Source: Ilumatobacteraceae bacterium
GTDB taxonomy: Bacteria; Actinomycetota; Acidimicrobiia; Acidimicrobiales; Ilumatobacteraceae
Direction: 5' to 3'
Length of the DNA: 64,000 nt
Assembly (NCBI GenBank): GCA_963718705.1
Contig: OY970375.1
Coordinates: 3,461,701 to 3,525,700 of the forward strand
Shown here: piece by piece, positions 1 to 64,000 of the stretch
How the letters are laid out: each line of letters starts with the position of its first letter
How positions within the stretch are numbered: position 1 is the first letter of the stretch
Notes under the pieces: model-generated
Seen by the model: the letters and a program-made list of their open reading frames with translations, nothing else
The model's database searches: none
Told to the model about the DNA's origin: nothing
Translations under genes and position numbers: made by a program

Positions 1-612
1 GGCCGTTGGCGACCGGGTCGCCGTACGCCTCGGCCACCGGTTGAGCGCCCTCGGTCGGGCCGTAGATGGGGATGCCGGTGACGGTGAACCCCAACGTGCC
101 GAGCCGGTCCACGATGCTGTCGGGCTCGTCGAGCCAGGTCGGCTCGAGCGGCACGGACCATTCGTAGGTCTGTGCCAACAGTGGGTTGGGGGTGATCGCC
201 ACGAACGGGTACGAGATCATGCCGTTCGACTGCACGGTGAGCATCCCGTCGGCACACGTGGCGGTGACCGACGGCGCGTCGTACCCGTCGCCGGCGCCTG
301 GTGTTCCCGCCAGATCGGGGAACGAGTCGGCCGGGCAGTCACCGCCCGCCGGGGTCGTTGTCGGTTCGCTCGCCGCTGTCGTCGTCGCGGTCGTCGGCGC
401 GGTCGTCAGTGCCGTCATCGGTGCCGTCGTCGTGGTTGACGTCGACGGCTCGCTCGTCGAGGCCGTGGAGGTGGTGATCTGGGGAGCAGGAGAGGAGCCG
501 ATGATGCAGCGGCGTCCGCCGTCGAGGTCGAGTCCGATCCACACGCGGCACTGGTGAGGATCGTGATCACGGCGAGCGAGATGAGTCGGCGGGAACTGGT
601 ACCAGTGGCCAT
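1..612 (-). CDS. secreted/lipoprotein-like protein, 5'-partial at window edge (runs off coordinate 1); apparent frameshift between the signal peptide and the Ser/Thr-rich linker
   Basis: The minus-strand reading gives MATGTSSRRLISLAVITILTSAACGSDS, a lipobox-like signal, starting at the ATG at 612. A second minus frame continues as a Thr/Ser-rich linker and then a globular region (…PTEGAQPVAEAYGDPVANG) to position 1. The two frames are not contiguous. Confidence 0.3.
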
Positions 613-888
613 GTGCCGAGGTTGGACGACGGCGCCGAGCGGCGCAACTGCTGCGCCAGTGATCTCACCAGACTTACACCACCCTCGGTACCGCCCGGTC
701 AGCGCACCATCGCGCCGAACCCGCCGAACCGAGAACACCGTCGACGCCGGCCTCGCCCGGATCTCGATGAACCGGAGGATCGACAGGCCCACCGAACGAA
801 CTGCAGACGAATGCGGCACCGAACCGTCGATCGATTCCCACGGCAGCCCTTCCCGAACGCGAAGAAGCCCCCGCAGTCGCAGGGGCCT

Positions 889-913
889 TCAGTGGGCGAG
901 GGGGGACTTGAAC
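889..913. repeat. attL-side direct repeat: 25-bp exact copy of the 3' end of tRNA-Leu(CAG) (tcagtgggcgaggggggacttgaac); extended imperfect similarity 863-913 including a hairpin
   Basis: Identical 25-mer at 18991-19015 inside the intact tRNA gene. The neighbouring hairpins (ccccgcagtcgcagggg here, cccctgctgagcagggg on the right) are also similar. Confidence 0.8.
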
Positions 914-1008
914 TCCGATCGAAGGGGTTTTCCACAGTCCGTCTGGTGTTGTTTCGTAGTGTCTGAGCAGGGCTTTCGCGATTCGCCGTGCTGAACCGTG
1001 TTGACCGC

Positions 1009-1064
1009 TTCTACCCGATTTCTACCCGTCCGGTAGAAGTTCCGGTAGAAGTTTCGGTAGAAGC
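1009..1064. repeat. arm-type repeat cluster: 2 inverted plus 3 direct copies of GGTAGAAG(T/C) (ttctaccc, ttctaccc, ggtagaagt, ggtagaagt, ggtagaagc)
   Basis: Read directly. The same ccggtagaagt motif recurs twice at 18926-18946 just inside the other element end. Confidence 0.7.
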
Positions 1065-1685
1065 CGGACCCGTCGACAACGAACGGAGGGCCGTGCGGCC
1101 GGCTCGCGACGGAGCCGGCCGCTGGCCCATCAGACGTACCGAGCGAGCCGCCAGGTGACGGCCTTGCCGTCGTACGGCGGCATCACGTTGCCCTTGGCGA
1201 TACGGCGCGCTTGTCGTCGGAAACCCGACGACAAGCCACTCCCCGCTCTCAGGGCAGCGCTCGCCTGTGCGAGCGGTGGTTCCGATGGGTACTTGGGAAC
1301 GAGTCAACATGACGTGTTCCTTCCTCCGAAGCCGAGGTTGAAACGAATCTCGGCTCGCCGGTGCTTCCTCTCCTCCAGAGCCGGGCTACTGTGAGGAGTT
1401 CCAAGTGGTCGTCACCGACGATCCGAGCAAGCCCAGGTCGACTTCGGTTGCCTGGGCTTGTTCGTTGTGACCAAGTGGCCACGCCTCTGACGGTAGCCGG
1501 TACGTAACACTTCGTCGGGGATGATGCGGGTTCCAGCGGGTTTGTGATGCCACAAACAATCGCGAATTCGGCGCGAAATCGCGAGGTATCCACCACTAAT
1601 GACACCGATGTGATTTAGGATGGTGCCCATCGGACGAGCGCACGACACACCGCCCACCAGGACGTCCGGCCGAGTTCGGCGAACG

Positions 1686-1842
1686 AGTGACCAAGGCGGT
1701 TCGTCTGGAACCCGCCCTCGATGAGCGACTCAAGTCGGAAGCACGCCTGCGAAACGTCAGCGCCAACCTGCTCATCAACCGGGCCGTCGCCGACTTCCTG
1801 GATCGCCTCATGCCACTGGAGGACGTTCTAAAGACGGCGTAG
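1686..1842 (+). CDS. small ribbon-helix-helix (CopG/Arc-like) DNA-binding protein, 51 aa, GTG start
   Basis: Translation VTKAVRLEPALDERLKSEARLRNVSANLLINRAVADFLDRLMPLEDVLKTA. Beta-strand then two helices pattern typical of RHH antitoxins and regulators. Below the ORF-track size cutoff, read by hand. Confidence 0.45.
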
Positions 1843-2048
1843 TACGCGCTCTCGATCGCCGACGGTTGGACCGCCACCAGGACGGGAACATCCTTCGGAT
1901 CGTCCACAGCCGGAACTGTGTAGCACCCCCTGGTCATCATGCGACCATGAGCAAACCCCGACGTGGCAGCGCAGCGGGTTTCCAACTGCGCCTCGACGGC
2001 ATGGCGCAGGTTCGCGCACCGCTGGCTCAGACCGGGCAGACTACGAGC

Positions 2049-3200
2049 ATGTCCGTCCGTACCGCGGTCTCTCTGTTCTCCGGAGCTGGCGGTCTCGACC
2101 TCGGGATTGAGCGGGCCGGTTTCGTCACGCGCGTGGCGGTGGAGTGGGATCACGACGCCGCGGACACGATGGAGAAGAACGCCTCCGACCATTTCACCGG
2201 CCTCGAATCGGGGTTGTGCGTGGTGACCTGTATCCCCTCGCCACTGGCGACGGGTCGGGGATCTCCACGTCGAGACATTCTTCGAGCGGGGGGCTTCGAA
2301 CGGCGTGAGCGTCCGGATCTCCTCGTTGGGGGCCCGCCGTGCGTGGCCTTCTCGAAGTCGGGTTTCTGGCTCGACTGGAAGCGGGACGGCGACGACCCAG
2401 CTGCAAGCTTGCTGCAGGCATACACGAGAGTGCTGACCGAGGCACGACCGCGGCACTTCATCCTCGAGAACGTCTACGCCCTCACCTTCGACAACAAGGC
2501 CAGTCGGCCCGCATTCGAACGCGCTGCAAACGAGAGATCTCAGAGGCCGGTTACACAGTTCTCGTGGCAAGTGCTCAACGCAGCTGACTTCGGCGTCCCG
2601 CAAGCACGGCCGCGGCTGTTCATCGTCGGGCGCCGCAAAGGCGAGCGGCTGCCGGCGCTTCCCGAGCCGACACATTCGCGGTTCGTGGGAGCGCCGTGCG
2701 CCGAGTAACGGCCGCTGCCAACATGTCACGCACCGGGCAAGCCCTAGCGGGGCTCGTCACCACACCGGAATCTGAGGAGATAGTGCGAGGACGCTGGGGT
2801 CACCTGCTGCCCGGACATCCCGCCCGGCGGCAACTACCTCCACTACACCACCGAGCGGGGGCATCCCGATCCGATCTTCGAGTGGCGCACGCGCTACTGG
2901 TCGTTCCTGCTCAAGCTCGACCCGAACCGGCCGGCCCCGACGATCCAGGCGCAGCCCGGTCCGAACGTCGGCCCATTCCACTGGGACAACCGGCGGCTGC
3001 GGGTGCCTGAACTCAGGCGGCTGTTCACGTTTCCCGATCGACTTCGAGTTCGTCGGCAAGCGGGCGTCGGTTCAGTCCCAGGTTGGAAACTCTGTGCCGC
3101 CGCTGCTCGTTCCGCGTCGCGGAGCAAGTCGCAAACGCTGCTGGCGTCTAGCGCGGACGCCGATCGAGTTCTTGGCGCAGGAGTCGCTCCGCTTCAGGCG
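2049..3200 (+). pseudogene. dcm: DNA (cytosine-5)-methyltransferase (Dcm family) pseudogene, at least 3 frameshifts
   Basis: Motif I FSGAGGLDLG, motif IV GGPPCVAFSKSG and ENV are in one frame (2049-2708). The target-recognition/C-terminal region (IPPGGNYLHYTTERG…ELRRLFTFP) and FPIDFEFVGKRASVQSQVGNSVPPLL (motifs IX and X) lie in two other frames around 2820-3130. Confidence 0.8.
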
Positions 3201-3369
3201 ACTTCTTCCACTTGCGGGCGCTGCTGCGCCAAAAGGCGTAGAAGTCCTGAGCAGCTGTCAAATTCGCCGACGCCTTCAACGATGTCATCGATTCGTTGAA
3301 CGGATCCGATGTACTCGCGCATCGCCGAGGCGCGGGCCTTCGAACCGATGCGCCACGTCTCGTGTGCGA

Positions 3370-3960
3370 CTACCTGAACGTCCGTGATGCGCTCCGGCAC
3401 GGTGGGGTCGAACCGGTAGAGAACAACGATAGAGAGCTGTTCCTCGTAGTTCGCCGAATGGACGCAGGATTCCGGAGAACTTGAGCTGTGGCCACAAGAA
3501 GTAGGTATTGCCGGTGTACAAGGCGATCCGGTTGTTCAGGGTCGTCGGCGCGTTTGGTCTTTGCAGGTTTGATGCGAGCGCACTTGATGTCAACGGCGTG
3601 AGTACCACCGCCGAATGCCTCGCCGCTGAGTTCGAGGTCGGGAAAGGACCGTTCGGTGCCCTCGACGATCGACGCGCCGTCGAGGCTCCCTGCCGCTTCG
3701 CAGAGGTGTCGCCTGAGTTCGATCTCCATCACGTTGGCCAATGCCGCGGGCTCGGTCGGAAGGGGAAGGAGGTGACCCGACTTGGTCAGCGTTTCTCGAA
3801 GCTGACTGGCGCTCTCGGCAGTGATCGGCCAGCCGTGCTCGGCGTCCTCTCTGAACACACCAACGATCGACGGCTTCCATCCTGTGACGACCGATCTGAT
3901 CCACTCCAGCAACGACGACGCCACAGTCGCAGATGCTACGTCACGATCGAGCCGGGCCAT
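3370..3960 (-). CDS. hypothetical protein, possible degenerate HEPN/HepT-like partner of the upstream nucleotidyltransferase
   Basis: It lies immediately downstream of the MNT gene on the same strand, with a 30-bp gap. It contains DRLVHRQY, reminiscent of the HepT RNxLVHxY motif. There is no clean Rx4-6H match and the length is atypical. Confidence 0.25.
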   Translation of the reverse strand: MARLDRDVASATVASSLLEWIRSVVTGWKPSIVGVFREDAEHGWPITAESASQLRETLTKSGHLLPLPTEPAALANVMEIELRRHLCEAAGSLDGASIVEGTERSFPDLELSGEAFGGGTHAVDIKCARIKPAKTKRADDPEQPDRLVHRQYLLLVATAQVLRNPASIRRTTRNSSLSLFSTGSTPPCRSASRTFR

Positions 3961-3990
3961 GTTTCTGCAAGGAGCAGCGTGAGCGGAGTG

Positions 3991-4236
3991 TCACTCGATC
4001 TGCCTCAGGATTCTGCCTTCGCGGATCGCAACTCGCACGACTCCCGGAACACTCGCTTCCTCGTCGATACCCGCTGGGTCGACCACCGTGATGTTGACGG
4101 GGACTGGAAGGTCACGTAGCTCGTTGAGCACGCGAACCGTGGTGTCATGACGGCGGCCGACGATCGGCATGATCACGAGCAGGTCGATGTCTGAGTCGGG
4201 TCCGTCGTCGCCGCGTGCAACCGAGCCGTAGAGCAC
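3991..4236 (-). CDS. minimal nucleotidyltransferase (MNT / pol-beta superfamily, antitoxin-type); the open frame extends upstream to about 4330 without a canonical start
   Basis: …RCDASRVVLYGSVARGDDGPDSDIDLLVIM carries the GSxARGxxxxxSDxDLLV nucleotidyltransferase signature. The first in-frame start is a GTG at 4236. Confidence 0.6.
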   Translation of the reverse strand: MLYGSVARGDDGPDSDIDLLVIMPIVGRRHDTTVRVLNELRDLPVPVNITVVDPAGIDEEASVPGVVRVAIREGRILRQIE

Positions 4237-5249
4237 GACTCGGCTGGCATCGCATCGCTCGACGATTCGGTCGGCGACTCGTGAAGCCCATGCGATCGAG
4301 AGAGCGTCCGTCGTACAGCACCTTGCCGTCGATCAGCTGCACACGCGGAAGTTCCACGCCGACATTGTCGCCTGGACAACTGCCTCCGGCCAGGTCACCC
4401 GTCACGAGTGGCGCGGTGTGTCAACCACATTCAGGTACAGCAACCGACCGAACAGGCTCGCTGTGAAGGCTCGGAACGACATCGCCTCGACCGGACTGCT
4501 CACGACGGCGGCAGCTGGGTCCACGACGATCACGCAAGCAACGTCGAGGGTGCGGCCCTTGACCATCGTGTCCAAAGTCGTCGCGAGTGAAGTCTCGTGA
4601 GGTGGTGTGCGTCTCGCCGGGCCGAACCGGTTCGTCGGCGAACACCGCCTTCAACGACACGCACGCAGCCAAGCCACGGCCTGGGTGGTGCAGGCTCGGC
4701 AAACCGAGTGACTATCCGCCAGCTCTCGCAGGCCTTCGCGAGAACGGCATCAAGGCCCGCCAGACGTGTGCTCAACGTGGTCCGATTCGGACACCACGTC
4801 GATATCGATCCGCGCCAGTGAGTGGTCGCCCACGACGACCTCGACGTCCCACGACCGGCGGGACTGGCCATTCTCATCCATTACCAACCCGTTGTTCGTG
4901 GAGACAAGAGCTGGGAGCGCGGCGTCGGCCACGATGCGCTCGGCGACACGAGCAAGCCAGCGCACGCCTCAGGTCTTGCCGATGGCTCGTCGACATCAGC
5001 TCGTCGACGAGCTGTGTGTAGTTCTTCAGCTCCACTGCCATGAGCACAAATCGTCGCACAGGGCTGTGACACGGTGTCCGCCTGCGGTTGGCTGTCTGCA
5101 CCTCTGCCCTACAGCTCGATCCCGATGCCGCGGCTTGGTGCTTCTATCGGCGGCGGCTTCGGTTCCAGGTCAGCGCCGGCCTCTCGGCCCCATGAGATCA
5201 ACGCTTCGGCGAGTGCATCGCACAGTTCGACGTCGTTGCCGTTGCGCTC

Positions 5250-8200
5250 ACCAAGCACGCCGACTACCGACGTAAGCCTGGCAACAGGAATTCCGTTGAC
5301 CCTTCGCCCAGCCCTGCCAGTCGGTCAGTGCTTCGTCGACCTCGCGTAGTCGGCCCGCCAAACCCGCATGGTCGGACCACGACAGGAGCTGTTCGGTCGG
5401 CGCGATCAGTCGTTCGAGGTTGCGGACCTCCCCGGCGGCCTTGGCGTGTGCGGAGGCCGCCGGTTGCACGAACTGCTCGACCTGAGCCTGCTGCGCGAGC
5501 GCTGCGTCGAGCAGCTGCTTCGTCTCGGCGACGTCACGGCGAGCCGAGCGACGGTGTCGGCCCGTCGATCGCATCTCCCGGTTGTTCGCTGCCCACCACT
5601 GCTCGCGTGCGGCCTGAACGGCGTCGTGTGCCTCGGAGACTGCGGGGCGGTGCGGTGCATACGCTCGGTCAGCTTCGACGAGTTGCTGCCTCGCGGTCGC
5701 CAGACTTGCGCTGAAGTTCGGTCGATCTGCGTGGCGTCCTCGGCTGCTCGTGCGGCGGCCGCGGCGAGTTCTCCGCGGACTCGGATCCTGGAGTGGCTTG
5801 AACCATGACGGGATCTCGCATCTGGGCTGTGGCGCCGGCTGGTGTCGGTGTGTGGCGTGGTCTGCTGCGGCAAGCTCGCGCCGTTGAGTGGTGGCGGGGA
5901 CGTCGACTCGATCGCTGGCGAGGACTCCTTCGAGGATGTCTCGGGCTTGGTCGAGATCGTCGGTCCTCGGTGACGACCAGCATCAGGTTCTCGCTCGTGG
6001 CCGCGGGTGACTCCGACGTACAGGCCCCGCCGAGTGGTCGCTGTGGTGACGAGTTCCGACGCCGATCGTCACCGTGTCGGACTGGTTGCCATGTTCGGTC
6101 GCTGCGTACCCGAGCCGGACATGTTGACGCACGTAGTCGGCTGGCAATCTCGACGGTGCCGCTTCCCAGATGTGACGACACGGTCAGCGCGCCGTCGTCG
6201 TGCACGCCGGTGACAGTCCACAGCTCGCGGTTGCGAACAGGCTCGCCTGCTGGTCGTCACGAGACGGCGATCGTTGCGGCGCGTCACCACGACATCACCG
6301 ACATAGGCGTGTTCTCCGACCACCGATCGCAGATGCCGCCGTGTCGTCGATCTGTCCAGTCTCGATGCGTGCTTCCTGGACGGCTGCGTTGATGGCGTCG
6401 ACGTGTTCGTTGGTCGACGTGGTGATCGCCGCGGTGCCATGCCGGGCGGCGGTGTCGAGCCACATGTCGGCGATTCGTGTGAGGTGGCTGTCGAAGGTGT
6501 CGGCGATGACCCGGTCGTGCTCGAAGTAGGCGTCGAGGCCTCGCGGATCACCACGTCGCAGTTGTAGCGACGCCGCCGCTTCCCACGGCTCGACGAAGCG
6601 GTGGATGCGGTTCAGTTCGTGGCATCGCCCGGTGATGCACAGCTCATGGAACAGGCCACCGCGACCGACGGCCTGCAGTTGGCGATGGTCGCCGATCAGC
6701 GCGAGTCGCCAGTCGTGGCGATCGGCCAGGGCAACCAGTCGGGCCAGAGCACCGGTGCCGACCATTCCGGCCTCGTCGACGAGCACGGTCGTGCCAGCCG
6801 GCAGGCGGTAGCGGTCGAGCGGCGCCCTGTCGTCGCGCTCCCATTCGTGAAGCAGCTTGGCGAGGGTGTCCGAGGCGATGCCGGTCTCGCGTTCCAACAC
6901 CCGAGCAGCCTTCGCTGACGGTGCCACTCCGAACACCTCACGGGCCTGTCGGTCGAGGTCGGTCACCGGCAGCGCGCAGGGTCGTGGTCTTGCCGGTGCC
7001 GGCCGGGCCGACAGCAAGGACGAGACGGTCGAAGCCGGCGACTGCGGCAGCCACGTCCGCCTGCAGCACGTCCAGCCCATCGACATCGACGGTCGTGGAT
7101 GGCCACGGCTCGGCGGCTTGCGCCTCGATCGCCCACGCCAGCACGTACTCCTCCTCGGCCAGCACGTGCTCGCTGGTGAAGTGCGGCGCTGTCGGTTCCA
7201 GCCACATCGATCGACCATCGGATGCTCGGCGTGGCGCAGCTGCGTCGATCGGGATCGAGCTCGACGCACGACTCGATAACTGCGTCGCAGGCACGCTCCA
7301 ACGTCCGTGCCCACTGCTCAGCCGGGATGCCGGGCAGCGGACGTTGGGCATCGCACAGCACGCGCATGACGTCGGCACGCGCTCCAGGTCGACCCGGCGA
7401 CCGACAGCGCCTCGACAGCTTGGGCGATCGTCACTCGTGGCGCCGGTTCGGCGTTGAGCTCATGGCCGACCTCGTTCACACGGTCGATGACGTCGATGGC
7501 AGTCCATCCGACTGCTTCGGCCTCTTGCGTCCACCGTGTCCACAGATCTGCGACACCATTCCCTGTCTTGTGATCACGGGTGTCGGCCGCAGCCTCCCGG
7601 GTCAGCGCCGCCCGCTCCCATCTGGTGGGGTCGCGACCCTCGCGGGTGCGGAACTCGACGAGCTTGTCGGCGAGCGCGGCGTCGACCTGCGAGCTGCGCT
7701 TCGAGAACGAGTCCAACAGTTCAGGTGGAACGCCGGCGATCTCGGATTGACCGTTGACGATCGGACCCCAAGCGACATCGAAGCGGTGGGTCAGTTCGCT
7801 GCGCAGCGCCGATTGGTAGAGACCGCCGAGCATCCGTTGGTGCCGCTTCAGGTAGCGAGCGTCGAGTGCCAACCATCGTCCGTCGAGTGTCTGCACCTTG
7901 GCCGACACGACGGCGTGCGTGTGCAGCTGTGGATCGTCGGCGCGTGATGTCGTTTGCCGGAAGGTGGCGATCGTCAGTCCCTGCGAATCGGGGTGGAGGC
8001 GACGGCCGTCGGCGCGGACTCGTGTCGTCGACCCGTACCGCTCAAGGTGAGCGAGCGCCACCGTCACCGCTGCGTCATGCGCTTCGAGCAGGCGAGGGTC
8101 TTGCGTCAGCGCCCACAGCACGCTCACCGACTTCGGCGCCGAGAAGGTCGCGTCGAATCCGGCGACAGCGCGCACGACGCGGCCATCGGCGAGCGTGCGG

Positions 8201-8422
8201 TCCGCGAGCGGGTAGCCGAGCCGTGTCCCACGAACGGGGTCACGGCCTTCGAGCAGAGCTTGCAGCGCGTCGCCGCTCACCTCGCCACCAAGGCCGAGGG
8301 CGGCCGCTTGGTTGCCGGCCCACACTCCTGCAACCTCACCGGGCGCCCGCGTCAGGTACTTGGTGTAGTAGCTCGCCGTCGCTGCCGCACTCGACGGCGT
8401 ACAGGGTGGTGACCCTCAGCAT
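5250..8422 (-). pseudogene. traA: MobF-family conjugative relaxase/helicase (TraA/TrwC-like) pseudogene, at least 5 frameshifts
   Basis: N-terminus MLRVTTL then AAATASYYTKYLTRAPGEVAGVWAGNQAAALGLGGEV. Relaxase histidine motif RADDPQLHTHAVVS. Walker A GPAGTGKTT (around 6990), Walker B VLVDEAGMV, LIGDHRQLQAVGRGGLF and a C-terminal GDVVVTRRNDRRL all match, but they are spread over at least 4 different minus-strand frames. Confidence 0.8.
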
Positions 8423-8607
8423 GGACTCCCACCTCGCGTGCGGGCACTTGTCTGTATCTCTTGGGGTGTGCGGTTCGGGTAGTGGTTCACGGAAGGGAGT
8501 CCGTCACTCGGCGACGAGGAGTTCGAGTTGGACGGCAGTCGACGCGATGACAACGCCGGCCGACGGGCATGGGTGGCGCGTCGACGGCGCGATGCGCGTG
8601 TCGTCGG

Positions 8608-9156
8608 TCAGTGGTGCGACGACTGACGGCGTCGTTCGGAACGGTGAGTTGGTAGCCGCCGTCGCAGTAGCGGCCGTCCGCGTCGCGTCGCTGCGTTGGC
8701 GTCGCCGAGCCCGGCGGAACGAAGCGTGCGCATCGCTCGATGGGCTGTGTTCTTGGCGACGCCAAGTTCCGCAGCGACCTCGCGAACCGTGGCCGCAGCC
8801 ATCACGTCATCGACCTCGTCGCGCGATGCGGCGACAAGAACCTCGAGCGCGGCCCAGGCAAGCGGGCCGAGGTGCGCGGCGCAGTCATCGCTTGCAGATT
8901 CGCCGATGAGGAGCATCTGCCTGCCGCCCGGAGAGGTCTCACGCCGCCGGTGGATGGTCGAGCGTGGGTCTCGATCAGTCGGACCAGCGCCGCCCGCGGG
9001 ACGCGCTTCTGCGATCCCGAACCTCACGAATGGCAGACCGGTGGCGCCCGAGGAGCACTGCCATTCGACCGTGAGTTCGTACGCCTTCGAGCGACCGAGC
9101 TGCAGCACTTTCGCCGCTTGCTCGACGGTCAGGAATGGCGGCAGATCGTCCAGCAC
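8608..9156 (-). CDS. xis: DNA-binding protein with an N-terminal excisionase/AlpA-type HTH (LTVEQAAKVLQLGRSKAYELTVEWQ…GLPFVRFG) and a second C-terminal HTH-like segment
   Basis: The Xis/MerR-type HTH signature is in the first 48 aa. A second helix-turn-helix-like stretch, VREVAAELGVAKNTAHRAMRTLRSAGL, follows. It may be two fused genes. Confidence 0.5.
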   Translation of the reverse strand: MLDDLPPFLTVEQAAKVLQLGRSKAYELTVEWQCSSGATGLPFVRFGIAEARPAGGAGPTDRDPRSTIHRRRETSPGGRQMLLIGESASDDCAAHLGPLAWAALEVLVAASRDEVDDVMAAATVREVAAELGVAKNTAHRAMRTLRSAGLGDANAATRRGRPLLRRRLPTHRSERRRQSSHH

Positions 9157-9214
9157 GGTTCAACACCTCCGAATGTCGTATAGCAGAGTGCAATGGTCGC
9201 GCGATGTGTTACGG

Positions 9215-9600
9215 TTGTCAAGCACAACACTGAGCAATGGAGCACCATGGTCCGATCTCGCAAGCGAGCGCAGCCAAGACCCCGAGCCTCGGCCTCGCCC
9301 CGCCGACGCGCTCGACGTCAACGCGGTCGTGTCCTACAACGTCAAGGCGATTCGTGAGCGCCGGGGTTGGACCCAGCAGTCGGTGGCCGAGCGGCTCAGC
9401 CGCCTGACCGGCCACCAGCTTCCTCAGGCTTCGATCTCGGCGATGGAGCGGGGGTTCGACGGCGAGCGCCGAAGGCGCTTCGACGCGCACGAGCTGTACC
9501 TGCTGTCGGTTGTGTTCGATGTGCCGATCGCCTACTTCTTCGTCCCGCCGCCCGGCACCGGCATCGAACGTGCTCGCCGACACCGATCGCCCGGTGACCG
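9215..9600 (+). CDS. XRE-family HTH transcriptional regulator (boundaries uncertain; ORF continues as Arg-rich junk)
   Basis: ALDVNAVVSYNVKAIRERRGWTQQSVAERLSRLTGHQLPQASISAMERG is a canonical lambda-Cro/XRE HTH. Only TTG and GTG starts are available in frame. Confidence 0.4.
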
Positions 9601-10013
9601 AGCTGTACGCCGCGCTACTCGGCACAGGAGTGGCAGCTCGAACCGCTCGACGAGCGCCTCGCCGAGATCCGGATCAACAACCCCGAGGAGACCGACCCGG
9701 TGCTCGCCGCCGTATTCGGCGGGCCCGAGGAGGCGGCGCGGCAACTGGCACGAGAGCTTCCGTACATGGCGCAAGAAGCGGCTGCGTCGAGGTCGAGCGC
9801 GAGTACGGCGATCGTCTCGACGAGGTCGCCGTGTTCCTCAAGGAGTTCGCCGACAAGGTCGAGGCGCTCGGGCCGCGGGGGCTACCTCGAGTCGATGTCG
9901 CACCGCGACGGGTGAGACGACGCTCGAGGAGCAGGAGATCGAGTCGGCCGACGAGGCCACGACTGAGGAGATCCTGGAGCGGTTCCGCGAGTCGGATGCG
10001 GAGGAGTAGCGCG

Positions 10014-11352
10014 ATGCGTGGGTCGGTGGTGAAGAAGGGCGACAAGTACTACGTCAAGATCGAGCTCGACCCCGACCCGCTCACCGGCCGGCGTCGCCAG
10101 AAGTGGCACTCGGGGTATCCGGACGAAGCGGGAGGCCGAGAAGGCTCGGGTCGATCTGCTGTCGAAGTTCGATCGGGGCGAGTACGTCGAGCCGCCGCAG
10201 CAGACGCTCGCCGACTACCTGACCGAGTGGCTGCGGGCGATCGAGCACACCGTGCGCCCGTCGACGTTCGACTCGTACGAGCGCAACATGCGCAACCACG
10301 TGATCGCCCACATCGGCACGACCCGGCTGGCGAAGGTCGACGCCGGCGTGCTGAACGGCCTGTACGTGCAGCTGCTCACCTCGGGTCGCCGACTTCCGTC
10401 GAGGACAGGGCGCGGCTACTCCCGTGAGGTCGTCGCCCGCGCGACTCGACCTGCGGGCCGAAGGCCTGTCGCTCGCAGCGACGGCCGAGCAGTTGCAGAC
10501 CGAGTTCGACGAGGCGGCGCGCATCGACGAAAGACACGCTCGCCTCGCTGCTTCGTCGGCAGTCGGAGCGACGAGCGGTCGACGAGTTGCCCGATGGTCT
10601 CGACCGTCGCACCGTCAACTACGTCCACACGATCCTCCACCGAGCGTTCAAGGACGCGGTCCGCTGGGGCCGGCTTGGCGCGCAACCCAGCCGACGCAGC
10701 GGACCCACCGCGAGCCGGCCAGAAGTCCGACGGCGTTCACGCGTGGGAGGCCGCGACGCTGCGAACGTTCCTCTCGAAATCGCGCGAGTCAGGCGATCGC
10801 CTCCACGCGCTCTGGGTGCTGCTCGCAACGACCGGCATGCGTCGGGGCGAGGCGCTCGGCCTCCGGTGGAAGGACGTCGACCTCGAGACGGGCCGACTCA
10901 GCGTCGTCCAGACGATCACGCAGACGCGCAGCAAGGTCACGATCGGCGAGCCGAAGACGTCGAGTGGCCGTCGCTCGATCGCTCTCGACGAATGCGACGG
11001 TCGGCGTGTTGCGCGATCACCGCAAAGCGATGCTCGAGGAGCGCATGCTCGTCGGCCCCGACTTCTCCGACGAGGGCCTGGTGTTCCACCACCCCGACGG
11101 TGCCTGCCTCCGCCCCACGCGGTCAGCGCCCAGTTCCTCCGTCGGGTCGTCCAGTGCGGCCTGCCGAGGCTGACCCTCCACGGCCTCCGCCACACCTGGG
11201 CGACGCTCGCTCTCGAGCAAGGCATCCATCCAAGGGTCGTCCAGGAACGCCTCGGCCACTCCACGATCGCCATCACGTTGGGCATCTACAGCCACGTCAG
11301 CCCGACCTTGCATGACGAGGCGGCCGCGTCAGTTGCCAGCCTGCTCCTGTGA
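10014..11352 (+). pseudogene. int: tyrosine recombinase/phage-type integrase pseudogene, at least 5 frameshifts
   Basis: N-terminal arm-binding domain MRGSVVKKGDKYYVKIELDPDPLTGRRRQKWHSGY, then RTKREAEKARVDLLSKFDRGEYVEPPQQTLADYLTEWL in the +1 frame. NYVHTILHRAFKDAVRWGRL in frame 0. Catalytic box I GMRRGEALGLRWKDVDL. ATVGVLRDHRKAMLEERMLVGPDFSDEGLVFHH in frame 2. HGLRHTWATLALEQG (HxxR) and LGHSTIAITLGIYSHV (catalytic Tyr) in frame 1. Confidence 0.88.
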
Positions 11353-11357
11353 GCATG

Positions 11358-11490
11358 TCTGTGGACAGACAGGTGGACAAGTATGTGGACAAATTACACG
11401 GATGAGAGTTGTATCTGACCTGGTAGCGCGCGCAACTAGGTGGACAAGTGATCAGACAGATTAGGTTCCACATCGATGGACACACCGTGG
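11358..11490. repeat. iteron-like direct repeats of GTGGACA(A/G), 4 strong copies spaced 12-13 bp plus 2 weaker ones, matching the reverse complement of the actinobacterial DnaA box TTGTCCACA
   Basis: tctGTGGACAgacagGTGGACAAgtaTGTGGACAAatt … aggGTGGACAAgtg … gATGGACACaccGTGGATCAC, lying between the int stop and the fic start. Confidence 0.6.
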
Positions 11491-12688
11491 ATCACGTTCA
11501 AGGTCGACCTTGGTCGGATGGGCGCGGAGTTCTGGATGTTGCTCGGCGAGGCGCGATCGAAGTGCGCTCACCTCGCCAACGTGCCGATGCCCCCGAGCTA
11601 CGCCCGCGAGCTACACGAGATCAACCTCTCCAAGGGCGTCCATGCCACCACCGCCATCGAAGGCAACACGCTCAGCGAAGCTGAGGTCGTAGACATCCTC
11701 CGGCATCATCGCCCGGCGGGAGCGGCCGACTACCAGGTACGCGAGGTCGAGAACGTCATCGCTGCGTACAACGGCGTCCTCGATCAGATTCGATCCGGCG
11801 TCACACCACAACTGACACCGGATCTCATCAAGCAGTTCAACCGACAAGTGCTCGCCGGGCTCGAGCTACCCGACAAGGTCGAGCCGGGGGCCGTTCGCAA
11901 GCACTCCGTTGCGGTCGGGCCATATCGCGGGCCTGATTGGGAGAAGTGCGACGACTTCATGGCGCAGATGTGCGAGTGGTTGAACGGGCCATCGTTCTCG
12001 GGCGACGGCAACATGCGCACGCCGGTTGCGATCATCAAGGCCTCGCTCGCTCACCTCTACCTGGCGTGGATCCACCCTTTCGGCGACGGCAACGGAAGAA
12101 CTGCAAGGTTGTGCGAGTACCTCGTGCTGGTGACCTGCGGTGTCCCCACGAGTGCTGCGCACCTGATCTCGAATCACTGCAACAAGACCCGCGACGAGTA
12201 CTACCGGCAGCTCCAGTATGCGAGCGAGAGCGGTGGCGACGTCACGAGATTCTTGATGTACTGCGCCACCGGATTCGTCGAGGGGCTCACGGAACAACTC
12301 CGCTCGATCTACGATCGCCAGTTCCGGCTCACTTGGCAGGAGTATGTCACACAATCAGGTAACCGGACGTGACCCCGACATGCGTGAGCGACGGGCACTC
12401 ATCGCAGAAGCGTTGCTCTTCCGAGAGCCGGTCACGAAGCGAGAGATCCCGCGTCTCACGCCACGACTCGCCGAGATCTACGCCATCAGCGGCCCGAAGA
12501 CGCTCACGCGTGACCTCAACGAACTCGTCTCGCTCGGTCTACTGGAGATTGTTGAAGGCCGATACCAGGCGGACGCCGAAGTACTCGATGAGCCTGCTTC
12601 CGTTGACGGTGCCCCCGGAGCCACCGAGTCTCGCGTAGGCGAAGGTCATCCGTGCGAACTTGGCACGAAGATTCTCTGTTTGGGATGA
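11476..12688 (+). CDS. fic: Fic/DOC family protein (AMPylator-type), one frameshift near 12350 separating the Fic core from its C-terminal winged-helix domain
   Basis: Fic motif HPFGDGNGRTARL in ORF 11476-12372. The C-terminal continuation …PKTLTRDLNELVSLGLLEIVEG is in ORF 12344-12688. Confidence 0.8.
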
Positions 12689-12705
12689 GGTGTCCTGACC
12701 CGAGG

Positions 12706-15700
12706 TCATGCGATGGGCAGGACGAAGAAGCGAGCGCCGTCGGGCAGTACCGAGAGCTGCCGACCGAGGTACGAGCCGAGGCTTCGGTTGCTGGTGGGGT
12801 CGACGTAGCGGATCGATAGGCCGCTGCGTTGACTGGAGATGGCGAACGGGTACTCGTCCCTATCGAATCCGGCAAGCACGGCGATCGATCGGAGCGCGGA
12901 CGTCCGGCGTGTACTCGGCACCGGCGCGATCGATCCGTCGAAGGAGGCGCGGTGCGCCAGTGCGTTGAGCATCGACGACGTGCTCGGCTGCCGATCCGAA
13001 TCGGCCAACCGAGACGCACACGACCCGGCTCACGCTGCACACAGGCGCCACGGCCCTGGCGCGAAGGCTTGCCAATCGAGAACTCGAACTGGCGCCAGCG
13101 CGGTAGGCCGCGACGGTCATGGCAACGGAGAGCAGCGCAGCAGGGTCGAGCTCGATGATTCCGCGACCCATGGATTGGAGGGGCTCGAGAAGTGCGGCGA
13201 CAAGTGCGCGTGGAAGGTCCTCGCCGCCGGATCCCAGCGCCGCCATGGCGAGAGGGGCCACGATGCCCAAGGCAATCGAACACAAGCCTGACGCTGAGCA
13301 CAGCGCACCAACAGCGAACGTCGCCACGAAGAACGCGACCGAAATGGCGGCCCGTCCGACGACGCTGTCGGCCACGAAACCGTAGATCGCTTCGCCGGCA
13401 CGCCCGAGCTGTTTGACGGCTCCAACGCCAGCACCGACAGCCCGGCACAGCAGACACGGGCCGTCGGCGAGGTTGGTGAGTGCGGCGTCGGCAACGGCTG
13501 CGGCGGGCGAAGCCCCGAGCAGCGCGGCCAGGTCGGTTTCGCCGGGCTCGGCCGCCAGCGAGACCAGGCGATCGGCAGAAACAGGGAAGGCGGATGGCGT
13601 TGCCACGGCCAGCAGCGCTCGCGCTGTCCGCCCAGCAACGTCGTCGGCCGGCGCGATGGGGAGCGGCAACTCCGGTAACGCCCGATTGATCGCGGCCGAC
13701 ACGATGTCGTCTGCCGTCACGACGTCGGGCAGATCGATCCCGAGCTCGGCTGGCAGCTGATCGAACCAGGGTGCCCATGGCGCAGCGAGGTGGTCGTGTG
13801 CAGGGACGGTAAAGACACCGTGTGACCCGAAGAGGTCATCGATGAAGTCGCCACCGGTGGCTTCGGCCTTAGGTTCGCCGTTCTCGTAGGTCACCTCACG
13901 GACCTCGTCGTCGTACGCGATCTCGTCGACTCGCCCGCCCACGTACGCGAACCGGCCGGAGCCCTCGCTCGTCTCGAACGAAGATGGTTGCCCGTCGGTC
14001 GACCACGTGAGGTCGGCCCACCGATCGCCCCGTTCAAGGCGACTGGACGCCACACGCCCGTCGATGAGCGTGTCGACGACAACGGTGTCGCCGGCCGAGA
14101 GGCCAACGGGTGCGCCACCCTCGTACCTGGCGGTCGCCGTTACGTCGCCGACCGTGAAGGTCTTCGGCCTCGACTCGTCGTCGTAGCCGACCTCGAGCGA
14201 CCAGTCGTCGACGGTTGCGCTGGAAAGCGCGGGAACGCGACCACTCGAATGACGCGACGCTCTCGCCATCACTGTTGCGCACCGTCTCTGCTCGACCGAG
14301 TCGATCGAGGTCAACGTTCATCACGGCGTCGCCGGCCTGCGCCACCGACGCCAGGATCCCCGGTGCGAGCCAGCCCAGCTCGTAGGTCGTGTCGTCGATG
14401 CTCACTGCGCCCAATACGCCATCGGACCAGGACCAGACTTCGGTCGTGTCGCCGTACGCCACGGTGGCGACTTCGCCGTTCGAACCGTAGGTGATCGACG
14501 CCTCCAACCCGTGGGCAAGTCGATACGAGTCGACGGCGTCGTGAGCCCCGTACTCGAAGGTGGCATCTCCGTCCGCCGTAGTTGCAGAAGTGACCCTCCC
14601 CTGAACGTCGCGTTCGAAGCGAACCACGTCGTCCCCGTCCGACGTCATCGCTCCGAGATCGAAGGTGTCGCCAGTCCAGTCGTACGCCCTCACCTCGCCA
14701 TCGACCAACGCCGTCTCGGGTCGGCCGAGGTCGTCCCACTCGTACGACAGCGTGCCCGTTGGCGCGTGGACGGTGTTGAGATTGCCAGCCGCGTCGTACT
14801 CGTAGTTCCACGACGCATTCCCGACGGCCGACGACGTGAGGCGTCCACTGGCCTCGTAGCCATACCGGTACTTCGACCCTGCAGATGTGCTCACGTCGGT
14901 GAGCAGGTCACCGTGCCAGCGCAACTCGGCCGTCACTGAACCATCGGATACCGTCGAAACGCGACCGCCCGGCGTGTACGTCAAGGAGTACCACGTGCCA
15001 TCTGGAAGCCGGATGTGAGCGAGGCGGCCGAATTCGTCGTATTCGCGTGTCGTCTCACGGCGGTTGACCGTCAGCGCACTCAGTCGGCCCCACTCGTCGA
15101 ATCGTGCCGTGTTCCCGGACTCGTACCGGTACTCCGAAGCACCGTCGGCCAACTGCTCGATGTTGGCGACCGCGTCGGCCGCCGCCGTCAGCTCCGCCTC
15201 GGCGACAGCACTCGTGGTTGTTGTCGGCCCGGAATTGCTCGCTGGTACCTGGTCCGACGCTCTCAAGCGTTCCCACGGTGCCGTACGTGACGCTCAGCTT
15301 CGGTCCGCTCGGAGCGGTGAGTGAGCTGACGAGTCCACCGTCGTAGCTGGCGGTTGACCTGCGACCGGCCGACTCCTCGACAGTTGCTCGCCCCGCCGCG
15401 TCGTACTCGAACCTCGTCGTGAGCACACCGTCCGACACTTGCTGGATCTGTCCGAGCCGATCGCGCTGCACCGTCACACGATAGCCGTCGGCGTCAGAGG
15501 TCTCACTGAGCAGGCCCATCGCGTCGTACTCGAGACGGGTGACGGCCTCGCCGTTGGCGATCGACGCGGGCCGGCCCGACCGGCCGTCGTAGGTGATGCT
15601 CGCCACCCCATCGGACGACTCGTTCCGAACGACCCGACCGAGCTCGTCGACAGTGAAGACGCTTCGTCGACTCGGCTCGAGGGGGCGCGCCTGCACGACC

Positions 15701-16716
15701 TCGAGCTCTGCGGCGGAGCGCCGCTTGATCGTCAACCCCTCACGCGGCCGCTCCTCGTTCATCAGGGCGCCGTTGGAGTACGTACGGCGGAGGAGTAGCC
15801 CGAGGTCGTCGTCGGTCGCTTCGATGAGCTGACGGCCTGAGAACAGGTAGCTGCGGGTTGATCCGCTTGGTTGGGTGATCTGCAGTCGGCCGGGGCCTGC
15901 GACGGCGAATGCCCATCGACCGCCGTCTCGATCCACCAGACCGCTCAGGGATCCGTCGGTGTAGTTGAACGTCCGTCCCGTCGGACCGTCGATCCGGGCC
16001 AAGCGTCCACCCTCGTACGAGTACGCCAACACTTGATCGGCCGCACCAACGGTCGCAAGGTAACCGCCCTCATACTCGTAGGCCACGGATCGCCCGTCGG
16101 CCGACGATGCCCGGACGAACGCGACCATCGACAGAGCTCGAGTTCGACCCTCGCCACTTCTTCTGCTCCGACCGGAGACAGGCGTGAGTGTGGTCTGTGT
16201 CCACTCGGCCTCGGTACACAGTGCGGCGTCCGGGCAGATCGTTCTGGGTCTACCGCCGTCGTCGAACTCGATGGATGACCCGTCGGCGAAGTCGACGGTG
16301 GCACCCGGCTCGGGCCGAGTGAGCGGTTCCGCTGGCACCGGCCCGACGATTGTTCCCCGTTCGAGATGGACGTCCCAGAGCGTTTCCCAGCCGATACCGA
16401 ACAACGCACCGCGATGCCCGGTCCAGATCCGTTCGACGGACAGCGCTCCAGTTGTGTCCGGCATCGCCAGATCAACCACCGATTCAACGACTGCGAGCTC
16501 TGGCAACATCACCAAGTCAGCGGTACAGAGAGCCGAGCAAAGGTGATCAAGCGTCGCTGGACCGTCCCTGAAGACGGGCTCGAACCAAGCGACGGCTTCA
16601 TCGTCACCACCGAACCAAGAACACCCGGCGACGAGTGAGAAGGTGACGGTCCATACGGTCAGCCGTGGCAGAGTCCCGCACCGCCTCGATCGCGTTCTTC
16701 GGTGCTGCTCCGCCAA
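12706..16716 (-). pseudogene. large YD-repeat (Rhs/teneurin-like) secreted protein, frameshifted into at least 3 pieces, with N-terminal lipobox-like signal
   Basis: Signal LTVWTVTFSLVAGCSW. GALFGIGWETLWDVHL. Many YD repeats (YSYEGGRLARIDGPTGRTFNYTDGS, RFEYDAAGRATVEES, YEYDAAGNLNTVHAPTGTLSYEWDDLGR). The pieces are 16716-15055, 15266-14034, 14314-12860 and 13008-12706 in different frames. No DPxGL Rhs-core motif was seen. Confidence 0.6.
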
Positions 16717-17029
16717 CCACCACAGACAGCGTATGCCACCGATCGGTGACCAGATCCACGGTCAAGCGGTGATCAGAGCGCAGGTCGGCAGTGCAACGAT
16801 GGTCGGCTCGATCACCGTGCCCATCGCGATCGAAGACCCGGACCGACACAAATGGTTCACCGAACGCCGAGATCCCGGCCTCGATCGCCACGAAAGCTCC
16901 GTCGTCGCCCTCAACGATCGCGCCGACCGCCACTTCCTGGCTATCGGCGTCGAGTTCGCCGTTCGAAGCCAGCGTAAGCACGAAACTGCAACGTGTCAGT
17001 GCGTCGTCGTACACCTCGTCGACTGTCAT
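16604..17029 (-). CDS. hypothetical protein (141 aa) upstream of the YD-repeat gene, overlapping it
   Basis: ORF with an ATG start. No recognisable motif. Confidence 0.25.
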   Translation of the reverse strand: MTVDEVYDDALTRCSFVLTLASNGELDADSQEVAVGAIVEGDDGAFVAIEAGISAFGEPFVSVRVFDRDGHGDRADHRCTADLRSDHRLTVDLVTDRWHTLSVVVGGAAPKNAIEAVRDSATADRMDRHLLTRRRVFLVRW

Positions 17030-17247
17030 CCTTCACCTCCCTTCCCGCGCCGTCGAAACGACGTCCTCACATGTATGTGCACGGAAGCACACGATTTTTC
17101 GGACATCGAGCTTGGTCCGCCGTTCGCCGTGAGCCGTTTGCGAGACTTACTTCCGATGTGGGCCGAGCCAGCGATTGGTGGGTGGCTGGTGTCGTCGGAA
17201 AGATGGTGGCCTCCGCGTTCGGACAACGACGCTTGGAGTTCGGCTCC

Positions 17248-17769
17248 ATGATCTGGACCCAAACAATGATCCGCGACCTGCGGTGCGCCACGAAGACTCG
17301 TGGCGGGTACTGGCCCGATGATCTGGTCAACACGAGCACGCCCGGTTCAGATGTCATCGTGTCGCTCAACGACCTAGTGGTCGGTGGCGTCCTGTTCGAG
17401 TGCTCCGTCCGGCTACGTCGCGGTCAGCACGACGTCGCCGACTACTCGGTGATCCTCATGGTGAGACACCACGACACGGGGCAGGAGCTTCGACTAATGC
17501 GAGCGAACGGCCCACACCCCAGCCCGCACCGGAATCAACTGGACAAGCGGATGTGCTACGTCCCACCCGAGACCTCGCACGTTCACTACCTCACCGAGCG
17601 CTACCTACAGGCCGAGAACGCCGGGCTGCGCATCCAGCACGACGGATTCGCGATCCGCACCCGCCCCTACCTGCATGTCCACGACGCGATCGAAGTGCTC
17701 ACCGCGCGTGCGCATATCGTGAGTGCCACACCCACCCTTCAAGCTGGATGGGGGAAGTACCTGCCATGA
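17248..17769 (+). CDS. hypothetical protein
   Basis: ORF 16993-17769 with a likely internal start at MIWTQTMIRDL. No recognisable motif. Confidence 0.25.
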   Translation: MIWTQTMIRDLRCATKTRGGYWPDDLVNTSTPGSDVIVSLNDLVVGGVLFECSVRLRRGQHDVADYSVILMVRHHDTGQELRLMRANGPHPSPHRNQLDKRMCYVPPETSHVHYLTERYLQAENAGLRIQHDGFAIRTRPYLHVHDAIEVLTARAHIVSATPTLQAGWGKYLP

Positions 17770-17835
17770 ACCCACCGCCAAGCACCTTCACCTGGGCCGA
17801 AGCGCTCAACGCGCGACTGGTGCGACCAGTTCGCG

Positions 17836-18577
17836 GTGACGTCGCTTCGTGATGGCGCAGCTGTCATCGAGACGCCGTTCGTCGGCGGCGATGGCGATGG
17901 ACTCGCGATCGTGATCGAGCGCGAGGACGGTGGAAACTGGACCATCACCGATCGCGGCTACACCCGATCGTGGTTCCAACTCGAGGATTTCAACCTCACC
18001 GCACCGCGCACCGAGCAACTGGCGCGGGTTGCTCAAAGATTCGGCGGCACCTGGGAGAACGAGGTGTTCAGCGTGGTGCAGCCGCGTCCGCCCGATGCCG
18101 ATGACATCGGGCGCTTCGTGCAGATGCTCGCCCAAGCTCATGCCATCCCTGACCTGCAGCGCATCGTCGAAGGTTCCGAGGAGCAATTTCGTACCATCGC
18201 GCACCGACACATACGGAATCGCACTCGCGCACCAGGATCAGGCGATCGATCACTGGACTGCCGATCGTGACCCACAGCAACTGTTTCCGGCCGACATGCT
18301 CATCCCGTCCCAGACGCAGCCGGTAGCTGCGTTCTTTGCTGCCTCCGAAGACAAGATCAACACCTCACTGATCTCCGCCCATCAGTACCGCGACTGGCAA
18401 CTCGACGTGCACCCGATCATCGTCTACAGGATGTCGGGCCGCCCACGGGCCATCGATAAGGCCGCGATGGCGCTTGGCAACGACGACGTGATCGCGCTCG
18501 TCCAGAACACGCAGTTCGAGTACCGGCAGACCGAACGACGACTCAAGGATCTCGGAGTGGAGTTGACTGCGGCCTGA
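17836..18577 (+). CDS. hypothetical protein, frameshifted (two overlapping ORFs 17836-18270 and 17930-18577 read as one protein); possible DUF1828/DUF1829-like
   Basis: Continuous protein-like sequence across the two frames. The assignment is only a loose resemblance. Confidence 0.25.
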
Positions 18578-18925
18578 TCGTGCTCGCCCGTAGTTGCCCG
18601 TGAGCATGTCGAGGCGGCGAGATCACGGTCCACCGCCTGGGTCACAAGCTCCGAGCGACTGGGCGCCTCCGTGAAAGTGGAGCAGCGATCGCAGGCTGCA
18701 CCGAGGGCCCCGTCGGCAACGTCTCGGGCGGCGTGCAGTTGCCCCCGGGCGTGAGCATGGTCCACAGGCGACCGTGCGTCACCCGATACAACACGATGCC
18801 AGCGGTCCGGGGTGGCTTGAGCAACCACTTTCGTCCAAGTGGGTTCGCAGGGGCAGGTCCCCGGTGCAGATCACGTCACGCAGGCGCCATCGTCAGATGC
18901 GCGAACCGAGAACTTGCGCGCGCAA

Positions 18926-18946
18926 GGGTAGAAGTCCGGTAGAAGT
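18926..18946. repeat. arm-type repeats gGGTAGAAGTccGGTAGAAGTc, same motif as at 1009-1064
   Basis: Read directly. Located 45 bp inside the attR-side core repeat. Confidence 0.7.
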
Positions 18947-18990
18947 CAGCCCTTCCGGACGCAAAGAAACCCCTGCTGAGCAGGGGTTTC

Positions 18991-19015
18991 TCAGTGGGCG
19001 AGGGGGGACTTGAAC
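18991..19015. repeat. attR-side direct repeat (25 bp, identical to 889-913), lying within the tRNA-Leu 3' end
   Basis: Exact 25-mer match. Confidence 0.8.
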
Positions 19016-19077
19016 CCCCACACAGTTACCTGTACTAGCACCTGAAGCTAGCGCGTCTGCCATTCCGCCACTCGCCC
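18995..19077 (-). tRNA. leuT: tRNA-Leu (anticodon CAG), type II with long variable arm, 83 nt, no encoded CCA
   Basis: Reverse complement GGGCGAG-TG-GCGGAATGGCAGACGC-G-CTAGC-TTCAGGT-GCTAG-TACAGGTAACTGTGT-GGGGG-TTCAAGT-CCCCC-CTCGCCC-A folds as a cloverleaf. Anticodon loop TTCAGGT gives CAG. Followed by a 7-bp stem hairpin (cccctgc-tga-gcagggg, 18971-18987) inside an 11-bp complementary flank (aaacccctgct / agcaggggttt). Confidence 0.9.
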
Positions 19078-19093
19078 GAGTGGAATGCGAAGG

Positions 19094-19994
19094 CTAGCTG
19101 GCGCGGCGATGCGCCGACAACGCCGACACGTGCTCGGCGCCGATGCCGCAACAGCCGCCGACCATGGTGGCGCCGGCGTCGATCCAACGCTGCGCCAACT
19201 CGGCGTAGGCCTCGGGTGTCACGTCGGATCGCAGCTCGTGCATCCCCGCATTGGCCGAAGCCTCAGGGCCGCTCTCCGCCATCACGAACGAGTTGGCGTA
19301 CACACCGATCGGCAGCGCCGTCACCGCTCGCGCCGCTCGCACGGCAGGTTCCATCACCTCGGGCTGGCTGCAGTTGAACGACACCAGCTCGGCACCCAGC
19401 CGCTCGGCGGCACGCACCGCATCGGCCACCGACTCGCCGGAGCGGATCACGGGCTCACCCGCAGCCCGGTCGGCGGCATCCTCGACCGTGAACGACACCC
19501 ACAACGGCAGCGTGGACCCGTGCGCATCGAGCACCTCGCGCACCAGCTCGATCTCGGCGATCGACGACTGGGTCTCGGCCAACCACACGTCGACAGCCGG
19601 CGCCTGGCCCTCGACCAACACGTCCAGCAGCGGGCGCGCCGCGTCGGCGGTGAACAACTCGGGGGCATAGGAGCCGAGCACCGGCGGCAGGCAACCCGCC
19701 ACCCGAACGCCCGGGCGGGCATCGGCAGCGGCGCGTGCCAGTTGCCCGGCCAGCGTGGCGAGGCGCAGGCCGTCGCTGACGAATCGCTCGTCACCGATGT
19801 GGAACGGCACCAGCGCATAGGCGTTGGTGGTGATCACGTCGGCGCCGGCGCGCACATACTGGTCGTGGACGAGGCTCACGTGGGCGGGCGACTCGAACAT
19901 CGCCAGCGCCGACCATTCCGGCTGCCGGAACGGTGCGCCGATCCGGGCCAGTTCGCGGCCCATCCCGCCATCGAGGATCGTGATCGCCGTCATC
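19094..19994 (-). CDS. mmuM: homocysteine S-methyltransferase (MmuM/HMT family)
   Basis: MTAITILDGGMGRELARIG…VITTNAY…MVGGCCGIGAEHV motifs. Confidence 0.85.
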
Positions 19995-20186
19995 GTCGCG
20001 ACGCTACCGCCGAGCCCGACCCCTCCAGTCGTCGCTTGGCGACGCTGCCAGGTCGTCTTTTCGTGGCCCGTCTCCCAGATTTTCGTGCCGTCGTGGCCGG
20101 GCTCCAACCGAGCACGCCAACCCAGCCCCACAACGGTTCCGGGTGCCGGGGGGACGTGCACCGGGGCAAGTAGCCTTGCCACGACC

Positions 20187-20846
20187 ATGGGCATGCAAGG
20201 ACTGGAGCAGCGCCTAGAGCGTATGGTCGAGGGCGTGTTTCGCCGTTCGCGCAACTCCATCCGCCCCATCGAGCTCGGTCGCCGCCTCATTCGTGAGATG
20301 GACGATCAGCGCAGCGTCGACGTCAAGGGCAACCGCGTCGTGCCGAACGAGTTCGCGGTGCTGCTCTCAGCGGTCGACCACAACGGTTTCGCCGACATCG
20401 AGGACGCCCTGCGGACCGAACTCGTGGAGGCCGTGCGCGAGTACGCCCGCGAGGAGAGCTACCACTTCATGGGGCCGGTGCGGGTCGACCTGCGCGTCGA
20501 CAACTCGCTCAAGCCGGGCCGCTTCGGCATCGCCAGCCAGATGAAGCAGGCCGAGGCCGGCAAGCGCCCCGGCTCGATCGTCATGCCGACCGGCGAGCGG
20601 ATCGAACTCACCGACGAACGCAACCTGATCGGTCGCCTCGCCGACTGCCGGATCACGATCTCCGACGGCAACACCAGCCGCCACCACGCCGAGATCCGTC
20701 GCGCCGGCAGCGGCTTCGTGATCACCGACCTCGGTTCCACCAACGGCACCTCGGTCAACGGCGAGCGGCTCACCGCCGATCGCCGCCTGACCGACGGCGA
20801 CCTGATCACCGTCGGCACGATCGGCCTCCGCTTCGAGGCCTCCTGA
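20187..20846 (+). CDS. fhaA: FhaA-like protein (DUF3662 N-terminal domain plus C-terminal FHA domain)
   Basis: MGMQGLEQRLERMVEGVFRRS…, then an FHA domain (RITISDGNTSRHHAEIRRAGSGFVITDLGSTNGTSVNG). Position matches the mycobacterial fhaA next to leuT. Confidence 0.85.
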   Translation: MGMQGLEQRLERMVEGVFRRSRNSIRPIELGRRLIREMDDQRSVDVKGNRVVPNEFAVLLSAVDHNGFADIEDALRTELVEAVREYAREESYHFMGPVRVDLRVDNSLKPGRFGIASQMKQAEAGKRPGSIVMPTGERIELTDERNLIGRLADCRITISDGNTSRHHAEIRRAGSGFVITDLGSTNGTSVNGERLTADRRLTDGDLITVGTIGLRFEAS

Positions 20847-20864
20847 CAGCGCTGCCCACCCACG

Positions 20865-21362
20865 ATGCCCGACTCCGTCCTCGACATCCTCAAGATCGTG
20901 CTGCTGGTACTGCTGTACCTGTTCTTCGCACGCGTCCTGTGGGCGGTGTGGAGCGAGGTCCGGCAACCGGCCAACGGCCGCGGCACGATCGACTTCGCCC
21001 ATGCCGGCGCGCCGGCGCCCACGCCGGCTGCCGCCCACGCCGCGACCCGGCAGCCAGGCCGCCGCGATCAGCCCAGCCGGCTGGTGGTGATCGAACCGAA
21101 GGATCGACGCGGCACCACATTCGCACTGACCGCTGCGCTCACCATCGGCCGCGAGCCCGACAATGCAATCCGCATCGACGACAACTTCCTGTCGGGCCAC
21201 CACGCCAGCGTGGGGCCCAACCAGGATGGTGTCGTCACGCTCACCGACCTCGGGTCGCGCAACGGCACCTTCCTCAACGCCAACAAGATCACCGAGCCGC
21301 GGTCGATCAAGACGGGCGACCGGATCCAGATCGGCTACACCGTGTTCGAGGCCCAGTCATGA
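20865..21362 (+). CDS. fhaB: FHA-domain membrane protein FhaB/FipA-like
   Basis: N-terminal TM helix and a C-terminal FHA domain (…NAIRIDDNFLSGHHASVGPNQDGVVTLTDLGSRNGTFLN…). Confidence 0.8.
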   Translation: MPDSVLDILKIVLLVLLYLFFARVLWAVWSEVRQPANGRGTIDFAHAGAPAPTPAAAHAATRQPGRRDQPSRLVVIEPKDRRGTTFALTAALTIGREPDNAIRIDDNFLSGHHASVGPNQDGVVTLTDLGSRNGTFLNANKITEPRSIKTGDRIQIGYTVFEAQS

Positions 21363-21377
21363 ACCGCGAGCACCGAC

Positions 21378-22829
21378 ATGGCTGAGCTGCGCTGGGGCGC
21401 CGCCACCCACGAGGGCCAGGTCCGCCCCCAGAACGAGGACCACCACCACGCCGATGCCCACCTGTTCGTGGTCGCCGACGGGATGGGCGGCCACCTCGCC
21501 GGCGAGGTCGCCAGCGAGCTCGCCGTGCAGCGCCTCGACACCCGGATCCCCGACGACCACTTGGCGACGCGAGACGACCTCGTGGCGGCCGTCAACGAGG
21601 CCAACGTCGAGATCTACAACGCCTCACTGACCAACCCGGAACAGACCGGCATGGGCACCACGATCACCGCCATCGCCGTGATCGACGACCCGCACGACGG
21701 CGAATCCCTGGCGATCGCCAACGTCGGCGACTCGCGCACCTACGTGCTGCGCCATGGGCGGTTGCGCCAGGTCACGATCGATCACAGCTTCGTGCAGGAG
21801 CTGGTCGCCGAAGGCGCGATCACCCGCGACGAGGCCCGCCATCACCCGCGCCGCAACATCGTCACCCGGGCGCTCGGCATCGAGCCGCAGGTTCGGGTCG
21901 ACTCGTGGACGATGCCGATCATCCGCGGCGACCGGTTCCTGCTGTGCAGCGACGGGCTGGTCGACGAGGTCCACGACGACATCATCCAGGGGATCCTGAT
22001 CGGCCACCCCGACGACCCGGGCGCCGCCGCCCAAGCCTTGGTCGACGCCGCCAACCAGGCCGGCGGCCGCGACAACGTCACGGCGATCGTGGTCGATGTG
22101 CTCGACGGCGACGACCCGCCCGACCCGACCGAGGAATTCGACGTGATCCCGGTCTGGAGCGACGGCGATCTCGACGACACCGACGAACATCCGGTCGAGG
22201 CCGGCGCCGACGATCTGGCCGCCGGCCTGGCGGCGATGACCGACGCTCCGGTCACGCCCGCCGTTGCGACAGTGGCCCAGTCCAAGCAGTCCAAACAGGC
22301 CGAGAAGCAGGCCAAGACGCAGATCAAGCGGTCCGAGAAGCAGGCCAAGCAGTCGGGGCGCGTCAACGCCGTCGAATCGGCGGTGCCGACGTCGCCTCGG
22401 TCAGGTGCGTCACGAGGTTCCCGGCTGGCGCGGGTGGTGCTCGGGCTGGGGGTGGCGGCGGTGCTCGTGCTCGGGTTCGCGATCCTCGCCGCCTGGGCCC
22501 GCAGCGGCTACTACGTCGACTTCGACGACACCGACACGGTGGCGGTGTTCCAAGGTCGCACCGACGGCGTGTTGTGGTTCGACCCCACGCTCGAGGCACC
22601 GACCGTGATCACACGCGACGAGCTCTCGACCGAACAGGTCGACCTCGTCGAACAACGGTTCCGGTGGGCGTCGCAGGCCGAGGCGATCACCTTCATCCGC
22701 AACAACCTGGCGCCCGCCCCCGCACCGTCCGAGTCCGTGGGCGGCACCCAGGTCTCGACGACCACCACCCCCCGATCGACCACGACCAGCACCGTCGCGG
22801 GCCCGGTGGTGACCACGGCCGGAGGCTGA
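21378..22829 (+). CDS. pstP: PP2C-family Ser/Thr phosphatase PstP
   Basis: PP2C motifs (HEGQVRPQNEDHH…FVVADGMGGHLAGEVAS), a TM segment, then an extracellular Ser/Thr-rich tail. Confidence 0.9.
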   Translation: MAELRWGAATHEGQVRPQNEDHHHADAHLFVVADGMGGHLAGEVASELAVQRLDTRIPDDHLATRDDLVAAVNEANVEIYNASLTNPEQTGMGTTITAIAVIDDPHDGESLAIANVGDSRTYVLRHGRLRQVTIDHSFVQELVAEGAITRDEARHHPRRNIVTRALGIEPQVRVDSWTMPIIRGDRFLLCSDGLVDEVHDDIIQGILIGHPDDPGAAAQALVDAANQAGGRDNVTAIVVDVLDGDDPPDPTEEFDVIPVWSDGDLDDTDEHPVEAGADDLAAGLAAMTDAPVTPAVATVAQSKQSKQAEKQAKTQIKRSEKQAKQSGRVNAVESAVPTSPRSGASRGSRLARVVLGLGVAAVLVLGFAILAAWARSGYYVDFDDTDTVAVFQGRTDGVLWFDPTLEAPTVITRDELSTEQVDLVEQRFRWASQAEAITFIRNNLAPAPAPSESVGGTQVSTTTTPRSTTTSTVAGPVVTTAGG

Positions 22830-22835
22830 ACGATG

Positions 22836-23025
22836 CGCCCCCGAGGTCGTGTGGCGCGCACCCGGCGGGCAGCCAACTGCACCAAAGCGGATTCACGACC
22901 ACCAGCGGACGCCAGCTGCACCAAAGCGAGTTCGCTCCCCGAGCAGTCGTCGCCCCCGTTTCTGAAATCCACCAAAGCGCACTGCCGACCACCGGTGGTC
23001 GCCGAAACGCTTTGGTGCACTTGGG
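22836..23025. repeat. cluster of about 38-bp repeat units with core TGCACCAAAGCG(G/A)(A/T)TTCACGACC…GGTGGTCGCC (3 direct, 1 inverted, plus an inverted cgaggtcgtgtggcgcgca arm)
   Basis: aactgcaccaaagcggattcacgaccaccagcggacgcc / agctgcaccaaagcgagttcgc… / aaatccaccaaagcgcactgccgaccaccggtggtcgcc / cgctttggtgcac. Related units occur at 24466-24552. Confidence 0.65.
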
Positions 23026-23062
23026 GCGCGGCAGGTGGGCCGGTCGGCCGGGGGTGGTGGCG

Positions 23063-24457
23063 ATGACGGCCACCCTCGTTCGCAGTCGGCGATCGGCGGA
23101 GTTGATGCTGATCGTGATGGCGGGCGCGATCGTCGGCGTCGCCTACACGCTCGCCTCGCTCGGGTCGAACGCCGTGATCCCGGCCCGGATCGGCCCGTTC
23201 CTGTTGCTGGTGCTCGTGCTGATCGGCGTCGCCCACATCGCCGTGCGGCTGCTGGCCCGAGGCGCCGACGGCACCCTGCTGCCGCTCGCCGTGATCCTGC
23301 ACGGGATCGGGTTCGTCATGATCTCGCGCCTCGACGAGCAGTTCGCCGCCCAACAGGCGCTGTGGAGCCTGGTGTCGATCGTGGCCTTCGTCGGGACGCT
23401 GCTGGTCGTGCAGCGCGCCACCGACTTGGCGCGTTACAAGTGGACGCTGCTGCTGGTCGGCGCCGGGCTGCTGCTGATGCCGATGGTGCCCGGGCTCGGA
23501 CGCAACGTCAACGGGGCCCGGATCTGGGTCGGGGTCGGGCCACTCGGGTTCCAACCAGGCGAGTTCGCCAAGCTGGCATTGGCGATCTTCTTCGCCGGAT
23601 ACCTCGCCGAACGGCGCGAGCTGATCGCCGCCTCGACGTGGAGGATCGGGCCGCTGCGGCTTCCCGAATGGCACCACTTCGCCCCGATCCTCGTGGCGTG
23701 GGGCTTCGCCGTGATGGTCATGGTCGGCGAGAAGGACCTCGGTTCGTCGCTGATGTTCTTCGCCCTGTTCGTCGTGATGCTGTGGGTGGCGACCGAGCGC
23801 GTCACGTACCTGATCCTCGGGGTGGTGCTGTTCGGCGCCGCCGCCTACATCTCGTGGCGGACATTCGGCCACGTGCAACGCCGCGTCGACGTGTGGCTGG
23901 ACCCGTGGAGCGACCAATACGACTCGGGTTGGCAGATCGTCCAGTCGCTGTTCGGGATCGGCGACGGCGGGCTCACGGGTACCGGGCTGGGGCGCGGCAA
24001 CCCGGGCAAGATCCCCTACGCCGAGAGCGACTTCATCTTCGCCGCGATCGGCGAGGAGATGGGATTGGCCGGCGCCACCGGCGTGCTGATCGCTTATTTG
24101 TTGTTGATCGGCAGCGGGCTGCGGGTGGCGCTGCGCACCGACCGCAGCTTCGAGAAGTTGCTCGCCACCGGCCTCACCACGATCGTCGGGATCCAGGCCT
24201 TCATCATCATCGGCGGGGTGATCAAGGTCGTGCCGTTGACCGGCATCACGCTGCCGTTCGTGAGCTACGGCGGATCGTCGCTGCTGGCCAACTACATGCT
24301 GCTGGCGATCCTGATCCGGCTCAGCGACACCAGCGCCCGCCGGCTCGGCGAACTCCCCGACGACCCCACGCCGCGCGAGCGGTGGTCCACCTGGCGCCTG
24401 CGTCGCTCGTACAAGCGGTCCGGCATGACCACCGCCCAACTGGACCAGGTCGAGTGA
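23063..24457 (+). CDS. rodA: SEDS-family peptidoglycan glycosyltransferase RodA (FtsW/RodA/SpoVE)
   Basis: Multi-TM protein with a conserved C-terminal region (…PLTGITLPFVSYGGSSLLANYMLLAILIRLS). Confidence 0.9.
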   Translation: MTATLVRSRRSAELMLIVMAGAIVGVAYTLASLGSNAVIPARIGPFLLLVLVLIGVAHIAVRLLARGADGTLLPLAVILHGIGFVMISRLDEQFAAQQALWSLVSIVAFVGTLLVVQRATDLARYKWTLLLVGAGLLLMPMVPGLGRNVNGARIWVGVGPLGFQPGEFAKLALAIFFAGYLAERRELIAASTWRIGPLRLPEWHHFAPILVAWGFAVMVMVGEKDLGSSLMFFALFVVMLWVATERVTYLILGVVLFGAAAYISWRTFGHVQRRVDVWLDPWSDQYDSGWQIVQSLFGIGDGGLTGTGLGRGNPGKIPYAESDFIFAAIGEEMGLAGATGVLIAYLLLIGSGLRVALRTDRSFEKLLATGLTTIVGIQAFIIIGGVIKVVPLTGITLPFVSYGGSSLLANYMLLAILIRLSDTSARRLGELPDDPTPRERWSTWRLRRSYKRSGMTTAQLDQVE

Positions 24458-24465
24458 TGCGAGGT

Positions 24466-24552
24466 CGTCGTGCGCGTGAAACGCCTTTGGTGCGCTTGGC
24501 GACCACCCGCGGTCGTGAATCCGCTTTGGTGCATTTCAACGGCGGTCGTTCA
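24466..24552. repeat. two inverted-orientation copies of the rodA-flanking 38-bp repeat unit (…cgctttggtgcattt, …cctttggtgcgc…)
   Basis: The reverse complement gives aaatgcaccaaagcggattcacgaccgcgggtggtcgcc and aagcgcaccaaaggcgtttcacgcgcacgacgacctcgc. Confidence 0.65.
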
Positions 24553-24557
24553 GGCGA

Positions 24558-26095
24558 ATGGTGGACCGCATGAACCGCAAGATCCGGCAGCTGGCGGTCG
24601 CCTTCATGGCGCTCTACATCACCTTGTTCGCGGCGCTCAACTACTGGCAGGTGGGGCGCACGGAGGAACTCGCCTCGCAACCCGCCAACACCCGCGCCCT
24701 CATCAAACAGTTCGACTCGCCACGCGGCCAGATCGTGACCGCTGATGGCGTGGTGATCGCCCGCTCCGTCCAGGTGCCCGGCGCGACCGACGTCAAGTAC
24801 CGCCGCGTGTATCCCACCAACGAACTGTTCGCCGACATCACCGGCTATTACACATTCGGGCTCGGCACGACCCAGCTCGAAAAGACCCAGTCCGACGTGT
24901 TGAGCGGCGACACGCTCACCCAACAGGTCCGTTCGCTCGGCACGTCGATCAACGACCAGTCGGGCGAAGTGCGGGTGACGCTTCGCAACGACATGCAGAA
25001 CGTCGCCAAGTTCCTGCTCGGCGATCGCGAAGGCTCGATCGTGTTGATGGAGATCGCCACCGGAGCGATCACGGCGATGTGGAGCTACCCCAGCTTCGAC
25101 CCCAACCAGGTTGCCGACACCGACTACAACGCCGCCTACGACTACATCACCCAGCTCCAGGCCGACGACCGCGACCCGCTGCTCGCCAACGCCTACCAGC
25201 AGCGCTACATGCCGGGCTCCACGTTCAAGGTGCTGACCACCGGCGCCGCACTCGACGCCGGCGTGGTGGCGATGGACAGCGTGTTCCCCGAGGAACGCGA
25301 GTCCTCCCACCCCAGACCAGCGACCCGATCACCAACTACAACGGGTCGCTGTGCGGCGGCGACTTCCCGACCGTGTTCGCCCGCTCCTGCAACACCCCGT
25401 TCGCACGGCTGGCGCTCGACCTCGGCCCCGACGGGTTCCAGCAGGGCATCGCCCGCTGGGGTGTGGGCGAGAAGCTCCCGATCGACCTGCCCGGCGCGGC
25501 CGCCAGCACGATCGGCGACTTCGACGGGATCGATCAGAACCTGCCCTTGCTGGCGATCCGCGGGTTCGGCCAGAACGACGACCAGATGGTGCCGCTCCAC
25601 ATGGCGATGGTGGCCGCCACCGTGGCCAACCACGGCGAGATGATGCGCCCCTACGTGGTCGACGCCGCGCTCGACCATGACGGCAACCTGCTCGACCGCA
25701 CCCAACCCGACGTGTGGAAGCGGCCGATCAGCCGCCAGACCGCCGACCTGCTGAGCGGGCTGATGCGGGGCGTGGCCGAGCGCGGCACCGCCAGCTGCTG
25801 CATCGCACTCGAGAACGGGATCAGCGTGGCCGCCAAGACCGGCACCGCCCAGCTCAACGGCCCGGGCGAACCGGAGCGATCGCATGCCTGGATCATGGCC
25901 TTCGCCCCGGTCGAGCAGCCCAAGTACGCCGTGGCAGTCATGCTCAAGGGCACCACGGCCGAGATCTCGGCCAGCACCGGCGGCAAGCTCGCCGGTCCGC
26001 TCGCCAAGGCGATGCTCGACGCCGTGTTCGAGATCGACCCACCGGCCGCCGCCCTCCCGGCCGCACCAGCACCCACGGAGCCACCCCAACCGTGA
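24558..26095 (+). CDS. pbpA: penicillin-binding protein PbpA (class B transpeptidase), single frameshift near 25300
   Basis: Frame 0 (24558-25310) ends …DSVFPEERE. The +2 frame continues VLPPQTSDPITNYNGSLCGG…AKTGTAQ (KTG motif). Junction lies in a cctcccacccc run. Confidence 0.85.
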
Positions 26096-26375
26096 CCCGA
26101 CCGCACACAGCACCGCACGCCCAGCGCACCGACCGCGTCGGTGGCGTCCACCGCGCCACCGGAGTCGATCCAGCCGTGACCACCCGATCCGAACGCCACC
26201 ATCCACATCACGCAGCTCGACGACACCCCGGGGACCACGCTCACCACGCTCGCCGGGCACACCACCCGTGCCGGCCGGCCGGCAACCGAGGACCGCTCAT
26301 GAACACGGACCTGCGTCGACGGTGGATATCCTGCTTCACCGGCTCCCGCCACGACGGCGGCCCGAGGCAACCACG

Positions 26376-28499
26376 ATGAGCAACAGCGGCGACGCCACGG
26401 TCACGATCAACGACCGCTACGAGATCCACAAGCGGATTGGCCGCGGTGGGATGGCCGACGTGTTCCTGGCGCGGGACAAACTGCTCGACCGCAGCGTGGC
26501 GATCAAGGTCCTGTTCCCCGAATTCGCGGTCGACCCCAACTTCGTCGAACGCTTCCGTCGCGAGGCCCAGGCGGCCGCCAACCTGAGCCACCCCAACATC
26601 GTCAACGTGTACGACTGGGGCAAGTACGAAGGCACCTACTTCATCGCCATGGAGTACGTGCAGGGTCGCACCCTCGCCGAGATCCTCAAGACCAACAAGC
26701 AGCTCACGCCCAAGCAGGCCGCCGAGATCGCCAGCGAGGTGGCGGCCGCCCTCGGCTTCGCCCACGAGGCCGGGCTGGCGCACCGCGACATCAAGCCCGC
26801 CAACATCCTGATCGGCACCAACGGCAACGTGAAGGTGGCCGACTTCGGGATCGCCCGGGCGATGAACGCCGGCACCGAGGCCAACCTCACCCAGGCCGGC
26901 TCCGTGATGGGCACCGCCTCGTACTTCTCGCCTGAGCAGGCCCAGGGCGCCCAGCCCGATCCGCGCAGCGACCTGTATTCGCTCGGGATCGTGATGTACG
27001 AGATGGTGGCCGGCAAGCCGCCGTTCACCGGCGAGAACCCGGTCTCGATCGCCTACAAGCAGGTCCACGACCAGCCCACGCCGCTCAACAAGCTGGTCGA
27101 GGGGATTCCACGCTCCTACGAGGCGATCGTCGCCAAGCTGCTCGCCAAGGACCCCAAGCTGCGCTACGCCAGCGCCCACGCGTTGCGAGACGACCTGCGC
27201 CGCTTCCGCAACGGCGAGCAGGTCCAGGCACTCGTCGCAGCCGCTGCCCGGCCGGGCACCCCGTCGGGTGGCATGACGCGCCCGATGACCACACCGGTCG
27301 ACACCACGCCCACCGTCGTGATGCCGGACCGCGGACCCTCGCCATCGCACCCGCCGATCCCCGGCGCACCCACCACCACCATGCCGCGCCAGCCGGGCCC
27401 CGACCTGAGCTACTACCCGCCCGGCGCTTCGTCGGAGGCCCGTTACTACCAGGACCATGCCTCGCGAACCGGCTGGTATGCGCTGGCGGCGTTCATCGCC
27501 CTGATCGCCCTCGCCGCCGGTGGGCTGCTGGTGTACCAGAGCCTCACCAAGGACGACGGGACCGCACAGCCGGGCGCATCACGCGTGCTCGACAACTACG
27601 TCGGCCAGACGTTGGAGTCGGTGACGGGTGCTCTCAAGGCGCTCGACCTGGCCTTCGAGCCGGTCCCCGAGCCCAACGCCACCGTCGCCGAAGGGTTCGT
27701 GCATCGCACCGATCCGGCGGCCGGCACGATCGTGGTCGAGGGCCAGGTCATCAAGTTGTTCTACAACCCGACCAAGGCGCTCGTGGCCGTCCCCAACGTG
27801 GCCGGCCGTTCGATCGAGGAGGCGCGCGACCTGCTCGGTCAGAGCGGGTTCCAGATCGTGGAGCAGCCCGAACAGAGCGACACCGTGATCGAAGGGCTCG
27901 TGATCCGCACCGATCCGTCGGCCAACACCAACGTGCCGCAGGAACAGGTGATCACGGTCTACGTGTCGAGCGGACCGAACCAGGTGTCGGTGCCGGCGAT
28001 CATCATCAACGTCCAGTCCGACGTCGCCCGTCAGACCCTCGAGTCGGCCGAGTTCGGGCTGCTGGTCGAGGTGCGCGAGCAGGTCGACCCCGTGATCCCT
28101 GCCGGTGTCGTGATCGGCTCGGAGCCTCCCCCCAACACGTTCGTGGACCGCGGCAGCACCGTCGTCCTGATCGTCAGCTCCGGCCCCGGCCAGGAGCGCG
28201 TGCCCCCGCTGGTCGGCCTCACCGAGGGCCAGGCGTTCAACCTGCTCACCGAGCGCGGCTTCAAACTCGACGTCACGTACAAGGAGTTGGCGCCCGGCGA
28301 CGCACGTGACGGCACCGTGCTGGAACAGAGCATCGCCCCCAGCACGCTGACCGACAAGGGCACCGTGATCGCCGTCGTGGTCGGCCAGGCGCGTGTGGCG
28401 CAGACCACCACGACCACGTCGACCACCACCACGACCACGACCACGCTGGCGCCGGAACCAACCGTGCCGCCGACCGCCCCACCGAGCGTCGCCCCCTGA
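26376..28499 (+). CDS. pknB: Ser/Thr protein kinase PknB with 4 PASTA domains
   Basis: Kinase subdomains (RIGRGGMADVFLARD…HRDIKPANIL…DFGIA), a TM segment and repeated PASTA modules. Confidence 0.9.
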   Translation: MSNSGDATVTINDRYEIHKRIGRGGMADVFLARDKLLDRSVAIKVLFPEFAVDPNFVERFRREAQAAANLSHPNIVNVYDWGKYEGTYFIAMEYVQGRTLAEILKTNKQLTPKQAAEIASEVAAALGFAHEAGLAHRDIKPANILIGTNGNVKVADFGIARAMNAGTEANLTQAGSVMGTASYFSPEQAQGAQPDPRSDLYSLGIVMYEMVAGKPPFTGENPVSIAYKQVHDQPTPLNKLVEGIPRSYEAIVAKLLAKDPKLRYASAHALRDDLRRFRNGEQVQALVAAAARPGTPSGGMTRPMTTPVDTTPTVVMPDRGPSPSHPPIPGAPTTTMPRQPGPDLSYYPPGASSEARYYQDHASRTGWYALAAFIALIALAAGGLLVYQSLTKDDGTAQPGASRVLDNYVGQTLESVTGALKALDLAFEPVPEPNATVAEGFVHRTDPAAGTIVVEGQVIKLFYNPTKALVAVPNVAGRSIEEARDLLGQSGFQIVEQPEQSDTVIEGLVIRTDPSANTNVPQEQVITVYVSSGPNQVSVPAIIINVQSDVARQTLESAEFGLLVEVREQVDPVIPAGVVIGSEPPPNTFVDRGSTVVLIVSSGPGQERVPPLVGLTEGQAFNLLTERGFKLDVTYKELAPGDARDGTVLEQSIAPSTLTDKGTVIAVVVGQARVAQTTTTTSTTTTTTTTLAPEPTVPPTAPPSVAP

Positions 28500-28512
28500 T
28501 CGACGCGCCCAC

Positions 28513-29202
28513 ATGCGCGAGCATGTCGGCATGTTGCTCGCAGCGCCGCCTGGCGGGATCGCCGATCCGGGTACCGGGTTCGCCGACCTCGAGCGCGCCC
28601 TCGAGTTGCTCGGGCTGTTCGTGTTCGCGATCTCCGGCGGCATGCTCGCCGTCCGCAAACGGTTCGAGGTGGTCGGCGTCACCAGCCTGGCGCTGGTCAC
28701 GGCGCTCGGCGGCGGGATCATGCGTGACCTCGTGCTGGGTGACACGCCACCGCGCGCCTTCCGGGACGTCGCCTATCTGATCGTGCCGCTCGCCGCCGCG
28801 CTGATCGTGTTCATCGGGCACTCGATCATCTCGGGCACGCTCCACCGGTCGGTGCTCGTGTTCGACGCAGCCGGGTTGGGGCTGTTCACCGTCACGGGGG
28901 CGGTCAAGGCGTCGGCCTACTCCACCACCGCCGTCGGTGCCGTGCTGCTGGGGGTCATCACCGCGATCGGAGGAGGGATCGTCCGCGACGTGCTCGCCAA
29001 CGACCAACCCCAGCTGTTCCAGGCCCACAGCCGTCTGTACGCGATCCCGGCTGCGGTCGGGGCGACGGTGATCGTGACCGCCGTGCGCCACGGTTGGTAC
29101 TCGGGTGGGATCGGCGCCGGCGTCGCACTCGTCGTGTTCGTGGTCCGGCTCGCCTCGCTCCAGTTCGGATGGCGGGCGCCCATGCCCTTCCGATCCGGCT
29201 GA
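28513..29202 (+). CDS. UPF0126/TRIC-like trimeric intracellular cation channel family membrane protein
   Basis: Duplicated GGGIMRD and GGGIVRD glycine-rich motifs with 6-7 TM helices. Confidence 0.7.
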   Translation: MREHVGMLLAAPPGGIADPGTGFADLERALELLGLFVFAISGGMLAVRKRFEVVGVTSLALVTALGGGIMRDLVLGDTPPRAFRDVAYLIVPLAAALIVFIGHSIISGTLHRSVLVFDAAGLGLFTVTGAVKASAYSTTAVGAVLLGVITAIGGGIVRDVLANDQPQLFQAHSRLYAIPAAVGATVIVTAVRHGWYSGGIGAGVALVVFVVRLASLQFGWRAPMPFRSG

Positions 29203-30267
29203 TCACCAGTCGATGTGCTGCCAAGCGTCGGGGTCGGGCGGGCCGTCGGTGACCCAGACCTCGAGACCTCCCGAGTTCTGCTCGACCGTGCACGCCGCGA
29301 ACGTGACGACGCCGTCGACCGCATCGCCACCAGGCGCATCGCCATCGGAAGTATCCGCGTCGACGGTGCGGCACACCGGTGGCATCTCGAGCAACTCACG
29401 CGTGCGCCGGCGTCCCCAGCCGGGCAGCTTCATGATCGGTTGCACGGCGTCCCAGCGCGCTTCGGATTCGGCGTCGTCTGGCTCGGGCAGGTAGCCGACC
29501 AAGGGGTGGTTGGTGTGCCATTGGCGCATCGAGCCTGGCATCACTTCGGCGATGCCGGCCGGCGAGCATTCGAGCGACACGAGCTGCTCCGACCCCGCTA
29601 CCAAGTAGTGCTGTCCGGTGGCGTGCGGTGTCGACCGCAACCACTCGGCGGCTTCGGTGACGGAGTCGGCGGCCAACGCGGCTCGCGTCATCAGCGCCAC
29701 CGGGAGTCCGTTGCGGACGGCGGGTACCTGGGCCAGGGCGTTCACGAGCACGGCGAAGCCGGCCTGGCTGACGCCCAGCAGCCCCACGCACCCGGCCATC
29801 GTGATCACGATCTCGGGTGGGCGGTCGGTGGCCTTGATCCGGAGCGCGGCCTGGGCGCCGGTGCGGAAGCGTTCCAGGTCCATCGTCTGCCCGCTCCACG
29901 TCTGGACGCCCGCCACGACGCCGTAGGAGGTGCAGCCCAAGCCAGGAGGCTGCGGCAGCCGGCGCGCCCGCAGTGCCGCCCACGACTCGTCCATCAGTTG
30001 CAGGAACCAGGCCTCGGCCGGCCGGATGCACGCCCCGTCGGAGAGCGCCGCGATCTCGTCGGCGAGGTCAGGCGTGAACTCCTCGGCGGTGGCGATGAAA
30101 CCCGATCCGCCGACGAGATCGTCGATGAACTCGTTCGGGTCGGCCACGCCGAGTTCGACCAGGCGGGCCGTCCACCGCTCCAGGTGGGCGGCGATCTCGT
30201 CGGTCAGGGCTCGGCCGTGCCCGAAGCCGATCGACTCGGGACTTCCGCTGAGGTCGACGATGTGCAC
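29203..30267 (-). CDS. C45-family peptidase / acyl-CoA:6-aminopenicillanic-acid acyltransferase-like protein
   Basis: Length and loose resemblance to the IAT/C45 family (…GCTSYGV… central Cys). Weak assignment. Confidence 0.4.
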   Translation of the reverse strand: MHIVDLSGSPESIGFGHGRALTDEIAAHLERWTARLVELGVADPNEFIDDLVGGSGFIATAEEFTPDLADEIAALSDGACIRPAEAWFLQLMDESWAALRARRLPQPPGLGCTSYGVVAGVQTWSGQTMDLERFRTGAQAALRIKATDRPPEIVITMAGCVGLLGVSQAGFAVLVNALAQVPAVRNGLPVALMTRAALAADSVTEAAEWLRSTPHATGQHYLVAGSEQLVSLECSPAGIAEVMPGSMRQWHTNHPLVGYLPEPDDAESEARWDAVQPIMKLPGWGRRRTRELLEMPPVCRTVDADTSDGDAPGGDAVDGVVTFAACTVEQNSGGLEVWVTDGPPDPDAWQHIDW

Positions 30268-30273
30268 GGCGCC

Positions 30274-30849
30274 TCAGCACCGCTCGAGGAAGTTGCGCAG
30301 CAGGTCGTGGCCGCATCCGGTGAGGATGCTCTCGGGGTGGAACTGCACACCCTCCACGTCGAACCGGCGGTGGCGGGCGCCCATCACCACCCCATCGGCG
30401 GTGCGGGCCGTGACCTCGAGCGTGTCGGGCACCGTGGCCGGGTCGAGCACGAGCGAGTGGTAGCGGGTGGCGGTCAGGGGCGACGGCAATCCGGCGAACA
30501 CGCCGACCCCGTCGTGCTCGACCGGCGACGTCTTGCCGTGCATCAACTGTGGTGCGCGCACCACGTCGGCGCCGTACACGTGGCCGATCGCCTGCAACCC
30601 GAGGCACACGCCGAACACCGGAACGCCTGCCTCGGCGAAGGCGGGGATCGCCTCGCAGATGATCCCCGACGTCTCGGGTCGGCCAGGACCGGGCGAGATC
30701 AGCACACCATCGGGGGCCAACTCGAGCGCTTCGGCGACCGTGATCCGGTCGTTGCGATGCACGATCGGATCGGCTCCGAGCTCGCCCAGGTATTGCACCA
30801 GGTTGTAGACGAACGAGTCGTAGGAGTCGATCACGAGGATCCGGGCCAC
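30274..30849 (-). CDS. trpG: glutamine amidotransferase, anthranilate/aminodeoxychorismate synthase component II
   Basis: MARILVIDSYDSFVYNLVQYL…GVCLGLQAIG…HPES, the class-I GATase triad. Confidence 0.85.
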   Translation of the reverse strand: MARILVIDSYDSFVYNLVQYLGELGADPIVHRNDRITVAEALELAPDGVLISPGPGRPETSGIICEAIPAFAEAGVPVFGVCLGLQAIGHVYGADVVRAPQLMHGKTSPVEHDGVGVFAGLPSPLTATRYHSLVLDPATVPDTLEVTARTADGVVMGARHRRFDVEGVQFHPESILTGCGHDLLRNFLERC

Positions 30850-30880
30850 TCGCCGATCCTACGGTCAGCTCCCCCGCCAA

Positions 30881-30915
30881 CACGTTCAAGTTGTGTCTGA
30901 CACAACTTGAACGTG
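30881..30915. repeat. 35-bp perfect palindrome cacgttcaagttgtgtc-t-gacacaacttgaacgtg (copy a of 5)
   Basis: Arms are exact reverse complements. Located 48 bp downstream of the flotillin stop and 32 bp upstream of the trpG start. Confidence 0.9.
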
Positions 30916-30962
30916 CGACGTACGATCGCGTGCATGCCCCGCGTCGAGTTCGCCGCTGTGCA

Positions 30963-33041
30963 TCAGGCGGCGTGCGAAACGCCGTCGCCGACCGCCGCGT
31001 CGGCGACCATGAAGCGACGCATCAGCGTCGCCGCCAGGCCTTCGATGCTGCCACCGTTGGCACCCGTCACGAGCACCTCCGGCATCACGTTGATGCGACC
31101 CTCGGCGATCGCGTTGATCGCCGCCACGAGCGCCGTGGCCTGCGGGCCGAGGGCCAGCTTCTGGGCTTCGAAACCCTCGGCACGTGCCAGACCCAACGCC
31201 TCGACCGCTTTGGCCTCGGCCAAGCCGACCGCTTCGGCGCGTGACGCCTCGGCGGCACCGACCGCCGACACCTTGCGCGCCTCGGCGTTGCCGAGCACCT
31301 CGATCCTGGTGGCGTCGGCACGACCCAACACCTCGACCTTGGTGGCCTCGGCGCGTGCCGTGGTCTCGGTATAGGCCGCCTCACCGCGAGCGTGTGCGGC
31401 TCGCGCTTCTGCGGCGTTGGCGTTGATCTCGATCGACACCTGCGACGACGCCAACTGACCTTGCATGTCGGCGGTGCCGCGGGCCTTCTCGACCTCGATC
31501 CGGGCGTGCTGCGCTTCGCGCTGCTCGTGGAAGGTGGCCTTCTCCTGCTTGGCGATCTCGCGTTCGGTCAGGACCTGCACGAGCTCGTCGGGGAACACCA
31601 CGTCCTGGATGTAGACGCCGCGGGTCTCCACGTCGTACCCGGTCAGGTACTGCGTGATCGCCTCCAGCGCTGCGGTCTGGACCTCGTCGCGGGTTTCGAT
31701 GAACCGCACCGCCTCCAGCCGCTGCAGGGTGTTGCGGAAGTGGTTGCCGACCGCCGACTGCAGGACCTCGTTGACGAGGTTCTGCATCGTGCCCACCATC
31801 GAGATCACCTTCGGGGCCTTGGTGTCGCTGACGTGGATCTGGACCTGCAGATCGATCTTGAACACGAACCCCTCACGGCTCTTGCCCTCGATCGGGTTGA
31901 GCTGGTGGTCCAGATTGTGCGCCTGGCTGACGGCGGTCGCCCAGTTGAGGGTGAGGATCGACGTCGGCACGATCTCGGCGGCGTAGATGCGCGGGTTGAT
32001 CGGATACTTCCCGGTGCGCAGCGGCTCTTGCCAGATGCCGCGACGGCCGGGTTGCACGATCGACCCGAACTTGAACTCGCTCCCGCTCGTGTCGAGCGTG
32101 GGCAGCCCGACGAAGCTCTTGATCACGGCCACCTCGCCCTGGCGCACGACCAGCATCGGCACCATCTCGACGCTCACCAGGAACGGGTTGAGGAGGTAGG
32201 CGCCGTACAGCAGCGGGTCGTGCTGGAGCCCGATCCGACCACCGTTGGCCATGAACAATTGGAAGTCCTGATAGTTGTTGTGCAGCTCGTTCTTGCGGCC
32301 CAGCAGCACGTCGATCACCTCGGCATCGCTGAGGTGCTCGGCGTGCATCGCCACGATGTCCTCGAAGCCGCCCAGCCGGCTGGCGATGTCGCCGGCCGGG
32401 AGCGGTTCACCTTCGAGCGCGGTCACGATGCCGACCATGTCGGTCGACCCGTTGGGCGAGATCACGGTCACACGCAGCTGCGCGGGGTCGAGCCCGAACA
32501 GGTCGGGCGACAGTGATCCGTACTGGTTGGTGTAGGCCCGCAGTTCGCTCGACACCGGTACCCCGTAGACGCGGCTGGCGGTGATCACCAGGAACGCCGC
32601 CGGGTGGATCGGTACGAGCGTGCCCGGAGGGAGCAACGGACGCTGGACGCCTTTCTGGCCGCCGTGATCGAGGAACGCCGAGAGGTTCGAGAAGTTGCCG
32701 AACTCGGGGTGGAACTCGGCGCTCTTGGCGCCGATCGCGATCGGGTCGCCGACCTGGGCGATCACCACGCCGATCTCGCCGGCGGGCACCTGCACCCAGG
32801 GGTGCTTCGACACGCCGTAGACGGGCCACAGCATGAAACGCAAGCCGGGCATGAGGAGCTGTGCCTGATAGCCGGCTTCGCCGTTGCGAGCAACGGGGTT
32901 GCCTTGGTCCAGGCTGCGGCGTGCGAGCCGCTTGGTGACCACGCCGACTTCGGCGGGGCCGATCGAGTGCAGCGACAACGCTCCGACGAGCAGAGCGAGC
33001 GCGGCGATGACGATGACAATGACGGTGATGACGAGCACCAC
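30963..33041 (-). CDS. flotillin-like SPFH/band-7 domain protein
   Basis: N-terminal TM segment, SPFH domain, then a long Ala/Glu-rich coiled-coil tail (…EAQHARIEVEKARGTADMQ…EARAAHARGEAAYTETTARAEATKVEVLGRADATRIEVLG…). Confidence 0.8.
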   Translation of the reverse strand: MVLVITVIVIVIAALALLVGALSLHSIGPAEVGVVTKRLARRSLDQGNPVARNGEAGYQAQLLMPGLRFMLWPVYGVSKHPWVQVPAGEIGVVIAQVGDPIAIGAKSAEFHPEFGNFSNLSAFLDHGGQKGVQRPLLPPGTLVPIHPAAFLVITASRVYGVPVSSELRAYTNQYGSLSPDLFGLDPAQLRVTVISPNGSTDMVGIVTALEGEPLPAGDIASRLGGFEDIVAMHAEHLSDAEVIDVLLGRKNELHNNYQDFQLFMANGGRIGLQHDPLLYGAYLLNPFLVSVEMVPMLVVRQGEVAVIKSFVGLPTLDTSGSEFKFGSIVQPGRRGIWQEPLRTGKYPINPRIYAAEIVPTSILTLNWATAVSQAHNLDHQLNPIEGKSREGFVFKIDLQVQIHVSDTKAPKVISMVGTMQNLVNEVLQSAVGNHFRNTLQRLEAVRFIETRDEVQTAALEAITQYLTGYDVETRGVYIQDVVFPDELVQVLTEREIAKQEKATFHEQREAQHARIEVEKARGTADMQGQLASSQVSIEINANAAEARAAHARGEAAYTETTARAEATKVEVLGRADATRIEVLGNAEARKVSAVGAAEASRAEAVGLAEAKAVEALGLARAEGFEAQKLALGPQATALVAAINAIAEGRINVMPEVLVTGANGGSIEGLAATLMRRFMVADAAVGDGVSHAA

Positions 33042-33259
33042 GGACCTCCAGTGGGGGATCGAGTGTCGACTGGCGACGCTCGGGTTGGGTTGACGTACTG
33101 CCGACCAGACTTCCCGGCACTGTGACCAGACCCGGTGGATTTGTATTGCACCTGTCTGGTATTGGTTCTACGCCTGTCTGGTTGGGGAGTCAAGAAGATT
33201 CGGTTCGCGATGACCGGTCACCCTCGTTCACGCCGTGAACCGGCCTAGACTCTCCGCCC

Positions 33260-33571
33260 GTGGCACCCCCGAAGCGCAAGACAGGTGGCGGACGTACAAC
33301 GGCCAAGGGCACTCGCCCCGGCAACGTGCAGAAGTACGCCAACCCGAGTGAGAACAAGTCCGGCGTGCACGCTTCGACGCGTTACACCCCGCCGGTGCCG
33401 CCCGAGATGAAACTGCCCAAGCCGTGGGTGCCGTGGTTGATGGTCACGCTGTTGATCACCGGCATGGTCACGATCATGCTGCGCAACCTGGTGTGGCAGA
33501 ACAACTGGCTCACGCTGGCCGGGCTGGGCTTCGTGCTGGGCGGGTTGTACACCGCCACCAAGTGGCGCTGA
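33260..33571 (+). CDS. crgA: cell division protein CrgA
   Basis: Basic N-terminus plus two TM helices (…PWVPWLMVTLLITGMVTIMLRNLVWQNNWLTLAGLGFVLGGLYTATKWR). Conserved position relative to trpG and pknB. Confidence 0.8.
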   Translation: MAPPKRKTGGGRTTAKGTRPGNVQKYANPSENKSGVHASTRYTPPVPPEMKLPKPWVPWLMVTLLITGMVTIMLRNLVWQNNWLTLAGLGFVLGGLYTATKWR

Positions 33572-33584
33572 TCGACCACCTGGC

Positions 33585-33670
33585 GCTGTTCCACAGCGCA
33601 GTTGTCCACAGGGCCTGAATCACATCGGTGTCGTTTGACACAGTGTTGTCCACAGATGTGTGGACAACCC
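33585..33670. promoter_or_regulatory. cluster of DnaA-box-like motifs (3 perfect TTGTCCACA plus 2 degenerate); two of them form a 10-bp-stem hairpin gttgtccaca-gatg-tgtggacaac between convergent genes
   Basis: tgTTCCACAgcgcagTTGTCCACAgg…cgTTTGACACAgtgTTGTCCACAgatgTGTGGACAAcc. Confidence 0.6.
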
Positions 33671-33688
33671 CCACGCGCCTACGACTCC

Positions 33689-33973
33689 TCAGTCGTAGAG
33701 CGGCGCCACGACGATCATTTCCTCGAGACAGTGCTTGGGAGGCGGAGGATCGTCGTCGGGAGCCATCGTCATCTTCAATTCTGTGCCACAGACATCGCAC
33801 CGATACCTGACGTTCACCTTGCGCAGTGCACCAGGCTCCGGCGGGGGTGCGGGCGGGTGCGAGAGCGACTGCAGCATCCCCATCCCTGCTTTCCACAGCA
33901 CGACGCCGATCAACAGGCCCGACACGATCCAGACCACCCTGCCCGCCGTCACTGCCACGATCACGGCACGCAC
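33689..33973 (-). CDS. small hypothetical membrane protein with C-terminal CxxC…HC zinc-ribbon-like motif (GTG start)
   Basis: VRAVIVAVTAGRVVWIVSGLLIGVVLWKAG (TM helix)…RYRCDVCGTELKMT…KHCLEEM. Convergent with crgA. Confidence 0.3.
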   Translation of the reverse strand: MRAVIVAVTAGRVVWIVSGLLIGVVLWKAGMGMLQSLSHPPAPPPEPGALRKVNVRYRCDVCGTELKMTMAPDDDPPPPKHCLEEMIVVAPLYD

Positions 33974-34017
33974 CCTATCGGTTATCCCCAACCCCTGTGG
34001 ATCATCGCACAGGGTGG

Positions 34018-35184
34018 TCAGAGACGCTCGACGATGACGGCGTTGGCCATGCCACCGCCCTCGCACATGACCTGCAAGCCGTAGCGGCCGCCGGTGCGCT
34101 CGAGTTCGCAGACGAGCGTGGCCATCAGCCGCGCACCGGAGGCGCCGAGCGGGTGGCCGAGGGCGATCGCACCACCGTTCACGTTCACCCGGTCCATGTC
34201 GGGGTGCACCTCCTGTTCCCAGGCCAGCACGACCGATGCGAACGCTTCGTTGACCTCGATCAGGTCGATCTGGTCGAGCTGCATCCCGGCCCGTTGCAGC
34301 ACCTTGTGGGTGGCCGGGATCGGCGCCGTCAACATCAACCGCGGATCGGCGCCGGCGAGTGCGAACTCGACCAGCCGGGCACGCGGCCGCAACCCGAGCT
34401 GCTCGGCGCGTTGCTCGCTCATGATCAAGGTCATCGCCGCCCCGTCGCTGATCTGCGACGAGTTGCCGGCCGTCACACGGCCGCCATCGGTGGCCGACAC
34501 GAAGGCCGGCTGGAGCAGCGCCAACGCCGCCGGCGTGGTGTCGCGTACCCCTTCGTCGCGTCCGACCGGTCGACGATCGGTTCCCTCGACCGGCACCAGT
34601 TCGCGTTCGAAGCGACCCTCGGCGATCGCCCGAGCGGCGAACGACTGGGAACGCTCGCCGTAGGCGTCCATCGCGTCGCGACCGATGTTCCACCGGTCCG
34701 CGACGAGCTCCGCCGAGATGCCCTGTGGCACGAGCCCGCCCGCCTCGGCATAACGGGCGCCGAGCCGCGGACCGAACGGATACCCGTACTTGCCATCGGC
34801 CATCGAGGCACCCATCGGCACGCGGGTCATCACCTCCACGCCCCCGGCCACGACCACGTCGTAGGCGCCCGCCATCACCCCTTGGGCGGCGAAGTGGATC
34901 GCCTGCTGACTGGAGCCGCATTGGCGGTCGACGGTGGTGCCCGGGACCGACTCGGGCCACCCGGCCGCCAGCACCGCGTTGCGGGCGATGTTCACCGCCT
35001 GCTCACCCACCTGCATGACACACCCCATGACGACATCGTCGACCACGGCGGGGTCGAGGTCGTTGCGGGTCTGCAAAGCCGTCAGCAGTTCGGCAGCCAG
35101 GTCCACCGGATGCCAGTCGCGCAGCAGCCCGTTGCGCCGCCCGAGCGGCGTGCGGACCACATCGACGATCACGGCACTGTTCAT
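34018..35184 (-). CDS. acetyl-CoA C-acyltransferase (thiolase)
   Basis: Thiolase motifs (VDRQCGSSQQAI…NVNGGAIALGHPLGASGARL…CEGGGMANA). Confidence 0.9.
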   Translation of the reverse strand: MNSAVIVDVVRTPLGRRNGLLRDWHPVDLAAELLTALQTRNDLDPAVVDDVVMGCVMQVGEQAVNIARNAVLAAGWPESVPGTTVDRQCGSSQQAIHFAAQGVMAGAYDVVVAGGVEVMTRVPMGASMADGKYGYPFGPRLGARYAEAGGLVPQGISAELVADRWNIGRDAMDAYGERSQSFAARAIAEGRFERELVPVEGTDRRPVGRDEGVRDTTPAALALLQPAFVSATDGGRVTAGNSSQISDGAAMTLIMSEQRAEQLGLRPRARLVEFALAGADPRLMLTAPIPATHKVLQRAGMQLDQIDLIEVNEAFASVVLAWEQEVHPDMDRVNVNGGAIALGHPLGASGARLMATLVCELERTGGRYGLQVMCEGGGMANAVIVERL

Positions 35185-35312
35185 GGTCCAGCCAAGTCAA
35201 GCCGCTGGCGACGGCCGATCTCGTATCCAGCGTGTGAACCGCGCTGGACGGTTCGGTGCCGATCGGCCCGTGGCCTGTGGACGTGTGACGCAAGCCACGC
35301 GAGACTGAACCG

Positions 35313-37133
35313 ATGACCGTGCGCTCCACCATCGCTGAGATCGACGCCCGCGTAGCCGGGCAGACCGTGCCGAAGCAGTTCGTCAAGATGCTGGCCGACA
35401 AGCCGGGCTTGGCGCTGCTCAAATCGGCAAGGGCCGAGGGTGGCTGGAACACGTGGACCGTGGCCGACGTCGCCGAGTTGGCCGCCCAGGCGGCGGCCGG
35501 CTGGCTGGCGCACGGCGTGCACCCGGGTGAGCGTGTGCTCTTGATGATGCGCAACCGGCCCGACTTCCACTGGCTCGACCTCGGCGCCCAGTTCGCCCGG
35601 GCAACTCCGGTCTCGATCTACAACTCGTCGTCACCCGAAGAGATCCAGTACCTCGCCGAACACGCCGAGGCCCGGGTGGCGATCGTCGAGAACGACGCCT
35701 TCCTGCAGCGGCTCCTGCAGGTGCGCGACGAGCTGCCGATGCTGACGAAGATCTTCGTGATCGATCCGCCGTCGACCGCCGACGGTGCGCTGCCCGACGG
35801 CGTCGCGCCCGTGTCGGAGTTGATGGGCCACGGCTCAGCCGATCTGGCCGCCCTGGCAGAGGGCACCAGCCCGGACGACATCGCCACGCTGATCTACACG
35901 TCGGGCACGACCGGACCGCCGAAGGGCGTGATGATCAGCCAGTACAACGTGGTGTATACCGCCGATTCGCTGTTCGAGTCGATCGAGGATCCGAGCGCCG
36001 TCGGTTGGCGGGTCGTGTCGTACCTCCCGATGGCCCACATCGCCGAGCGCATGACCAGCCACTACCGCACCATGATCGATGGGCTCGAGGTGTACTGCTG
36101 CCCCGACGTCAATGGGCTCTCTCCGATGCTCAAAGAAGTGCACCCCCAGATGCTGTTCGGCGTCCCGCGCGTGTTCGAGAAGATCTATGCCGGTGTCAAC
36201 GCAGCGATGTCGGCCGACCCGGACAGGAAGGCCCAATTCGACGACGGGGTGGCGCTGTCGACGGCCATCAACCGTGCCAAGCTCGACGGCAGCGTCACCC
36301 AGGAACAACTCGACACGCAGGCGTTCCTCGACTCGGTCGCGTTCTCGGCTATCCGCAGCATGGTCGGGCTGGACGCGATCGAGCTGGCGATCACCGGCGC
36401 AGCGCCGATCCCGGCGGCGATCCTCGAGTGGTTCAACGCGATCGGCGTGAACCTGGCCGAGATCTACGGCATGTCGGAGTCGACCGGCCCGATGACGTTC
36501 TCGCCACGCCGCAACCGGCCGGGTTACGTCGGCCAACAGATCCCCGGCTGCGAGGTCCGGATTGCCGACGACGGCGAAGTGGTGTGCCGTGGCGGCGTGG
36601 TGTTCCAGGGGTATCTCAAGCAGCCCGACAAGACCGCCGAGACGATCGTCGATGGCTGGCTGCACACCGGCGACATCGGCGTGATCGACGACGAGGGCTA
36701 CCTCAAGATCGTCGATCGCAAGAAGGAACTGATCATCACCTCGGGCGGCAAGAACATCAGCCCCGCCAACCTGGAGGCGTCGCTCAAGATGATCCCGCTG
36801 GTGGGTCAGGCATGCGCGATCGGCGACAACCGCAAGTTCATCGCCGCCCTGCTGGTGCTCGACCCTGAGGTGACGCCGGTGTGGGCCGCCGCCCACGGCA
36901 AGGCCGGCATGTCGCTGGCCGACTTGGCAGACGATCCCGACGTCCAGAACGTGGTGCAGGAGGGCGTGGAGATGATCAACCAGCAGTTCGCCTCGGTCGA
37001 GCAGATCAAGCGCTTCACGTTGATCGGCGAGGAGTGGCTCCCCGACTCCGACGTGCTGACCCCCACCTCGAAGTTGAAGCGCCGAGGCATCCACGCCCGC
37101 TACGCCGACACGATCGAGGCGATGTACGAGTAG
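35313..37133 (+). CDS. fadD: long-chain fatty-acid-CoA ligase (AMP-dependent synthetase)
   Basis: AMP-binding motif IYTSGTTGPPKGV plus the rest of the adenylation fold. Confidence 0.9.
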   Translation: MTVRSTIAEIDARVAGQTVPKQFVKMLADKPGLALLKSARAEGGWNTWTVADVAELAAQAAAGWLAHGVHPGERVLLMMRNRPDFHWLDLGAQFARATPVSIYNSSSPEEIQYLAEHAEARVAIVENDAFLQRLLQVRDELPMLTKIFVIDPPSTADGALPDGVAPVSELMGHGSADLAALAEGTSPDDIATLIYTSGTTGPPKGVMISQYNVVYTADSLFESIEDPSAVGWRVVSYLPMAHIAERMTSHYRTMIDGLEVYCCPDVNGLSPMLKEVHPQMLFGVPRVFEKIYAGVNAAMSADPDRKAQFDDGVALSTAINRAKLDGSVTQEQLDTQAFLDSVAFSAIRSMVGLDAIELAITGAAPIPAAILEWFNAIGVNLAEIYGMSESTGPMTFSPRRNRPGYVGQQIPGCEVRIADDGEVVCRGGVVFQGYLKQPDKTAETIVDGWLHTGDIGVIDDEGYLKIVDRKKELIITSGGKNISPANLEASLKMIPLVGQACAIGDNRKFIAALLVLDPEVTPVWAAAHGKAGMSLADLADDPDVQNVVQEGVEMINQQFASVEQIKRFTLIGEEWLPDSDVLTPTSKLKRRGIHARYADTIEAMYE

Positions 37134-37238
37134 CCAGCTGCTGGAGTCGCGACGCTGCGATCGCATCGCACTCGTTCGTGCACGCCGTCGCACGTCGTTT
37201 AGAGTCCGTTGCTCGACAACCGTTAAGGGGATCACACC

Positions 37239-40200
37239 ATGTCGAAGCCGCGGGCGCCTTGGGGTACTTGCTGTTCCTGACCGCAGGGACACTGTTGACG
37301 TCGTCTCCCGTTCTGCATGCCGCAGGGCCGACATTCATCGAAGGGTGGGTCACCGCCAGCTCTTCAGGCCAAGCGCTGGAAGGCATCACCGTCATCGCCA
37401 TGACCGGTGATCCCGAAGCGTCTCCGGCCGAGCCGCTCGTCACGGCGGCCACGACCACCACGGATTCCTCCGGGGCCTACTCGCTCGACGTCTCCGCCTC
37501 CGTCGCTGACCAGCCGATCTACGTCAACGTGATCGACATGCTTGACGTGTACGGCGCTGTCATGTTGCAGCCGGTCATCGTCACAGAGGGAACCACATCG
37601 ACCTCTTCGTTCTCGCTCGGCGCAGGTGGTTTCGTTCACGGCCACGTGCTGCACCACACGACGCTCGGCGACATCGGCGTCTCGGAATCCTGTGTCACCG
37701 TCCGCAACCTCGATGGATCATTGGCCGTCCCATACGAGTGGCCAGGTACATGTTCGGGACAGTTCAACGACCCCAACTACTACGCAATTCCTGCTCTCCC
37801 ACCGGGCGACTACTCGCTGTCGTTCGGAACCCCTGATCCATCGCGGTTCTGGCCGCTTCTCGACCAATTCGTGTCGGTCGAGGCCGGTGTGGCCACGGTG
37901 TTCAACCCCTCGCTGCCCTCGGCGCCACCGACGGCGTTGACCGGAGAAGTGACCGAGAGCGGAACGTCGGCACCGTTGGCCGGTGTGGACGTGGTGGTCT
38001 CCGCAACCGATCGGTTCGGCAACCCGACGAATCGGTTCGGGACCACCGACGCAGCAGGCACGTTCGACATCAACCTGGACGGGATGGGATCGGGCGTGTC
38101 GCAGTACCTGGTGAGCTTCTTCGACCCCACCGGGTCACATGCTGCGGTGATCGGTTCTTCGATCTCGATCCAGCCTGGGTACACCGAGGCGATGGCCGTC
38201 GAACTCCAGCCCGGCGGGGTGGTGAGCGGCACCATCAGCGATGCCGGTGGAGCCCCCATCGAGGGTGCCTGCGAGATCATCGAAACGCTGAGTGGCACTC
38301 CCGTGATTCCAACCGATTGGGCGCCGTGCACGGGTCCGGATGGGACCTTTCGGATCCAAGCTGTCCCAGCCGGGCAGTACCGGGTGCGGGTGTTTGCGCC
38401 TGCTGGCTGGCTGTCGACATCCTCGGGCACGCTGACGGTCACCGCCGGCGGGGTGACCGATTTCGGCATCACGCTCGAACCATTCCCCGACACCCTGATC
38501 ACCGGCGTCGTGCTCGACGAGGTCACGTCCGCGCCCATTCCGGGAGCACGGATATCCGTGACGACCACGACGAGGTACGGCGAACTCGCAGGATGGACGG
38601 CCTACGCCGACGACCAAGGCGAGTACTCCGTCGACATCGACAACGATTGGTACGGGCCGCTCTTCGACTGGATCGACACGTCACAGCCGTTCACGATCGA
38701 TGTGTTCGACGATTCGGGGGCCCACGTCGCCGAGTTCGGAGCCACGTCGCTGCTCCAGCCCGGCTATGCCGAGGCGATCGAGTTCGACCTGGCGCCCGGT
38801 GGCAACGTCGCCGGAGTGGTGACCGGTGGGGGGACCCTGCCGTTGCAAGGTGCCTGCGTGATCCTGGAGGACCTGGGCGGCAACCCGATCGTGCCGACCG
38901 ATTGGGCACCGTGCTCCGACCCGACCGGTCGCTACGCCACCGCCGGCGTCCCACCGGGCAACTACCAGGCGCGTGTGTTTGCGCCGGAGGGCTGGCTCTC
39001 ACAGACCGTCCCCGTGTCGGTGACCGTCGGCCAGACCACCCAACTCGCCGTCCACTTGCTTGCGTTCCCACCCACGGCGATCACCGGCACCGTGGTGGAG
39101 GACGGCACGGGTGCACCCCTCTCGGGCGTGCAAGTGCACGTCAGTACGACCGGATTCGGCGGGCGGCAGATTTGGTCGACCGAGACCGATGACGACGGCG
39201 TGTACGAAGTCGATCTTCACGGCTTCAGTTCGCTCGCTCCGTACCAGGTCGACTTCGTGGACCACTCAGGCACCCACATCAGCGAGTTCGGCGCCGAGGT
39301 CGCCGTACAGGTGGGCTACACGGAAGCGATCAGCGCCTCGTTGGCGCCTTCCGGAAGCATCTCGGGTGTCGTCCGAGATTCGAGCGGCAGCCCCTTGGCA
39401 GGCGCATGTGTCGTCATCGAGGATCTTGACGGCAACCCAGTCTATTCCACCGACTGGGCGCCGTGCACGCTGGGCGATGGTGCGTACACCAGCCTCGGAG
39501 TCCCCGACGGGTCGTATCAGGTCCGGGTGGTCGCTCCGCCTCGGTTCCATTCCGGTACGACGGGCCCCGTCGTGATCAGTGGCGGCTCGCCGGCCGCATT
39601 CGATCTGACGCTCCAACCGGTCGTGACTCGAATCACCGGTGTGATCACCGACGACTCCACCGGCGCCCCACTTGCCGGGCTGGTGGTCCGCACGAGGGTC
39701 AACCCCACGACGTCCCCGGCGATCTATGCGACCGACACCACCGACAGCGCCGGCTCGTTCACGCTCGACGTGAGCGACACGCCACTCGTCGACAACGGCG
39801 GGACGTTCAACCTCGACGTTGCTGACCCAACCGGTCAGTACGTGCCGAAGTCCGGAATCGCGGTGACCCCGCAACGCGGCTACGACGAACCGATCGGGCT
39901 CTCGTTGGAGTTGGCCGGTGCGATCACCGGCACGATCCGGTCGAGCGGCGGAAGTGCGATTCCGGGAGCGTGTGTCTCGGTCCGCCCGGCCGCCGCGGCG
40001 GCGAGCGCAGCGAGCACGTGCACCGGAGCCGACGGGATGTACACGTTCATGTCGTTGGCACCTGGCGCGTACGTGCTCGATGTCACGCCGCCCAACACGC
40101 TGTTCGCCGCCAACCTGGGCACGGCGACGACCGTGGTCGGTGGTCAATCCACCGCCGTCGACATCGTGTTGGCCAGTCGCCCCCCGGCGACGGTCACAGG

Positions 40201-43200
40201 GCATGTGACCGACGAGTTCGGCGCGCCGCTCCACAACGCGGTGGTCAAACTGCTGCTGCCTGGGACTAGCGAGGTGGTGGCTCAGTCGCTGAGTGAGCCC
40301 GACGGCTTCTACACCGTGATCGTCGCCGAGGGTCAGTACGACGTGTTCGTCGTCGGGCCGGCGGGAAGCGCTCTGGGCGCGTACCTCCCGAACCGATCGC
40401 TGCTCGGGGCTGCGACGCTCGACATCGCTCTCAGCGGGTTCGGGAACAGCGTGGTGGTGGCGGGTGTGGTGAGTGTTCCTGCTGGTTGGAACGGCTCGGT
40501 CCGCGTGCAATGCGGCACAGCACAAGGCACCAGCATCGTGCAACCCGACGGCTCCTACCTGGTCAGCTTCGAAGCCGTCAACCCCACCACCTGCAGTTGG
40601 GAACAGACCGGCAACAACTACTCGGCCGGCATGCAGTTCTTCAACCTCAGTCGAACGATCAACGTCACCACCGGCATCCCCACCATCATCAACGGCCCCA
40701 CCTACACACCGTTCCCGATCTCGGTCGTCAACGGCGACGGATCACCCGCCGCAACCACCCGACTGCAAATCAACCAATACGAGTACCCATACACCCCAGG
40801 ATCACCCGGCGTGCAGTTCCCCGACGGCACCATCGGCAGCCTCAACCTCAACTACGAGACCTACAACACCTCCACCACGATCGTCCCGCTGTTCGCCACC
40901 CGCACCCTCCAAGTCAGCGCCACGCTCGCCAACGGCATCACCATCAACAACTCCAACAACACCAACATCACCGGACTCACCGAACTCGTGATCGTCGCCC
41001 CGGCCTCCGCGACCGTGGTGGTGTCGGGTGTGGTGAGTGTTCCTGCTGGTTGGAACGGCTCGGTCCGCGTGCAATGCGGCACAGCACAAGGCACCAGCAT
41101 CGTGCAACCCGACGGCTCCTACCTGGTCAGCTTCGAAGCCGTCAACCCCACCACCTGCAGTTGGGAACAGACCGGCAACAACTACTCGGCCGGCATGCAG
41201 TTCTTCAACCTCAGTCGAACGATCAACGTCACCACCGGCATCCCCACCATCATCAACGGCCCCACCTACACACCGTTCCCGATCTCGGTCGTCAACGGCG
41301 ACGGATCACCCGCCGCAACCACCCGACTGCAAATCAACCAATACGAGTACCCATACACCCCAGGATCACCCGGCGTGCAGTTCCCCGACGGCACCATCGG
41401 CAGCCTCAACCTCAACTACGAGACCTACAACACCTCCACCACGATCGTCCCGCTGTTCGCCACCCGCACCCTCCAAGTCAGCGCCACGCTCGCCAACGGC
41501 ATCACCATCAACAACTCCAACAACACCAACATCACCGGACTCACCGAACTCGTGATCGTCGCCCCGGCCTCCGCGACCGTGGTGGTGTCGGGTGTGGTGA
41601 GTGTTCCTGCTGGTTGGAACGGCTCGGTCCGCGTGCAATGCGGCACAGCACAAGGCACCAGCATCGTGCAACCCGACGGCTCCTACCTGGTCAGCTTCGA
41701 AGCCGTCAACCCCACCACCTGCAGTTGGGAACAGACCGGCAACAACTACTCGGCCGGCATGCAGTTCTTCAACCTCAGTCGAACGATCAACGTCACCACC
41801 GGCATCCCCACCATCATCAACGGCCCCACCTACACACCGTTCCCGATCTCGGTCGTCAACGGCGACGGATCACCCGCCGCAACCACCCGACTGCAAATCA
41901 ACCAATACGAGTACCCATACACCCCAGGATCACCCGGCGTGCAGTTCCCCGACGGCACCATCGGCAGCCTCAACCTCAACTACGAGACCTACAACACCTC
42001 CACCACGATCGTCCCGCTGTTCGCCACCCGCACCCTCCAAGTCAGCGCCACGCTCGCCAACGGCATCACCATCAACAACTCCAACAACACCAACATCACC
42101 GGACTCACCGGGTTGTCGCTCTGGCTGATCGGCGCCGGTGAGTGGCGCGACTACGCGTTCGGCCAGTCGAGTGACGCCGACGGGGTGGATGACCTGGTCG
42201 AGGCATTCGCGCCCAACGGTGGCGATGGAAACCGCGACAACATCCCCGACTACCACCAAGCGAACGTCTCGTCGCTCCCGTCGTCCGAGGGCAACTACGT
42301 CACGTTCTCCGCACCCGTGGGGACCACCTTCGGAAACGTGCGCTCGATCGACCCCGCCACACTGGCCGTGCAGCCCGACCCCGGATACTCGCTGCCCGAA
42401 GGCTTGACCGACTTCCGGCTCGACGACATCGCGCTGATCGTCGATGAGTTCGACGTCCCGGTTCCCCAGGACGTCCTGATCTCGATCTACGCGGCGGACC
42501 TCACTGGCGTCATCGGGTACGCCAAGTTCCAGGACGAAGCGTGGACCTACCTGCCGACAGGCCGTGTGGTCATCACTCGAGATGGTGGTGTGGGACCCGG
42601 CGGGCACGTGACGATCCGGCTGACCGACGGTGGAATCGGCGATGACGACGGCGTCGTGAACGGGCAGATCGTGGACCCGGGCGGCCTGGTTCGGTTCCAG
42701 AACTCGCCACCTCAGGTCGTCCTGGGCACCCAGGGTGCGGTCGCCGAAGGGTCGCCGCAAGCGGTCGCCCTCACGATCACCGATCCAAACGGCGACGCCG
42801 TCTCGCACACGTTCGAGCTCGGAGCACCGAACGGCGACGCCGGCATGCAGTGCATTGTCGGAGGAACCGAGACGGCGCCGACCGTGCTCTGCGACGACGA
42901 CGGGCAGGTCGACCTCACCGTCCATGCGATCGACTTCCGTGGTGATACCGCTTCGGCGACCGTGACCTTGACGTTCTCCAACGTCGCTCCCGCGGTGTCG
43001 TTCGTGGTGCCGAGTTCGGTCGGGTCCGCAACCGCCGCCGTGGCTGCGGTGTCGACGACCGATGCCGGGTCAAACGACACCGTCAGCTGTGTCGTCGATT
43101 GGGGCGACGGCACCACGAGTGGCGGCTGCTCGACGGCGACGCACATCTACTCGCCCACCTCGACCACGACGTACCACCCATCCATCACGGCGACCGACGA

Positions 43201-43600
43201 CGACGGAGCGAGCACCACGTCCTCAGCGACGATCACCGTGATCGCTGCGCCGCTGTATCACTTCGGGGGGTTCCTGCAGCCGGTCGACCCCGTTCCGACG
43301 GTCAACGCCGTCAAGGCCGGGAGCGCTGTTCCGGTCAAGTTCTCGCTGGGTGGCGACTTCGGACTCAACGTGCTGACACCCGGGTACCCGACCACGGTTC
43401 GACACGCCTGCAACTCAGCAGTCGTCGACAGTATCGAGTCGACGGTTTCGACGAACGGGCCGGTGTTGACGTACAACTCCACCAGCGGGCTCTACCAGTT
43501 GACGTGGAAGACGGACAAGGCGTGGACCGGGGAGTGCCGAACCCTGATCATCAAGTTCCAGGACGGTTCGGTTGCCACAGCGGAGTTCAAGTTCAAGTGA
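37239..43600 (+). CDS. giant secreted surface/adhesin-like protein (about 2120 aa): Sec signal, at least 5 carboxypeptidase-regulatory-like (prealbumin fold) repeats alternating with a second repeat type, 3 identical 188-aa tandem repeats, an Asp-rich segment, then a PKD-like domain; start-codon frame problem
   Basis: RBS aaggggatcacacc-ATG at 37239 gives MSKPRAPW… but is +1 relative to the long frame (…ALGYLLFLTAGTLLTSSPVLHAAGP). Repeats of the form ITGxVxDxxxGAPLxGxxV…DxxGxYxxD. PKD signature VDWGDGTT…THIY. Confidence 0.75.
40447..42110. repeat. three near-perfect tandem copies of a 564-bp (188-aa) coding repeat inside the giant adhesin gene
   Basis: ORFs 40473-40991 and 41037-41555 translate to identical 172-aa strings. 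The shadow-frame motif WLERLGPRAMRHSTRHQH recurs every 188 aa. Unit 1 differs by gcgggtgtg versus tcgggtgtg at its start. Confidence 0.85.
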
Positions 43601-43604
43601 CGCG

Positions 43605-44462
43605 CTAGGCGTCGGCGGCGAACTGGTCTGACATCGCTTCGGCGCAGGTATCCGGGTTGTCCGATGACCACTGGTTGACTGCGTCGACCGGGCTTGCCTG
43701 GCCACCGGACTTCCAGTCGTCGAGGTAGCGGTACGGCCACACCACGCCACGCCGCACGGACCACTCCTTGCCGGGGCACGGCGGCGAGATCGCGAAGTGC
43801 ACGTGACATGCGCCGGCTCGCCCGGTCATCCCCATCGTTCCGAGGTACCGACCCGACTCGATGTGGTCGCCGGGTTGGAGCGGTTCGGTGATCGAGTCGA
43901 AATGGGCCAGGTAGTAGCGCACGCCGTCGTCGCCGAGGATCGTCAACGACTTGCCGCCGCGCAGCGCTGGGTTGTCGGTCGCTGCGTCGTACAGGTTCTC
44001 CCTGCGCACCTCGAGCATCGTGCCGTCGACCGGCGACACGATGTCGGCACCACACCCCACGAAAATGTCGGTGGCGGGGTAGTCGTGGTGCTCCGGGCTC
44101 CACCCGGCCGCTGCGACATCGGCGACCGGAATGCGATAGGGCGTCTCGCCGGGCGACGGTGGCGCAGTCGCCACGGTCGTGGCCGGCGGTGTGGCTGGGA
44201 GCTCGGTAGTCGGAGCGGTGGCGGGCTGCGTCGGCGGGGCGGTCTGCAGCGGCACCGTGGCCGGTGTGGACTGCGTGGTCGTGGGTTCCGTGGAGATCGG
44301 CACCGTCGTCGGCGCGGGCAGCGTCACGCTTGCCGTCGAGGGCACGTCCGACGGCAGCGCCGACTCCGATTCGGCCGGCCGGGTGCACCCTGTGGCGAGC
44401 AGCGCTACTGCACTCACGATGATCAGCGGACGGCGCACGGCGTCAGCTTCGCGCTCGCCCAT
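43605..44462 (-). CDS. M23-family (LytM) peptidoglycan endopeptidase lipoprotein with Thr/Pro-rich linker
   Basis: Lipobox VALLATGCT. M23 motifs HHDYPATDIF…LTILGDDGVRYYLAHF…GRAGACHVHFAI. Confidence 0.85.
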   Translation of the reverse strand: MGEREADAVRRPLIIVSAVALLATGCTRPAESESALPSDVPSTASVTLPAPTTVPISTEPTTTQSTPATVPLQTAPPTQPATAPTTELPATPPATTVATAPPSPGETPYRIPVADVAAAGWSPEHHDYPATDIFVGCGADIVSPVDGTMLEVRRENLYDAATDNPALRGGKSLTILGDDGVRYYLAHFDSITEPLQPGDHIESGRYLGTMGMTGRAGACHVHFAISPPCPGKEWSVRRGVVWPYRYLDDWKSGGQASPVDAVNQWSSDNPDTCAEAMSDQFAADA

Positions 44463-44474
44463 GCGGGCGGCCGG

Positions 44475-44936
44475 TCACCCGGAGCCGTCAACATCGACGG
44501 ATCCGGCGAGTGCCCGCGCCGAACCGGCGAGGCCGGACAGTTGCTCGTCGTCGAGCATCACAGCGAACCTGGTTTGCACGCTGCGCCGGTAGCTGACGTT
44601 CATCTCGCGCCACAGCGTTCTGCCGCGTTTGGTCAGCTCGATCTCGACCGCCCGCCGGTCTTCCGGGTCGACGTCGCGGTGGCGGCGGACCCAGCCCTCC
44701 TCTTCCAGCCGGTCGAGGCGGCGACTCAGGCTCGACGCCGGGATCCGCATCACGGTGGCGACGTCCTGGGGCCGGGCGCGTCCGTCCAGCTGGCGCAGCG
44801 TGGCGAGCACGTCGAACCAGCCGAGTGGGACCGCCCACTCGGCACGCAGGTCTTCGTCGATCCGGCGTTCGATCTCGGCGGCGAGCGTCTGGAAGTCACG
44901 CCATGCCTGGACCCGCTGGGCGTCGAGACGCGCCAT
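44475..44936 (-). CDS. MarR-family transcriptional regulator
   Basis: wHTH core …ATVMRIPASSLSRRLDRLEEEGWVRR…DRRAVEIELTKRG. Confidence 0.8.
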   Translation of the reverse strand: MARLDAQRVQAWRDFQTLAAEIERRIDEDLRAEWAVPLGWFDVLATLRQLDGRARPQDVATVMRIPASSLSRRLDRLEEEGWVRRHRDVDPEDRRAVEIELTKRGRTLWREMNVSYRRSVQTRFAVMLDDEQLSGLAGSARALAGSVDVDGSG

Positions 44937-44954
44937 CGATCAGTCCAAACCGAC

Positions 44955-44998
44955 GACCACACGTTCAACTTGTGTCTGACACAACTTGAACGTGGTCA
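44955..44998. repeat. palindrome copy b: gaccacacgttcaacttgtgtc-t-gacacaacttgaacgtggtc (22-bp arms, one arm mismatch caact/caagt)
   Basis: Read directly. It abuts the stop codon of the aminotransferase gene and lies 19 bp upstream of the MarR start. Confidence 0.9.
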
Positions 44999-46225
44999 CG
45001 CGGTGGCCTTGAGGGCGTTTGTGAACGCTTGCACGGCTTCGTCGATCTCGTCGGCGGTGACGACCAACGGCGGCATCCAACGGATCACGTTGCCGTAGGT
45101 GCCGGCGTTCATGAGGATCACGCGGCCCTCGCGCAGGCAGTGCTGGATCACTGGCGCCACCCGGGTCGGCTCGGAGAAGCTGGTTCCCACCATGAGGCCG
45201 GGGCCGCGCACCTGGCGGATCACCGGGAACGAGTCCTGTAAGCCGCGGATGGCGTCGCTGAGCTGCGCGCCACGGGCATTGATGTTCTCGAAGAAACCGG
45301 GCTGCTGCATCACGTCGATCGTGGCCAGCGCCGCCGCGCATCCCATCGAGTTGCCGCCGTACGTGCCGCCGTGGCTGCCCTTCGGCCAAAGGTCGTCGAG
45401 CTGGCGCCGCGTGCCGAGCGCCGCGAACGGGAATCCGGAGGCGATCCCCTTGGCCATGCAGATGATGTCGGGCCGAACGTCGTAGCGATCGATCGCGAAC
45501 CACGAACCGGTGCGCCCGAAACCGCTCTGGACCTCGTCGGCGATGAACAGGATCCCGTGCTCGCGACAGCGCTTGGCGACACCTTCCAGGAAGGCCGCCG
45601 GCACCGGCACGTATCCGCCTTCGCCGAGCACCGGCTCGATGATCACCGCTGCCGTCTCCGACGGGGCGGTCTCGGCCAGCAGCAGCCGGTCGAACCCGCG
45701 CAGGGCGGCGTTGACGGCAGCCTCTTGGTCCGACGCCAGTGGATCGGGGAACGGCGACACGTACACGCCGCCGGGCAGCGGAGCATGGCCGGCGCGGTAG
45801 CCGGTCTTGGACGTGGTCATCGCCATCGCCATGTGCGTGCGACCGTGGAACGAGCCCTGGAACACGATGATGTTGGGCCGCTTGGTGGCCTGCTTGGCCA
45901 GCTTGACGGCGGCTTCGGTGATCTCGGCACCGGAGTTGGCGAAGAAGAACGTGTCGATCCCGTCCGGCGTGATCTCGTTCAGCTTCTCGGCGAGCGGCTC
46001 CGCCAGGTCGTGTGTGAACACGTTGATCTGGGCGTGGATGAAGCGCTCGGCCTGGGCGGCGATCGCAGCGGCGATCGCCGGGTGGGCATGCCCGGTCGAG
46101 TTGACGGCGATCCCGGCGGTGAAGTCGAGGTACTCCACGCCGTCGGTGGTGGTGACCCTGCACCCCTTGCCGTGCGAGACCTGCAGGTCAGTGACCTTGA
46201 ACCAGACGTTCGACAGATGTGACAT
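44996..46225 (-). CDS. gabT: class-III pyridoxal-phosphate aminotransferase (4-aminobutyrate aminotransferase-like)
   Basis: …GHAHP…FIADEVQSGFGRTG…MAKGIASGFP (PLP-binding Lys). Confidence 0.88.
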   Translation of the reverse strand: MSHLSNVWFKVTDLQVSHGKGCRVTTTDGVEYLDFTAGIAVNSTGHAHPAIAAAIAAQAERFIHAQINVFTHDLAEPLAEKLNEITPDGIDTFFFANSGAEITEAAVKLAKQATKRPNIIVFQGSFHGRTHMAMAMTTSKTGYRAGHAPLPGGVYVSPFPDPLASDQEAAVNAALRGFDRLLLAETAPSETAAVIIEPVLGEGGYVPVPAAFLEGVAKRCREHGILFIADEVQSGFGRTGSWFAIDRYDVRPDIICMAKGIASGFPFAALGTRRQLDDLWPKGSHGGTYGGNSMGCAAALATIDVMQQPGFFENINARGAQLSDAIRGLQDSFPVIRQVRGPGLMVGTSFSEPTRVAPVIQHCLREGRVILMNAGTYGNVIRWMPPLVVTADEIDEAVQAFTNALKATA

Positions 46226-46316
46226 GGGGCGAGCCTATTCGCGCCGGCCGGCAGCGCCGGACAAGCCGCTGCAGGTCCCGTGCGCAACGTCAGGATTCGG
46301 TGAACTTGATCAAGCC

Positions 46317-49300
46317 TTGAGAGAAGGTCTCGCCCGCCGGCGCCGATCAAGATCCGTGAGAACAGCGTTGTTGGGTGCCGCCGCGTGCGTGCTGACGGCC
46401 GGCGTGATCGCCATCCCCGGTGGATTCGACCTGGCAGGCGCGAGCGACGGGCCCGACATCGTGATCTCCGAGGTCATGATCGACTCACTCGACGTGTACG
46501 ACTCACGCGGCGAGTGGATCGAGTTGACCAACCGCGGCGACGAGACCGGCAAGGTGGCGGGCTGGAAACTGAGCGACGGGCGAACCGAGAACGTGACGCT
46601 CCCCAACCTGTCGATCGCACCCGGTGAGCAGGTCGTGCTGGCCCGGCTCGGTGACCCGTTCGCGAACGGTGGTGCCACCGCCGACTGGGTGTACGGCAAC
46701 GCGATCGTGCTCGACAACGTGTCGGACCGCCTGATCCTCACCGACGACCACGGTACCGAACACGGCCGCGTGGACTGGTACCCGGGCACCGGGATCAAGG
46801 CGCCGATCGGTCGATCGCTGGCGCTCCGTGACGTGCACGGCAACATCGGTGACCCCGCCAGTTGGTGTGCCGAGACGACCGTGATGGTGCGCGGCGACCT
46901 CGGGAGCCCTGGCACCGCCAACAACTGTTCGGCGCCCGCCGAGCCGCTGGTGATCACCGAGGTGATGCAGAACCCGCGCCGCGTCGGCGACTCGACCGGC
47001 GAATGGTTCGAGCTCTACAACCCGGGCGACCTGCCGATCGACATCGCCGGCTGGACCATCAAGGACGACGACCGTGACCGCTTCGTGGTGCCGTCCTCGG
47101 TGATCGTGCCGGCAGGCGGTTACGCAGTGCTCGGCAACAGCGCGATCGCCAACGGCGACGTGCCGCTCGACTACGTGTACGGCGTTTCGATGGCGCTCCA
47201 GAACGACTGGGACGAACTCGCCATCGCCGACGAGGCCGGCACCCTGGTGGACCGCCTGGCGTGGGACAACGGCCGAAGCTTCCCCGACCCCGACGGCGCC
47301 TCGATGTCGCTGACCGACCCGTTGGTGGACAACGCCACGGGTGCTGCGTGGTGCACCGCCAGCACGTCGTGGGCGATCGGCGACCGCGGTACACCGCACG
47401 CCGGCTCCTGGTGCACGCCTCCCGGCGCCACTCCGATCGTGATCACCGAGGTCATGTTCGACCCGGAGATCCCGTCCTCGGAGCGCGCCTCGGAATGGTT
47501 CGAAGTCGCCAACCTCGGCACCGCCCCGATCGACATGACGGGCTGGACGATCACGGCCGGTGACTCCAAGATGCACACGATCGACGGGCTCGTGGTCGCC
47601 CCCGGCGACCTGGCCGTGCTTGCCGCAAGTGGCGACCCCGTCGCCAGCGGAGGGGTCACCGCCGACTACGTGTACGGCACCAACCCAGATCTTCCGCTCT
47701 ACAACAAGAGCGGCCGCCTGATCCTGAAGACCACCGCCGGGGCGATCGTCGACCGCGTCGAGTGGAATGCCGCCAAGGGCTTCCCGATCCCCGTCGGGGC
47801 CTCGATCACACTCGGTTTCGCCACCGCCAACAACGAACTCGGCGCCAACTGGTGCATCGCCTCGGCCCGCTGGGGTGCCACCGACTTCGGGTCGCCCGGC
47901 CAGCTGAGCGGCTGCGAGCCGCCCCCTGCCGCCCCCGCCGTCGTGATCAGCGAAGTGCTGCGCAACCCGGCTGCCGTCGGCGACAGCAAGGGCGAATGGT
48001 TCGAACTCCACAACACCACTGCCGAACCGGTCGACATCCAGGGCTGGAGCCTGACCGACGGTACCTCCGACCGGCACGCGATCCGCGACTCGATCGTGAT
48101 CCCCGCCGGCGGCTACTTCGTGCTCGGCCGCAGCTCCGATACTGCGACCAACGGCGGTGCCCGCATCGACTACGTGTACGGCGACGGTTTCGTGCTCAGC
48201 AACGACACCGATCGGATCACCGTCCGCGATCGCTCCGACCAACTCGTCGACGACACCAGTTGGGTGCGCGGCGACGGCTCGCCGCGCCCGAACGGCGCAT
48301 CGATGGCTCGGACCGATGCCGGGTGGTGCGTGTCGGGTCCGCAGTTCGGCGCCGGTGACCTGGGCACGCCCGGGGCGGCCAACGACTGCACCCCGCTCCC
48401 CCACGTCGACGTCGTGGTCAGCGAGGTCCAACTCGACCCGACCACCGTGAGCGACACGGTCGGTGAGTGGATCGAGATCACCAACAACTCGGGGCAACCG
48501 GTCGACCTGGCGGGTTGGCGTCTGCGCGACGAGGACGCCGACGCCCACACGATCGGCTCATCGGTCGTCGTGCCGCCCGGCCGCTCGGTCGTGCTCGGGC
48601 GTGACAAGGCGGCCGCCCTGAACGGCGGTGTGCCGGTGAACTACAGCTACGGCTCGGCGTTCCCGCTCAACGACACCGACGACGAGATCGTGCTGCTCGA
48701 CACCCAGGGCGTGTGGGTCGACCGCATCACCTGGACCCCCGACCACCTGTTGCCGTACGCGGCGGGCGCATCGGCGTCGCTGCGCACCCTCGCCAGCGAC
48801 AACGCCGACCCGGCCAACTGGTGCACGTCGATCACGCCGTATGCAAGCGGCGCCGACCGCGGCACCCCCGGCGCCGCCAACCTGTGCGAGATCGCACCGG
48901 CCGCCACGACCACGACCACGATCGCCACCACGGTGCCGCCCACGACGTCCACCACGTCCACGACGAGCACCACCAGCACCACGACCCTGCCGACGACCAC
49001 CACATCGACGACCACATCGACCACCACCACCTCGACCACGACCAGCACGACGACGACCGTGCCGCCGGCGCCGCCGGTCCGGCCGGCCTCGGTCGGATTC
49101 GGGATCCTCGCCACCGGGCCCGCCAACTGCGGCAACGGGCTGATGCTCACGGCGTCCAACATGCGAGTCGCCGGCGGCGTGCGCTCCAACGGCAACGTCA
49201 CGATCCAGGGCAGCAGCATGGTGATCGACGGCACGATCTCGTACGCCGGTTCACCCAAGGTGGGGCAGGTCACCTCCGCTGGGCTCGTCAAGGACACCAA

Positions 49301-49746
49301 CCCAACGGTTCCCGGCTGGAACTGGACCGTCGCCGACTTCGCCCCCGGCACGCCGATGTCGACCCGGCCCGGATACGTCGCCCACCCGTCGAACTGGACA
49401 GCCGGCTCCGGCGTCACCCTCGGCATCCACTTCGTGGCCGGCAACGTCACGATCTCGGCCTCGCAGGTCGATCTGCGAGGCGTCACGATCGTCGCCACCG
49501 GCACGGTCACGATCTCGGGGTCGGGCGTCACGCTCTCGCCCGCGTCACTCGGATCTGCCGACCGTGCTGGCGGGCGGCGGTTCGTGCTGGAACTCGGCCA
49601 TCAACGTGAGCGGTTCGAACACCACCTGGAGCGGCGTGCTGATGGCACCCAATGGCGCCGCAGCAGTGAACGCCAGCAACGTGCGCGGCGGGTCGCTGAT
49701 CGCCCTGTCGATCCAGTCCAGCGGCAGCGACCTGCAGTTCAGCTGA
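46317..49746 (+). CDS. secreted protein with five tandem lamin-tail-domain (LTD) repeats, a Thr/Ser-rich linker and a C-terminal beta-rich domain; frameshift near 49560 (ORF track reads through to 49886 in the wrong frame)
   Basis: Five repeats of the form (V/I)ISEV(M/L)…G(E/D)W(I/F)EL(T/Y/H)N…(V/I)D(L/I)xGW(K/T/R/S)(L/I)xD…. Signal-like N-terminus RRRRSRSVRTALLGAAACVLTAGVIAIP. C-terminal continuation DLPTVLAGGGSCWNSAINVSGSNTTWSGVLMAPNG…SDLQFS in the +1 frame. Confidence 0.75.
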
Positions 49747-49756
49747 AGCGCGGCGG

Positions 49757-50956
49757 CTACAAGGCTGCGGCGTGGGCCCGGGCGGCCTGGACCGTGCCAC
49801 GTTCGAGCAGCAGGCTGCGGAACGACATCAACTGCTTGGCGGCGTTCATGCCGAGCACCCCGCGAAGTCGGTCACCACGCGAGTAGAGGGCCAGGAACTT
49901 GCGGTCCTCCACCGAGCCCCACACGACTTCGGCGTGGTCGTCGGCGCCGGCGCGACCGATGAACTGGATCCGGCGGTCGTACTGCTCGCTCCAGAAGAAC
50001 GGCACCGGCGCGTACGTCTCGGTGGGCTCGCCACGCGACTCGGCGAGCAGGTTGGCGGCGGCCAGCGCGCCCTGCTCGGCGGCGTTGGTCCAGTGCTCGA
50101 CGCGCATCTCCTCGTCGAACAGCTCGTTGTACCAGCGCACGATGTCGCCGGCGGCGTAGACGAGCGGGACCCCCACGTTGAGATCGGCGCCGCACACGAC
50201 GCCGTCTCGGACCTCCAGCCCGCTCCCTTCCAGCCAGTCGGTCACGGGCGTCACGCCGATCCCGACCACCACCACATCGGCCGCTTCGCGCCCACCGTCG
50301 ACGAGGACGACACCCGGTTCGAGCCCGTCGACCTTGACGCCGCAGCGCACCTCGACGCCGTGGTCGGCATGGATCGATGCGACGGCGCGACCCATCTCGG
50401 ACCCGAGACCACGGATCAGGGGCGCCGGCGCGCCTTCCAGCACGAGCACCTCGTTGCCGAGCTTGCGGGCCGTCGACGCCACCTCCAGGCCGATGAACCC
50501 GGCCCCGATCACCACCACCCGACGACCGCCGCCGGCGATCCGCCGGCGCAGGTCGAGCGCGTCGTCGAGCGAGCGCAGCACCACCACGTCGGGCAACTCC
50601 GCCTGACCCGGCAGCTGTCGCGCCGATGCACCGGTGGCGATGATCAGACCGTCGAAGTCGACCGAGCTGCCGTCGGCGAGACCGACGCGGCGCGCCTCGA
50701 GGTCGAGCCCCACGGCACGCTGCCCCAACCGCCACGTGACCTCGATCGAATCCATCTCGTCGGGATGGCGCAGGGCGATCCGATCGGGCTCCCATTCGCC
50801 GGAGAGCACACGCTTCGACAGCGGTGGACGGTCGTACGGATGATGCGGCTCGTCGCCGATGATCGTGACCCTCCCCTCGAAGCCGGCCGTCCGGAGCGAT
50901 TCGGCGGCGCGCAGACCCGCCAACGAGCCACCCACGATCACGATGTTGTCGAGCAT
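49757..50956 (-). CDS. FAD/NAD(P)-dependent oxidoreductase, ferredoxin/rubredoxin reductase family
   Basis: Two Rossmann GxGxxG motifs (IVIVGGSLAGL…; VVVIGAGFIGLEVA). Start assigned to the internal ATG (MLDNIVIVGG). Confidence 0.85.
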   Translation of the reverse strand: MLDNIVIVGGSLAGLRAAESLRTAGFEGRVTIIGDEPHHPYDRPPLSKRVLSGEWEPDRIALRHPDEMDSIEVTWRLGQRAVGLDLEARRVGLADGSSVDFDGLIIATGASARQLPGQAELPDVVVLRSLDDALDLRRRIAGGGRRVVVIGAGFIGLEVASTARKLGNEVLVLEGAPAPLIRGLGSEMGRAVASIHADHGVEVRCGVKVDGLEPGVVLVDGGREAADVVVVGIGVTPVTDWLEGSGLEVRDGVVCGADLNVGVPLVYAAGDIVRWYNELFDEEMRVEHWTNAAEQGALAAANLLAESRGEPTETYAPVPFFWSEQYDRRIQFIGRAGADDHAEVVWGSVEDRKFLALYSRGDRLRGVLGMNAAKQLMSFRSLLLERGTVQAARAHAAAL

Positions 50957-50995
50957 GCCTCGATTCGTAGCAGGCCCGGTCCCTACCGTGGCCAG

Positions 50996-51415
50996 ATGAG
51001 CCTGCCGTTCGGTATCGACGAGATCAACGAGATGGTTCGCATCCAGTTCCCCGGGGCGAACAACGAGTGCGTCGAGTTGGGGCCGGATTGGGTGGTGGCG
51101 GCGTGCCACGTCGCACCGTCTGCGATCCGGCCGGGTGGGTTCGTGTCGGGGCCGACACAGTTCGGCCTGGTCGACTGCGCCCTGTGGTTCGTCGCCTTCG
51201 TCGGTCTGGGCCGGATCGAGCCGATGGCGATGACGTCGGAGCTGTCGATCCGGTATCTGCGCCCGGCCCAGGGAGCGCGGCTGTTCTGTCGGGCCCGGCT
51301 GGAGTCGGTCAGCCGCCGCAGCGTGGTCGGCACCTGCCACGTGTGGTGCGACGACCGCACCGACAAGATCACCGCCACCGCCCAAGGCACCTACGCGATC
51401 CCGCTCCCACGCTGA
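50996..51415 (+). CDS. hotdog-fold (PaaI-type) thioesterase family protein
   Basis: 139 aa, divergent from the reductase gene, with a central hotdog-like hydrophobic core. Weak family assignment. Confidence 0.55.
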   Translation: MSLPFGIDEINEMVRIQFPGANNECVELGPDWVVAACHVAPSAIRPGGFVSGPTQFGLVDCALWFVAFVGLGRIEPMAMTSELSIRYLRPAQGARLFCRARLESVSRRSVVGTCHVWCDDRTDKITATAQGTYAIPLPR

Positions 51416-51484
51416 TCTCGTTCCCACGTCGAGGTGTGACGCGTTCGGTCGGACCGAAACGGTCGCACGTGCAAGGCTGGTGGG

Positions 51485-51904
51485 GTGAGCGATCGCCCCC
51501 GGTTCCATCTCGCCTTTCCCGTCCACGACCTGGAGTCAGCGCGCCGGTTCTACGGCGACCTGCTGGGCTGCCCGGAGGGCCGCTCGGCGGACCATTGGGT
51601 CGACTTCGACCTGTTCGGCCATCAGATCGTGGCCCACCTGACCGGCGCTCGATCCGAGCGAGCCGTCAACCCGGTCGACGGCGACGACGTGCCGGTCCCG
51701 CACTTCGGGCTGCTGCTGCGACCGGACCAGTGGCAGACGCTGGCCGACCGTTTGATCGCCGCAGGCACCGAGTTCGTGATCGAGCCGCACGTGCGCTTCG
51801 CCGGCAAGCCGGGTGAACAGCACACGATGTTCCTGCTCGATCCGAGCGGGAACGCACTCGAGTTCAAGGCCTTCGCCGACGACTCGATGATCTTCGCCCG
51901 CTGA
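51485..51904 (+). CDS. VOC-family (glyoxalase/bleomycin resistance/dioxygenase) protein
   Basis: [28 protein letters not shown]… is a typical VOC N-terminus. Confidence 0.75.
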
Positions 51905-51994
51905 CACGGCGGCGCTGCGGCGGAGGCGGCGCGCACATCATCGCCATGAATTGTCACGATTGTCATGCAATGATCATCGTGGTACGGTTGTGAC

Positions 51995-52444
51995 ATGAGC
52001 GTTGCATTGCGATTGTTCGACGATTTTCCGGCGGTGCCGGCACTGCTCGATCGACCCGCCGTGGAACAGTCACGGCTCGTGCGGCTCACCCGCGATCACC
52101 TGGTGTCGACCGAGCCGAGCGTCGACTACGACGGCCTCGCCGAGGGGCGCCTGTGCACGGTGTTGGCCGCCCGTCAGTGGGTCAAGCGACAGCGCGCCAA
52201 GCACCAACTGTTCGTGATCGAGCACGACGGTCGCACGCTGATTCCCACCTTCCAACTCGACGAGGCGTTCGACCCCGATCAGCGCGTGAGCGCCGCCATC
52301 GATCGCCTGCTCGGTGCCGGCATGTCGGGTTGGGCGATCTGGCAGTGGTTCACGGCCGTCAATCCGTGGATCGAGCAACGCCCGATCGCGGCGATCGGCA
52401 CGCCGCGGCTCGACACCGCCGTCGACGGCCTGCTCGACGCCTGA
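51995..52444 (+). CDS. Xre-type antitoxin (DUF2384; ParS/MbcA-like) of a RES-Xre toxin-antitoxin pair
   Basis: 149 aa. Immediately upstream of a RES-domain gene. C-terminal …GMSGWAIWQWFTAVNPWIEQRPIAAIG is typical of DUF2384. Confidence 0.65.
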   Translation: MSVALRLFDDFPAVPALLDRPAVEQSRLVRLTRDHLVSTEPSVDYDGLAEGRLCTVLAARQWVKRQRAKHQLFVIEHDGRTLIPTFQLDEAFDPDQRVSAAIDRLLGAGMSGWAIWQWFTAVNPWIEQRPIAAIGTPRLDTAVDGLLDA

Positions 52445-52511
52445 CCGGCAGTGTTCGGACCGCGACCCGAGCGCGACATGACGTCGAGCGCGAGATGACC
52501 CGGAGCGCGCT

Positions 52512-53213
52512 ATGACGTCGACCTGGGTCGCTCCGTGCGGTCAGCGTGATTGCCCGATCGTGGCCCCCGACCGGATCGACCGTCGCGCCGTGCGGGTGCT
52601 CTCGTTCCCGGCAGGCACGCAGCAATGGCGCGTGGCGCGAGCTCGGTACGCGGATGCCGTGTTCGCCCCGCCCGGCACCGGAAACGCCCGATTCTCCCCG
52701 CTCGACGGACGCCGGCACACCTACCTGGCCGAGCAACGGTCGGCGGCGCTGCTGGAGTCGGCGCTGCACGAAGCCGACGGCCCGAACCCTCGGATCTACG
52801 TGGCGACGCTGGCCGACTACCGGCTGAACCGTGTGCGGTTTGACGCCCCGTTGCGACTGCTGGACCTGCGCGATCCGGCGCTCACCGCGCTCGGGCTGGA
52901 CCGGCGCCAGCTGACCGGCGCCGGCCCACGCCACTACGCCTGCACCCGCCTGGTGGCCGAGCGGCTGGCGGGCACCAAGCACAGCAACGGCATCGTGTGG
53001 ACCTCGCGCCAGGGCAGGCTGCACGCCGAACGCAACCGCGACGGCCTGGCACACGAGGTGCTGCGTCACGAGAGTCTCGACGTGGCGGTCGTGTACACAC
53101 CCGACTACGCCGGTGCGGCCCGGATCGTCGGGTCGGAGCCGCTCCTGATCGACGCCGCGCCGACCCGGTTCGTGGTCGAACTCGCCAACCTGCTCCGCAT
53201 CGCGATGCTGTGA
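52512..53213 (+). CDS. RES-domain toxin (ParT/MbcT-like NAD-targeting)
   Basis: R-E-S triad context: GNARFSP, …EQRSAALLESALHE…, …VWTSRQG…. Confidence 0.75.
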   Translation: MTSTWVAPCGQRDCPIVAPDRIDRRAVRVLSFPAGTQQWRVARARYADAVFAPPGTGNARFSPLDGRRHTYLAEQRSAALLESALHEADGPNPRIYVATLADYRLNRVRFDAPLRLLDLRDPALTALGLDRRQLTGAGPRHYACTRLVAERLAGTKHSNGIVWTSRQGRLHAERNRDGLAHEVLRHESLDVAVVYTPDYAGAARIVGSEPLLIDAAPTRFVVELANLLRIAML

Positions 53214-53254
53214 GCGGATGCTCCGCCCACGATCGGCCGCCTACGATCGGGAAG

Positions 53255-54277
53255 GTGAAGACGGACTCGTACATCGTCGGTATCGACAACGGCGGCACTG
53301 CCAACAAGTTCACGGTGATCAACGCCGCCGGTGACTACCTGATCGACCGGCTGGTCGAGATCCCGAGCCGGGTCACCGAGGGGCCCGAGATCGCGATCGC
53401 CGCCATGCGGGCCACGTTCGAGGCCGCCGTCGAGATGGCCGGGATCGACGTCGCCGATGTGATCGGCGTCGGGCTCGACACGCCCGGGCCGGCCTCGGCC
53501 AACGGCGTGATCAGCTCCAAGGGCGCCACCAACTTCCCGCAGCAGGCGTGGTGGGGTTTCGACGTGCGCGGCGCGCTGGAGGACGAGCTCGAACGTCCCG
53601 TGATCTACAACAACGACGGCAACGCGGCAGCGTTGTACGCCCACCACGTGCACTTCGGTCACGTGGCGGTCGAGCGCTCGTCGATCTCGGCGATCGTGGG
53701 CACGGGCCTGGGCGGCGGCGTGATCGAGAGCGGACGGATCGTCAAGGGCGCGGCCGGGATGGCGGGCGAACTCGGCCACGTGCACGTGCCGATGCACGGC
53801 CTGTTGGCATCCGATCAGCCGATGCCGCGCTGCAACTGCGGGTTCGAGGGCGACGCCGAGAGCGTCGCCTCGCTGACCGGGATCCGCAACAACCTGCTGC
53901 CCTACTGGCTGACGAAGTATCCCGACCATCCGCTCCACGAGCTCGATGGCTTGGCGGCCGCCAAGCAGGTGCGCGGCTACGGCGAGGGCGGGGACGAGAT
54001 GGCCCGCAAGGTGTTCGAGCAGCAGGCGATGGCGCTCGGGCGGCTGTTCACCGTGGCCGCCAACTTCACCGATCCGGACGTGTATTTCATCGGTGGCGGT
54101 GTGATCGAGACCGAGCCGGCGTTCCGCGACTGGTTCCTCGGTCTGGTGCGCGAGCACACCAACCTGCGCGACGAGCAACGCCGTGTGGCAACCGTCGAAC
54201 TGGCCCCCGACCTCGACATGGCCGGCGCGCGCGGCGCGGCGATCGCCGCCCTCAGCGTGATTGCCCACACTGGCTGA
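53255..54277 (+). CDS. ROK-family sugar kinase (glucokinase/N-acetylglucosamine kinase-like)
   Basis: RBS gggaagg then GTG. IVGIDNGGTANKF…NDGNAAALY… and the ROK zinc motif CNCGFEGDAES. Confidence 0.85.
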   Translation: MKTDSYIVGIDNGGTANKFTVINAAGDYLIDRLVEIPSRVTEGPEIAIAAMRATFEAAVEMAGIDVADVIGVGLDTPGPASANGVISSKGATNFPQQAWWGFDVRGALEDELERPVIYNNDGNAAALYAHHVHFGHVAVERSSISAIVGTGLGGGVIESGRIVKGAAGMAGELGHVHVPMHGLLASDQPMPRCNCGFEGDAESVASLTGIRNNLLPYWLTKYPDHPLHELDGLAAAKQVRGYGEGGDEMARKVFEQQAMALGRLFTVAANFTDPDVYFIGGGVIETEPAFRDWFLGLVREHTNLRDEQRRVATVELAPDLDMAGARGAAIAALSVIAHTG

Positions 54278-54342
54278 GCTCAGGCGCCGCACCGAACCAT
54301 GAATGGCCGATCAGGTGCGGTGAACGCGGTACGATCGAACAC

Positions 54343-54950
54343 GTGTTCTGGCAAGCATCGTTGTTCGGCGGGCAAGCACCCGAGTTCGACGCCGAGTTCG
54401 GCGAGTTGCACCGGATCCAGCTCGACGCCCGTTCCTGGATCGATCACGCTCCGGGCTGGCTGACCGGCTCGGACCAACTGTTCGACGAGCTCAGCGGCAT
54501 GCTGGCGTTCCACCAGCGCACCGGCGTCAAAATGTACGACCGGTTGGTGGACGAACCGCGCCTGACCGCCTGGTGGAAAGTGTCGAGCGGCTCCGCCGAA
54601 CCGCTGCCGATCCTGGCCTCGATGCGGCACCTGCTCGCCGACCGCTACACCGAGCCGTTCGACTCGATCGGGTTCAACCTGTACCGCGACGGCAACGACT
54701 CGGTCGCCTGGCATGCCGATCGCCACGCTCACGTGGTCACCAACCCGGTGATCGCAATCGTCAGCGTCGGCGCGCCGCGCGCCCGTTCCGCGTGCGGCCG
54801 ATGAGCGGCGGTGGGTCGTTGTCGTGGAACCTCGGCAACGGCGACCTGTTCGTGATGGGCGGCGCCTGCCAGCACGAGTGGGAGCACACCGTGCCCAAGG
54901 TGCGCCGCACCGACGGCCCGCGCATGAGCCTCACCTTCCGCTCGGTCTGA
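54343..54950 (+). CDS. alkB: AlkB-family 2OG-Fe(II) dioxygenase (DNA/RNA alkylation repair), single frameshift near 54785
   Basis: …VAWHADRHAHVVTNPVIAIVSVGAPR in frame 1, then …SLSWNLGNGDLFVMGGACQHEWEHTVPKVRRTDGPRMSLTFRSV in the next frame. Confidence 0.7.
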
Positions 54951-55126
54951 ACCACACCGGAATCGGCCACACCGCCGGCGTGGACAGTGGCGTTCACCGG
55001 CTGCTCCGCGACGTCGCACGACGGGACACACTCGGCCTACGGTCCGCCGCACCGACGGCCCGCGCATGAGCCTCACCTTCCGCTCGGTCTGATCGACACC
55101 GGAATCGGCCACACTGCTGGGGTGGA
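54903..55126. repeat. 82-bp direct repeat (about 93% identity; copies 54903-54984 and 55045-55126) duplicating the alkB 3' end and stop codon into the spoU upstream region
   Basis: cgccgcaccgacggcccgcgcatgagcctcaccttccgctcggtctga(a/t)c(c/g)acaccggaatcggccacac(c/t)gc(c/t)gg(c/g)gtgga appears twice. Confidence 0.85.
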
Positions 55127-55937
55127 GCGCATCACCGATGCCGAGGACGTGCGGCTCGGCGACTACCGACAGCTCCGCGACGCGGCGGCGAGGCGACACA
55201 TCGAGGGTGACCAGTTCTTCGTTGCCGAGGGCCCCACGTCGATCGAGCGGCTGCTCGTGTCCGGGCATCGGGTGCGGTCGGTCGTGGTGTCGGAGCAGAA
55301 GTACACCCGGATGGCCGGAATGTTGGACACGCTCGACGCGCCGATCTACGTCGTGACCACCGCGCTCTTGCACGAGATCGTCGGGTTCGACCTGCACCGC
55401 GGCGCGATCGCCGCCGCCGATCGCCGGCCGCAACCGACCCTGAGCGAGCTGCTCGCCGGCACCACCAGGGTCGCCGTGCTGGAGGGGCTCAACGACCCCG
55501 AGAACCTGGGAGCCGTCGCCCGGTCGGCGCGCGCACTGGGTGTGCAGGCATTCGTGCTCGATCCGACGTGCATCGACCCCTACACGCGGCGCACCGTGCG
55601 GGTCAGCATGGGCGAGATCCTGTTCATGGCGACCCATCGCGCCACCGCCGAGGAATGGCCCGTCAGCACGCTCTCGTCACTGGCAGCCGCCGGCTTCGAG
55701 ACGTGGGCGATGACCCCGGCAGACGACAGTCACGACATCTGGTCGCTCGAGCCACCCGAGCGGCTGGCGATCATGCTCGGTGCCGAGGGCCCGGGCCTCA
55801 GCAGGGCGGCGATCGCCGCCAGCACACGGCGGGTCAGGATCCCGATCGCCGACGACGTCGACTCGCTCAACGTCGGCGCCGCCGCAGCGGTCACCTTCGC
55901 CATCGCCAACCGCCGTTCCGGTCACCGAACCGACTGA
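55123..55937 (+). CDS. SpoU/TrmH-family RNA 2'-O-methyltransferase
   Basis: …VAVLEGLNDPENLGAVARSARALG…IPIADDVDSLNVGAAAAVTF (SPOUT motifs). GTG start inside the second repeat copy. Confidence 0.75.
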
Positions 55938-56000
55938 CCCGGCGGGCGGTTTGGTGACCAGAACGGGGTGTGCGGGGCTGCGACCGGGCAAGCTGGGGTG

Positions 56001-56585
56001 ATGGCCGAACACCCGATCTCGCGGTTCCCGATCCCCGACCTGGCCGATCTGCCCGATGACATCAGGGACCAGATCCTCGCCGTGCAGGAGAAGTCGGGGT
56101 TCATCCCCAACGTGTTCCTGGCGTTCGCCCGCCGGCCGGCCGAGTTCCGCGCCTTCTTCGCCTTCCACGACGCACTCATGGAGCGCCCGCCGGCAGCCGA
56201 CGGGAGCGGGCTCAGCAAGGCCGAACGCGAGCTGATCGTGGTCGCCACGTCGGCCACCAACCAGTGCCTGTACTGCGTGGTCGCCCACGGTGCGATCCTG
56301 CGGATCCGTGCCAAGAACCCGTTGCTCGCCGATCAGGTGGCCACCAACCCGCAGAAGGCCGATCTCACCGATCGGCAACGGGCGATCGTGGAGTTGGCGT
56401 TGAAGGTGGCCGGCGACTCGGCGTCGGTCTCCGATGCCGACCTCGAGGCGATGCGATCGAAGGGCTTCACCGACGACGAGATCTGGGACATCGGCGCCAT
56501 CACCGCCCTGTTCGCGTTGTCGAACCGCTACGCCAACTTCGGCGGGATGCGCCCCAACGACGAGTTCTACTCGCTCGGCCGCTGA
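56001..56585 (+). CDS. carboxymuconolactone decarboxylase / AhpD-like peroxidase-related family protein
   Basis: AhpD-family motif …ATNQCLYCVVAHG…. Confidence 0.75.
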   Translation: MAEHPISRFPIPDLADLPDDIRDQILAVQEKSGFIPNVFLAFARRPAEFRAFFAFHDALMERPPAADGSGLSKAERELIVVATSATNQCLYCVVAHGAILRIRAKNPLLADQVATNPQKADLTDRQRAIVELALKVAGDSASVSDADLEAMRSKGFTDDEIWDIGAITALFALSNRYANFGGMRPNDEFYSLGR

Positions 56586-56623
56586 CCGCGAACCAGCCGC
56601 GAGCGGGAGACGTAGAGTCGGGC

Positions 56624-57046
56624 ATGCAGCTCACCCGCACTCTCCGCCCCCTTGCCATCACCGTTGCCGGTGTCGCCCTCACGCTCGCCGCCTGTGGTGG
56701 CGGGAGTGACTCGGCAGCCACCACCGACGCCCCTGCCCCGGCCGCGACGGACGCCGCACCGGCTGGAACCGACGCTTCACCGGCACCGGCAGCGGCCACC
56801 GGCGATGCGGCGATCACGATTGCGTCGTTCTCGTTCTCCGGCATCACCGAAGTGCCGGCCGGCACCACGGTCACGATCACCAACAACGACTCGGCGCCCC
56901 ACACGCTGACCGCAGACGACGGCTCGTTCGATACGGGCGGGATCGGGCCGGGCGAGTCGGTCACGCTCACGTTCGATACGGCAGGAACCTTCACGTTCCA
57001 CTGCGAGATCCACTCCAGCATGAAGGGTTCGATCACCGTCACGTGA
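56624..57046 (+). CDS. small cupredoxin-like lipoprotein
   Basis: Lipobox LTLAACGG. C-terminal …TFTFHCEIHSSMKGSITV resembles a type-1 copper (Cys-His-Met) site. Confidence 0.55.
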   Translation: MQLTRTLRPLAITVAGVALTLAACGGGSDSAATTDAPAPAATDAAPAGTDASPAPAAATGDAAITIASFSFSGITEVPAGTTVTITNNDSAPHTLTADDGSFDTGGIGPGESVTLTFDTAGTFTFHCEIHSSMKGSITVT

Positions 57047-57169
57047 CCACCAGCGGGCAGTGCCTGCGTCCGGATTGGGTTACCGTCGGGGCCTGATCGG
57101 GAATAGCGGAGGTCCGAGTCGGTTGCACGCCTGTTCGCTCGCCGCTCGGCAGCCGACGGGAGCTCGCAC

Positions 57170-58036
57170 ATGACCACAACCGGATCCGAACGTTCGTCAC
57201 AGTTCGCGATCGGCGGCGTGGCTGTCGCCGGCGTGGCGCTGTTGTTGGCGATCGTGATGGCGGTCCGCGGCGGGAGTGTGTCGGACCCGGCCTCCGCATC
57301 TGCCGGCGATGACAGCGCCGAACAGCCCGCTGACCTGGTGGACGACGGGGCCGTGGCTGACCCTGGTGCCGACCCGCTCGACGTGGTCCGCTCCTCGGCC
57401 GAAGCGATGGGTGCGGTCACCAGCGTCGAGTTCGAACTCGACCGCGACGGGGCGCCGATCTACGTCGACCAGTTCGGCAAGATCGCGCTCGACGGCTTGC
57501 GTGGCCAGTTCACCGTGCCGACCAAGGCCCAGGCCGAACTCAGCGTGACCGTCAACGGCACGCTCGCCACCCGGCTCGGGGCGGTGGCGATCGACGACGA
57601 GGTGTGGATCTCGAACCCGGTCACGGGCAACTTCGAGACACTGCCGGCCGGCTACGACATCGACCCGTCGCGGTTCTTCGACCCCGAGGGTGGCTGGAAG
57701 CCGCTGCTCGCCAACCTGACGGGGATCAGCCTGGTCGGCATCGAGAACCGCGGCGGTGAGCGGTACCACGTGCGCGGCACGGCGTCGGCAGAGCAGGTTC
57801 GCAATATCACCGTCAACCTGGTGCGCGACCAGGACGTGGCCGTCGACTTCTGGATCCATCCCGGCACGTTCCTGGTGACCGCGGCCGAGTTCGAGACCGT
57901 GTTCGAGGGGTCCGACAACGCCGCCGACCCGGCGACCGCCCTGCCGGTGACACAGTGGCAGTTGGAACTGCGGCGCTACGGCCAGACGTTCCGGATCGAA
58001 CCGCCCACCAACCTGCGCGTCGAGACAGGGGCCTGA
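57170..58036 (+). CDS. lprG: LppX/LprAFG-family lipoprotein (LprG-like)
   Basis: N-terminal membrane anchor, about 250-aa LprG-like fold, and pairing with a downstream MFS pump as in mycobacterial lprG-p55. Confidence 0.7.
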   Translation: MTTTGSERSSQFAIGGVAVAGVALLLAIVMAVRGGSVSDPASASAGDDSAEQPADLVDDGAVADPGADPLDVVRSSAEAMGAVTSVEFELDRDGAPIYVDQFGKIALDGLRGQFTVPTKAQAELSVTVNGTLATRLGAVAIDDEVWISNPVTGNFETLPAGYDIDPSRFFDPEGGWKPLLANLTGISLVGIENRGGERYHVRGTASAEQVRNITVNLVRDQDVAVDFWIHPGTFLVTAAEFETVFEGSDNAADPATALPVTQWQLELRRYGQTFRIEPPTNLRVETGA

Positions 58037-58038
58037 CC

Positions 58039-60467
58039 ATGGACGACACGATCGACCAAACCTCGACGTTCCGCAAGCGGCCGTCCCCGGCGGCGATCCT
58101 GGCCGTGGTCGGCTTCAGCGTGTTCGTGGCAGCCGACGACCTGACCGTCGTCTCCACCATGCTGCGCCCGATCATCGGCGACCTCGGGCTGGTGTTGCCC
58201 GACGGGCTCGACGACGCGGCGTGGGTGGTCAACGCCTACCTGATCGCATTCGTGGCGATCATGCCGATCGCCGGCCGGATCAGCGACGTGCTCGGGCGGC
58301 GGCGCACGTTCATCGGCGCCTACACGATCTTCCTGCTCGGCTCGATCCTGATCCCCTACACGACGATGCTCGACGACCCCTCGTACCGCTGGTTCCTGGT
58401 TGGCCGCGTGATGACGGCGATCGGCGGCGGGGCGATGGTGCCGGTGGCGTTGGCGGTGATCGGCGACGTGTATCCCGAGGGCCGGCGGGCCGAGCTCTCG
58501 GCACGCTCGGAGCGATCGAGACGCTGGGCTGGGTGTGGGGCCCGCTGTACGGCGCCGTGCTCGTGCGGTTCCTGTCGTGGCAGTGGCAGTTCTGGCTCAA
58601 CATCCCGCTGGCACTGGTGGGCATGGCGGCAGCATGGTGGGCGCTGGCCGACCACGACCGCCCGCAACACGGCGCCCGGATCGACTGGACGGGCGCCTCG
58701 CTGCTCACGATCGCGCTGGTGTCGCTCAACGTGGCGCTGCTCGGCTCGGCCGAGATCCAGAGCGTCAACGGGCTGCAGGAACTCACCGGTCAGGGTGCCG
58801 ACCTGCGCTGGCTGTACCCGGTGGCGCTGGTGGCCGGCGCGTTGTTCGTGTGGCAGCAGCGCCACAGCCGCAACCCACTGATCGACCGGCGCATGTTCCG
58901 GCTGTCCGAGCGCTCGGGGCGCAACCTCGTGGCAGCACTGGTCGTGAACTTCGTGGTCGGGGCCGGGCTCGTGATCGCCATGGTCGACGTGCCGCTGTTC
59001 ATCAACTCGGTCGAATTGAACCTCGAACACGCAGCCGTGATCTCTGGCTGGATCATGTCGGCGATGACCGCCGCGATGGCGGTCACGTCGTACCTCGGTG
59101 GCCGGATCACCGAACGGGTCTGGTTCCGGCCACCGGTGCTGGCGGGCGTGGCGATGTCGACCGCCGCCTACGCCTGGATGGGCGCGACGTGGAACGTCGA
59201 CACGTCGTACCCGGTGTTCGCACTGCAGCTGGCGCTGCTCGGCGCCGGGTTCGGACTCACCGTGGCACCCACCACCAGCGCCGTGGTGGACCAGGCGCCG
59301 CCCGACCAGCGCGGTGCGGCGGCCTCGATCGTGATGGTCGTACGCCTGCTCGGCCTGTCGGTCGGACTCTCGGCGCTCACGGCGTGGGGCCTGGCCCGGT
59401 TCAACGCCCTGCGCTCGACGATCGACCTGCCCCCGCTCACCGACCCCGGCTTCGACAAAGCGCTGCAAGCAGCCTCCGAAACCCTGACCGCCAAGGCGAT
59501 CGCCGAAACCTTCACCGCCGCCGCCGTGGTGGTCGGCGCCGGTCTGATCGCCACCTTCGTCATGCGCCGCGCCGACGCACCAGGAGCTCTCATGAACACC
59601 GAACACACCGAACAGCCCGACCCGGACGAACTGCTGATCGCCCATGTCGACGGCACGACCGACCAGCCGATCGACCAGCTGGTCGACCAGCCCGCCGCTG
59701 CGCCGATCGAGCCGGGCCTGTTGCCCGAACCGATGCCGATGCCGCAACCGGTCCACGCCGCGGTCGGGGCGGTGGCGATCGACGCCTTGCAACGGCGGCT
59801 CAACGTGTTGATCGGCATGCTGGGTCTGCTGCTGGCAGCCGCCTTCGTCACGATCGCGCTGCTGTTCGGGCGCGTCGGCGACGCCCGCGCCGACGCCTCG
59901 GCGGCCCGAACCGAGGCATTGGCGGCCCGAACCGAGCTCGACACGGCTCGCTCCGATCTGGAACGGGTCGAGGCCGGTGCGGCGCTGTACGCCTCGCAGA
60001 TCGACGGGTTCCAGTCGAAGCTGACCGAGCTGCAACCCCAGATCGCCGAAGGCGTGCAATCGGCGATCGACGGGTTGCGTGAGTTCGGTGGCTCCACGAT
60101 CACGTTCCCGGTCAAGATCGACCAGGTGCTCCCGATCGACACCGAGGTCAAGATCCAGCGCACCGTGCAGGTGCCGATCAAGACCACGATCCCGATCAAG
60201 CAGTCGTTCGACACCACGATCCAGATCAGCACGCCGCTCGGCAAGGTGCCGCTCGACGTGACGGTGCCGGTCAACGTGGACGTGCCGATCGACCTGGTGG
60301 TCGACATCCCGATCGACGAGACGGTGCCGATCAAGGACGAGTTCCCGATCAAGCTCGACATCCCGATCTCGATCGACGTCGGCCAGACCGAACTGGCCAA
60401 CCTCACCGAGTCGATCGCAGCCGGGCTCGAGTCGTTGCAGGCCATGCTCGACGGGCTCGGCACCTGA
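58039..60467 (+). CDS. MFS efflux transporter (P55-like) with a roughly 300-aa C-terminal extension (coiled coil plus VP(I/V)D-type short repeats); single frameshift near 58495
   Basis: N-terminal MFS helices in frame 1 to …GDVYPEGRRA. Continuation GALGTLGAIETLGWVWGPL… in frame 0 (14 TM in total). The tail reads …ARTEALAARTELDTARSDLERVEAGAALYASQIDGFQSKLTELQ…PIKTTIPIKQSFDTTIQISTPLGKVPLDVTVPVNVDVPIDLVVDIPIDETVPIKDEFPIKLDIPISIDV. Confidence 0.75.
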
Positions 60468-60500
60468 CGTTCAAGTTGTGTCAGACACAACTTGAACGTC
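60466..60500. repeat. palindrome copy c: gacgttcaagttgtgtc-a-gacacaacttgaacgtc
   Basis: Overlaps the MFS stop codon (tga 60465-60467). Lies 29 bp upstream of the GntR start. Confidence 0.9.
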
Positions 60501-60528
60501 TGGCATGTCGTGACATACTGACAACGCC

Positions 60529-61269
60529 GTGACCGATCTGCCGATCACCCTCAACCGGGTCAGCCCGGTGCCGCTGTACCACCAGCTGGCGCAGCAGTTG
60601 ATGGCGGCGGTCGAGGACGGCCGGCTGCCCAAGGGTGGGTTCCTCGACAACGAGATCGAGCTCGCCGAACGATGGCAGGTGTCGCGGCCCACGGTGCGCA
60701 AGGCGATCGAAGACCTGGTCGGTGCCGGCGTGATGGTGCGCCGCCGCGGCGTGGGCACGCAGGTCGTGAGCGATCAGGTTCGGCGTCCGTTCAAGCTCAC
60801 CAGCCTGTTCGACGACCTCGCCGAGTCAGGTCGGCACCCGATCACCCGGGTCGTGCAGCACGAGACGATCGCGGCCGATGCCGACGTGGCCGAGGCGCTC
60901 GGGATCGCCGACGGTGCGCCCGTCGTCCACATCGAACGCACCCGAGCGGTGGGAACCACACCACTGGCCGTGCTGCGCAACTGGCTGATCATCGACGTCG
61001 CCGGTTCGATCAGCCCCGACGACCTCGGTCGGACCGGGTTGTACGCGCTGCTGCGAGAACGCGGCGTGCGACCGCATGCGGCCACGCAGCGGCTGGGCGC
61101 CGTCGCCGCCGACGACCGCGACGCGTCACTGCTCCATGTGTCGATCGGGGCCCCACTGGTCACGATGCGGCGGGTGATGAGCGACGACGCCGGCCGGATC
61201 GTGGAACTCGGCGACCACCGCTACGACGCCGCCCACTACAGCGTCGAACTCAACGTGCTCGAAAGTTGA
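60529..61269 (+). CDS. GntR-family transcriptional regulator, HutC subfamily (N-terminal wHTH plus C-terminal UTRA domain)
   Basis: …PLYHQLAQQLMAAVEDGRLPKGGFLDNEIELAERWQVSRPTVRKAIEDLVGAGVMVRRRGVGTQV then a UTRA-like region. Confidence 0.85.
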   Translation: MTDLPITLNRVSPVPLYHQLAQQLMAAVEDGRLPKGGFLDNEIELAERWQVSRPTVRKAIEDLVGAGVMVRRRGVGTQVVSDQVRRPFKLTSLFDDLAESGRHPITRVVQHETIAADADVAEALGIADGAPVVHIERTRAVGTTPLAVLRNWLIIDVAGSISPDDLGRTGLYALLRERGVRPHAATQRLGAVAADDRDASLLHVSIGAPLVTMRRVMSDDAGRIVELGDHRYDAAHYSVELNVLES

Positions 61270-61282
61270 AACCCGTCGCTGA

Positions 61283-61317
61283 TGTTCAAGTTGTGTCTGA
61301 CACAACTTGAACATCAG
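61283..61317. repeat. palindrome copy d: gatgttcaagttgtgtc-t-gacacaacttgaacatc (outer arm variant atg/cat, compensated)
   Basis: 14 bp downstream of the GntR stop. The extended arms (cccgtcgctgatg… / …catcagcggacgg) are also complementary. Confidence 0.9.
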
Positions 61318-61339
61318 CGGACGGTGACGGGTTCACGAC

Positions 61340-61376
61340 AACGTTCACGTTGTGTCAGACACAACGTGAACGTTCA
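61340..61376. repeat. palindrome copy e: aacgttcacgttgtgtc-a-gacacaacgtgaacgtt (inner arm variant cacgt/acgtg, compensated on both arms)
   Basis: Immediately downstream of the stop of the minus-strand ABC substrate-binding gene. Confidence 0.9.
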
Positions 61377-61382
61377 CGCGTG

Positions 61383-62669
61383 TCAGGCGCCGCCCTCGGC
61401 GAGGGTGACCTCGATCGGGGCATACGAGGCACCGGCCAGGTCGAGACCCATCGAATCCAGCAGCGCCCAAGCCGCCTCCACGATGTCGTTCGTGTAGGCG
61501 CCGTCGGTCGGCGGTGCGGTCAGGACCGTGGCGCCTTCCAGGTTGGGGGTGCCCAGGGCGATCTCGACGGTGCGGTCCCAGGCGGCCGGATCGATGTAGC
61601 CGATGCCGTTCGGGGCCGGCCAGACGAGATTGTTGATCTCGTTCATCTGCCACAACTGATGCGACGCACCGAGCGTGGGCCCGGCGGCGAGCACGATGTC
61701 GGCGCACGACTGCACGTTGTCACGGCAGTAGGTCCACCCCGCCAGAGACGCAGCGACGAAACGGGTCGCCATGTCCTTGTAGTCGGCGTCGCTGTGGAGC
61801 TTGGCGGCGTCGGCCCAGATCGCGTCCTGGAGCATGCCCACGCCTTCGGCTTCGTAGCTGACGACGTTGAAGTCATCGGCGGTGTAGAGCTCGCCGGTGT
61901 CGGGGTTGACGGCTTCCAGCACCTGGGCGTACTCGTTGTACGTCATCGCCTCGGCGGCGTCGATCGAACCGTCGAGCAGGGCGACCATGTCGAAGTTCTG
62001 GCCGACCAGCGTGACGTCGGTCGCCGGGTCGAGACCCGCCTTGCCGAGCGCCGCGAACACCTCGTACTCGTTGCCGAAGCCCCAGTTGCCGATGTTCTTG
62101 CCGGCGAAATCGGCGGCGGACGTGATGTTCTTGTCCTTGAACGACACCTGCAAGGTGCCGGACCGCTGGAAGATCTGGGCGATGTCCACGATGTCGGCGC
62201 CTGCTTCACGACTGGCGAGCGCCTTGGGAACCCACGAGATGGCGAAGTCGGCGTCGCCGTTGGCGAGCTGCGTCTGCGGCACGATGTCGACGCCGCCTTC
62301 GAGGATCTCGACGTCGAGGCACATGTCCTCGTAGAAGCCCTGGTCGACGGCGGCGTAATAGCCGGCGAACTGGGCCTGCGTGAACCACTGCAGCTGGAGT
62401 TTGACCGGCTGCGGTGTGTCGCAGGCGGCAGCCGGGGCTTCGGTGGCAGGTGCTTCAGTGGCGGGCGCCTCCGTCGCCGGTGCCTCGGTGGCGGCCGGAG
62501 CTGCCTCGGTCTCGACCGGGGCGGCTTCGGTGTCGGCCGGCGCTGCGTCGGTCTCGACCGGCGCTGCGTCGGTGGCGGTGGATGCTGCTTCGTCGCTGCC
62601 GCATGCGGTGGCGATCAATGCCAGCGATGCCAACGCTGCTGCAGCACGACGGCTGGTACGGGTCTTCAT
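61383..62669 (-). CDS. ABC transporter substrate-binding lipoprotein, NMT1/THI5-like (NitT/TauT family)
   Basis: Lipobox LALIATACGS, an Ala/Thr/Glu-rich linker, then NMT1/THI5-like domain motifs (…LQLQWFTQAQFAGYYAAVDQGFYED…). Confidence 0.8.
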   Translation of the reverse strand: MKTRTSRRAAAALASLALIATACGSDEAASTATDAAPVETDAAPADTEAAPVETEAAPAATEAPATEAPATEAPATEAPAAACDTPQPVKLQLQWFTQAQFAGYYAAVDQGFYEDMCLDVEILEGGVDIVPQTQLANGDADFAISWVPKALASREAGADIVDIAQIFQRSGTLQVSFKDKNITSAADFAGKNIGNWGFGNEYEVFAALGKAGLDPATDVTLVGQNFDMVALLDGSIDAAEAMTYNEYAQVLEAVNPDTGELYTADDFNVVSYEAEGVGMLQDAIWADAAKLHSDADYKDMATRFVAASLAGWTYCRDNVQSCADIVLAAGPTLGASHQLWQMNEINNLVWPAPNGIGYIDPAAWDRTVEIALGTPNLEGATVLTAPPTDGAYTNDIVEAAWALLDSMGLDLAGASYAPIEVTLAEGGA

Positions 62670-63451
62670 GTTGTTGCTCCCCCGGGGCTCGCGCCCCGTC
62701 TGTGTGTTGTGAGATTCTCCAGAATGACGGAGACCAGGTAGAACGTGAGTCCGAGCGCACAGGCTCCCATGACGTACGCCCACGCCACGGCGTTCTTCGA
62801 ATTCGACATGTTCGAGGTGATCCGGTTGCCGAGACCATTCTGACTCCCGCCGAAGTACTCCGCCACGAAGGCCGTGATCACCGACGTCGGGGCGGCGATC
62901 TTGAGCGCCGTGAACAGGTACGGGATCGCGTTCGGGATGCGCGCCTTCACGAGCACGTCGATCGGCGAGGCGGCGTACGACTGCAACAGCTCGGCGTGCG
63001 TGGGGTGCACCTGCCGCAAGCCTTTGGCGACGTTGACGAGCACGATGAAAAAGACGATCAACGTGGCCATCAGGCGCCGCGGCATCTCGCTGGTCGCCGG
63101 GTACTGGTTGATGAAGATCGACACCAGCACCACGATCGGAATCGCGTTGAGTGCCACCGCCATCGGTGTGACGAGTTCGTTGAGCAAGCGGAACCGCATC
63201 AGCACGAAGCTGGCGGCGATGCCGAGCAGCGTGCCGGCGATCAACCCGACCAGCGCGTTGGCGCCCGACACCATCGAGGCGTCCTTGACCAGGCGCCAGT
63301 TGTCGCCGAACGCCGAGGCGATCGCCGTGGGTGCCGGCAGGAAGTACGGCTTGAGGTCGAACCCTTTGACGATCGCCTGCCAGAGGCCCAGCCCGATCAC
63401 CCCGAATACGGCCGGGGCGATCACCACATCGAGACTGCGAACCGACTTCAT
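62666..63451 (-). CDS. ABC transporter permease (NitT/TauT family)
   Basis: 6 TM helices and an EAA-like loop. Overlaps the substrate-binding gene start by 4 bp. Confidence 0.85.
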   Translation of the reverse strand: MKSVRSLDVVIAPAVFGVIGLGLWQAIVKGFDLKPYFLPAPTAIASAFGDNWRLVKDASMVSGANALVGLIAGTLLGIAASFVLMRFRLLNELVTPMAVALNAIPIVVLVSIFINQYPATSEMPRRLMATLIVFFIVLVNVAKGLRQVHPTHAELLQSYAASPIDVLVKARIPNAIPYLFTALKIAAPTSVITAFVAEYFGGSQNGLGNRITSNMSNSKNAVAWAYVMGACALGLTFYLVSVILENLTTHRRGASPGGATT

Positions 63452-64000
63452 CGATCGTCCACCCCGCCGAACCCGCGCCCGTGGGCGCCCGCCTCCACGT
63501 TGCGCAAGGCGTCGCGGACCTGGGTGATCGTGGCGTAGAACCGTTCGTCGTCGCGGGTGTCGTCGCTGCGGTTGCGTCCGAGGTCGACCGGGATCACGTC
63601 GGTGATCCGGCCGGGCCGGGGCGACATGACCACGACCTTGCTCGACAGGTAGACGGCCTCGGGGATCGAGTGCGTGACAAACACCACCGTGGTGTCGGTG
63701 GCGGCGCAGATGCCGAGCAGCTCGGCCTGCATGTGTTCACGGGTCATCTCGTCGAGGGCGCCGAACGGTTCGTCCATCAGCAGCAACTGAGGATGCGCCG
63801 CCAGGGCGCGGGCGATGGCGACGCGTTGTTGCATGCCCCCCGAGAGTTGCCAGGGCATGTGTCGGGCGAATTCCGGGAGTTTGACGAGTTCGAGCATTTC
63901 GTGTGCGCGTGCCCGGCGCTTGGCCTTGTCCCAGCCCTTCAACTCGAGCGGCAGCTCGATGTTCTTCTCGACCGTGCGCCAGTCGAACAGCCCGGCCTGC
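63448..64000 (-). CDS. ABC transporter ATP-binding protein, 5'-partial (N-terminus beyond window end)
   Basis: ABC signature [15 protein letters not shown], Walker [13 protein letters not shown] and H-loop VTHS are present. Walker A lies upstream of 64000. Confidence 0.85.

What the first reader, a model, noticed from the sequence alone, without database searches (positions are those of the whole stretch)
30881..61376. Family of 33 to 45 bp perfect palindromes (core ACGTTCAAGTTGTGTC-N-GACACAACTTGAACGT), each directly after a stop codon, with compensatory arm substitutions
Five copies lie at 30881-30915, 44955-44998, 60466-60500, 61283-61317 and 61340-61376. Every copy begins 0 to 50 bp after the stop codon of a gene. 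Three of them also sit 19 to 32 bp upstream of the next start, which belong to trpG, the MarR regulator and the GntR regulator. Variants are compensated on the opposite arm. Copy d has gatg…catc where the others have cacg…cgtg. Copy e has cacgttg…caacgtg where the others have caagttg…caacttg. Compensation means the inverted symmetry is under selection, either as an RNA hairpin (a 15 to 22 bp stem with a 1 to 3 nt loop and no U-tract, so an I-shaped terminator or RNA element) or as a dimeric protein-binding site. The central GTGTCWGACAC resembles the GT-Nx-AC operators of GntR/HutC regulators, for example the DasR dre core GGTCTAGACC. A HutC-family regulator sits between copies c and d. The palindromes create a spurious ORF family (MCLTQLE, MFKLCQTQLE) in the six-frame track.
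Basis: seen in the sequence. Interest (0 to 1): 0.8.

Follow-up and report, generated by a model that had tools for sequence, protein, structure and literature searches.

The report
REP palindromes with a RAYT transposase
The five palindromes are copies of a dispersed repeat (a REP element) that, in related Ilumatobacter genomes, flanks a dedicated single-strand DNA transposase; this is a known kind of bacterial repeat system, here in an actinobacterial lineage where I found no published description, and it is not an operator for the neighbouring GntR regulator.

Summary
Five copies of ...GTTGTGTC-W-GACACAAC... sit at the stated places, each 0-47 nt from a stop codon. Copy b is imperfect and copy d is longer than reported.

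They are not a local regulon. The same core occurs at least 57 times in one Ilumatobacteraceae MAG (Ww598) and in other Ilumatobacter genomes and metagenomes, next to unrelated genes. Most copies lie between convergent or co-directional genes, abutting stop codons.

In eight related lineages, a Y1/HUH transposase gene carries that lineage's own variant of the palindrome beside it. Both flanks are seen in seven lineages; the eighth is a fragment with only the upstream copy. The centre base is usually A upstream and T downstream. The predicted fold matches E. coli REP-associated tyrosine transposase (RAYT, PDB 4ER8) best.

The window's own genome encodes a homologue (P0245). It ends in RSSCV-stop, exactly what the window-type palindrome encodes.

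So these are REP elements of a REP-RAYT system. The arm covariation reflects a hairpin requirement. The HutC-operator idea is not supported: a different conserved palindrome, ATGTCGTGACAT, sits upstream of the GntR gene and its orthologues. A terminator or mRNA-stabiliser role is possible as a secondary function, but there is no U-tract and some copies lie in frame inside genes.

This is a new member of a known kind, of moderate interest.

The parts
30881..30915 (.). REP copy a. CACGTTCAAGTTGTGTC-T-GACACAACTTGAACGTG, perfect 17-nt arms. Lies between the SPFH gene stop (30963, - strand) and the GATase gene start (30849, - strand).
   Evidence: RNA hairpin -31.2 kcal/mol, z -6.3.
44955..44998 (.). 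REP copy b, imperfect: mismatch at +/-8 and a 2-nt bulge. Overlaps the stop codon (44996-44998, - strand) of the class-III aminotransferase gene and lies 18 nt upstream of the MarR gene start (44936, - strand).
   Evidence: -28.7 kcal/mol.
60466..60500 (.). REP copy c, perfect 17-nt arms, centre A. Overlaps the TGA (60465-60467) of the MFS gene and lies 28 nt upstream of the GntR/UTRA gene start (60529).
   Evidence: -31.6 kcal/mol. Absent at the orthologous site in L056, L058 and L059.
61277..61319 (.). REP copy d, perfect 21-nt arms, centre T, 7 nt after the GntR gene stop. Forms an inverted doublet with copy e.
   Evidence: (-39.5 kcal/mol).
61340..61374 (.). REP copy e, perfect 17-nt arms, centre A, of the ACG/CGT subtype. 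Lies 8 nt from the stop (61383-61385, - strand) of the NMT1-family binding-protein gene. The same subtype flanks the RAYT gene in L100.
   Evidence: (-30 kcal/mol).

Best explanation
The palindromes are REP elements (repetitive extragenic palindromes) of an Ilumatobacteraceae REP-RAYT system.

Each copy is a stem-loop of about 29-43 bp. Its only asymmetry is the single central base, A or T, which gives it a polarity.

A chromosomal HUH/Y1 tyrosine transposase (RAYT) is flanked by two such palindromes of opposite polarity. By analogy with E. coli TnpA-REP and the IS200/IS605 transposases, it is inferred to recognise the hairpin in single-stranded DNA and to cut and rejoin it. This would disperse copies around the genome.

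Copies persist where they do least harm: directly after stop codons, in co-directional and convergent gene gaps. The arms covary because the hairpin, not only the sequence, is required. The outer arms co-evolve with each lineage's RAYT.

When transcribed, the copies form strong hairpins (-28 to -40 kcal/mol) without U-tracts. These may secondarily protect mRNA 3' ends, dampen read-through or affect translation termination, as described for E. coli REPs.

Shown: the family is dispersed, shows a 3'-end bias, shows covariation, and has a RAYT gene next to it in eight lineages. A RAYT homologue exists in the window's genome and ends inside a window-type REP.

Inferred: RAYT-catalysed mobility, and any RNA-level function.
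For: (1) Dispersal. The core AAGTTGTGTCNGACACAACTT is found in 55 loci. 51 come from one MAG (Ww598) and 4 from two other Ilumatobacter MAGs. 34 further metagenome contigs carry window-like subtypes. Half-sites almost never occur alone: 1 of 134.

(2) Context. Of 59 extragenic core-perfect copies, 25 lie between convergent genes, 29 between co-directional genes and 5 between divergent genes. The median distance is 2 nt to the stop and 24 nt to the next start. The stop-codon offset peaks sharply at -17 from the centre, at the element's edge.

(3) RAYT in Ww598. L035 ORF 329-1156 lies exactly between two copies, and its TGA stop is the centre of the downstream copy. Pfam Y1_Tnp gives 23.8 bits against a cut-off of 23. 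NCBIfam REP_Tyr_transpos gives E=1.7e-13. HUH (H-Y/F-H) and RY(I/V)HRN are invariant in 22-37 homologues. The AF2 model has pLDDT 91.8. The top Foldseek PDB hit is 4er8_A, the REP-associated tyrosine transposase bound to a REP hairpin, with probability 1.0 and TMt 0.62, followed by ISDra2, IS200 and IS608 TnpA.

(4) Lineage specificity. Homologues in L061, L062 (I. coccineus), L063, L065, L100, L102 and L083 each have their own palindrome variant beside them. Both flanks are seen in all but L083, which is an N-terminal fragment with only the upstream copy. The centre is A upstream in 7 of 8 and T downstream in 6 of 7.

(5) Doublets. Pairs up to 120 nt apart always have opposite centre bases, 5 of 5.

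(6) Covariation.

(7) Window genome. P0245 comes from the same 4,694,772-bp contig as the window's GntR protein. It is a RAYT homologue ending in RSSCV-stop. CGTTCAAGTTGTGTC-TGA of the window-type REP translates to exactly RSSCV*.

(8) Turnover at orthologous sites. At the GntR locus of relatives there are 0, 1 or 2 copies, or unrelated hairpins.

(9) Insertion. In-frame intragenic copies occur in Lon, an AMP-binding enzyme and a carotenoid-synthesis protein.

(10) Published definitions. [quoted passage not shown]
Against: - No RAYT gene lies in the window. The flanks of the window genome's RAYT could not be fetched, so only its 3' REP is inferred, from the protein C-terminus.
- The last ~55 residues of P0245 do not align with relatives, which may indicate a frameshift, so it may not be active.
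- The NCBIfam score is below the curated equivalog cut-off (50.7 against 80). Sequence-only PDB searches did not reach 4ER8.
- The unpaired GTAG/CGTC tag typical of published REP superfamilies is absent (PMC3733652).
- No transposition event or clean empty site was observed. The relatives compared are too divergent (about 75% amino-acid identity).
- Gene context rests on my own codon-score caller, not a validated gene finder.
- The genome scan required an exact 20-nt core, so core invariance in Ww598 is partly due to how copies were selected.
Confidence: 0.85

Rival explanations
1. The family is primarily a set of factor-independent, bidirectional 'I-shaped' transcription terminators or 3'-end hairpins. 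On this view it is selected for that role, like the TRIT motif of Mycobacterium, and the transposase association is secondary.
For: - Copies hug stop codons and are enriched between convergent genes.
- The hairpins are very stable.
- At the orthologous GntR/NMT1 convergent site, relatives carry other hairpins instead: a GC-rich stem-loop in L058 and an unrelated 41-bp palindrome in L059. This suggests a hairpin is wanted there.
- TRIT is a precedent: 147 palindromic, bidirectional copies with a narrow distribution around stop codons (PMC3152330).
Against: - No U-tract follows any of the five copies or the Ww598 consensus.
- Mycobacterial RNA polymerase needs a U-tract in vitro (PMC3993855).
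- Predicted TRIT and I-shaped terminators overlap only 2-4% of mapped 3' ends in M. tuberculosis (bioRxiv 10.1101/2022.06.01.494293).
- Three copies lie in frame inside genes, including lon.
- Three window copies sit 18-31 nt upstream of the next co-directional gene.
- A conserved 20-nt core and lineage-specific RAYT flanks are not explained by termination alone.
Confidence: 0.1
2. The palindromes are operators of the adjacent GntR/HutC-family regulator (window 60529-61269), which would bind them as a dimer.
For: - The core TGTC-N-GACA resembles GT-N-AC type GntR operators.
- Three copies surround the GntR gene in the window.
Against: - At least 57 copies lie next to unrelated genes in Ww598, and many fill convergent gene gaps where there is no promoter.
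- The flanking genes in the window are functionally unrelated.
- The copy upstream of GntR is absent in three orthologous loci. All four loci share a different palindrome, (A/T)TGTCGTGACA(T/A), just upstream of the start codon.
- Outer-arm covariation (T:A to A:T at +/-13) is not expected for one protein's operator.
Confidence: 0.02
3. The palindromes are binding sites for some other abundant dimeric DNA-binding protein, such as a nucleoid-associated or chromosome-organising factor. On this view they spread by recombination rather than transposition, and the RAYT-like gene is a domesticated partner with a non-transposase role.
For: - The symmetry is perfect and the core is invariant across species.
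- G:T intermediates are nearly absent: 3 of 300 cells. This fits a constraint on duplex DNA or on both strands.
- RAYTs are generally regarded as domesticated, vertically inherited single-copy genes (PMC5581495). The upp-RAYT-pgm gene order is conserved here.
Against: - There is no candidate protein.
- Covariation in variable outer positions and lineage-specific symmetric indels favour a hairpin over a fixed duplex motif.
- The polarity encoded by the centre base, and the inverted arrangement around RAYT, point to strand-specific, single-strand processing.
Confidence: 0.05

Closest known systems
REP / REPIN-RAYT systems of Proteobacteria (E. coli yafM/TnpA-REP, PDB 4ER8; Pseudomonas and Stenotrophomonas REPs; PMC2817692, PMC3116915, PMC5581495)
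   Same: - Short extragenic palindromes in tens to hundreds of copies, mostly downstream of genes.
- Sequences specific to each species.
- Complementary mutations preserve the stem.
[quoted passage not shown]
- The RAYT sits at a conserved chromosomal position.
- Inverted doublets occur.
   Different: - The host is Acidimicrobiia (Actinomycetota). None of the REP/RAYT papers I could search mentions Actinobacteria.
- Stems are perfect, with a 1-nt centre instead of an imperfect stem plus loop.
- Polarity resides in a single base.
- There is no unpaired GTAG/CGTC tag.
- Singlets dominate over doublets.
- The RAYT is about 275 aa, with a conserved YRWSSHRTYLG motif and a C-terminal helical extension of about 130 aa that E. 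coli TnpA-REP (165 aa) lacks.
- The RAYT stop codon is the centre of the downstream REP in several lineages.
TRIT (Tuberculosis Rho-independent terminator) motif of Mycobacterium (PMC3152330)
   Same: An actinobacterial, sequence-conserved, palindromic and therefore bidirectional hairpin family of about 150 copies, with a very narrow position distribution at stop codons and no canonical U-tail.
   Different: - TRIT is reported as restricted to Mycobacterium, and no transposase has been linked to it.
- Its sequence was not compared here because no model was available.
- The present family has a cognate RAYT.
Rickettsia palindromic elements (RPE) and intragenic REPs (PMC3733652)
   Same: Some copies are inserted in frame within protein-coding genes and are translated. 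Here the translated peptide is DKVVSDTTLS, in Lon, an AMP-binding enzyme and a carotenoid-synthesis protein.
   Different: RPEs are longer and CGTC-tagged, have no dedicated transposase, and are frequently intragenic. Here only about 3 of 64 copies are intragenic.
IS200/IS605 family insertion sequences (IS608, ISDra2 TnpA)
   Same: The HUH/Y1 catalytic fold and subterminal hairpins recognised on single-stranded DNA. These are the second to tenth best structural matches.
   Different: IS200/IS605 elements are multi-copy autonomous units with both hairpins on the same strand. Here the gene appears to be at a fixed locus, the flanking hairpins are inverted, and it is the hairpins that are multi-copy.

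Membership tests
REP (repetitive extragenic palindrome) | Short (about 20-40 bp) palindromic unit able to form a stable stem-loop | tested here: met
   Arms of 14-21 nt around a 1-nt centre. Hairpins of -28 to -40 kcal/mol, z -3.4 to -8.6.
REP (repetitive extragenic palindrome) | High copy number, dispersed around the chromosome | tested here: met
   57 core-perfect copies in 51 loci of MAG Ww598. 5 copies in the 64-kb window. The whole window genome could not be scanned.
REP (repetitive extragenic palindrome) | Predominantly extragenic, downstream of coding regions, between co-directional or convergent genes | tested here: met
   25 convergent, 29 co-directional, 5 divergent and 3 intragenic. 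Median 2 nt from the stop. Gene calls come from my own codon-score method.
REP (repetitive extragenic palindrome) | Conserved unpaired GTAG or CGTC tetranucleotide at one end (the two published superfamilies, PMC3733652) | tested here: not met
   No conserved unpaired position exists beyond +/-15. CGTC occurs in Ww598 copies, but only as part of the paired stem. The family belongs to the 'untagged' REP-like class.
REP (repetitive extragenic palindrome) | Clusters or doublets with alternating orientation (BIME/REPIN) | tested here: met
   All 5 doublets up to 120 nt apart have opposite centre bases, including window copies d and e. Doublets are a minority of copies.
RAYT (REP-associated tyrosine transposase) | IS200/IS605-type Y1 transposase with HUH motif and catalytic tyrosine | tested here: met
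   Pfam PF01797 at 23.8 bits against a cut-off of 23. NCBIfam NF047646 at E=1.7e-13, but 50.7 bits against a cut-off of 80. H60, H62 and Y119 are invariant. P0245 of the window genome keeps NHYHLV and RYVHRN.
RAYT (REP-associated tyrosine transposase) | Fold closest to TnpA-REP rather than to ordinary IS200/IS605 TnpA | tested here: met
   AF2 pLDDT 91.8. Best PDB match is 4er8_A at E=1e-3, probability 1.0, TMt 0.62 over 146 columns, ahead of ISDra2, IS200 and IS608.
RAYT (REP-associated tyrosine transposase) | Gene flanked by two cognate REPs in inverted orientation | tested here: met
   Seen in L035, L061, L062, L063, L065, L100 and L102, plus fragment L083 (upstream copy only). The centre is A upstream in 7 of 8 and T downstream in 6 of 7. 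For the window genome only the 3' REP is inferred, from the RSSCV* C-terminus.
RAYT (REP-associated tyrosine transposase) | Flanking sequence is among the most abundant oligomers genome-wide (PMC5581495) | tested here: met
   The palindrome flanking the Ww598 RAYT is the one found at least 57 times in that MAG.
RAYT (REP-associated tyrosine transposase) | Single copy, vertically inherited | tested here: inconclusive
   The gene order upp-RAYT-pgm-pfkB is shared by L035, L061 and L063. Only one hit was found in about 0.5 Mb of held sequence. Full genomes could not be scanned, and other lineages have the gene elsewhere.
RAYT (REP-associated tyrosine transposase) | Cleaves and rejoins single-stranded REP DNA | not testable with these tools
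   Needs biochemistry.
Canonical intrinsic terminator | GC-rich hairpin followed immediately by a U-tract | tested here: not met
   The hairpin is present but relatively AT-rich, and no T-run follows any copy on either strand.
TRIT (Mycobacterium) | Match to the TRIT sequence/structure motif | not tested
   No TRIT model or sequence was available. The Rfam scan at gathering threshold found only a tRNA in the window.
GntR/HutC operator | Site in the promoter region of the regulator or its targets, conserved at orthologous loci | tested here: not met
   The site is absent upstream of the GntR orthologues in L056, L058 and L059. A different conserved palindrome is present there. Many copies lie between convergent stops.

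The most novel reading that the evidence does not exclude
This would be the first REP-RAYT system characterised in Actinomycetota, with an unusual anatomy. The hairpin is perfectly two-fold symmetric, and its polarity is carried by one central base. The RAYT has an extra C-terminal domain, and its own stop codon is the centre of a REP.

In the strongest version, insertion is aimed at, or selected to lie exactly at, stop codons. The last base of the stop codon would then be the first base of the element. The lineage would have domesticated the repeats as its general 3'-end hairpin without a U-tract, linking the long-standing puzzle of 'I-shaped' or TRIT-like actinobacterial terminators to RAYT-driven repeats.
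Probability: 0.2. Interest if true: 0.65.

Novelty: new member of a known kind. Interest (0 to 1): 0.42.

Why it matters
The finding turns an apparent local regulatory motif into a genome-wide repeat system with an identifiable enzyme.

- **Annotation.** It explains the spurious short ORFs (KLCQTQL and similar). It also warns against calling these sites operators or terminators from sequence alone.
- **REP/RAYT biology.** It extends the system to a Gram-positive, high-GC lineage. One species, I. coccineus, is cultured and has its own clear REP type.
- **A testable polarity.** The REP is so symmetric that one loop base should decide which strand the enzyme acts on. That can be tested directly in vitro.
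- **Actinobacterial transcription.** It offers a concrete hypothesis for conserved hairpins without U-tracts at gene ends, such as TRIT: they may be RAYT-type repeats first and RNA elements second.

Tried and rejected
- **Gene calling.** A first greedy codon-usage gene caller mis-called antisense ORFs. I replaced it with a local six-frame score on each flank.
- **DNA-uptake-sequence idea** (isolated half-sites): rejected. Only 1 of 134 exact half-sites is not part of a full palindrome.
- **Centre base tracks the direction of the upstream gene:** no. The split is 19 against 13.
- **TGA as a target motif independent of gene ends:** not supported. TGA next to the element occurs on 32 of 72 gene-end sides but only 1 of 34 gene-start sides. 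Stop-codon targeting on one flank cannot be excluded.
- **Outer-arm pairing.** Part of the excess at positions 15-17 is explained by TGA/TCA stop codons on both sides of convergent pairs, not by stem selection.
- **Rfam** at gathering threshold finds nothing but a tRNA.
- **Sequence-only PDB searches** with the RAYT or its profile reach only weak IS200 hits. A fold search was needed.
- **Other genes lying between palindrome pairs** (L037 DUF4386, L004) are ordinary.
- **Literature searches** for Ilumatobacter palindromes or actinobacterial RAYTs found nothing relevant.

Full report
**1. The observation**

The window (67% G+C) contains five copies of a palindrome with the core GTTGTGTC-W-GACACAAC, centred at 30898, 44977, 60483, 61298 and 61357. 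With up to three mismatches the core gives 5 hits against 0.43 expected, and 0 of 100 shuffles reach 5.

Four copies are perfect palindromes around a single central base. Copies a, c and e have 17-nt arms. Copy d has 21-nt arms and spans 61277-61319, so it is longer than reported. Copy b is not perfect: it has an uncompensated C/C mismatch at +/-8 and a 2-nt bulge.

- Downstream genes: a GATase (trpG/pabA-like), MarR and GntR+UTRA.
- Upstream genes: SPFH, a class-III aminotransferase, MFS and an NMT1-type binding protein.

Every copy lies 0-47 nt from a stop codon. Copies a, b and c also lie 18-31 nt upstream of the next co-directional start. As RNA, the copies fold into hairpins of -28 to -40 kcal/mol. 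None is followed by a T-run.

**2. The family is genome-wide, not local**

A scan of one genome per species for AAGTTGTGTCNGACACAACTT returned 55 loci. 51 come from a single Ilumatobacteraceae MAG (Ww598) and 4 from two Ilumatobacter MAGs. The window's own genome is not in that collection: one search found only short pieces at 74-84% identity.

The Ww598 consensus is [C/A]G[T/A]CAAAGTTGTGTC-W-GACACAACTTTG[A/T]C[G/T]. The window type is ACGTTCAAGTTGTGTC-W-GACACAACTTGAACGT. A metagenome scan added 34 contigs with further subtypes: ACTTTCAAG..., GTTCCAAG... and CGTTCAAG.... Half-sites almost never occur alone, only 1 of 134.

I assessed gene context with a six-frame codon score on each flank. This is my own method, checked on the five window copies. 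The results are:
- Of 59 extragenic core-perfect copies, 25 lie between convergent genes, 29 between co-directional genes and 5 between divergent genes.
- In co-directional gaps the median distance is 2 nt to the stop and 24 nt to the nearest candidate start.
- The first base of the stop codon peaks at -17 from the centre and is almost never closer. Genes therefore end right at the edge of the element, and sometimes the stop overlaps it.
- The flanking genes are functionally unrelated.

**3. Symmetry is maintained**

In Ww598, position +/-13 is T:A in 22 copies and A:T in 22, with 13 other combinations. That is 45 paired copies against 24.5 expected from the marginal base frequencies.

Across 20 copies from nine genomes, aligned on the centre base, 96.3% of cells pair against 71.5% in shuffles. 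12 of 15 stem pairs show changes on both sides, with 0 of 500 shuffles reaching the observed score. Versions with the 3' partner slid by 1-3 columns pair only 28-44%.

Three points qualify this:
- These counts are sequences, not independent events.
- Part of the excess pairing at positions 15-17 comes from TGA/TCA stop codons on both sides.
- G:T intermediates are nearly absent, 3 of 300 cells. This fits a constraint that acts on both strands or on DNA.

Uncompensated mutations do exist, in window copy b and in the single copy in L056.

**4. The decisive clue: a transposase between two copies**

In Ww598 locus L035, a 275-aa ORF (329-1156) lies between palindromes centred at 286 and 1154. Its TGA stop is the centre of the second palindrome.

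The evidence that this ORF is a RAYT:
- It matches Pfam Y1_Tnp at 23.8 bits against a cut-off of 23.
- It matches NCBIfam 'REP-associated tyrosine transposase' over the whole model at E=1.7e-13, though below the equivalog cut-off.
- Homologues are numerous in Ilumatobacter and relatives, and many carry JGI's name 'REP element-mobilizing transposase RayT'.
- The HUH histidines, RY(I/V)HRN and a YRWSSHRTYLG motif are invariant.
- The AlphaFold model has pLDDT 91.8 and pTM 0.87. Its best PDB match is 4er8_A, the E. coli REP-associated tyrosine transposase bound to a REP hairpin. The ISDra2, IS200 and IS608 transposases follow.

**5. The association repeats in every lineage examined**

Each homologue has a palindrome with a 1-nt W centre beside it, and the sequence is lineage-specific:

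| Locus | Source | Palindrome arm |
|---|---|---|
| L061 | SS_bin_52 | GTCAAAGTTGTGCC |
| L062 | I. coccineus AP012057 | CGGACGGTTTGTCTC |
| L063 | metagenome contig (JGI) | CGTACACGATGTGCC |
| L065 | metagenome contig (ENA) | AGTTGGGAGTTGTGCC |
| L100 | Ilumatobacter sp. MAG (GCA_029979785.1) | TTTCACGTTGTGTC (the subtype of window copy e) |
| L102 | metagenome contig (ENA) | AGTCGTAGTTGTGTC |
| L083 | metagenome fragment | GACTTTCAAGTTGTGTC |

L083 holds only the N-terminal part of the gene and its upstream copy. In the other lineages both flanks are seen.

Read in the gene's orientation, the upstream copy has centre A in 7 of 8 cases and the downstream copy has centre T in 6 of 7. The two flanks are therefore in inverted orientation, and the single central base carries the polarity. 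Consistently, all five doublets up to 120 nt apart, including window copies d and e, have opposite centre bases.

The gene order upp-RAYT-pgm-pfkB is shared by three lineages. This fits a resident, vertically inherited gene.

These are the defining features of RAYT/REP as published:
- The flanking oligomers are abundant across the genome (PMC5581495).

**6. Link to the window's own genome**

The window's GntR protein is 100% identical to P0001, which comes from a 4,694,772-bp contig. A search seeded with the L100 RAYT found P0245 on a contig of the same length.

P0245 keeps NHYHLV, RYVHRN and YRWSSHRTYLG, and it ends ...RRRSSCV. The window-type REP left arm plus centre, CGT TCA AGT TGT GTC TGA, translates to RSSCV*. 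Other RAYTs likewise end in the peptide their own REP encodes: QSCV in Ww598, RSCV in L102, SRCV in L100. So the window genome's RAYT gene terminates inside a window-type REP with centre T.

Its flanks could not be fetched. Its last ~55 residues do not align with relatives, so a frameshift is possible.

**7. Turnover and insertion**

At the conserved LprG-MFS-GntR / NMT1-ABC locus, the state differs between relatives:
- L056 (78% amino-acid identity) has no copy upstream of GntR. It has one copy downstream, with a left arm like copy e and a right arm like copy d.
- L058 has no family copy and carries a GC-rich stem-loop instead.
- L059 has an unrelated 41-bp perfect palindrome.

Three Ww598 copies lie in frame inside genes and would be translated as DKVVSDTTLS. 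The genes encode Lon protease, an AMP-binding enzyme and a carotenoid-synthesis protein. These patterns fit insertion and loss. They also argue that the hairpin is not an efficient terminator when translated.

**8.

*Operator.* This is not supported. Besides the points above, all four GntR loci share (A/T)TGTCGTGACA(T/A) just upstream of the start codon, at window 60505-60516. That is a better candidate for the HutC-type operator.

*Terminator or RNA element.* The position and stability fit, and the Mycobacterium TRIT motif is a close analogue (PMC3152330). Several points count against it:
- There is no U-tract.
- Mycobacterial RNA polymerase requires a U-tract in vitro (PMC3993855).
- TRIT and I-shaped predictions overlap few mapped 3' ends (bioRxiv 10.1101/2022.06.01.494293).

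I treat an RNA-level role as a possible secondary function, by analogy with E. coli REPs. The roles I have in mind are 3'-end protection, attenuation of read-through and effects on translation termination. That E. coli REPs act this way is from my own knowledge. The REP reviews I read state only that REPs can affect termination and mRNA stability (bioRxiv 10.1101/2021.07.10.451892).

**9. Novelty**

REP-RAYT systems are well known. The published surveys I could search list Proteobacteria and a few other phyla and do not mention Actinobacteria.

This system differs in anatomy:
- The stems are perfect.
- The asymmetry is a single nucleotide.
- There is no unpaired GTAG/CGTC tag (PMC3733652).
- Singlets predominate.
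- The RAYT is longer.

I rate it a new member of a known kind and of moderate interest.

**10. Limits**

- Mobility and RAYT activity are inferred, not observed.
- Gene context rests on a home-made caller.
- The Ww598 set was selected by an exact core match.
- The window genome outside the 64 kb could not be read.

Noticed in passing
window 60505-60516 (also L058 around 4970, L059 around 4982, L056 around 3652): ATGTCGTGACAT, of the form TGTC-GT-GACA, lies between REP copy c and the GntR/UTRA start codon. It is conserved upstream of the orthologous regulator in three relatives that lack the REP. It is a candidate autoregulatory HutC-type operator.
   Followed up: partly
L055 around 220-255; L014 around 7370-7405; L008 around 3150-3185: Three Ww598 REP copies lie in frame inside genes and would be translated as DKVVSDTTLS/T. 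One is in Lon protease, just N-terminal to the AAA domain. One is inside the AMP-binding domain of an acyl-CoA-ligase-like enzyme. One is in a carotenoid-synthesis protein. This is reminiscent of Rickettsia palindromic elements.
   Followed up: partly
L059 5783-5823 (= L060 1218-1258); L058 5767-5792: At the convergent GntR/NMT1 site, one relative has an unrelated 41-bp perfect palindrome, GTGTCAGCACATACGACCTC-A-GAGGTCGTATGTGCTGACAC. Another has a GC-rich stem-loop. I did not check whether the 41-bp palindrome is another REP family.
   Followed up: no
P0245 (RAYT homologue of the window's genome), residues about 225-279: The C-terminal ~55 residues are Arg-rich and do not align with close homologues, yet the protein still ends in the REP-encoded RSSCV. 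This may reflect a frameshift or decay of the C-terminal domain.
   Followed up: partly
L035 300-328, L061 250-277, L062 2972-3000, L100 around 5925-5945, L102 around 2735-2760: A short motif, (C)TGTGACAC(C), recurs between the upstream REP and the RAYT start codon in several lineages. It resembles a REP half-core and could be a regulatory or cleavage-guide sequence.
   Followed up: no
window 33645-33668: A perfect inverted pair, GTTGTCCACA-GATG-TGTGGACAAC. Each arm contains TTGTCCACA, the actinobacterial DnaA-box consensus as I recall it. It lies in a short intergenic region.
   Followed up: no
window 1-19100: The first ~18 kb has lower G+C (0.63-0.68 against 0.68-0.70) and a weak codon-usage signal. 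It ends at tRNA-Leu(CAG), 18994-19077 on the - strand, which has a 13-nt-arm palindrome (18965-18991) next to it. No REP copy lies in the first 30 kb. This may be an island integrated at the tRNA.
   Followed up: no
window 37259-43600: A very long ORF of about 2100 aa with internal tandem repeats of about 564 bp (around 40473-42128) and strong negative GC skew (-0.21 at 40-42 kb).
   Followed up: no
L062 881-915 (I. coccineus): Another perfect palindrome with a 1-nt centre, CCTGGTTATTTCCATCC-C-GGATGGAAATAACCAGG. It is unrelated to the REP family.
   Followed up: no

What the first reader, a model, noticed from the sequence alone, without database searches (positions are those of the whole stretch)
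40447..42110. Three nucleotide-identical 564-bp tandem repeats inside the 2239-aa surface protein gene
Each unit encodes the same 188 aa (…VSVPAGWNGSVRVQCGTAQGTSIVQPDGSYLVSFEAVNPTTCSWEQTGNNYSAGMQFFNLSRTINVTTGIPTIINGPTYTPFPISVVNGDGSPAATTRLQINQYEYPYTPGSPGVQFPDGTIGSLNLNYETYNTSTTIVPLFATRTLQVSATLANGITINNSNNTNITGLTELVIVAPASATVV). Perfect DNA identity over 1.7 kb implies very recent duplication or ongoing homogenisation. It makes copy number a likely phase-variable trait. The true copy number may differ if the assembly collapsed or expanded the repeats.
Basis: seen in the sequence. Interest (0 to 1): 0.6.

Follow-up and report, generated by a model that had tools for sequence, protein, structure and literature searches.

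The report
Triplicated domain in secreted giant protein
A giant secreted bacterial protein gene carries one 188-amino-acid module copied three times in a row with essentially no DNA differences, a recent in-frame duplication of a well-known kind that probably lets the protein's length vary between cells.

Summary
The repeat is real, with small corrections. A 564-nt period runs from 40450 to 42110 (1661 nt, 2.95 copies). There are two full copies and a third cut 33 nt short, with one mismatch (40460, Ala/Ser). It lies in frame in a large secreted all-beta protein of an actinobacterium-like genome. The architecture is a signal peptide, about 10 CarboxypepD_reg domains, the array, then choice-of-anchor U, PKD and PxKF domains.

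The 188-aa unit matches no Pfam, NCBIfam or PDB entry. It is nevertheless a real module. The metagenomic relative P0001 aligns collinearly across the same region and has three modules there, only 25-30% identical to each other.

Junction anatomy fits a recent triplication of exactly one module (2-nt microhomology), followed by an 11-codon microhomology deletion at the end of copy 3.

Synonymous sites are identical too, so the identity reflects recency or recombination, not protein-level selection. The expected consequence is gain and loss of 188-aa modules, that is length variation as in Periscope, Alp or Rib proteins. It is not on/off phase variation, because the unit is a multiple of 3.

Copy number and perfect identity cannot be checked without reads. 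No close relative exists in any collection searched, so copy-number polymorphism is untested.

Verdict: an ordinary kind of feature, built from an undescribed module.

The parts
36881..43600 (+). Longest ORF (2239 codons plus stop) holding the array. The likely real CDS starts at GTG 37178, about 2140 aa.
   Evidence: GC3 is 0.80-0.85 along the ORF. The upstream gene 35313-37133 (AMP-binding enzyme, GC3 0.91) overlaps the first 253 nt.
37178..37321 (+). Probable Sec signal peptide: VHAVARRLESVARQPLRGSHHVEAAGALGYLLFLTAGTLLTSSPVLHA|AG.
   Evidence: Read from the translation. No signal-peptide predictor was available, so this is an inference.
37225..37241 (+). Strong Shine-Dalgarno AAGGGGA plus ATG (37239), one base out of frame with the big ORF. 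With one extra base the N-terminus would read MSKPRAPWGYLLFLT...
   Evidence: This is either a 1-nt indel in the assembly or a real frameshift. It was not resolved.
37931..40186 (+). Four old, diverged super-repeats (SR1-SR4) of ~184-194 aa, each made of two CarboxypepD_reg domains.
   Evidence: 28-43% aa and 45-55% nt identity between them. CarboxypepD_reg gives 10 stretches at E 1.7e-71.
40187..40450 (+). Single CarboxypepD_reg-like domain directly upstream of the array. It is the left-flank anchor of positional homology with P0001.
   Evidence: 40% identical to P0001 residues 5-73 (E 1e-11). It is the best match of P0001's N-terminus anywhere in the protein.
40450..41013 (+). Repeat copy 1 (564 nt; codons 40451-41014 encode VVVAG...APASAT). 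It carries the only mismatch, G at 40460.
41014..41577 (+). Repeat copy 2 (564 nt), identical to copy 1 except at the position equivalent to 40460.
41578..42110 (+). Repeat copy 3, partial (533 nt, 177 codons). It is identical to copy 2 up to 42110 and lacks the last 11 codons. The breakpoint tetranucleotide ACCG (42107-42110) recurs 33 nt further on in copies 1 and 2.
42110..42382 (+). Unique segment GLSLWLIGAG...APNGGDGN, conserved in relatives. It is the right-flank anchor of positional homology.
   Evidence: Alignment A2 is 44-56% identical to P0001, P0002, P0005, P0008 and P0009.
42383..42691 (+). Choice-of-anchor U domain.
   Evidence: NCBIfam NF041766, E 6.1e-11, ORF residues 1835-1937.
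42980..43240 (+). PKD domain.
   Evidence: Pfam PF18911, E 3.1e-07, ORF residues 2034-2120.
43268..43597 (+). C-terminal PxKF ('rightmost') domain.
   Evidence: NCBIfam NF038114, E 1.4e-35, ORF residues 2130-2239.

Best explanation
The array is a recent, in-frame tandem triplication of one complete 188-aa structural module. It sits in a large secreted multi-domain beta protein of an actinobacterium-like organism.

Inferred history, from junction anatomy:
1. An ancestor had one module, VVVxG...APASAT, between the last CarboxypepD_reg domain and the 'GLSLWLIGAG' segment.
2. An illegitimate tandem duplication at a 2-nt (CG) microhomology produced two copies.
3. One substitution arose beside the junction (40460).
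4. Homologous unequal crossing-over between the 564-nt copies produced the third copy.
5. A 33-nt deletion between two ACCG tetranucleotides removed the last beta-strand codons of copy 3.

Continuing homogenisation by intragenic recombination is a sub-variant that the data do not exclude.

Three ~560-nt direct repeats are now perfectly identical. Homologous recombination, replication slippage or single-strand annealing should therefore add or delete whole 188-aa modules at appreciable frequency without breaking the frame. The expected phenotype is length variation of an extracellular rod- or stalk-like protein (Periscope-like), not on/off switching.

Shown here: the repeat, its frame, its boundaries, the homology of the module to the diverged modules of P0001, and the domain architecture.

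Inferred: the order of events, secretion or surface location, the fold, and any copy-number variability.
For: - Exact identity over 1086 nt at offset 564, with one mismatch and a truncated third copy.
- The unit is 3x188 nt, and GC3 of 0.84 is seen only in the gene frame.
- The unit boundaries coincide with module boundaries in the alignment with P0001, P0002 and P0005 modules.
- The unit scores 26.7 bits against P0001, versus at most 5.9 bits in 294 shuffles.
- A single collinear BLASTP alignment pairs P0001 5-782 with window protein 1015-1837 (30% identity, E 4e-56). It spans the left-flank domain, three modules and the choice-of-anchor U region.
- P0001's modules are 25-30% identical in aa and 42-48% in nt. 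The gene's own older super-repeats are 45-55% identical in nt. The 100% identity here is therefore recent.
- Junctions: CG microhomology at the duplication junction, and ACCG at the copy-3 breakpoint recurring exactly 33 nt (in frame) later in copies 1 and 2. Restoring those 33 nt gives 1694 = 3x564+2 nt.
- Relatives keep a terminal strand before 'LWLxGA' that copy 3 lacks.
- Literature on the kind: long tandem repeats (>50 aa, >=80% identity) with high DNA identity define candidate Periscope Proteins, whose length varies by intragenic recombination (PMC8201768). R28 has 13 identical 79-aa repeats and varies in size among isolates (PMC7098570). Direct repeats of 438 bp delete at about 6.5e-4 in D. 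radiodurans, and a single mismatch lowers that 4.8-fold (PMC4627823).
Against: - There are no reads, so neither copy number nor perfect identity is verified.
- No close relative was found, so no copy-number polymorphism has been observed.
- The ACCG recurrence has about a 5% chance of arising in frame by accident. The 33-nt deletion step is therefore suggestive only.
- P0001 also has three modules at this position, which could instead mean that a three-module array is ancestral here.
- There are only three copies, embedded in a long series of diverged domains. There is no LPXTG or membrane anchor. This differs from typical Periscope architecture.
- The module fold is unknown (pLDDT 41.7).
- A possible frameshift at the start codon leaves open whether the gene is intact.
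Confidence: 0.6

Rival explanations
1. Concerted evolution of an ancestral three-module array. The lineage always had about three modules, as P0001 does, and they have been kept identical by continual gene conversion and unequal crossing-over, rather than being born recently from a single module.
For: - P0001 has exactly three modules in the same position, flanked by the same domains.
- There is a weak mosaic hint. The unit's N-half is closest to P0001 module 1 (SW z 6.8 against 0.4 and 1.4). Its C-half is closest to module 3 (z 13.2 against 6.4 and 3.3).
- Identity stops short of the outer 3' edge of the array, as expected when homogenisation cannot cross into unique sequence.
Against: - Homologous exchange needs near-identical DNA. 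Modules as diverged as P0001's (42-48% nt) could not start converting each other, so homogenisation would have to have been unbroken since the array arose.
- Identity reaches the very first codons of copy 1. With the 33-nt gap restored, the tract is an exact 3x564+2 nt, which is the signature of duplication junctions rather than conversion tracts.
- P0005 has about two modules, so three is not a fixed ancestral number.
- The mosaic signal is small, and P0005 module 1 contradicts it for the C-half.
Confidence: 0.2
2. Assembly artefact. The true locus has a different copy number (a repeat loop traversed an arbitrary number of times), or the copies differ slightly and were made identical by graph collapse or consensus polishing.
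For: - A 564-nt perfect repeat is longer than short reads. In a de Bruijn graph the copies form one loop, so identity is imposed and the count is a guess.
- A possible 1-nt indel at the gene's start (SD+ATG one base out of frame) hints at imperfect consensus.
- The source genome is absent from all collections searched, so there is no independent copy.
Against: - The array has biologically sensible asymmetries that an artefact would not invent: one junction-adjacent substitution in copy 1 only, and a third copy ending at a microhomology 11 codons early, in frame.
- The window has no N and is contiguous across the array in a contig of at least 64 kb, which short-read assemblers rarely achieve across such repeats.
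- A relative has three modules at the same place.
Confidence: 0.15
3. The identity is maintained by purifying selection on the protein sequence of three old copies.
For: None specific, beyond the fact that the copies encode identical protein.
Against: - All synonymous positions are identical as well: 0 differences in 1086 nt.
- Elsewhere in the same gene, identical amino acids in old repeats use the same codon only 35-52% of the time.
Confidence: 0.01

Closest known systems
Periscope Proteins (Whelan et al. 2021, PMC8201768): SasG/Aap, Rib/alpha C/R28, Sgo_0707 SHIRT arrays, Esp, CdrA
   Same: Long (>50 aa) tandem domain repeats with near-100% identity at the DNA level, inside a secreted multi-domain protein. 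The unit is a whole number of codons and of structural modules. The expected mechanism is intragenic recombination that adds or removes whole domains and so changes protein length.
   Different: - Only 2.95 copies are present, not 5-20.
- The array sits between diverged beta-sandwich domains rather than forming the whole stalk.
- There is no LPXTG or other recognised anchor, and no identified ligand-binding head.
- The unit is 188 aa and two-lobed, with no Pfam family.
- The host is an environmental-type high-GC actinobacterium.
- Length variation between strains, the property that defines the class, could not be tested.
Fibrillar adhesin-like proteins with CarboxypepD_reg / SdrD_B / PKD stalk domains (Monzon et al. 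2021, PMC8286594; listed, not read)
   Same: A very long secreted protein built almost wholly of Ig-like or transthyretin-like beta-sandwich domains in tandem.
   Different: No adhesive head domain or anchor was recognised here, and most of its stalk domains are diverged as usual. The finding concerns only the three identical modules.
Metagenomic relatives P0001 (1082 aa, ENA ERZ26165887), P0002 and P0005
   Same: The module family and local architecture are shared: CarboxypepD_reg domain, ~185-aa modules, a 'LWLxGA...APNGGDGN' choice-of-anchor U region, then further Ig-like domains. P0001 also has three modules.
   Different: Their modules are 20-30% identical to each other and to the window's unit, except P0001 module 3 against the P0002 module (65%). 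There is no DNA-level repetition, the proteins are much shorter, and their C-terminal ends differ.
Contingency loci / phase variation by simple sequence repeats
   Same: Repeat-mediated, reversible, high-frequency mutation in a surface-protein gene.
   Different: Phase variation relies on short units not divisible by 3, or on promoter spacing, to switch expression on and off. Here the unit is 564 nt (3x188), so changes keep the frame and alter size only.

Membership tests
Periscope Proteins (PMC8201768) | [quoted passage not shown] | tested here: met
   188-aa unit. Copies are 187/188 and 177/177 identical. The criterion is quoted from the paper's methods.
Periscope Proteins (PMC8201768) | [quoted passage not shown] | tested here: met
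   1086 nt are exact at offset 564, with one mismatch in 1661 nt.
Periscope Proteins (PMC8201768) | Repeat number varies among strains or close homologues | not testable with these tools
   No close relative was found in the genome, metagenome or protein collections. Distant relatives have ~2 and 3 diverged modules.
Periscope Proteins (PMC8201768) | Repeats are folded domains forming an elongated stalk | tested here: inconclusive
   The single-sequence AF2 model is all-beta but has pLDDT 41.7. The N-half is weakly CarboxypepD_reg-like. The C-half has no match.
Periscope Proteins (PMC8201768) | Cell-surface anchoring with a distal functional domain | tested here: inconclusive
   A signal-peptide-like N-terminus is present. 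There is no C-terminal LPXTG and no hydrophobic anchor. The C-terminus is a PxKF domain of unknown role.
Alp/Rib family (alpha C, Rib, R28) | Rib-domain repeats of ~79 aa plus an LPXTG anchor | tested here: not met
   Pfam reported no Rib-domain match in the protein or the unit. There is no C-terminal LPXTG.
CarboxypepD_reg domain (PF13620), for the 188-aa unit | Match to the Pfam model at or above the gathering score | tested here: not met
   The unit gave 0 families at E<=1, and none of the 6 family members hit the model at E<=5. Only remote signals exist: SusC N-terminal domain at E 0.019, and hhalign probability 65% over 47 columns for the N-half.
PxKF / choice-of-anchor U proteins (NCBIfam NF038114, NF041766), for the whole protein | Matches above the curated cut-offs | tested here: met
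   NF038114 scores 122 bits against a cut-off of 35. NF041766 scores 43 bits against a cut-off of 32.
Phase-variable contingency locus | A change in repeat number switches the reading frame or promoter on and off | tested here: not met
   The unit is 564 = 3x188 nt and lies wholly inside the CDS.

The most novel reading that the evidence does not exclude
The 188-aa unit would be the founding member of an undescribed two-lobed beta module family. So far the family is seen only in this gene and three metagenomic proteins among several billion searched. On this reading the window has caught the birth of a length-variable (Periscope-like) stalk: an exact module-boundary triplication in a non-pathogen actinobacterial protein that uses a PxKF/choice-of-anchor type C-terminus instead of LPXTG. 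That would extend the length-variation strategy to environmental high-GC bacteria and to a new domain type.
Probability: 0.3. Interest if true: 0.45.

Novelty: new member of a known kind. Interest (0 to 1): 0.33.

Why it matters
If the three copies are real, this is a clean natural example of how multi-domain extracellular proteins grow. One whole module was copied exactly at its structural boundaries, and there has not yet been time for the divergence between neighbouring domains that is thought to protect against misfolding. It is also a candidate for length variation outside the pathogen-centred set in which such proteins have been described.

Practically, the locus is a warning flag for assembly and annotation: copy number may be wrong, and the start codon is uncertain. 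It is also a ready PCR marker for strain or population heterogeneity.

The finding does not open a new mechanism. Identical intragenic tandem repeats in bacterial surface proteins, and their recombinational instability, are well documented.

Tried and rejected
- **Frame error of mine.** window:40450-41013 is one base out of the gene's frame, and it has no stop codons because the array keeps that frame open. As a result, the unit searches (protein 2), the first structure job and the single exhaustive representative search say nothing about the real unit. The one hit is a low-complexity match to the wrong-frame peptide.
- **In-frame unit searches.** Pfam found nothing at E<=1. The 5.8-billion-cluster word-indexed search found nothing. 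PDB sequences gave nothing. Metagenome contigs gave nothing. The unit peptides used among the patterns in the genome-contig scan found no relative.
- **Structure.** AF2 without an alignment gave pLDDT 41.7. A fold search was not run, because such a model gives meaningless matches.
- **Wider search for the module family.** Sixty metagenome loci encoding choice-of-anchor-U relatives were scanned with the module HMM. Only P0001's own locus matched.
- **Synteny with P0005.** A class-III aminotransferase lies downstream in both loci, but the two enzymes are only 27% identical, so they are not orthologous.
- **Internal duplication within the unit.** Comparing the N-half with the C-half by hhalign gave probability 0.2%.
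- **Foreign origin of the unit.** GC3 matches the rest of the gene (0.84 against 0.80-0.85). The lower GC comes from Asn/Thr/Ile-rich first positions. The unit does prefer NNC over NNG codons more than the rest of the gene does (Thr ACC:ACG 22:3 against 82:69; Gly GGC:GGG 13:0 against 78:46). This was noted and is not explained.
- **Source genome.** Exact-protein look-ups for three housekeeping genes found nothing on record.
Full report
**1. The observation**

A self-comparison at an offset of 564 nt gives one unbroken identical run, 40461-41546 against 41025-42110 (1086 nt). At an offset of 1128 nt, 522 nt are identical. The repeat finder places three in-register copies at 40450, 41014 and 41578. 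TRF reported nothing only because its longest period is 500.

Reading the boundaries gives three details:
- The periodic tract begins at 40450.
- It has a single mismatch at 40460. Copy 1 has G (GCG, Ala). Copies 2 and 3 have T (TCG, Ser).
- It ends at 42110.

The array is therefore 1661 nt, or 2.95 copies: two full units and a third of 533 nt (177 of 188 codons).

**2. The gene**

The array lies in the longest ORF of the window (36881-43600, + strand).
- GC by codon position shows the gene frame is the coding one inside the unit: GC3 is 0.84 there and 0.51 in the other two frames.
- The first ~85 codons of the ORF overlap the preceding acyl-CoA-synthetase-type gene (35313-37133, GC3 0.91) and encode Arg-rich sequence.
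- The first plausible in-frame start is GTG 37178. It gives an N-terminus with a charged stretch, a hydrophobic core and '...VLHA|AG', which looks like a Sec signal peptide. This is an inference, as no predictor was available.
- The best Shine-Dalgarno (AAGGGGA) precedes an ATG at 37239 that is one base out of frame. One extra base would give MSKPRAPWGYLLFLT.... This is either an assembly indel or a real frameshift, and it was not resolved.

Domain content is as follows:

| Region | Domain | Evidence |
|---|---|---|
| Upstream of the array | ~10 CarboxypepD_reg domains | E 1.7e-71 |
| Downstream | Choice-of-anchor U (NF041766) | |
| Downstream | PKD | |
| C-terminus | PxKF (NF038114) | |

There is no C-terminal LPXTG and no hydrophobic anchor.

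The neighbouring genes are ordinary chromosomal ones: thiolase, MarR, a class-III aminotransferase, an M23 peptidase, and a 1359-aa protein with five lamin-tail domains. The window also carries the fhaA-pstP...pknB(PASTA) cluster with trpG, and an LprG-type lipoprotein plus an MFS transporter. From established knowledge, this combination is typical of Actinomycetota.

**3. What the unit is**

The in-frame 188-aa unit (window:40451-41014) found nothing in any direct search:
- Pfam at E<=1
- the word-indexed search of 5.8 billion protein clusters
- PDB sequences
- metagenome or genome contigs
- the rest of its own protein

A search with the third copy plus the C-terminal region found 12 proteins. 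Two of them, P0001 and P0002, carry ~180-aa modules just upstream of the conserved 'LWLxGA...APNGGDGN' segment, and these modules resemble the unit.
- The unit scores 26.7 bits against P0001, versus at most 5.9 bits for 294 shuffled units.
- Iterated search resolves three full-length modules in P0001 (79-257, 260-438, 451-616), one in the N-terminally truncated P0002, and at least one in P0005.
- A single BLASTP alignment joins P0001 5-782 to window protein 1015-1837, numbered from 37178 (30% identity, E 4e-56). It runs through the CarboxypepD_reg domain before the array, all three modules and the choice-of-anchor U region.
- P0001's N-terminal domain matches that particular window domain (40%, E 1e-11) and no other.

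The array is therefore positionally homologous to three modules in P0001. Those modules are only 25-30% identical in protein and 42-48% in DNA.

None of the six family members hits any Pfam model. None of 60 further metagenome loci with choice-of-anchor-U relatives contains the module. The family is small and undescribed.

On the fold:
- The single-sequence AF2 model is all-beta but unreliable (pLDDT 41.7).
- A profile of the family weakly matches the CarboxypepD_reg-like N-terminal domain of a SusC homologue (E 0.019).
- hhalign gives 65% probability that the N-terminal half is related to the gene's own CarboxypepD_reg domains (27% with the whole module).
- The C-terminal half matches nothing.

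**4. How recent, and by what route**

The same gene contains four older super-repeats of nearly the same period (~187 aa, two CarboxypepD_reg domains each). They are 28-43% identical in protein and 45-55% in DNA. Identical residues in them use the same codon only 35-52% of the time.

Against that background, zero differences over 1086 nt, synonymous sites included, cannot be protein-level conservation. The identity must come from recent duplication or from recombinational homogenisation.

The junctions favour duplication:
- The left flank and the unit end share only CG next to the junction.
- The copy-3 breakpoint tetranucleotide ACCG recurs exactly 33 nt later, in frame, in copies 1 and 2.
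- Restoring those 33 nt makes the tract 1694 = 3x564+2 nt. That is exactly three modules, VVVxG...APASAT.
- The relatives all keep a terminal hydrophobic strand before 'LWLxGA', which copy 3 lacks.

The most economical history is: one module, then an illegitimate tandem duplication, one substitution next to the junction, unequal crossing-over to three copies, and finally an 11-codon microhomology deletion at the 3' edge.

The alternative is unbroken concerted evolution of an ancestral three-module array. P0001's count of three supports it, as does a weak mosaic signal in which the N-half is closest to P0001 module 1 and the C-half to module 3. However, it needs continuous homogenisation, because modules as diverged as P0001's could not recombine homologously. 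The mosaic signal is also small and is partly contradicted by P0005.

**5. What it should do**

This part is inferred. Perfect direct repeats of ~560 nt are good substrates for RecA-dependent exchange, replication slippage and single-strand annealing. For scale, 438-bp direct repeats in Deinococcus delete at about 6.5e-4, and a single mismatch lowers that 4.8-fold (PMC4627823).

Every such event here adds or removes 188 codons and keeps the frame. The expected trait is protein length variation, not phase (on/off) variation.

This is the logic of Periscope Proteins, a class whose length is proposed to vary by intragenic recombination. Candidates were screened as tandem repeats of >50 aa at >=80% identity (PMC8201768). 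It is also the logic of the Alp/Rib/R28 proteins, for example the 13 identical 79-aa repeats of R28 with size variation among isolates (PMC7098570).

The window's protein meets the sequence criteria. The defining property, copy-number differences among close relatives, could not be tested. Its architecture also differs: three copies only, embedded among diverged domains, with no recognised anchor or head.

**6. Artefact question**

Without reads, neither the copy number nor the perfect identity can be verified. In a short-read graph the copies would be one loop, so identity would be imposed and the count uncertain. Polishing of long-read assemblies can also erase small differences.

Several points argue against a pure artefact:
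- the copy-1-only substitution
- the in-frame, microhomology-flanked truncation of copy 3
- the contiguity of the window
- the three-module relative

I put this rival at about 0.15.

**7. Verdict**

This is a real-looking, near-perfect 2.95-copy in-frame triplication of an undescribed 188-aa beta module in a secreted giant protein. The kind of feature is well known. This instance is new and modestly interesting for the clean junction anatomy and for the contrast with a relative whose three modules are old. Interest is 0.33; novelty is 'new member of a known kind'.

Noticed in passing
window 848-19077: Probable integrated mobile element next to tRNA-Leu(CAG) (18994-19077, minus strand). A 69-nt partial copy of the tRNA 3' end lies at 848-916. 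Inside are a TrwC relaxase (7318-8325), a tyrosine integrase (10252-11352), a Fic protein (11476-12372), an RHS-repeat ORF (15055-16716) and an HTH protein. GC3 is ~0.75 here against 0.85-0.92 in the rest of the window.
   Followed up: partly
window 30882-30914, 44961-44993, 60467-60499, 61282-61314, 61341-61373: Five copies of a 33-nt near-perfect palindrome, ACGTTCAAGTTGTGTCTGACACAACTTGAACGT (0 expected by chance). All appear to lie between ORFs. Changes in one arm are mirrored in the other. As RNA it folds at -28.6 kcal/mol (z -4.6). It could be a REP-like hairpin or terminator, or a dimeric operator.
   Followed up: partly
window 37225-37264: The strong SD AAGGGGA plus ATG 37239 is one base out of frame with the giant ORF. 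One extra base (for example in the G-run 37261-37264) would give a textbook signal peptide, MSKPRAPWGYLLFLT.... This is either an assembly indel or a genuine frameshift at the 5' end of the gene.
   Followed up: partly
window 40451-42109: Each unit has 8 N-x-S/T sequons, against 3.8 expected from its composition (P 0.014). The other 1587 residues of the protein have only 4. The unit also prefers NNC over NNG codons much more than the rest of the gene does, which gives a local GC skew of -0.21.
   Followed up: partly
window 37931-40186: Four old super-repeats of ~187 aa (two CarboxypepD_reg domains each) have nearly the same period as the 188-aa unit. They are 28-43% identical in aa, with a conserved Cys pair in the second domain.
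   Followed up: yes
window 45807-49886: A second large ORF (1359 aa) two genes downstream has five lamin-tail domains (E 3.6e-91) with a diverged ~490-504-nt period.
   Followed up: no
window 22875-22926 and 24485-24536: A 52-nt inverted repeat (83% complementary) with arms 1558 nt apart, lying inside the rodA/pbpA-like part of the fhaA-pknB cluster. It could be an IS- or MITE-like element.
   Followed up: no
window 54885-54984 and 55027-55126: A 100-nt direct repeat (89% identity), spaced 142 nt apart. It includes what looks like the end of a coding region (...CTCGGTCTGA), just upstream of and overlapping the start of the SpoU methylase ORF.
   Followed up: no
L007 1102-4350 (P0001): The closest relative has no signal peptide. 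It starts at a GTG 28 nt from a divergent Kelch gene on a 3x-coverage contig, so it may be a truncated or mis-assembled version of a longer gene. It is followed by several other giant PKD/cadherin-like ORFs.
   Followed up: no
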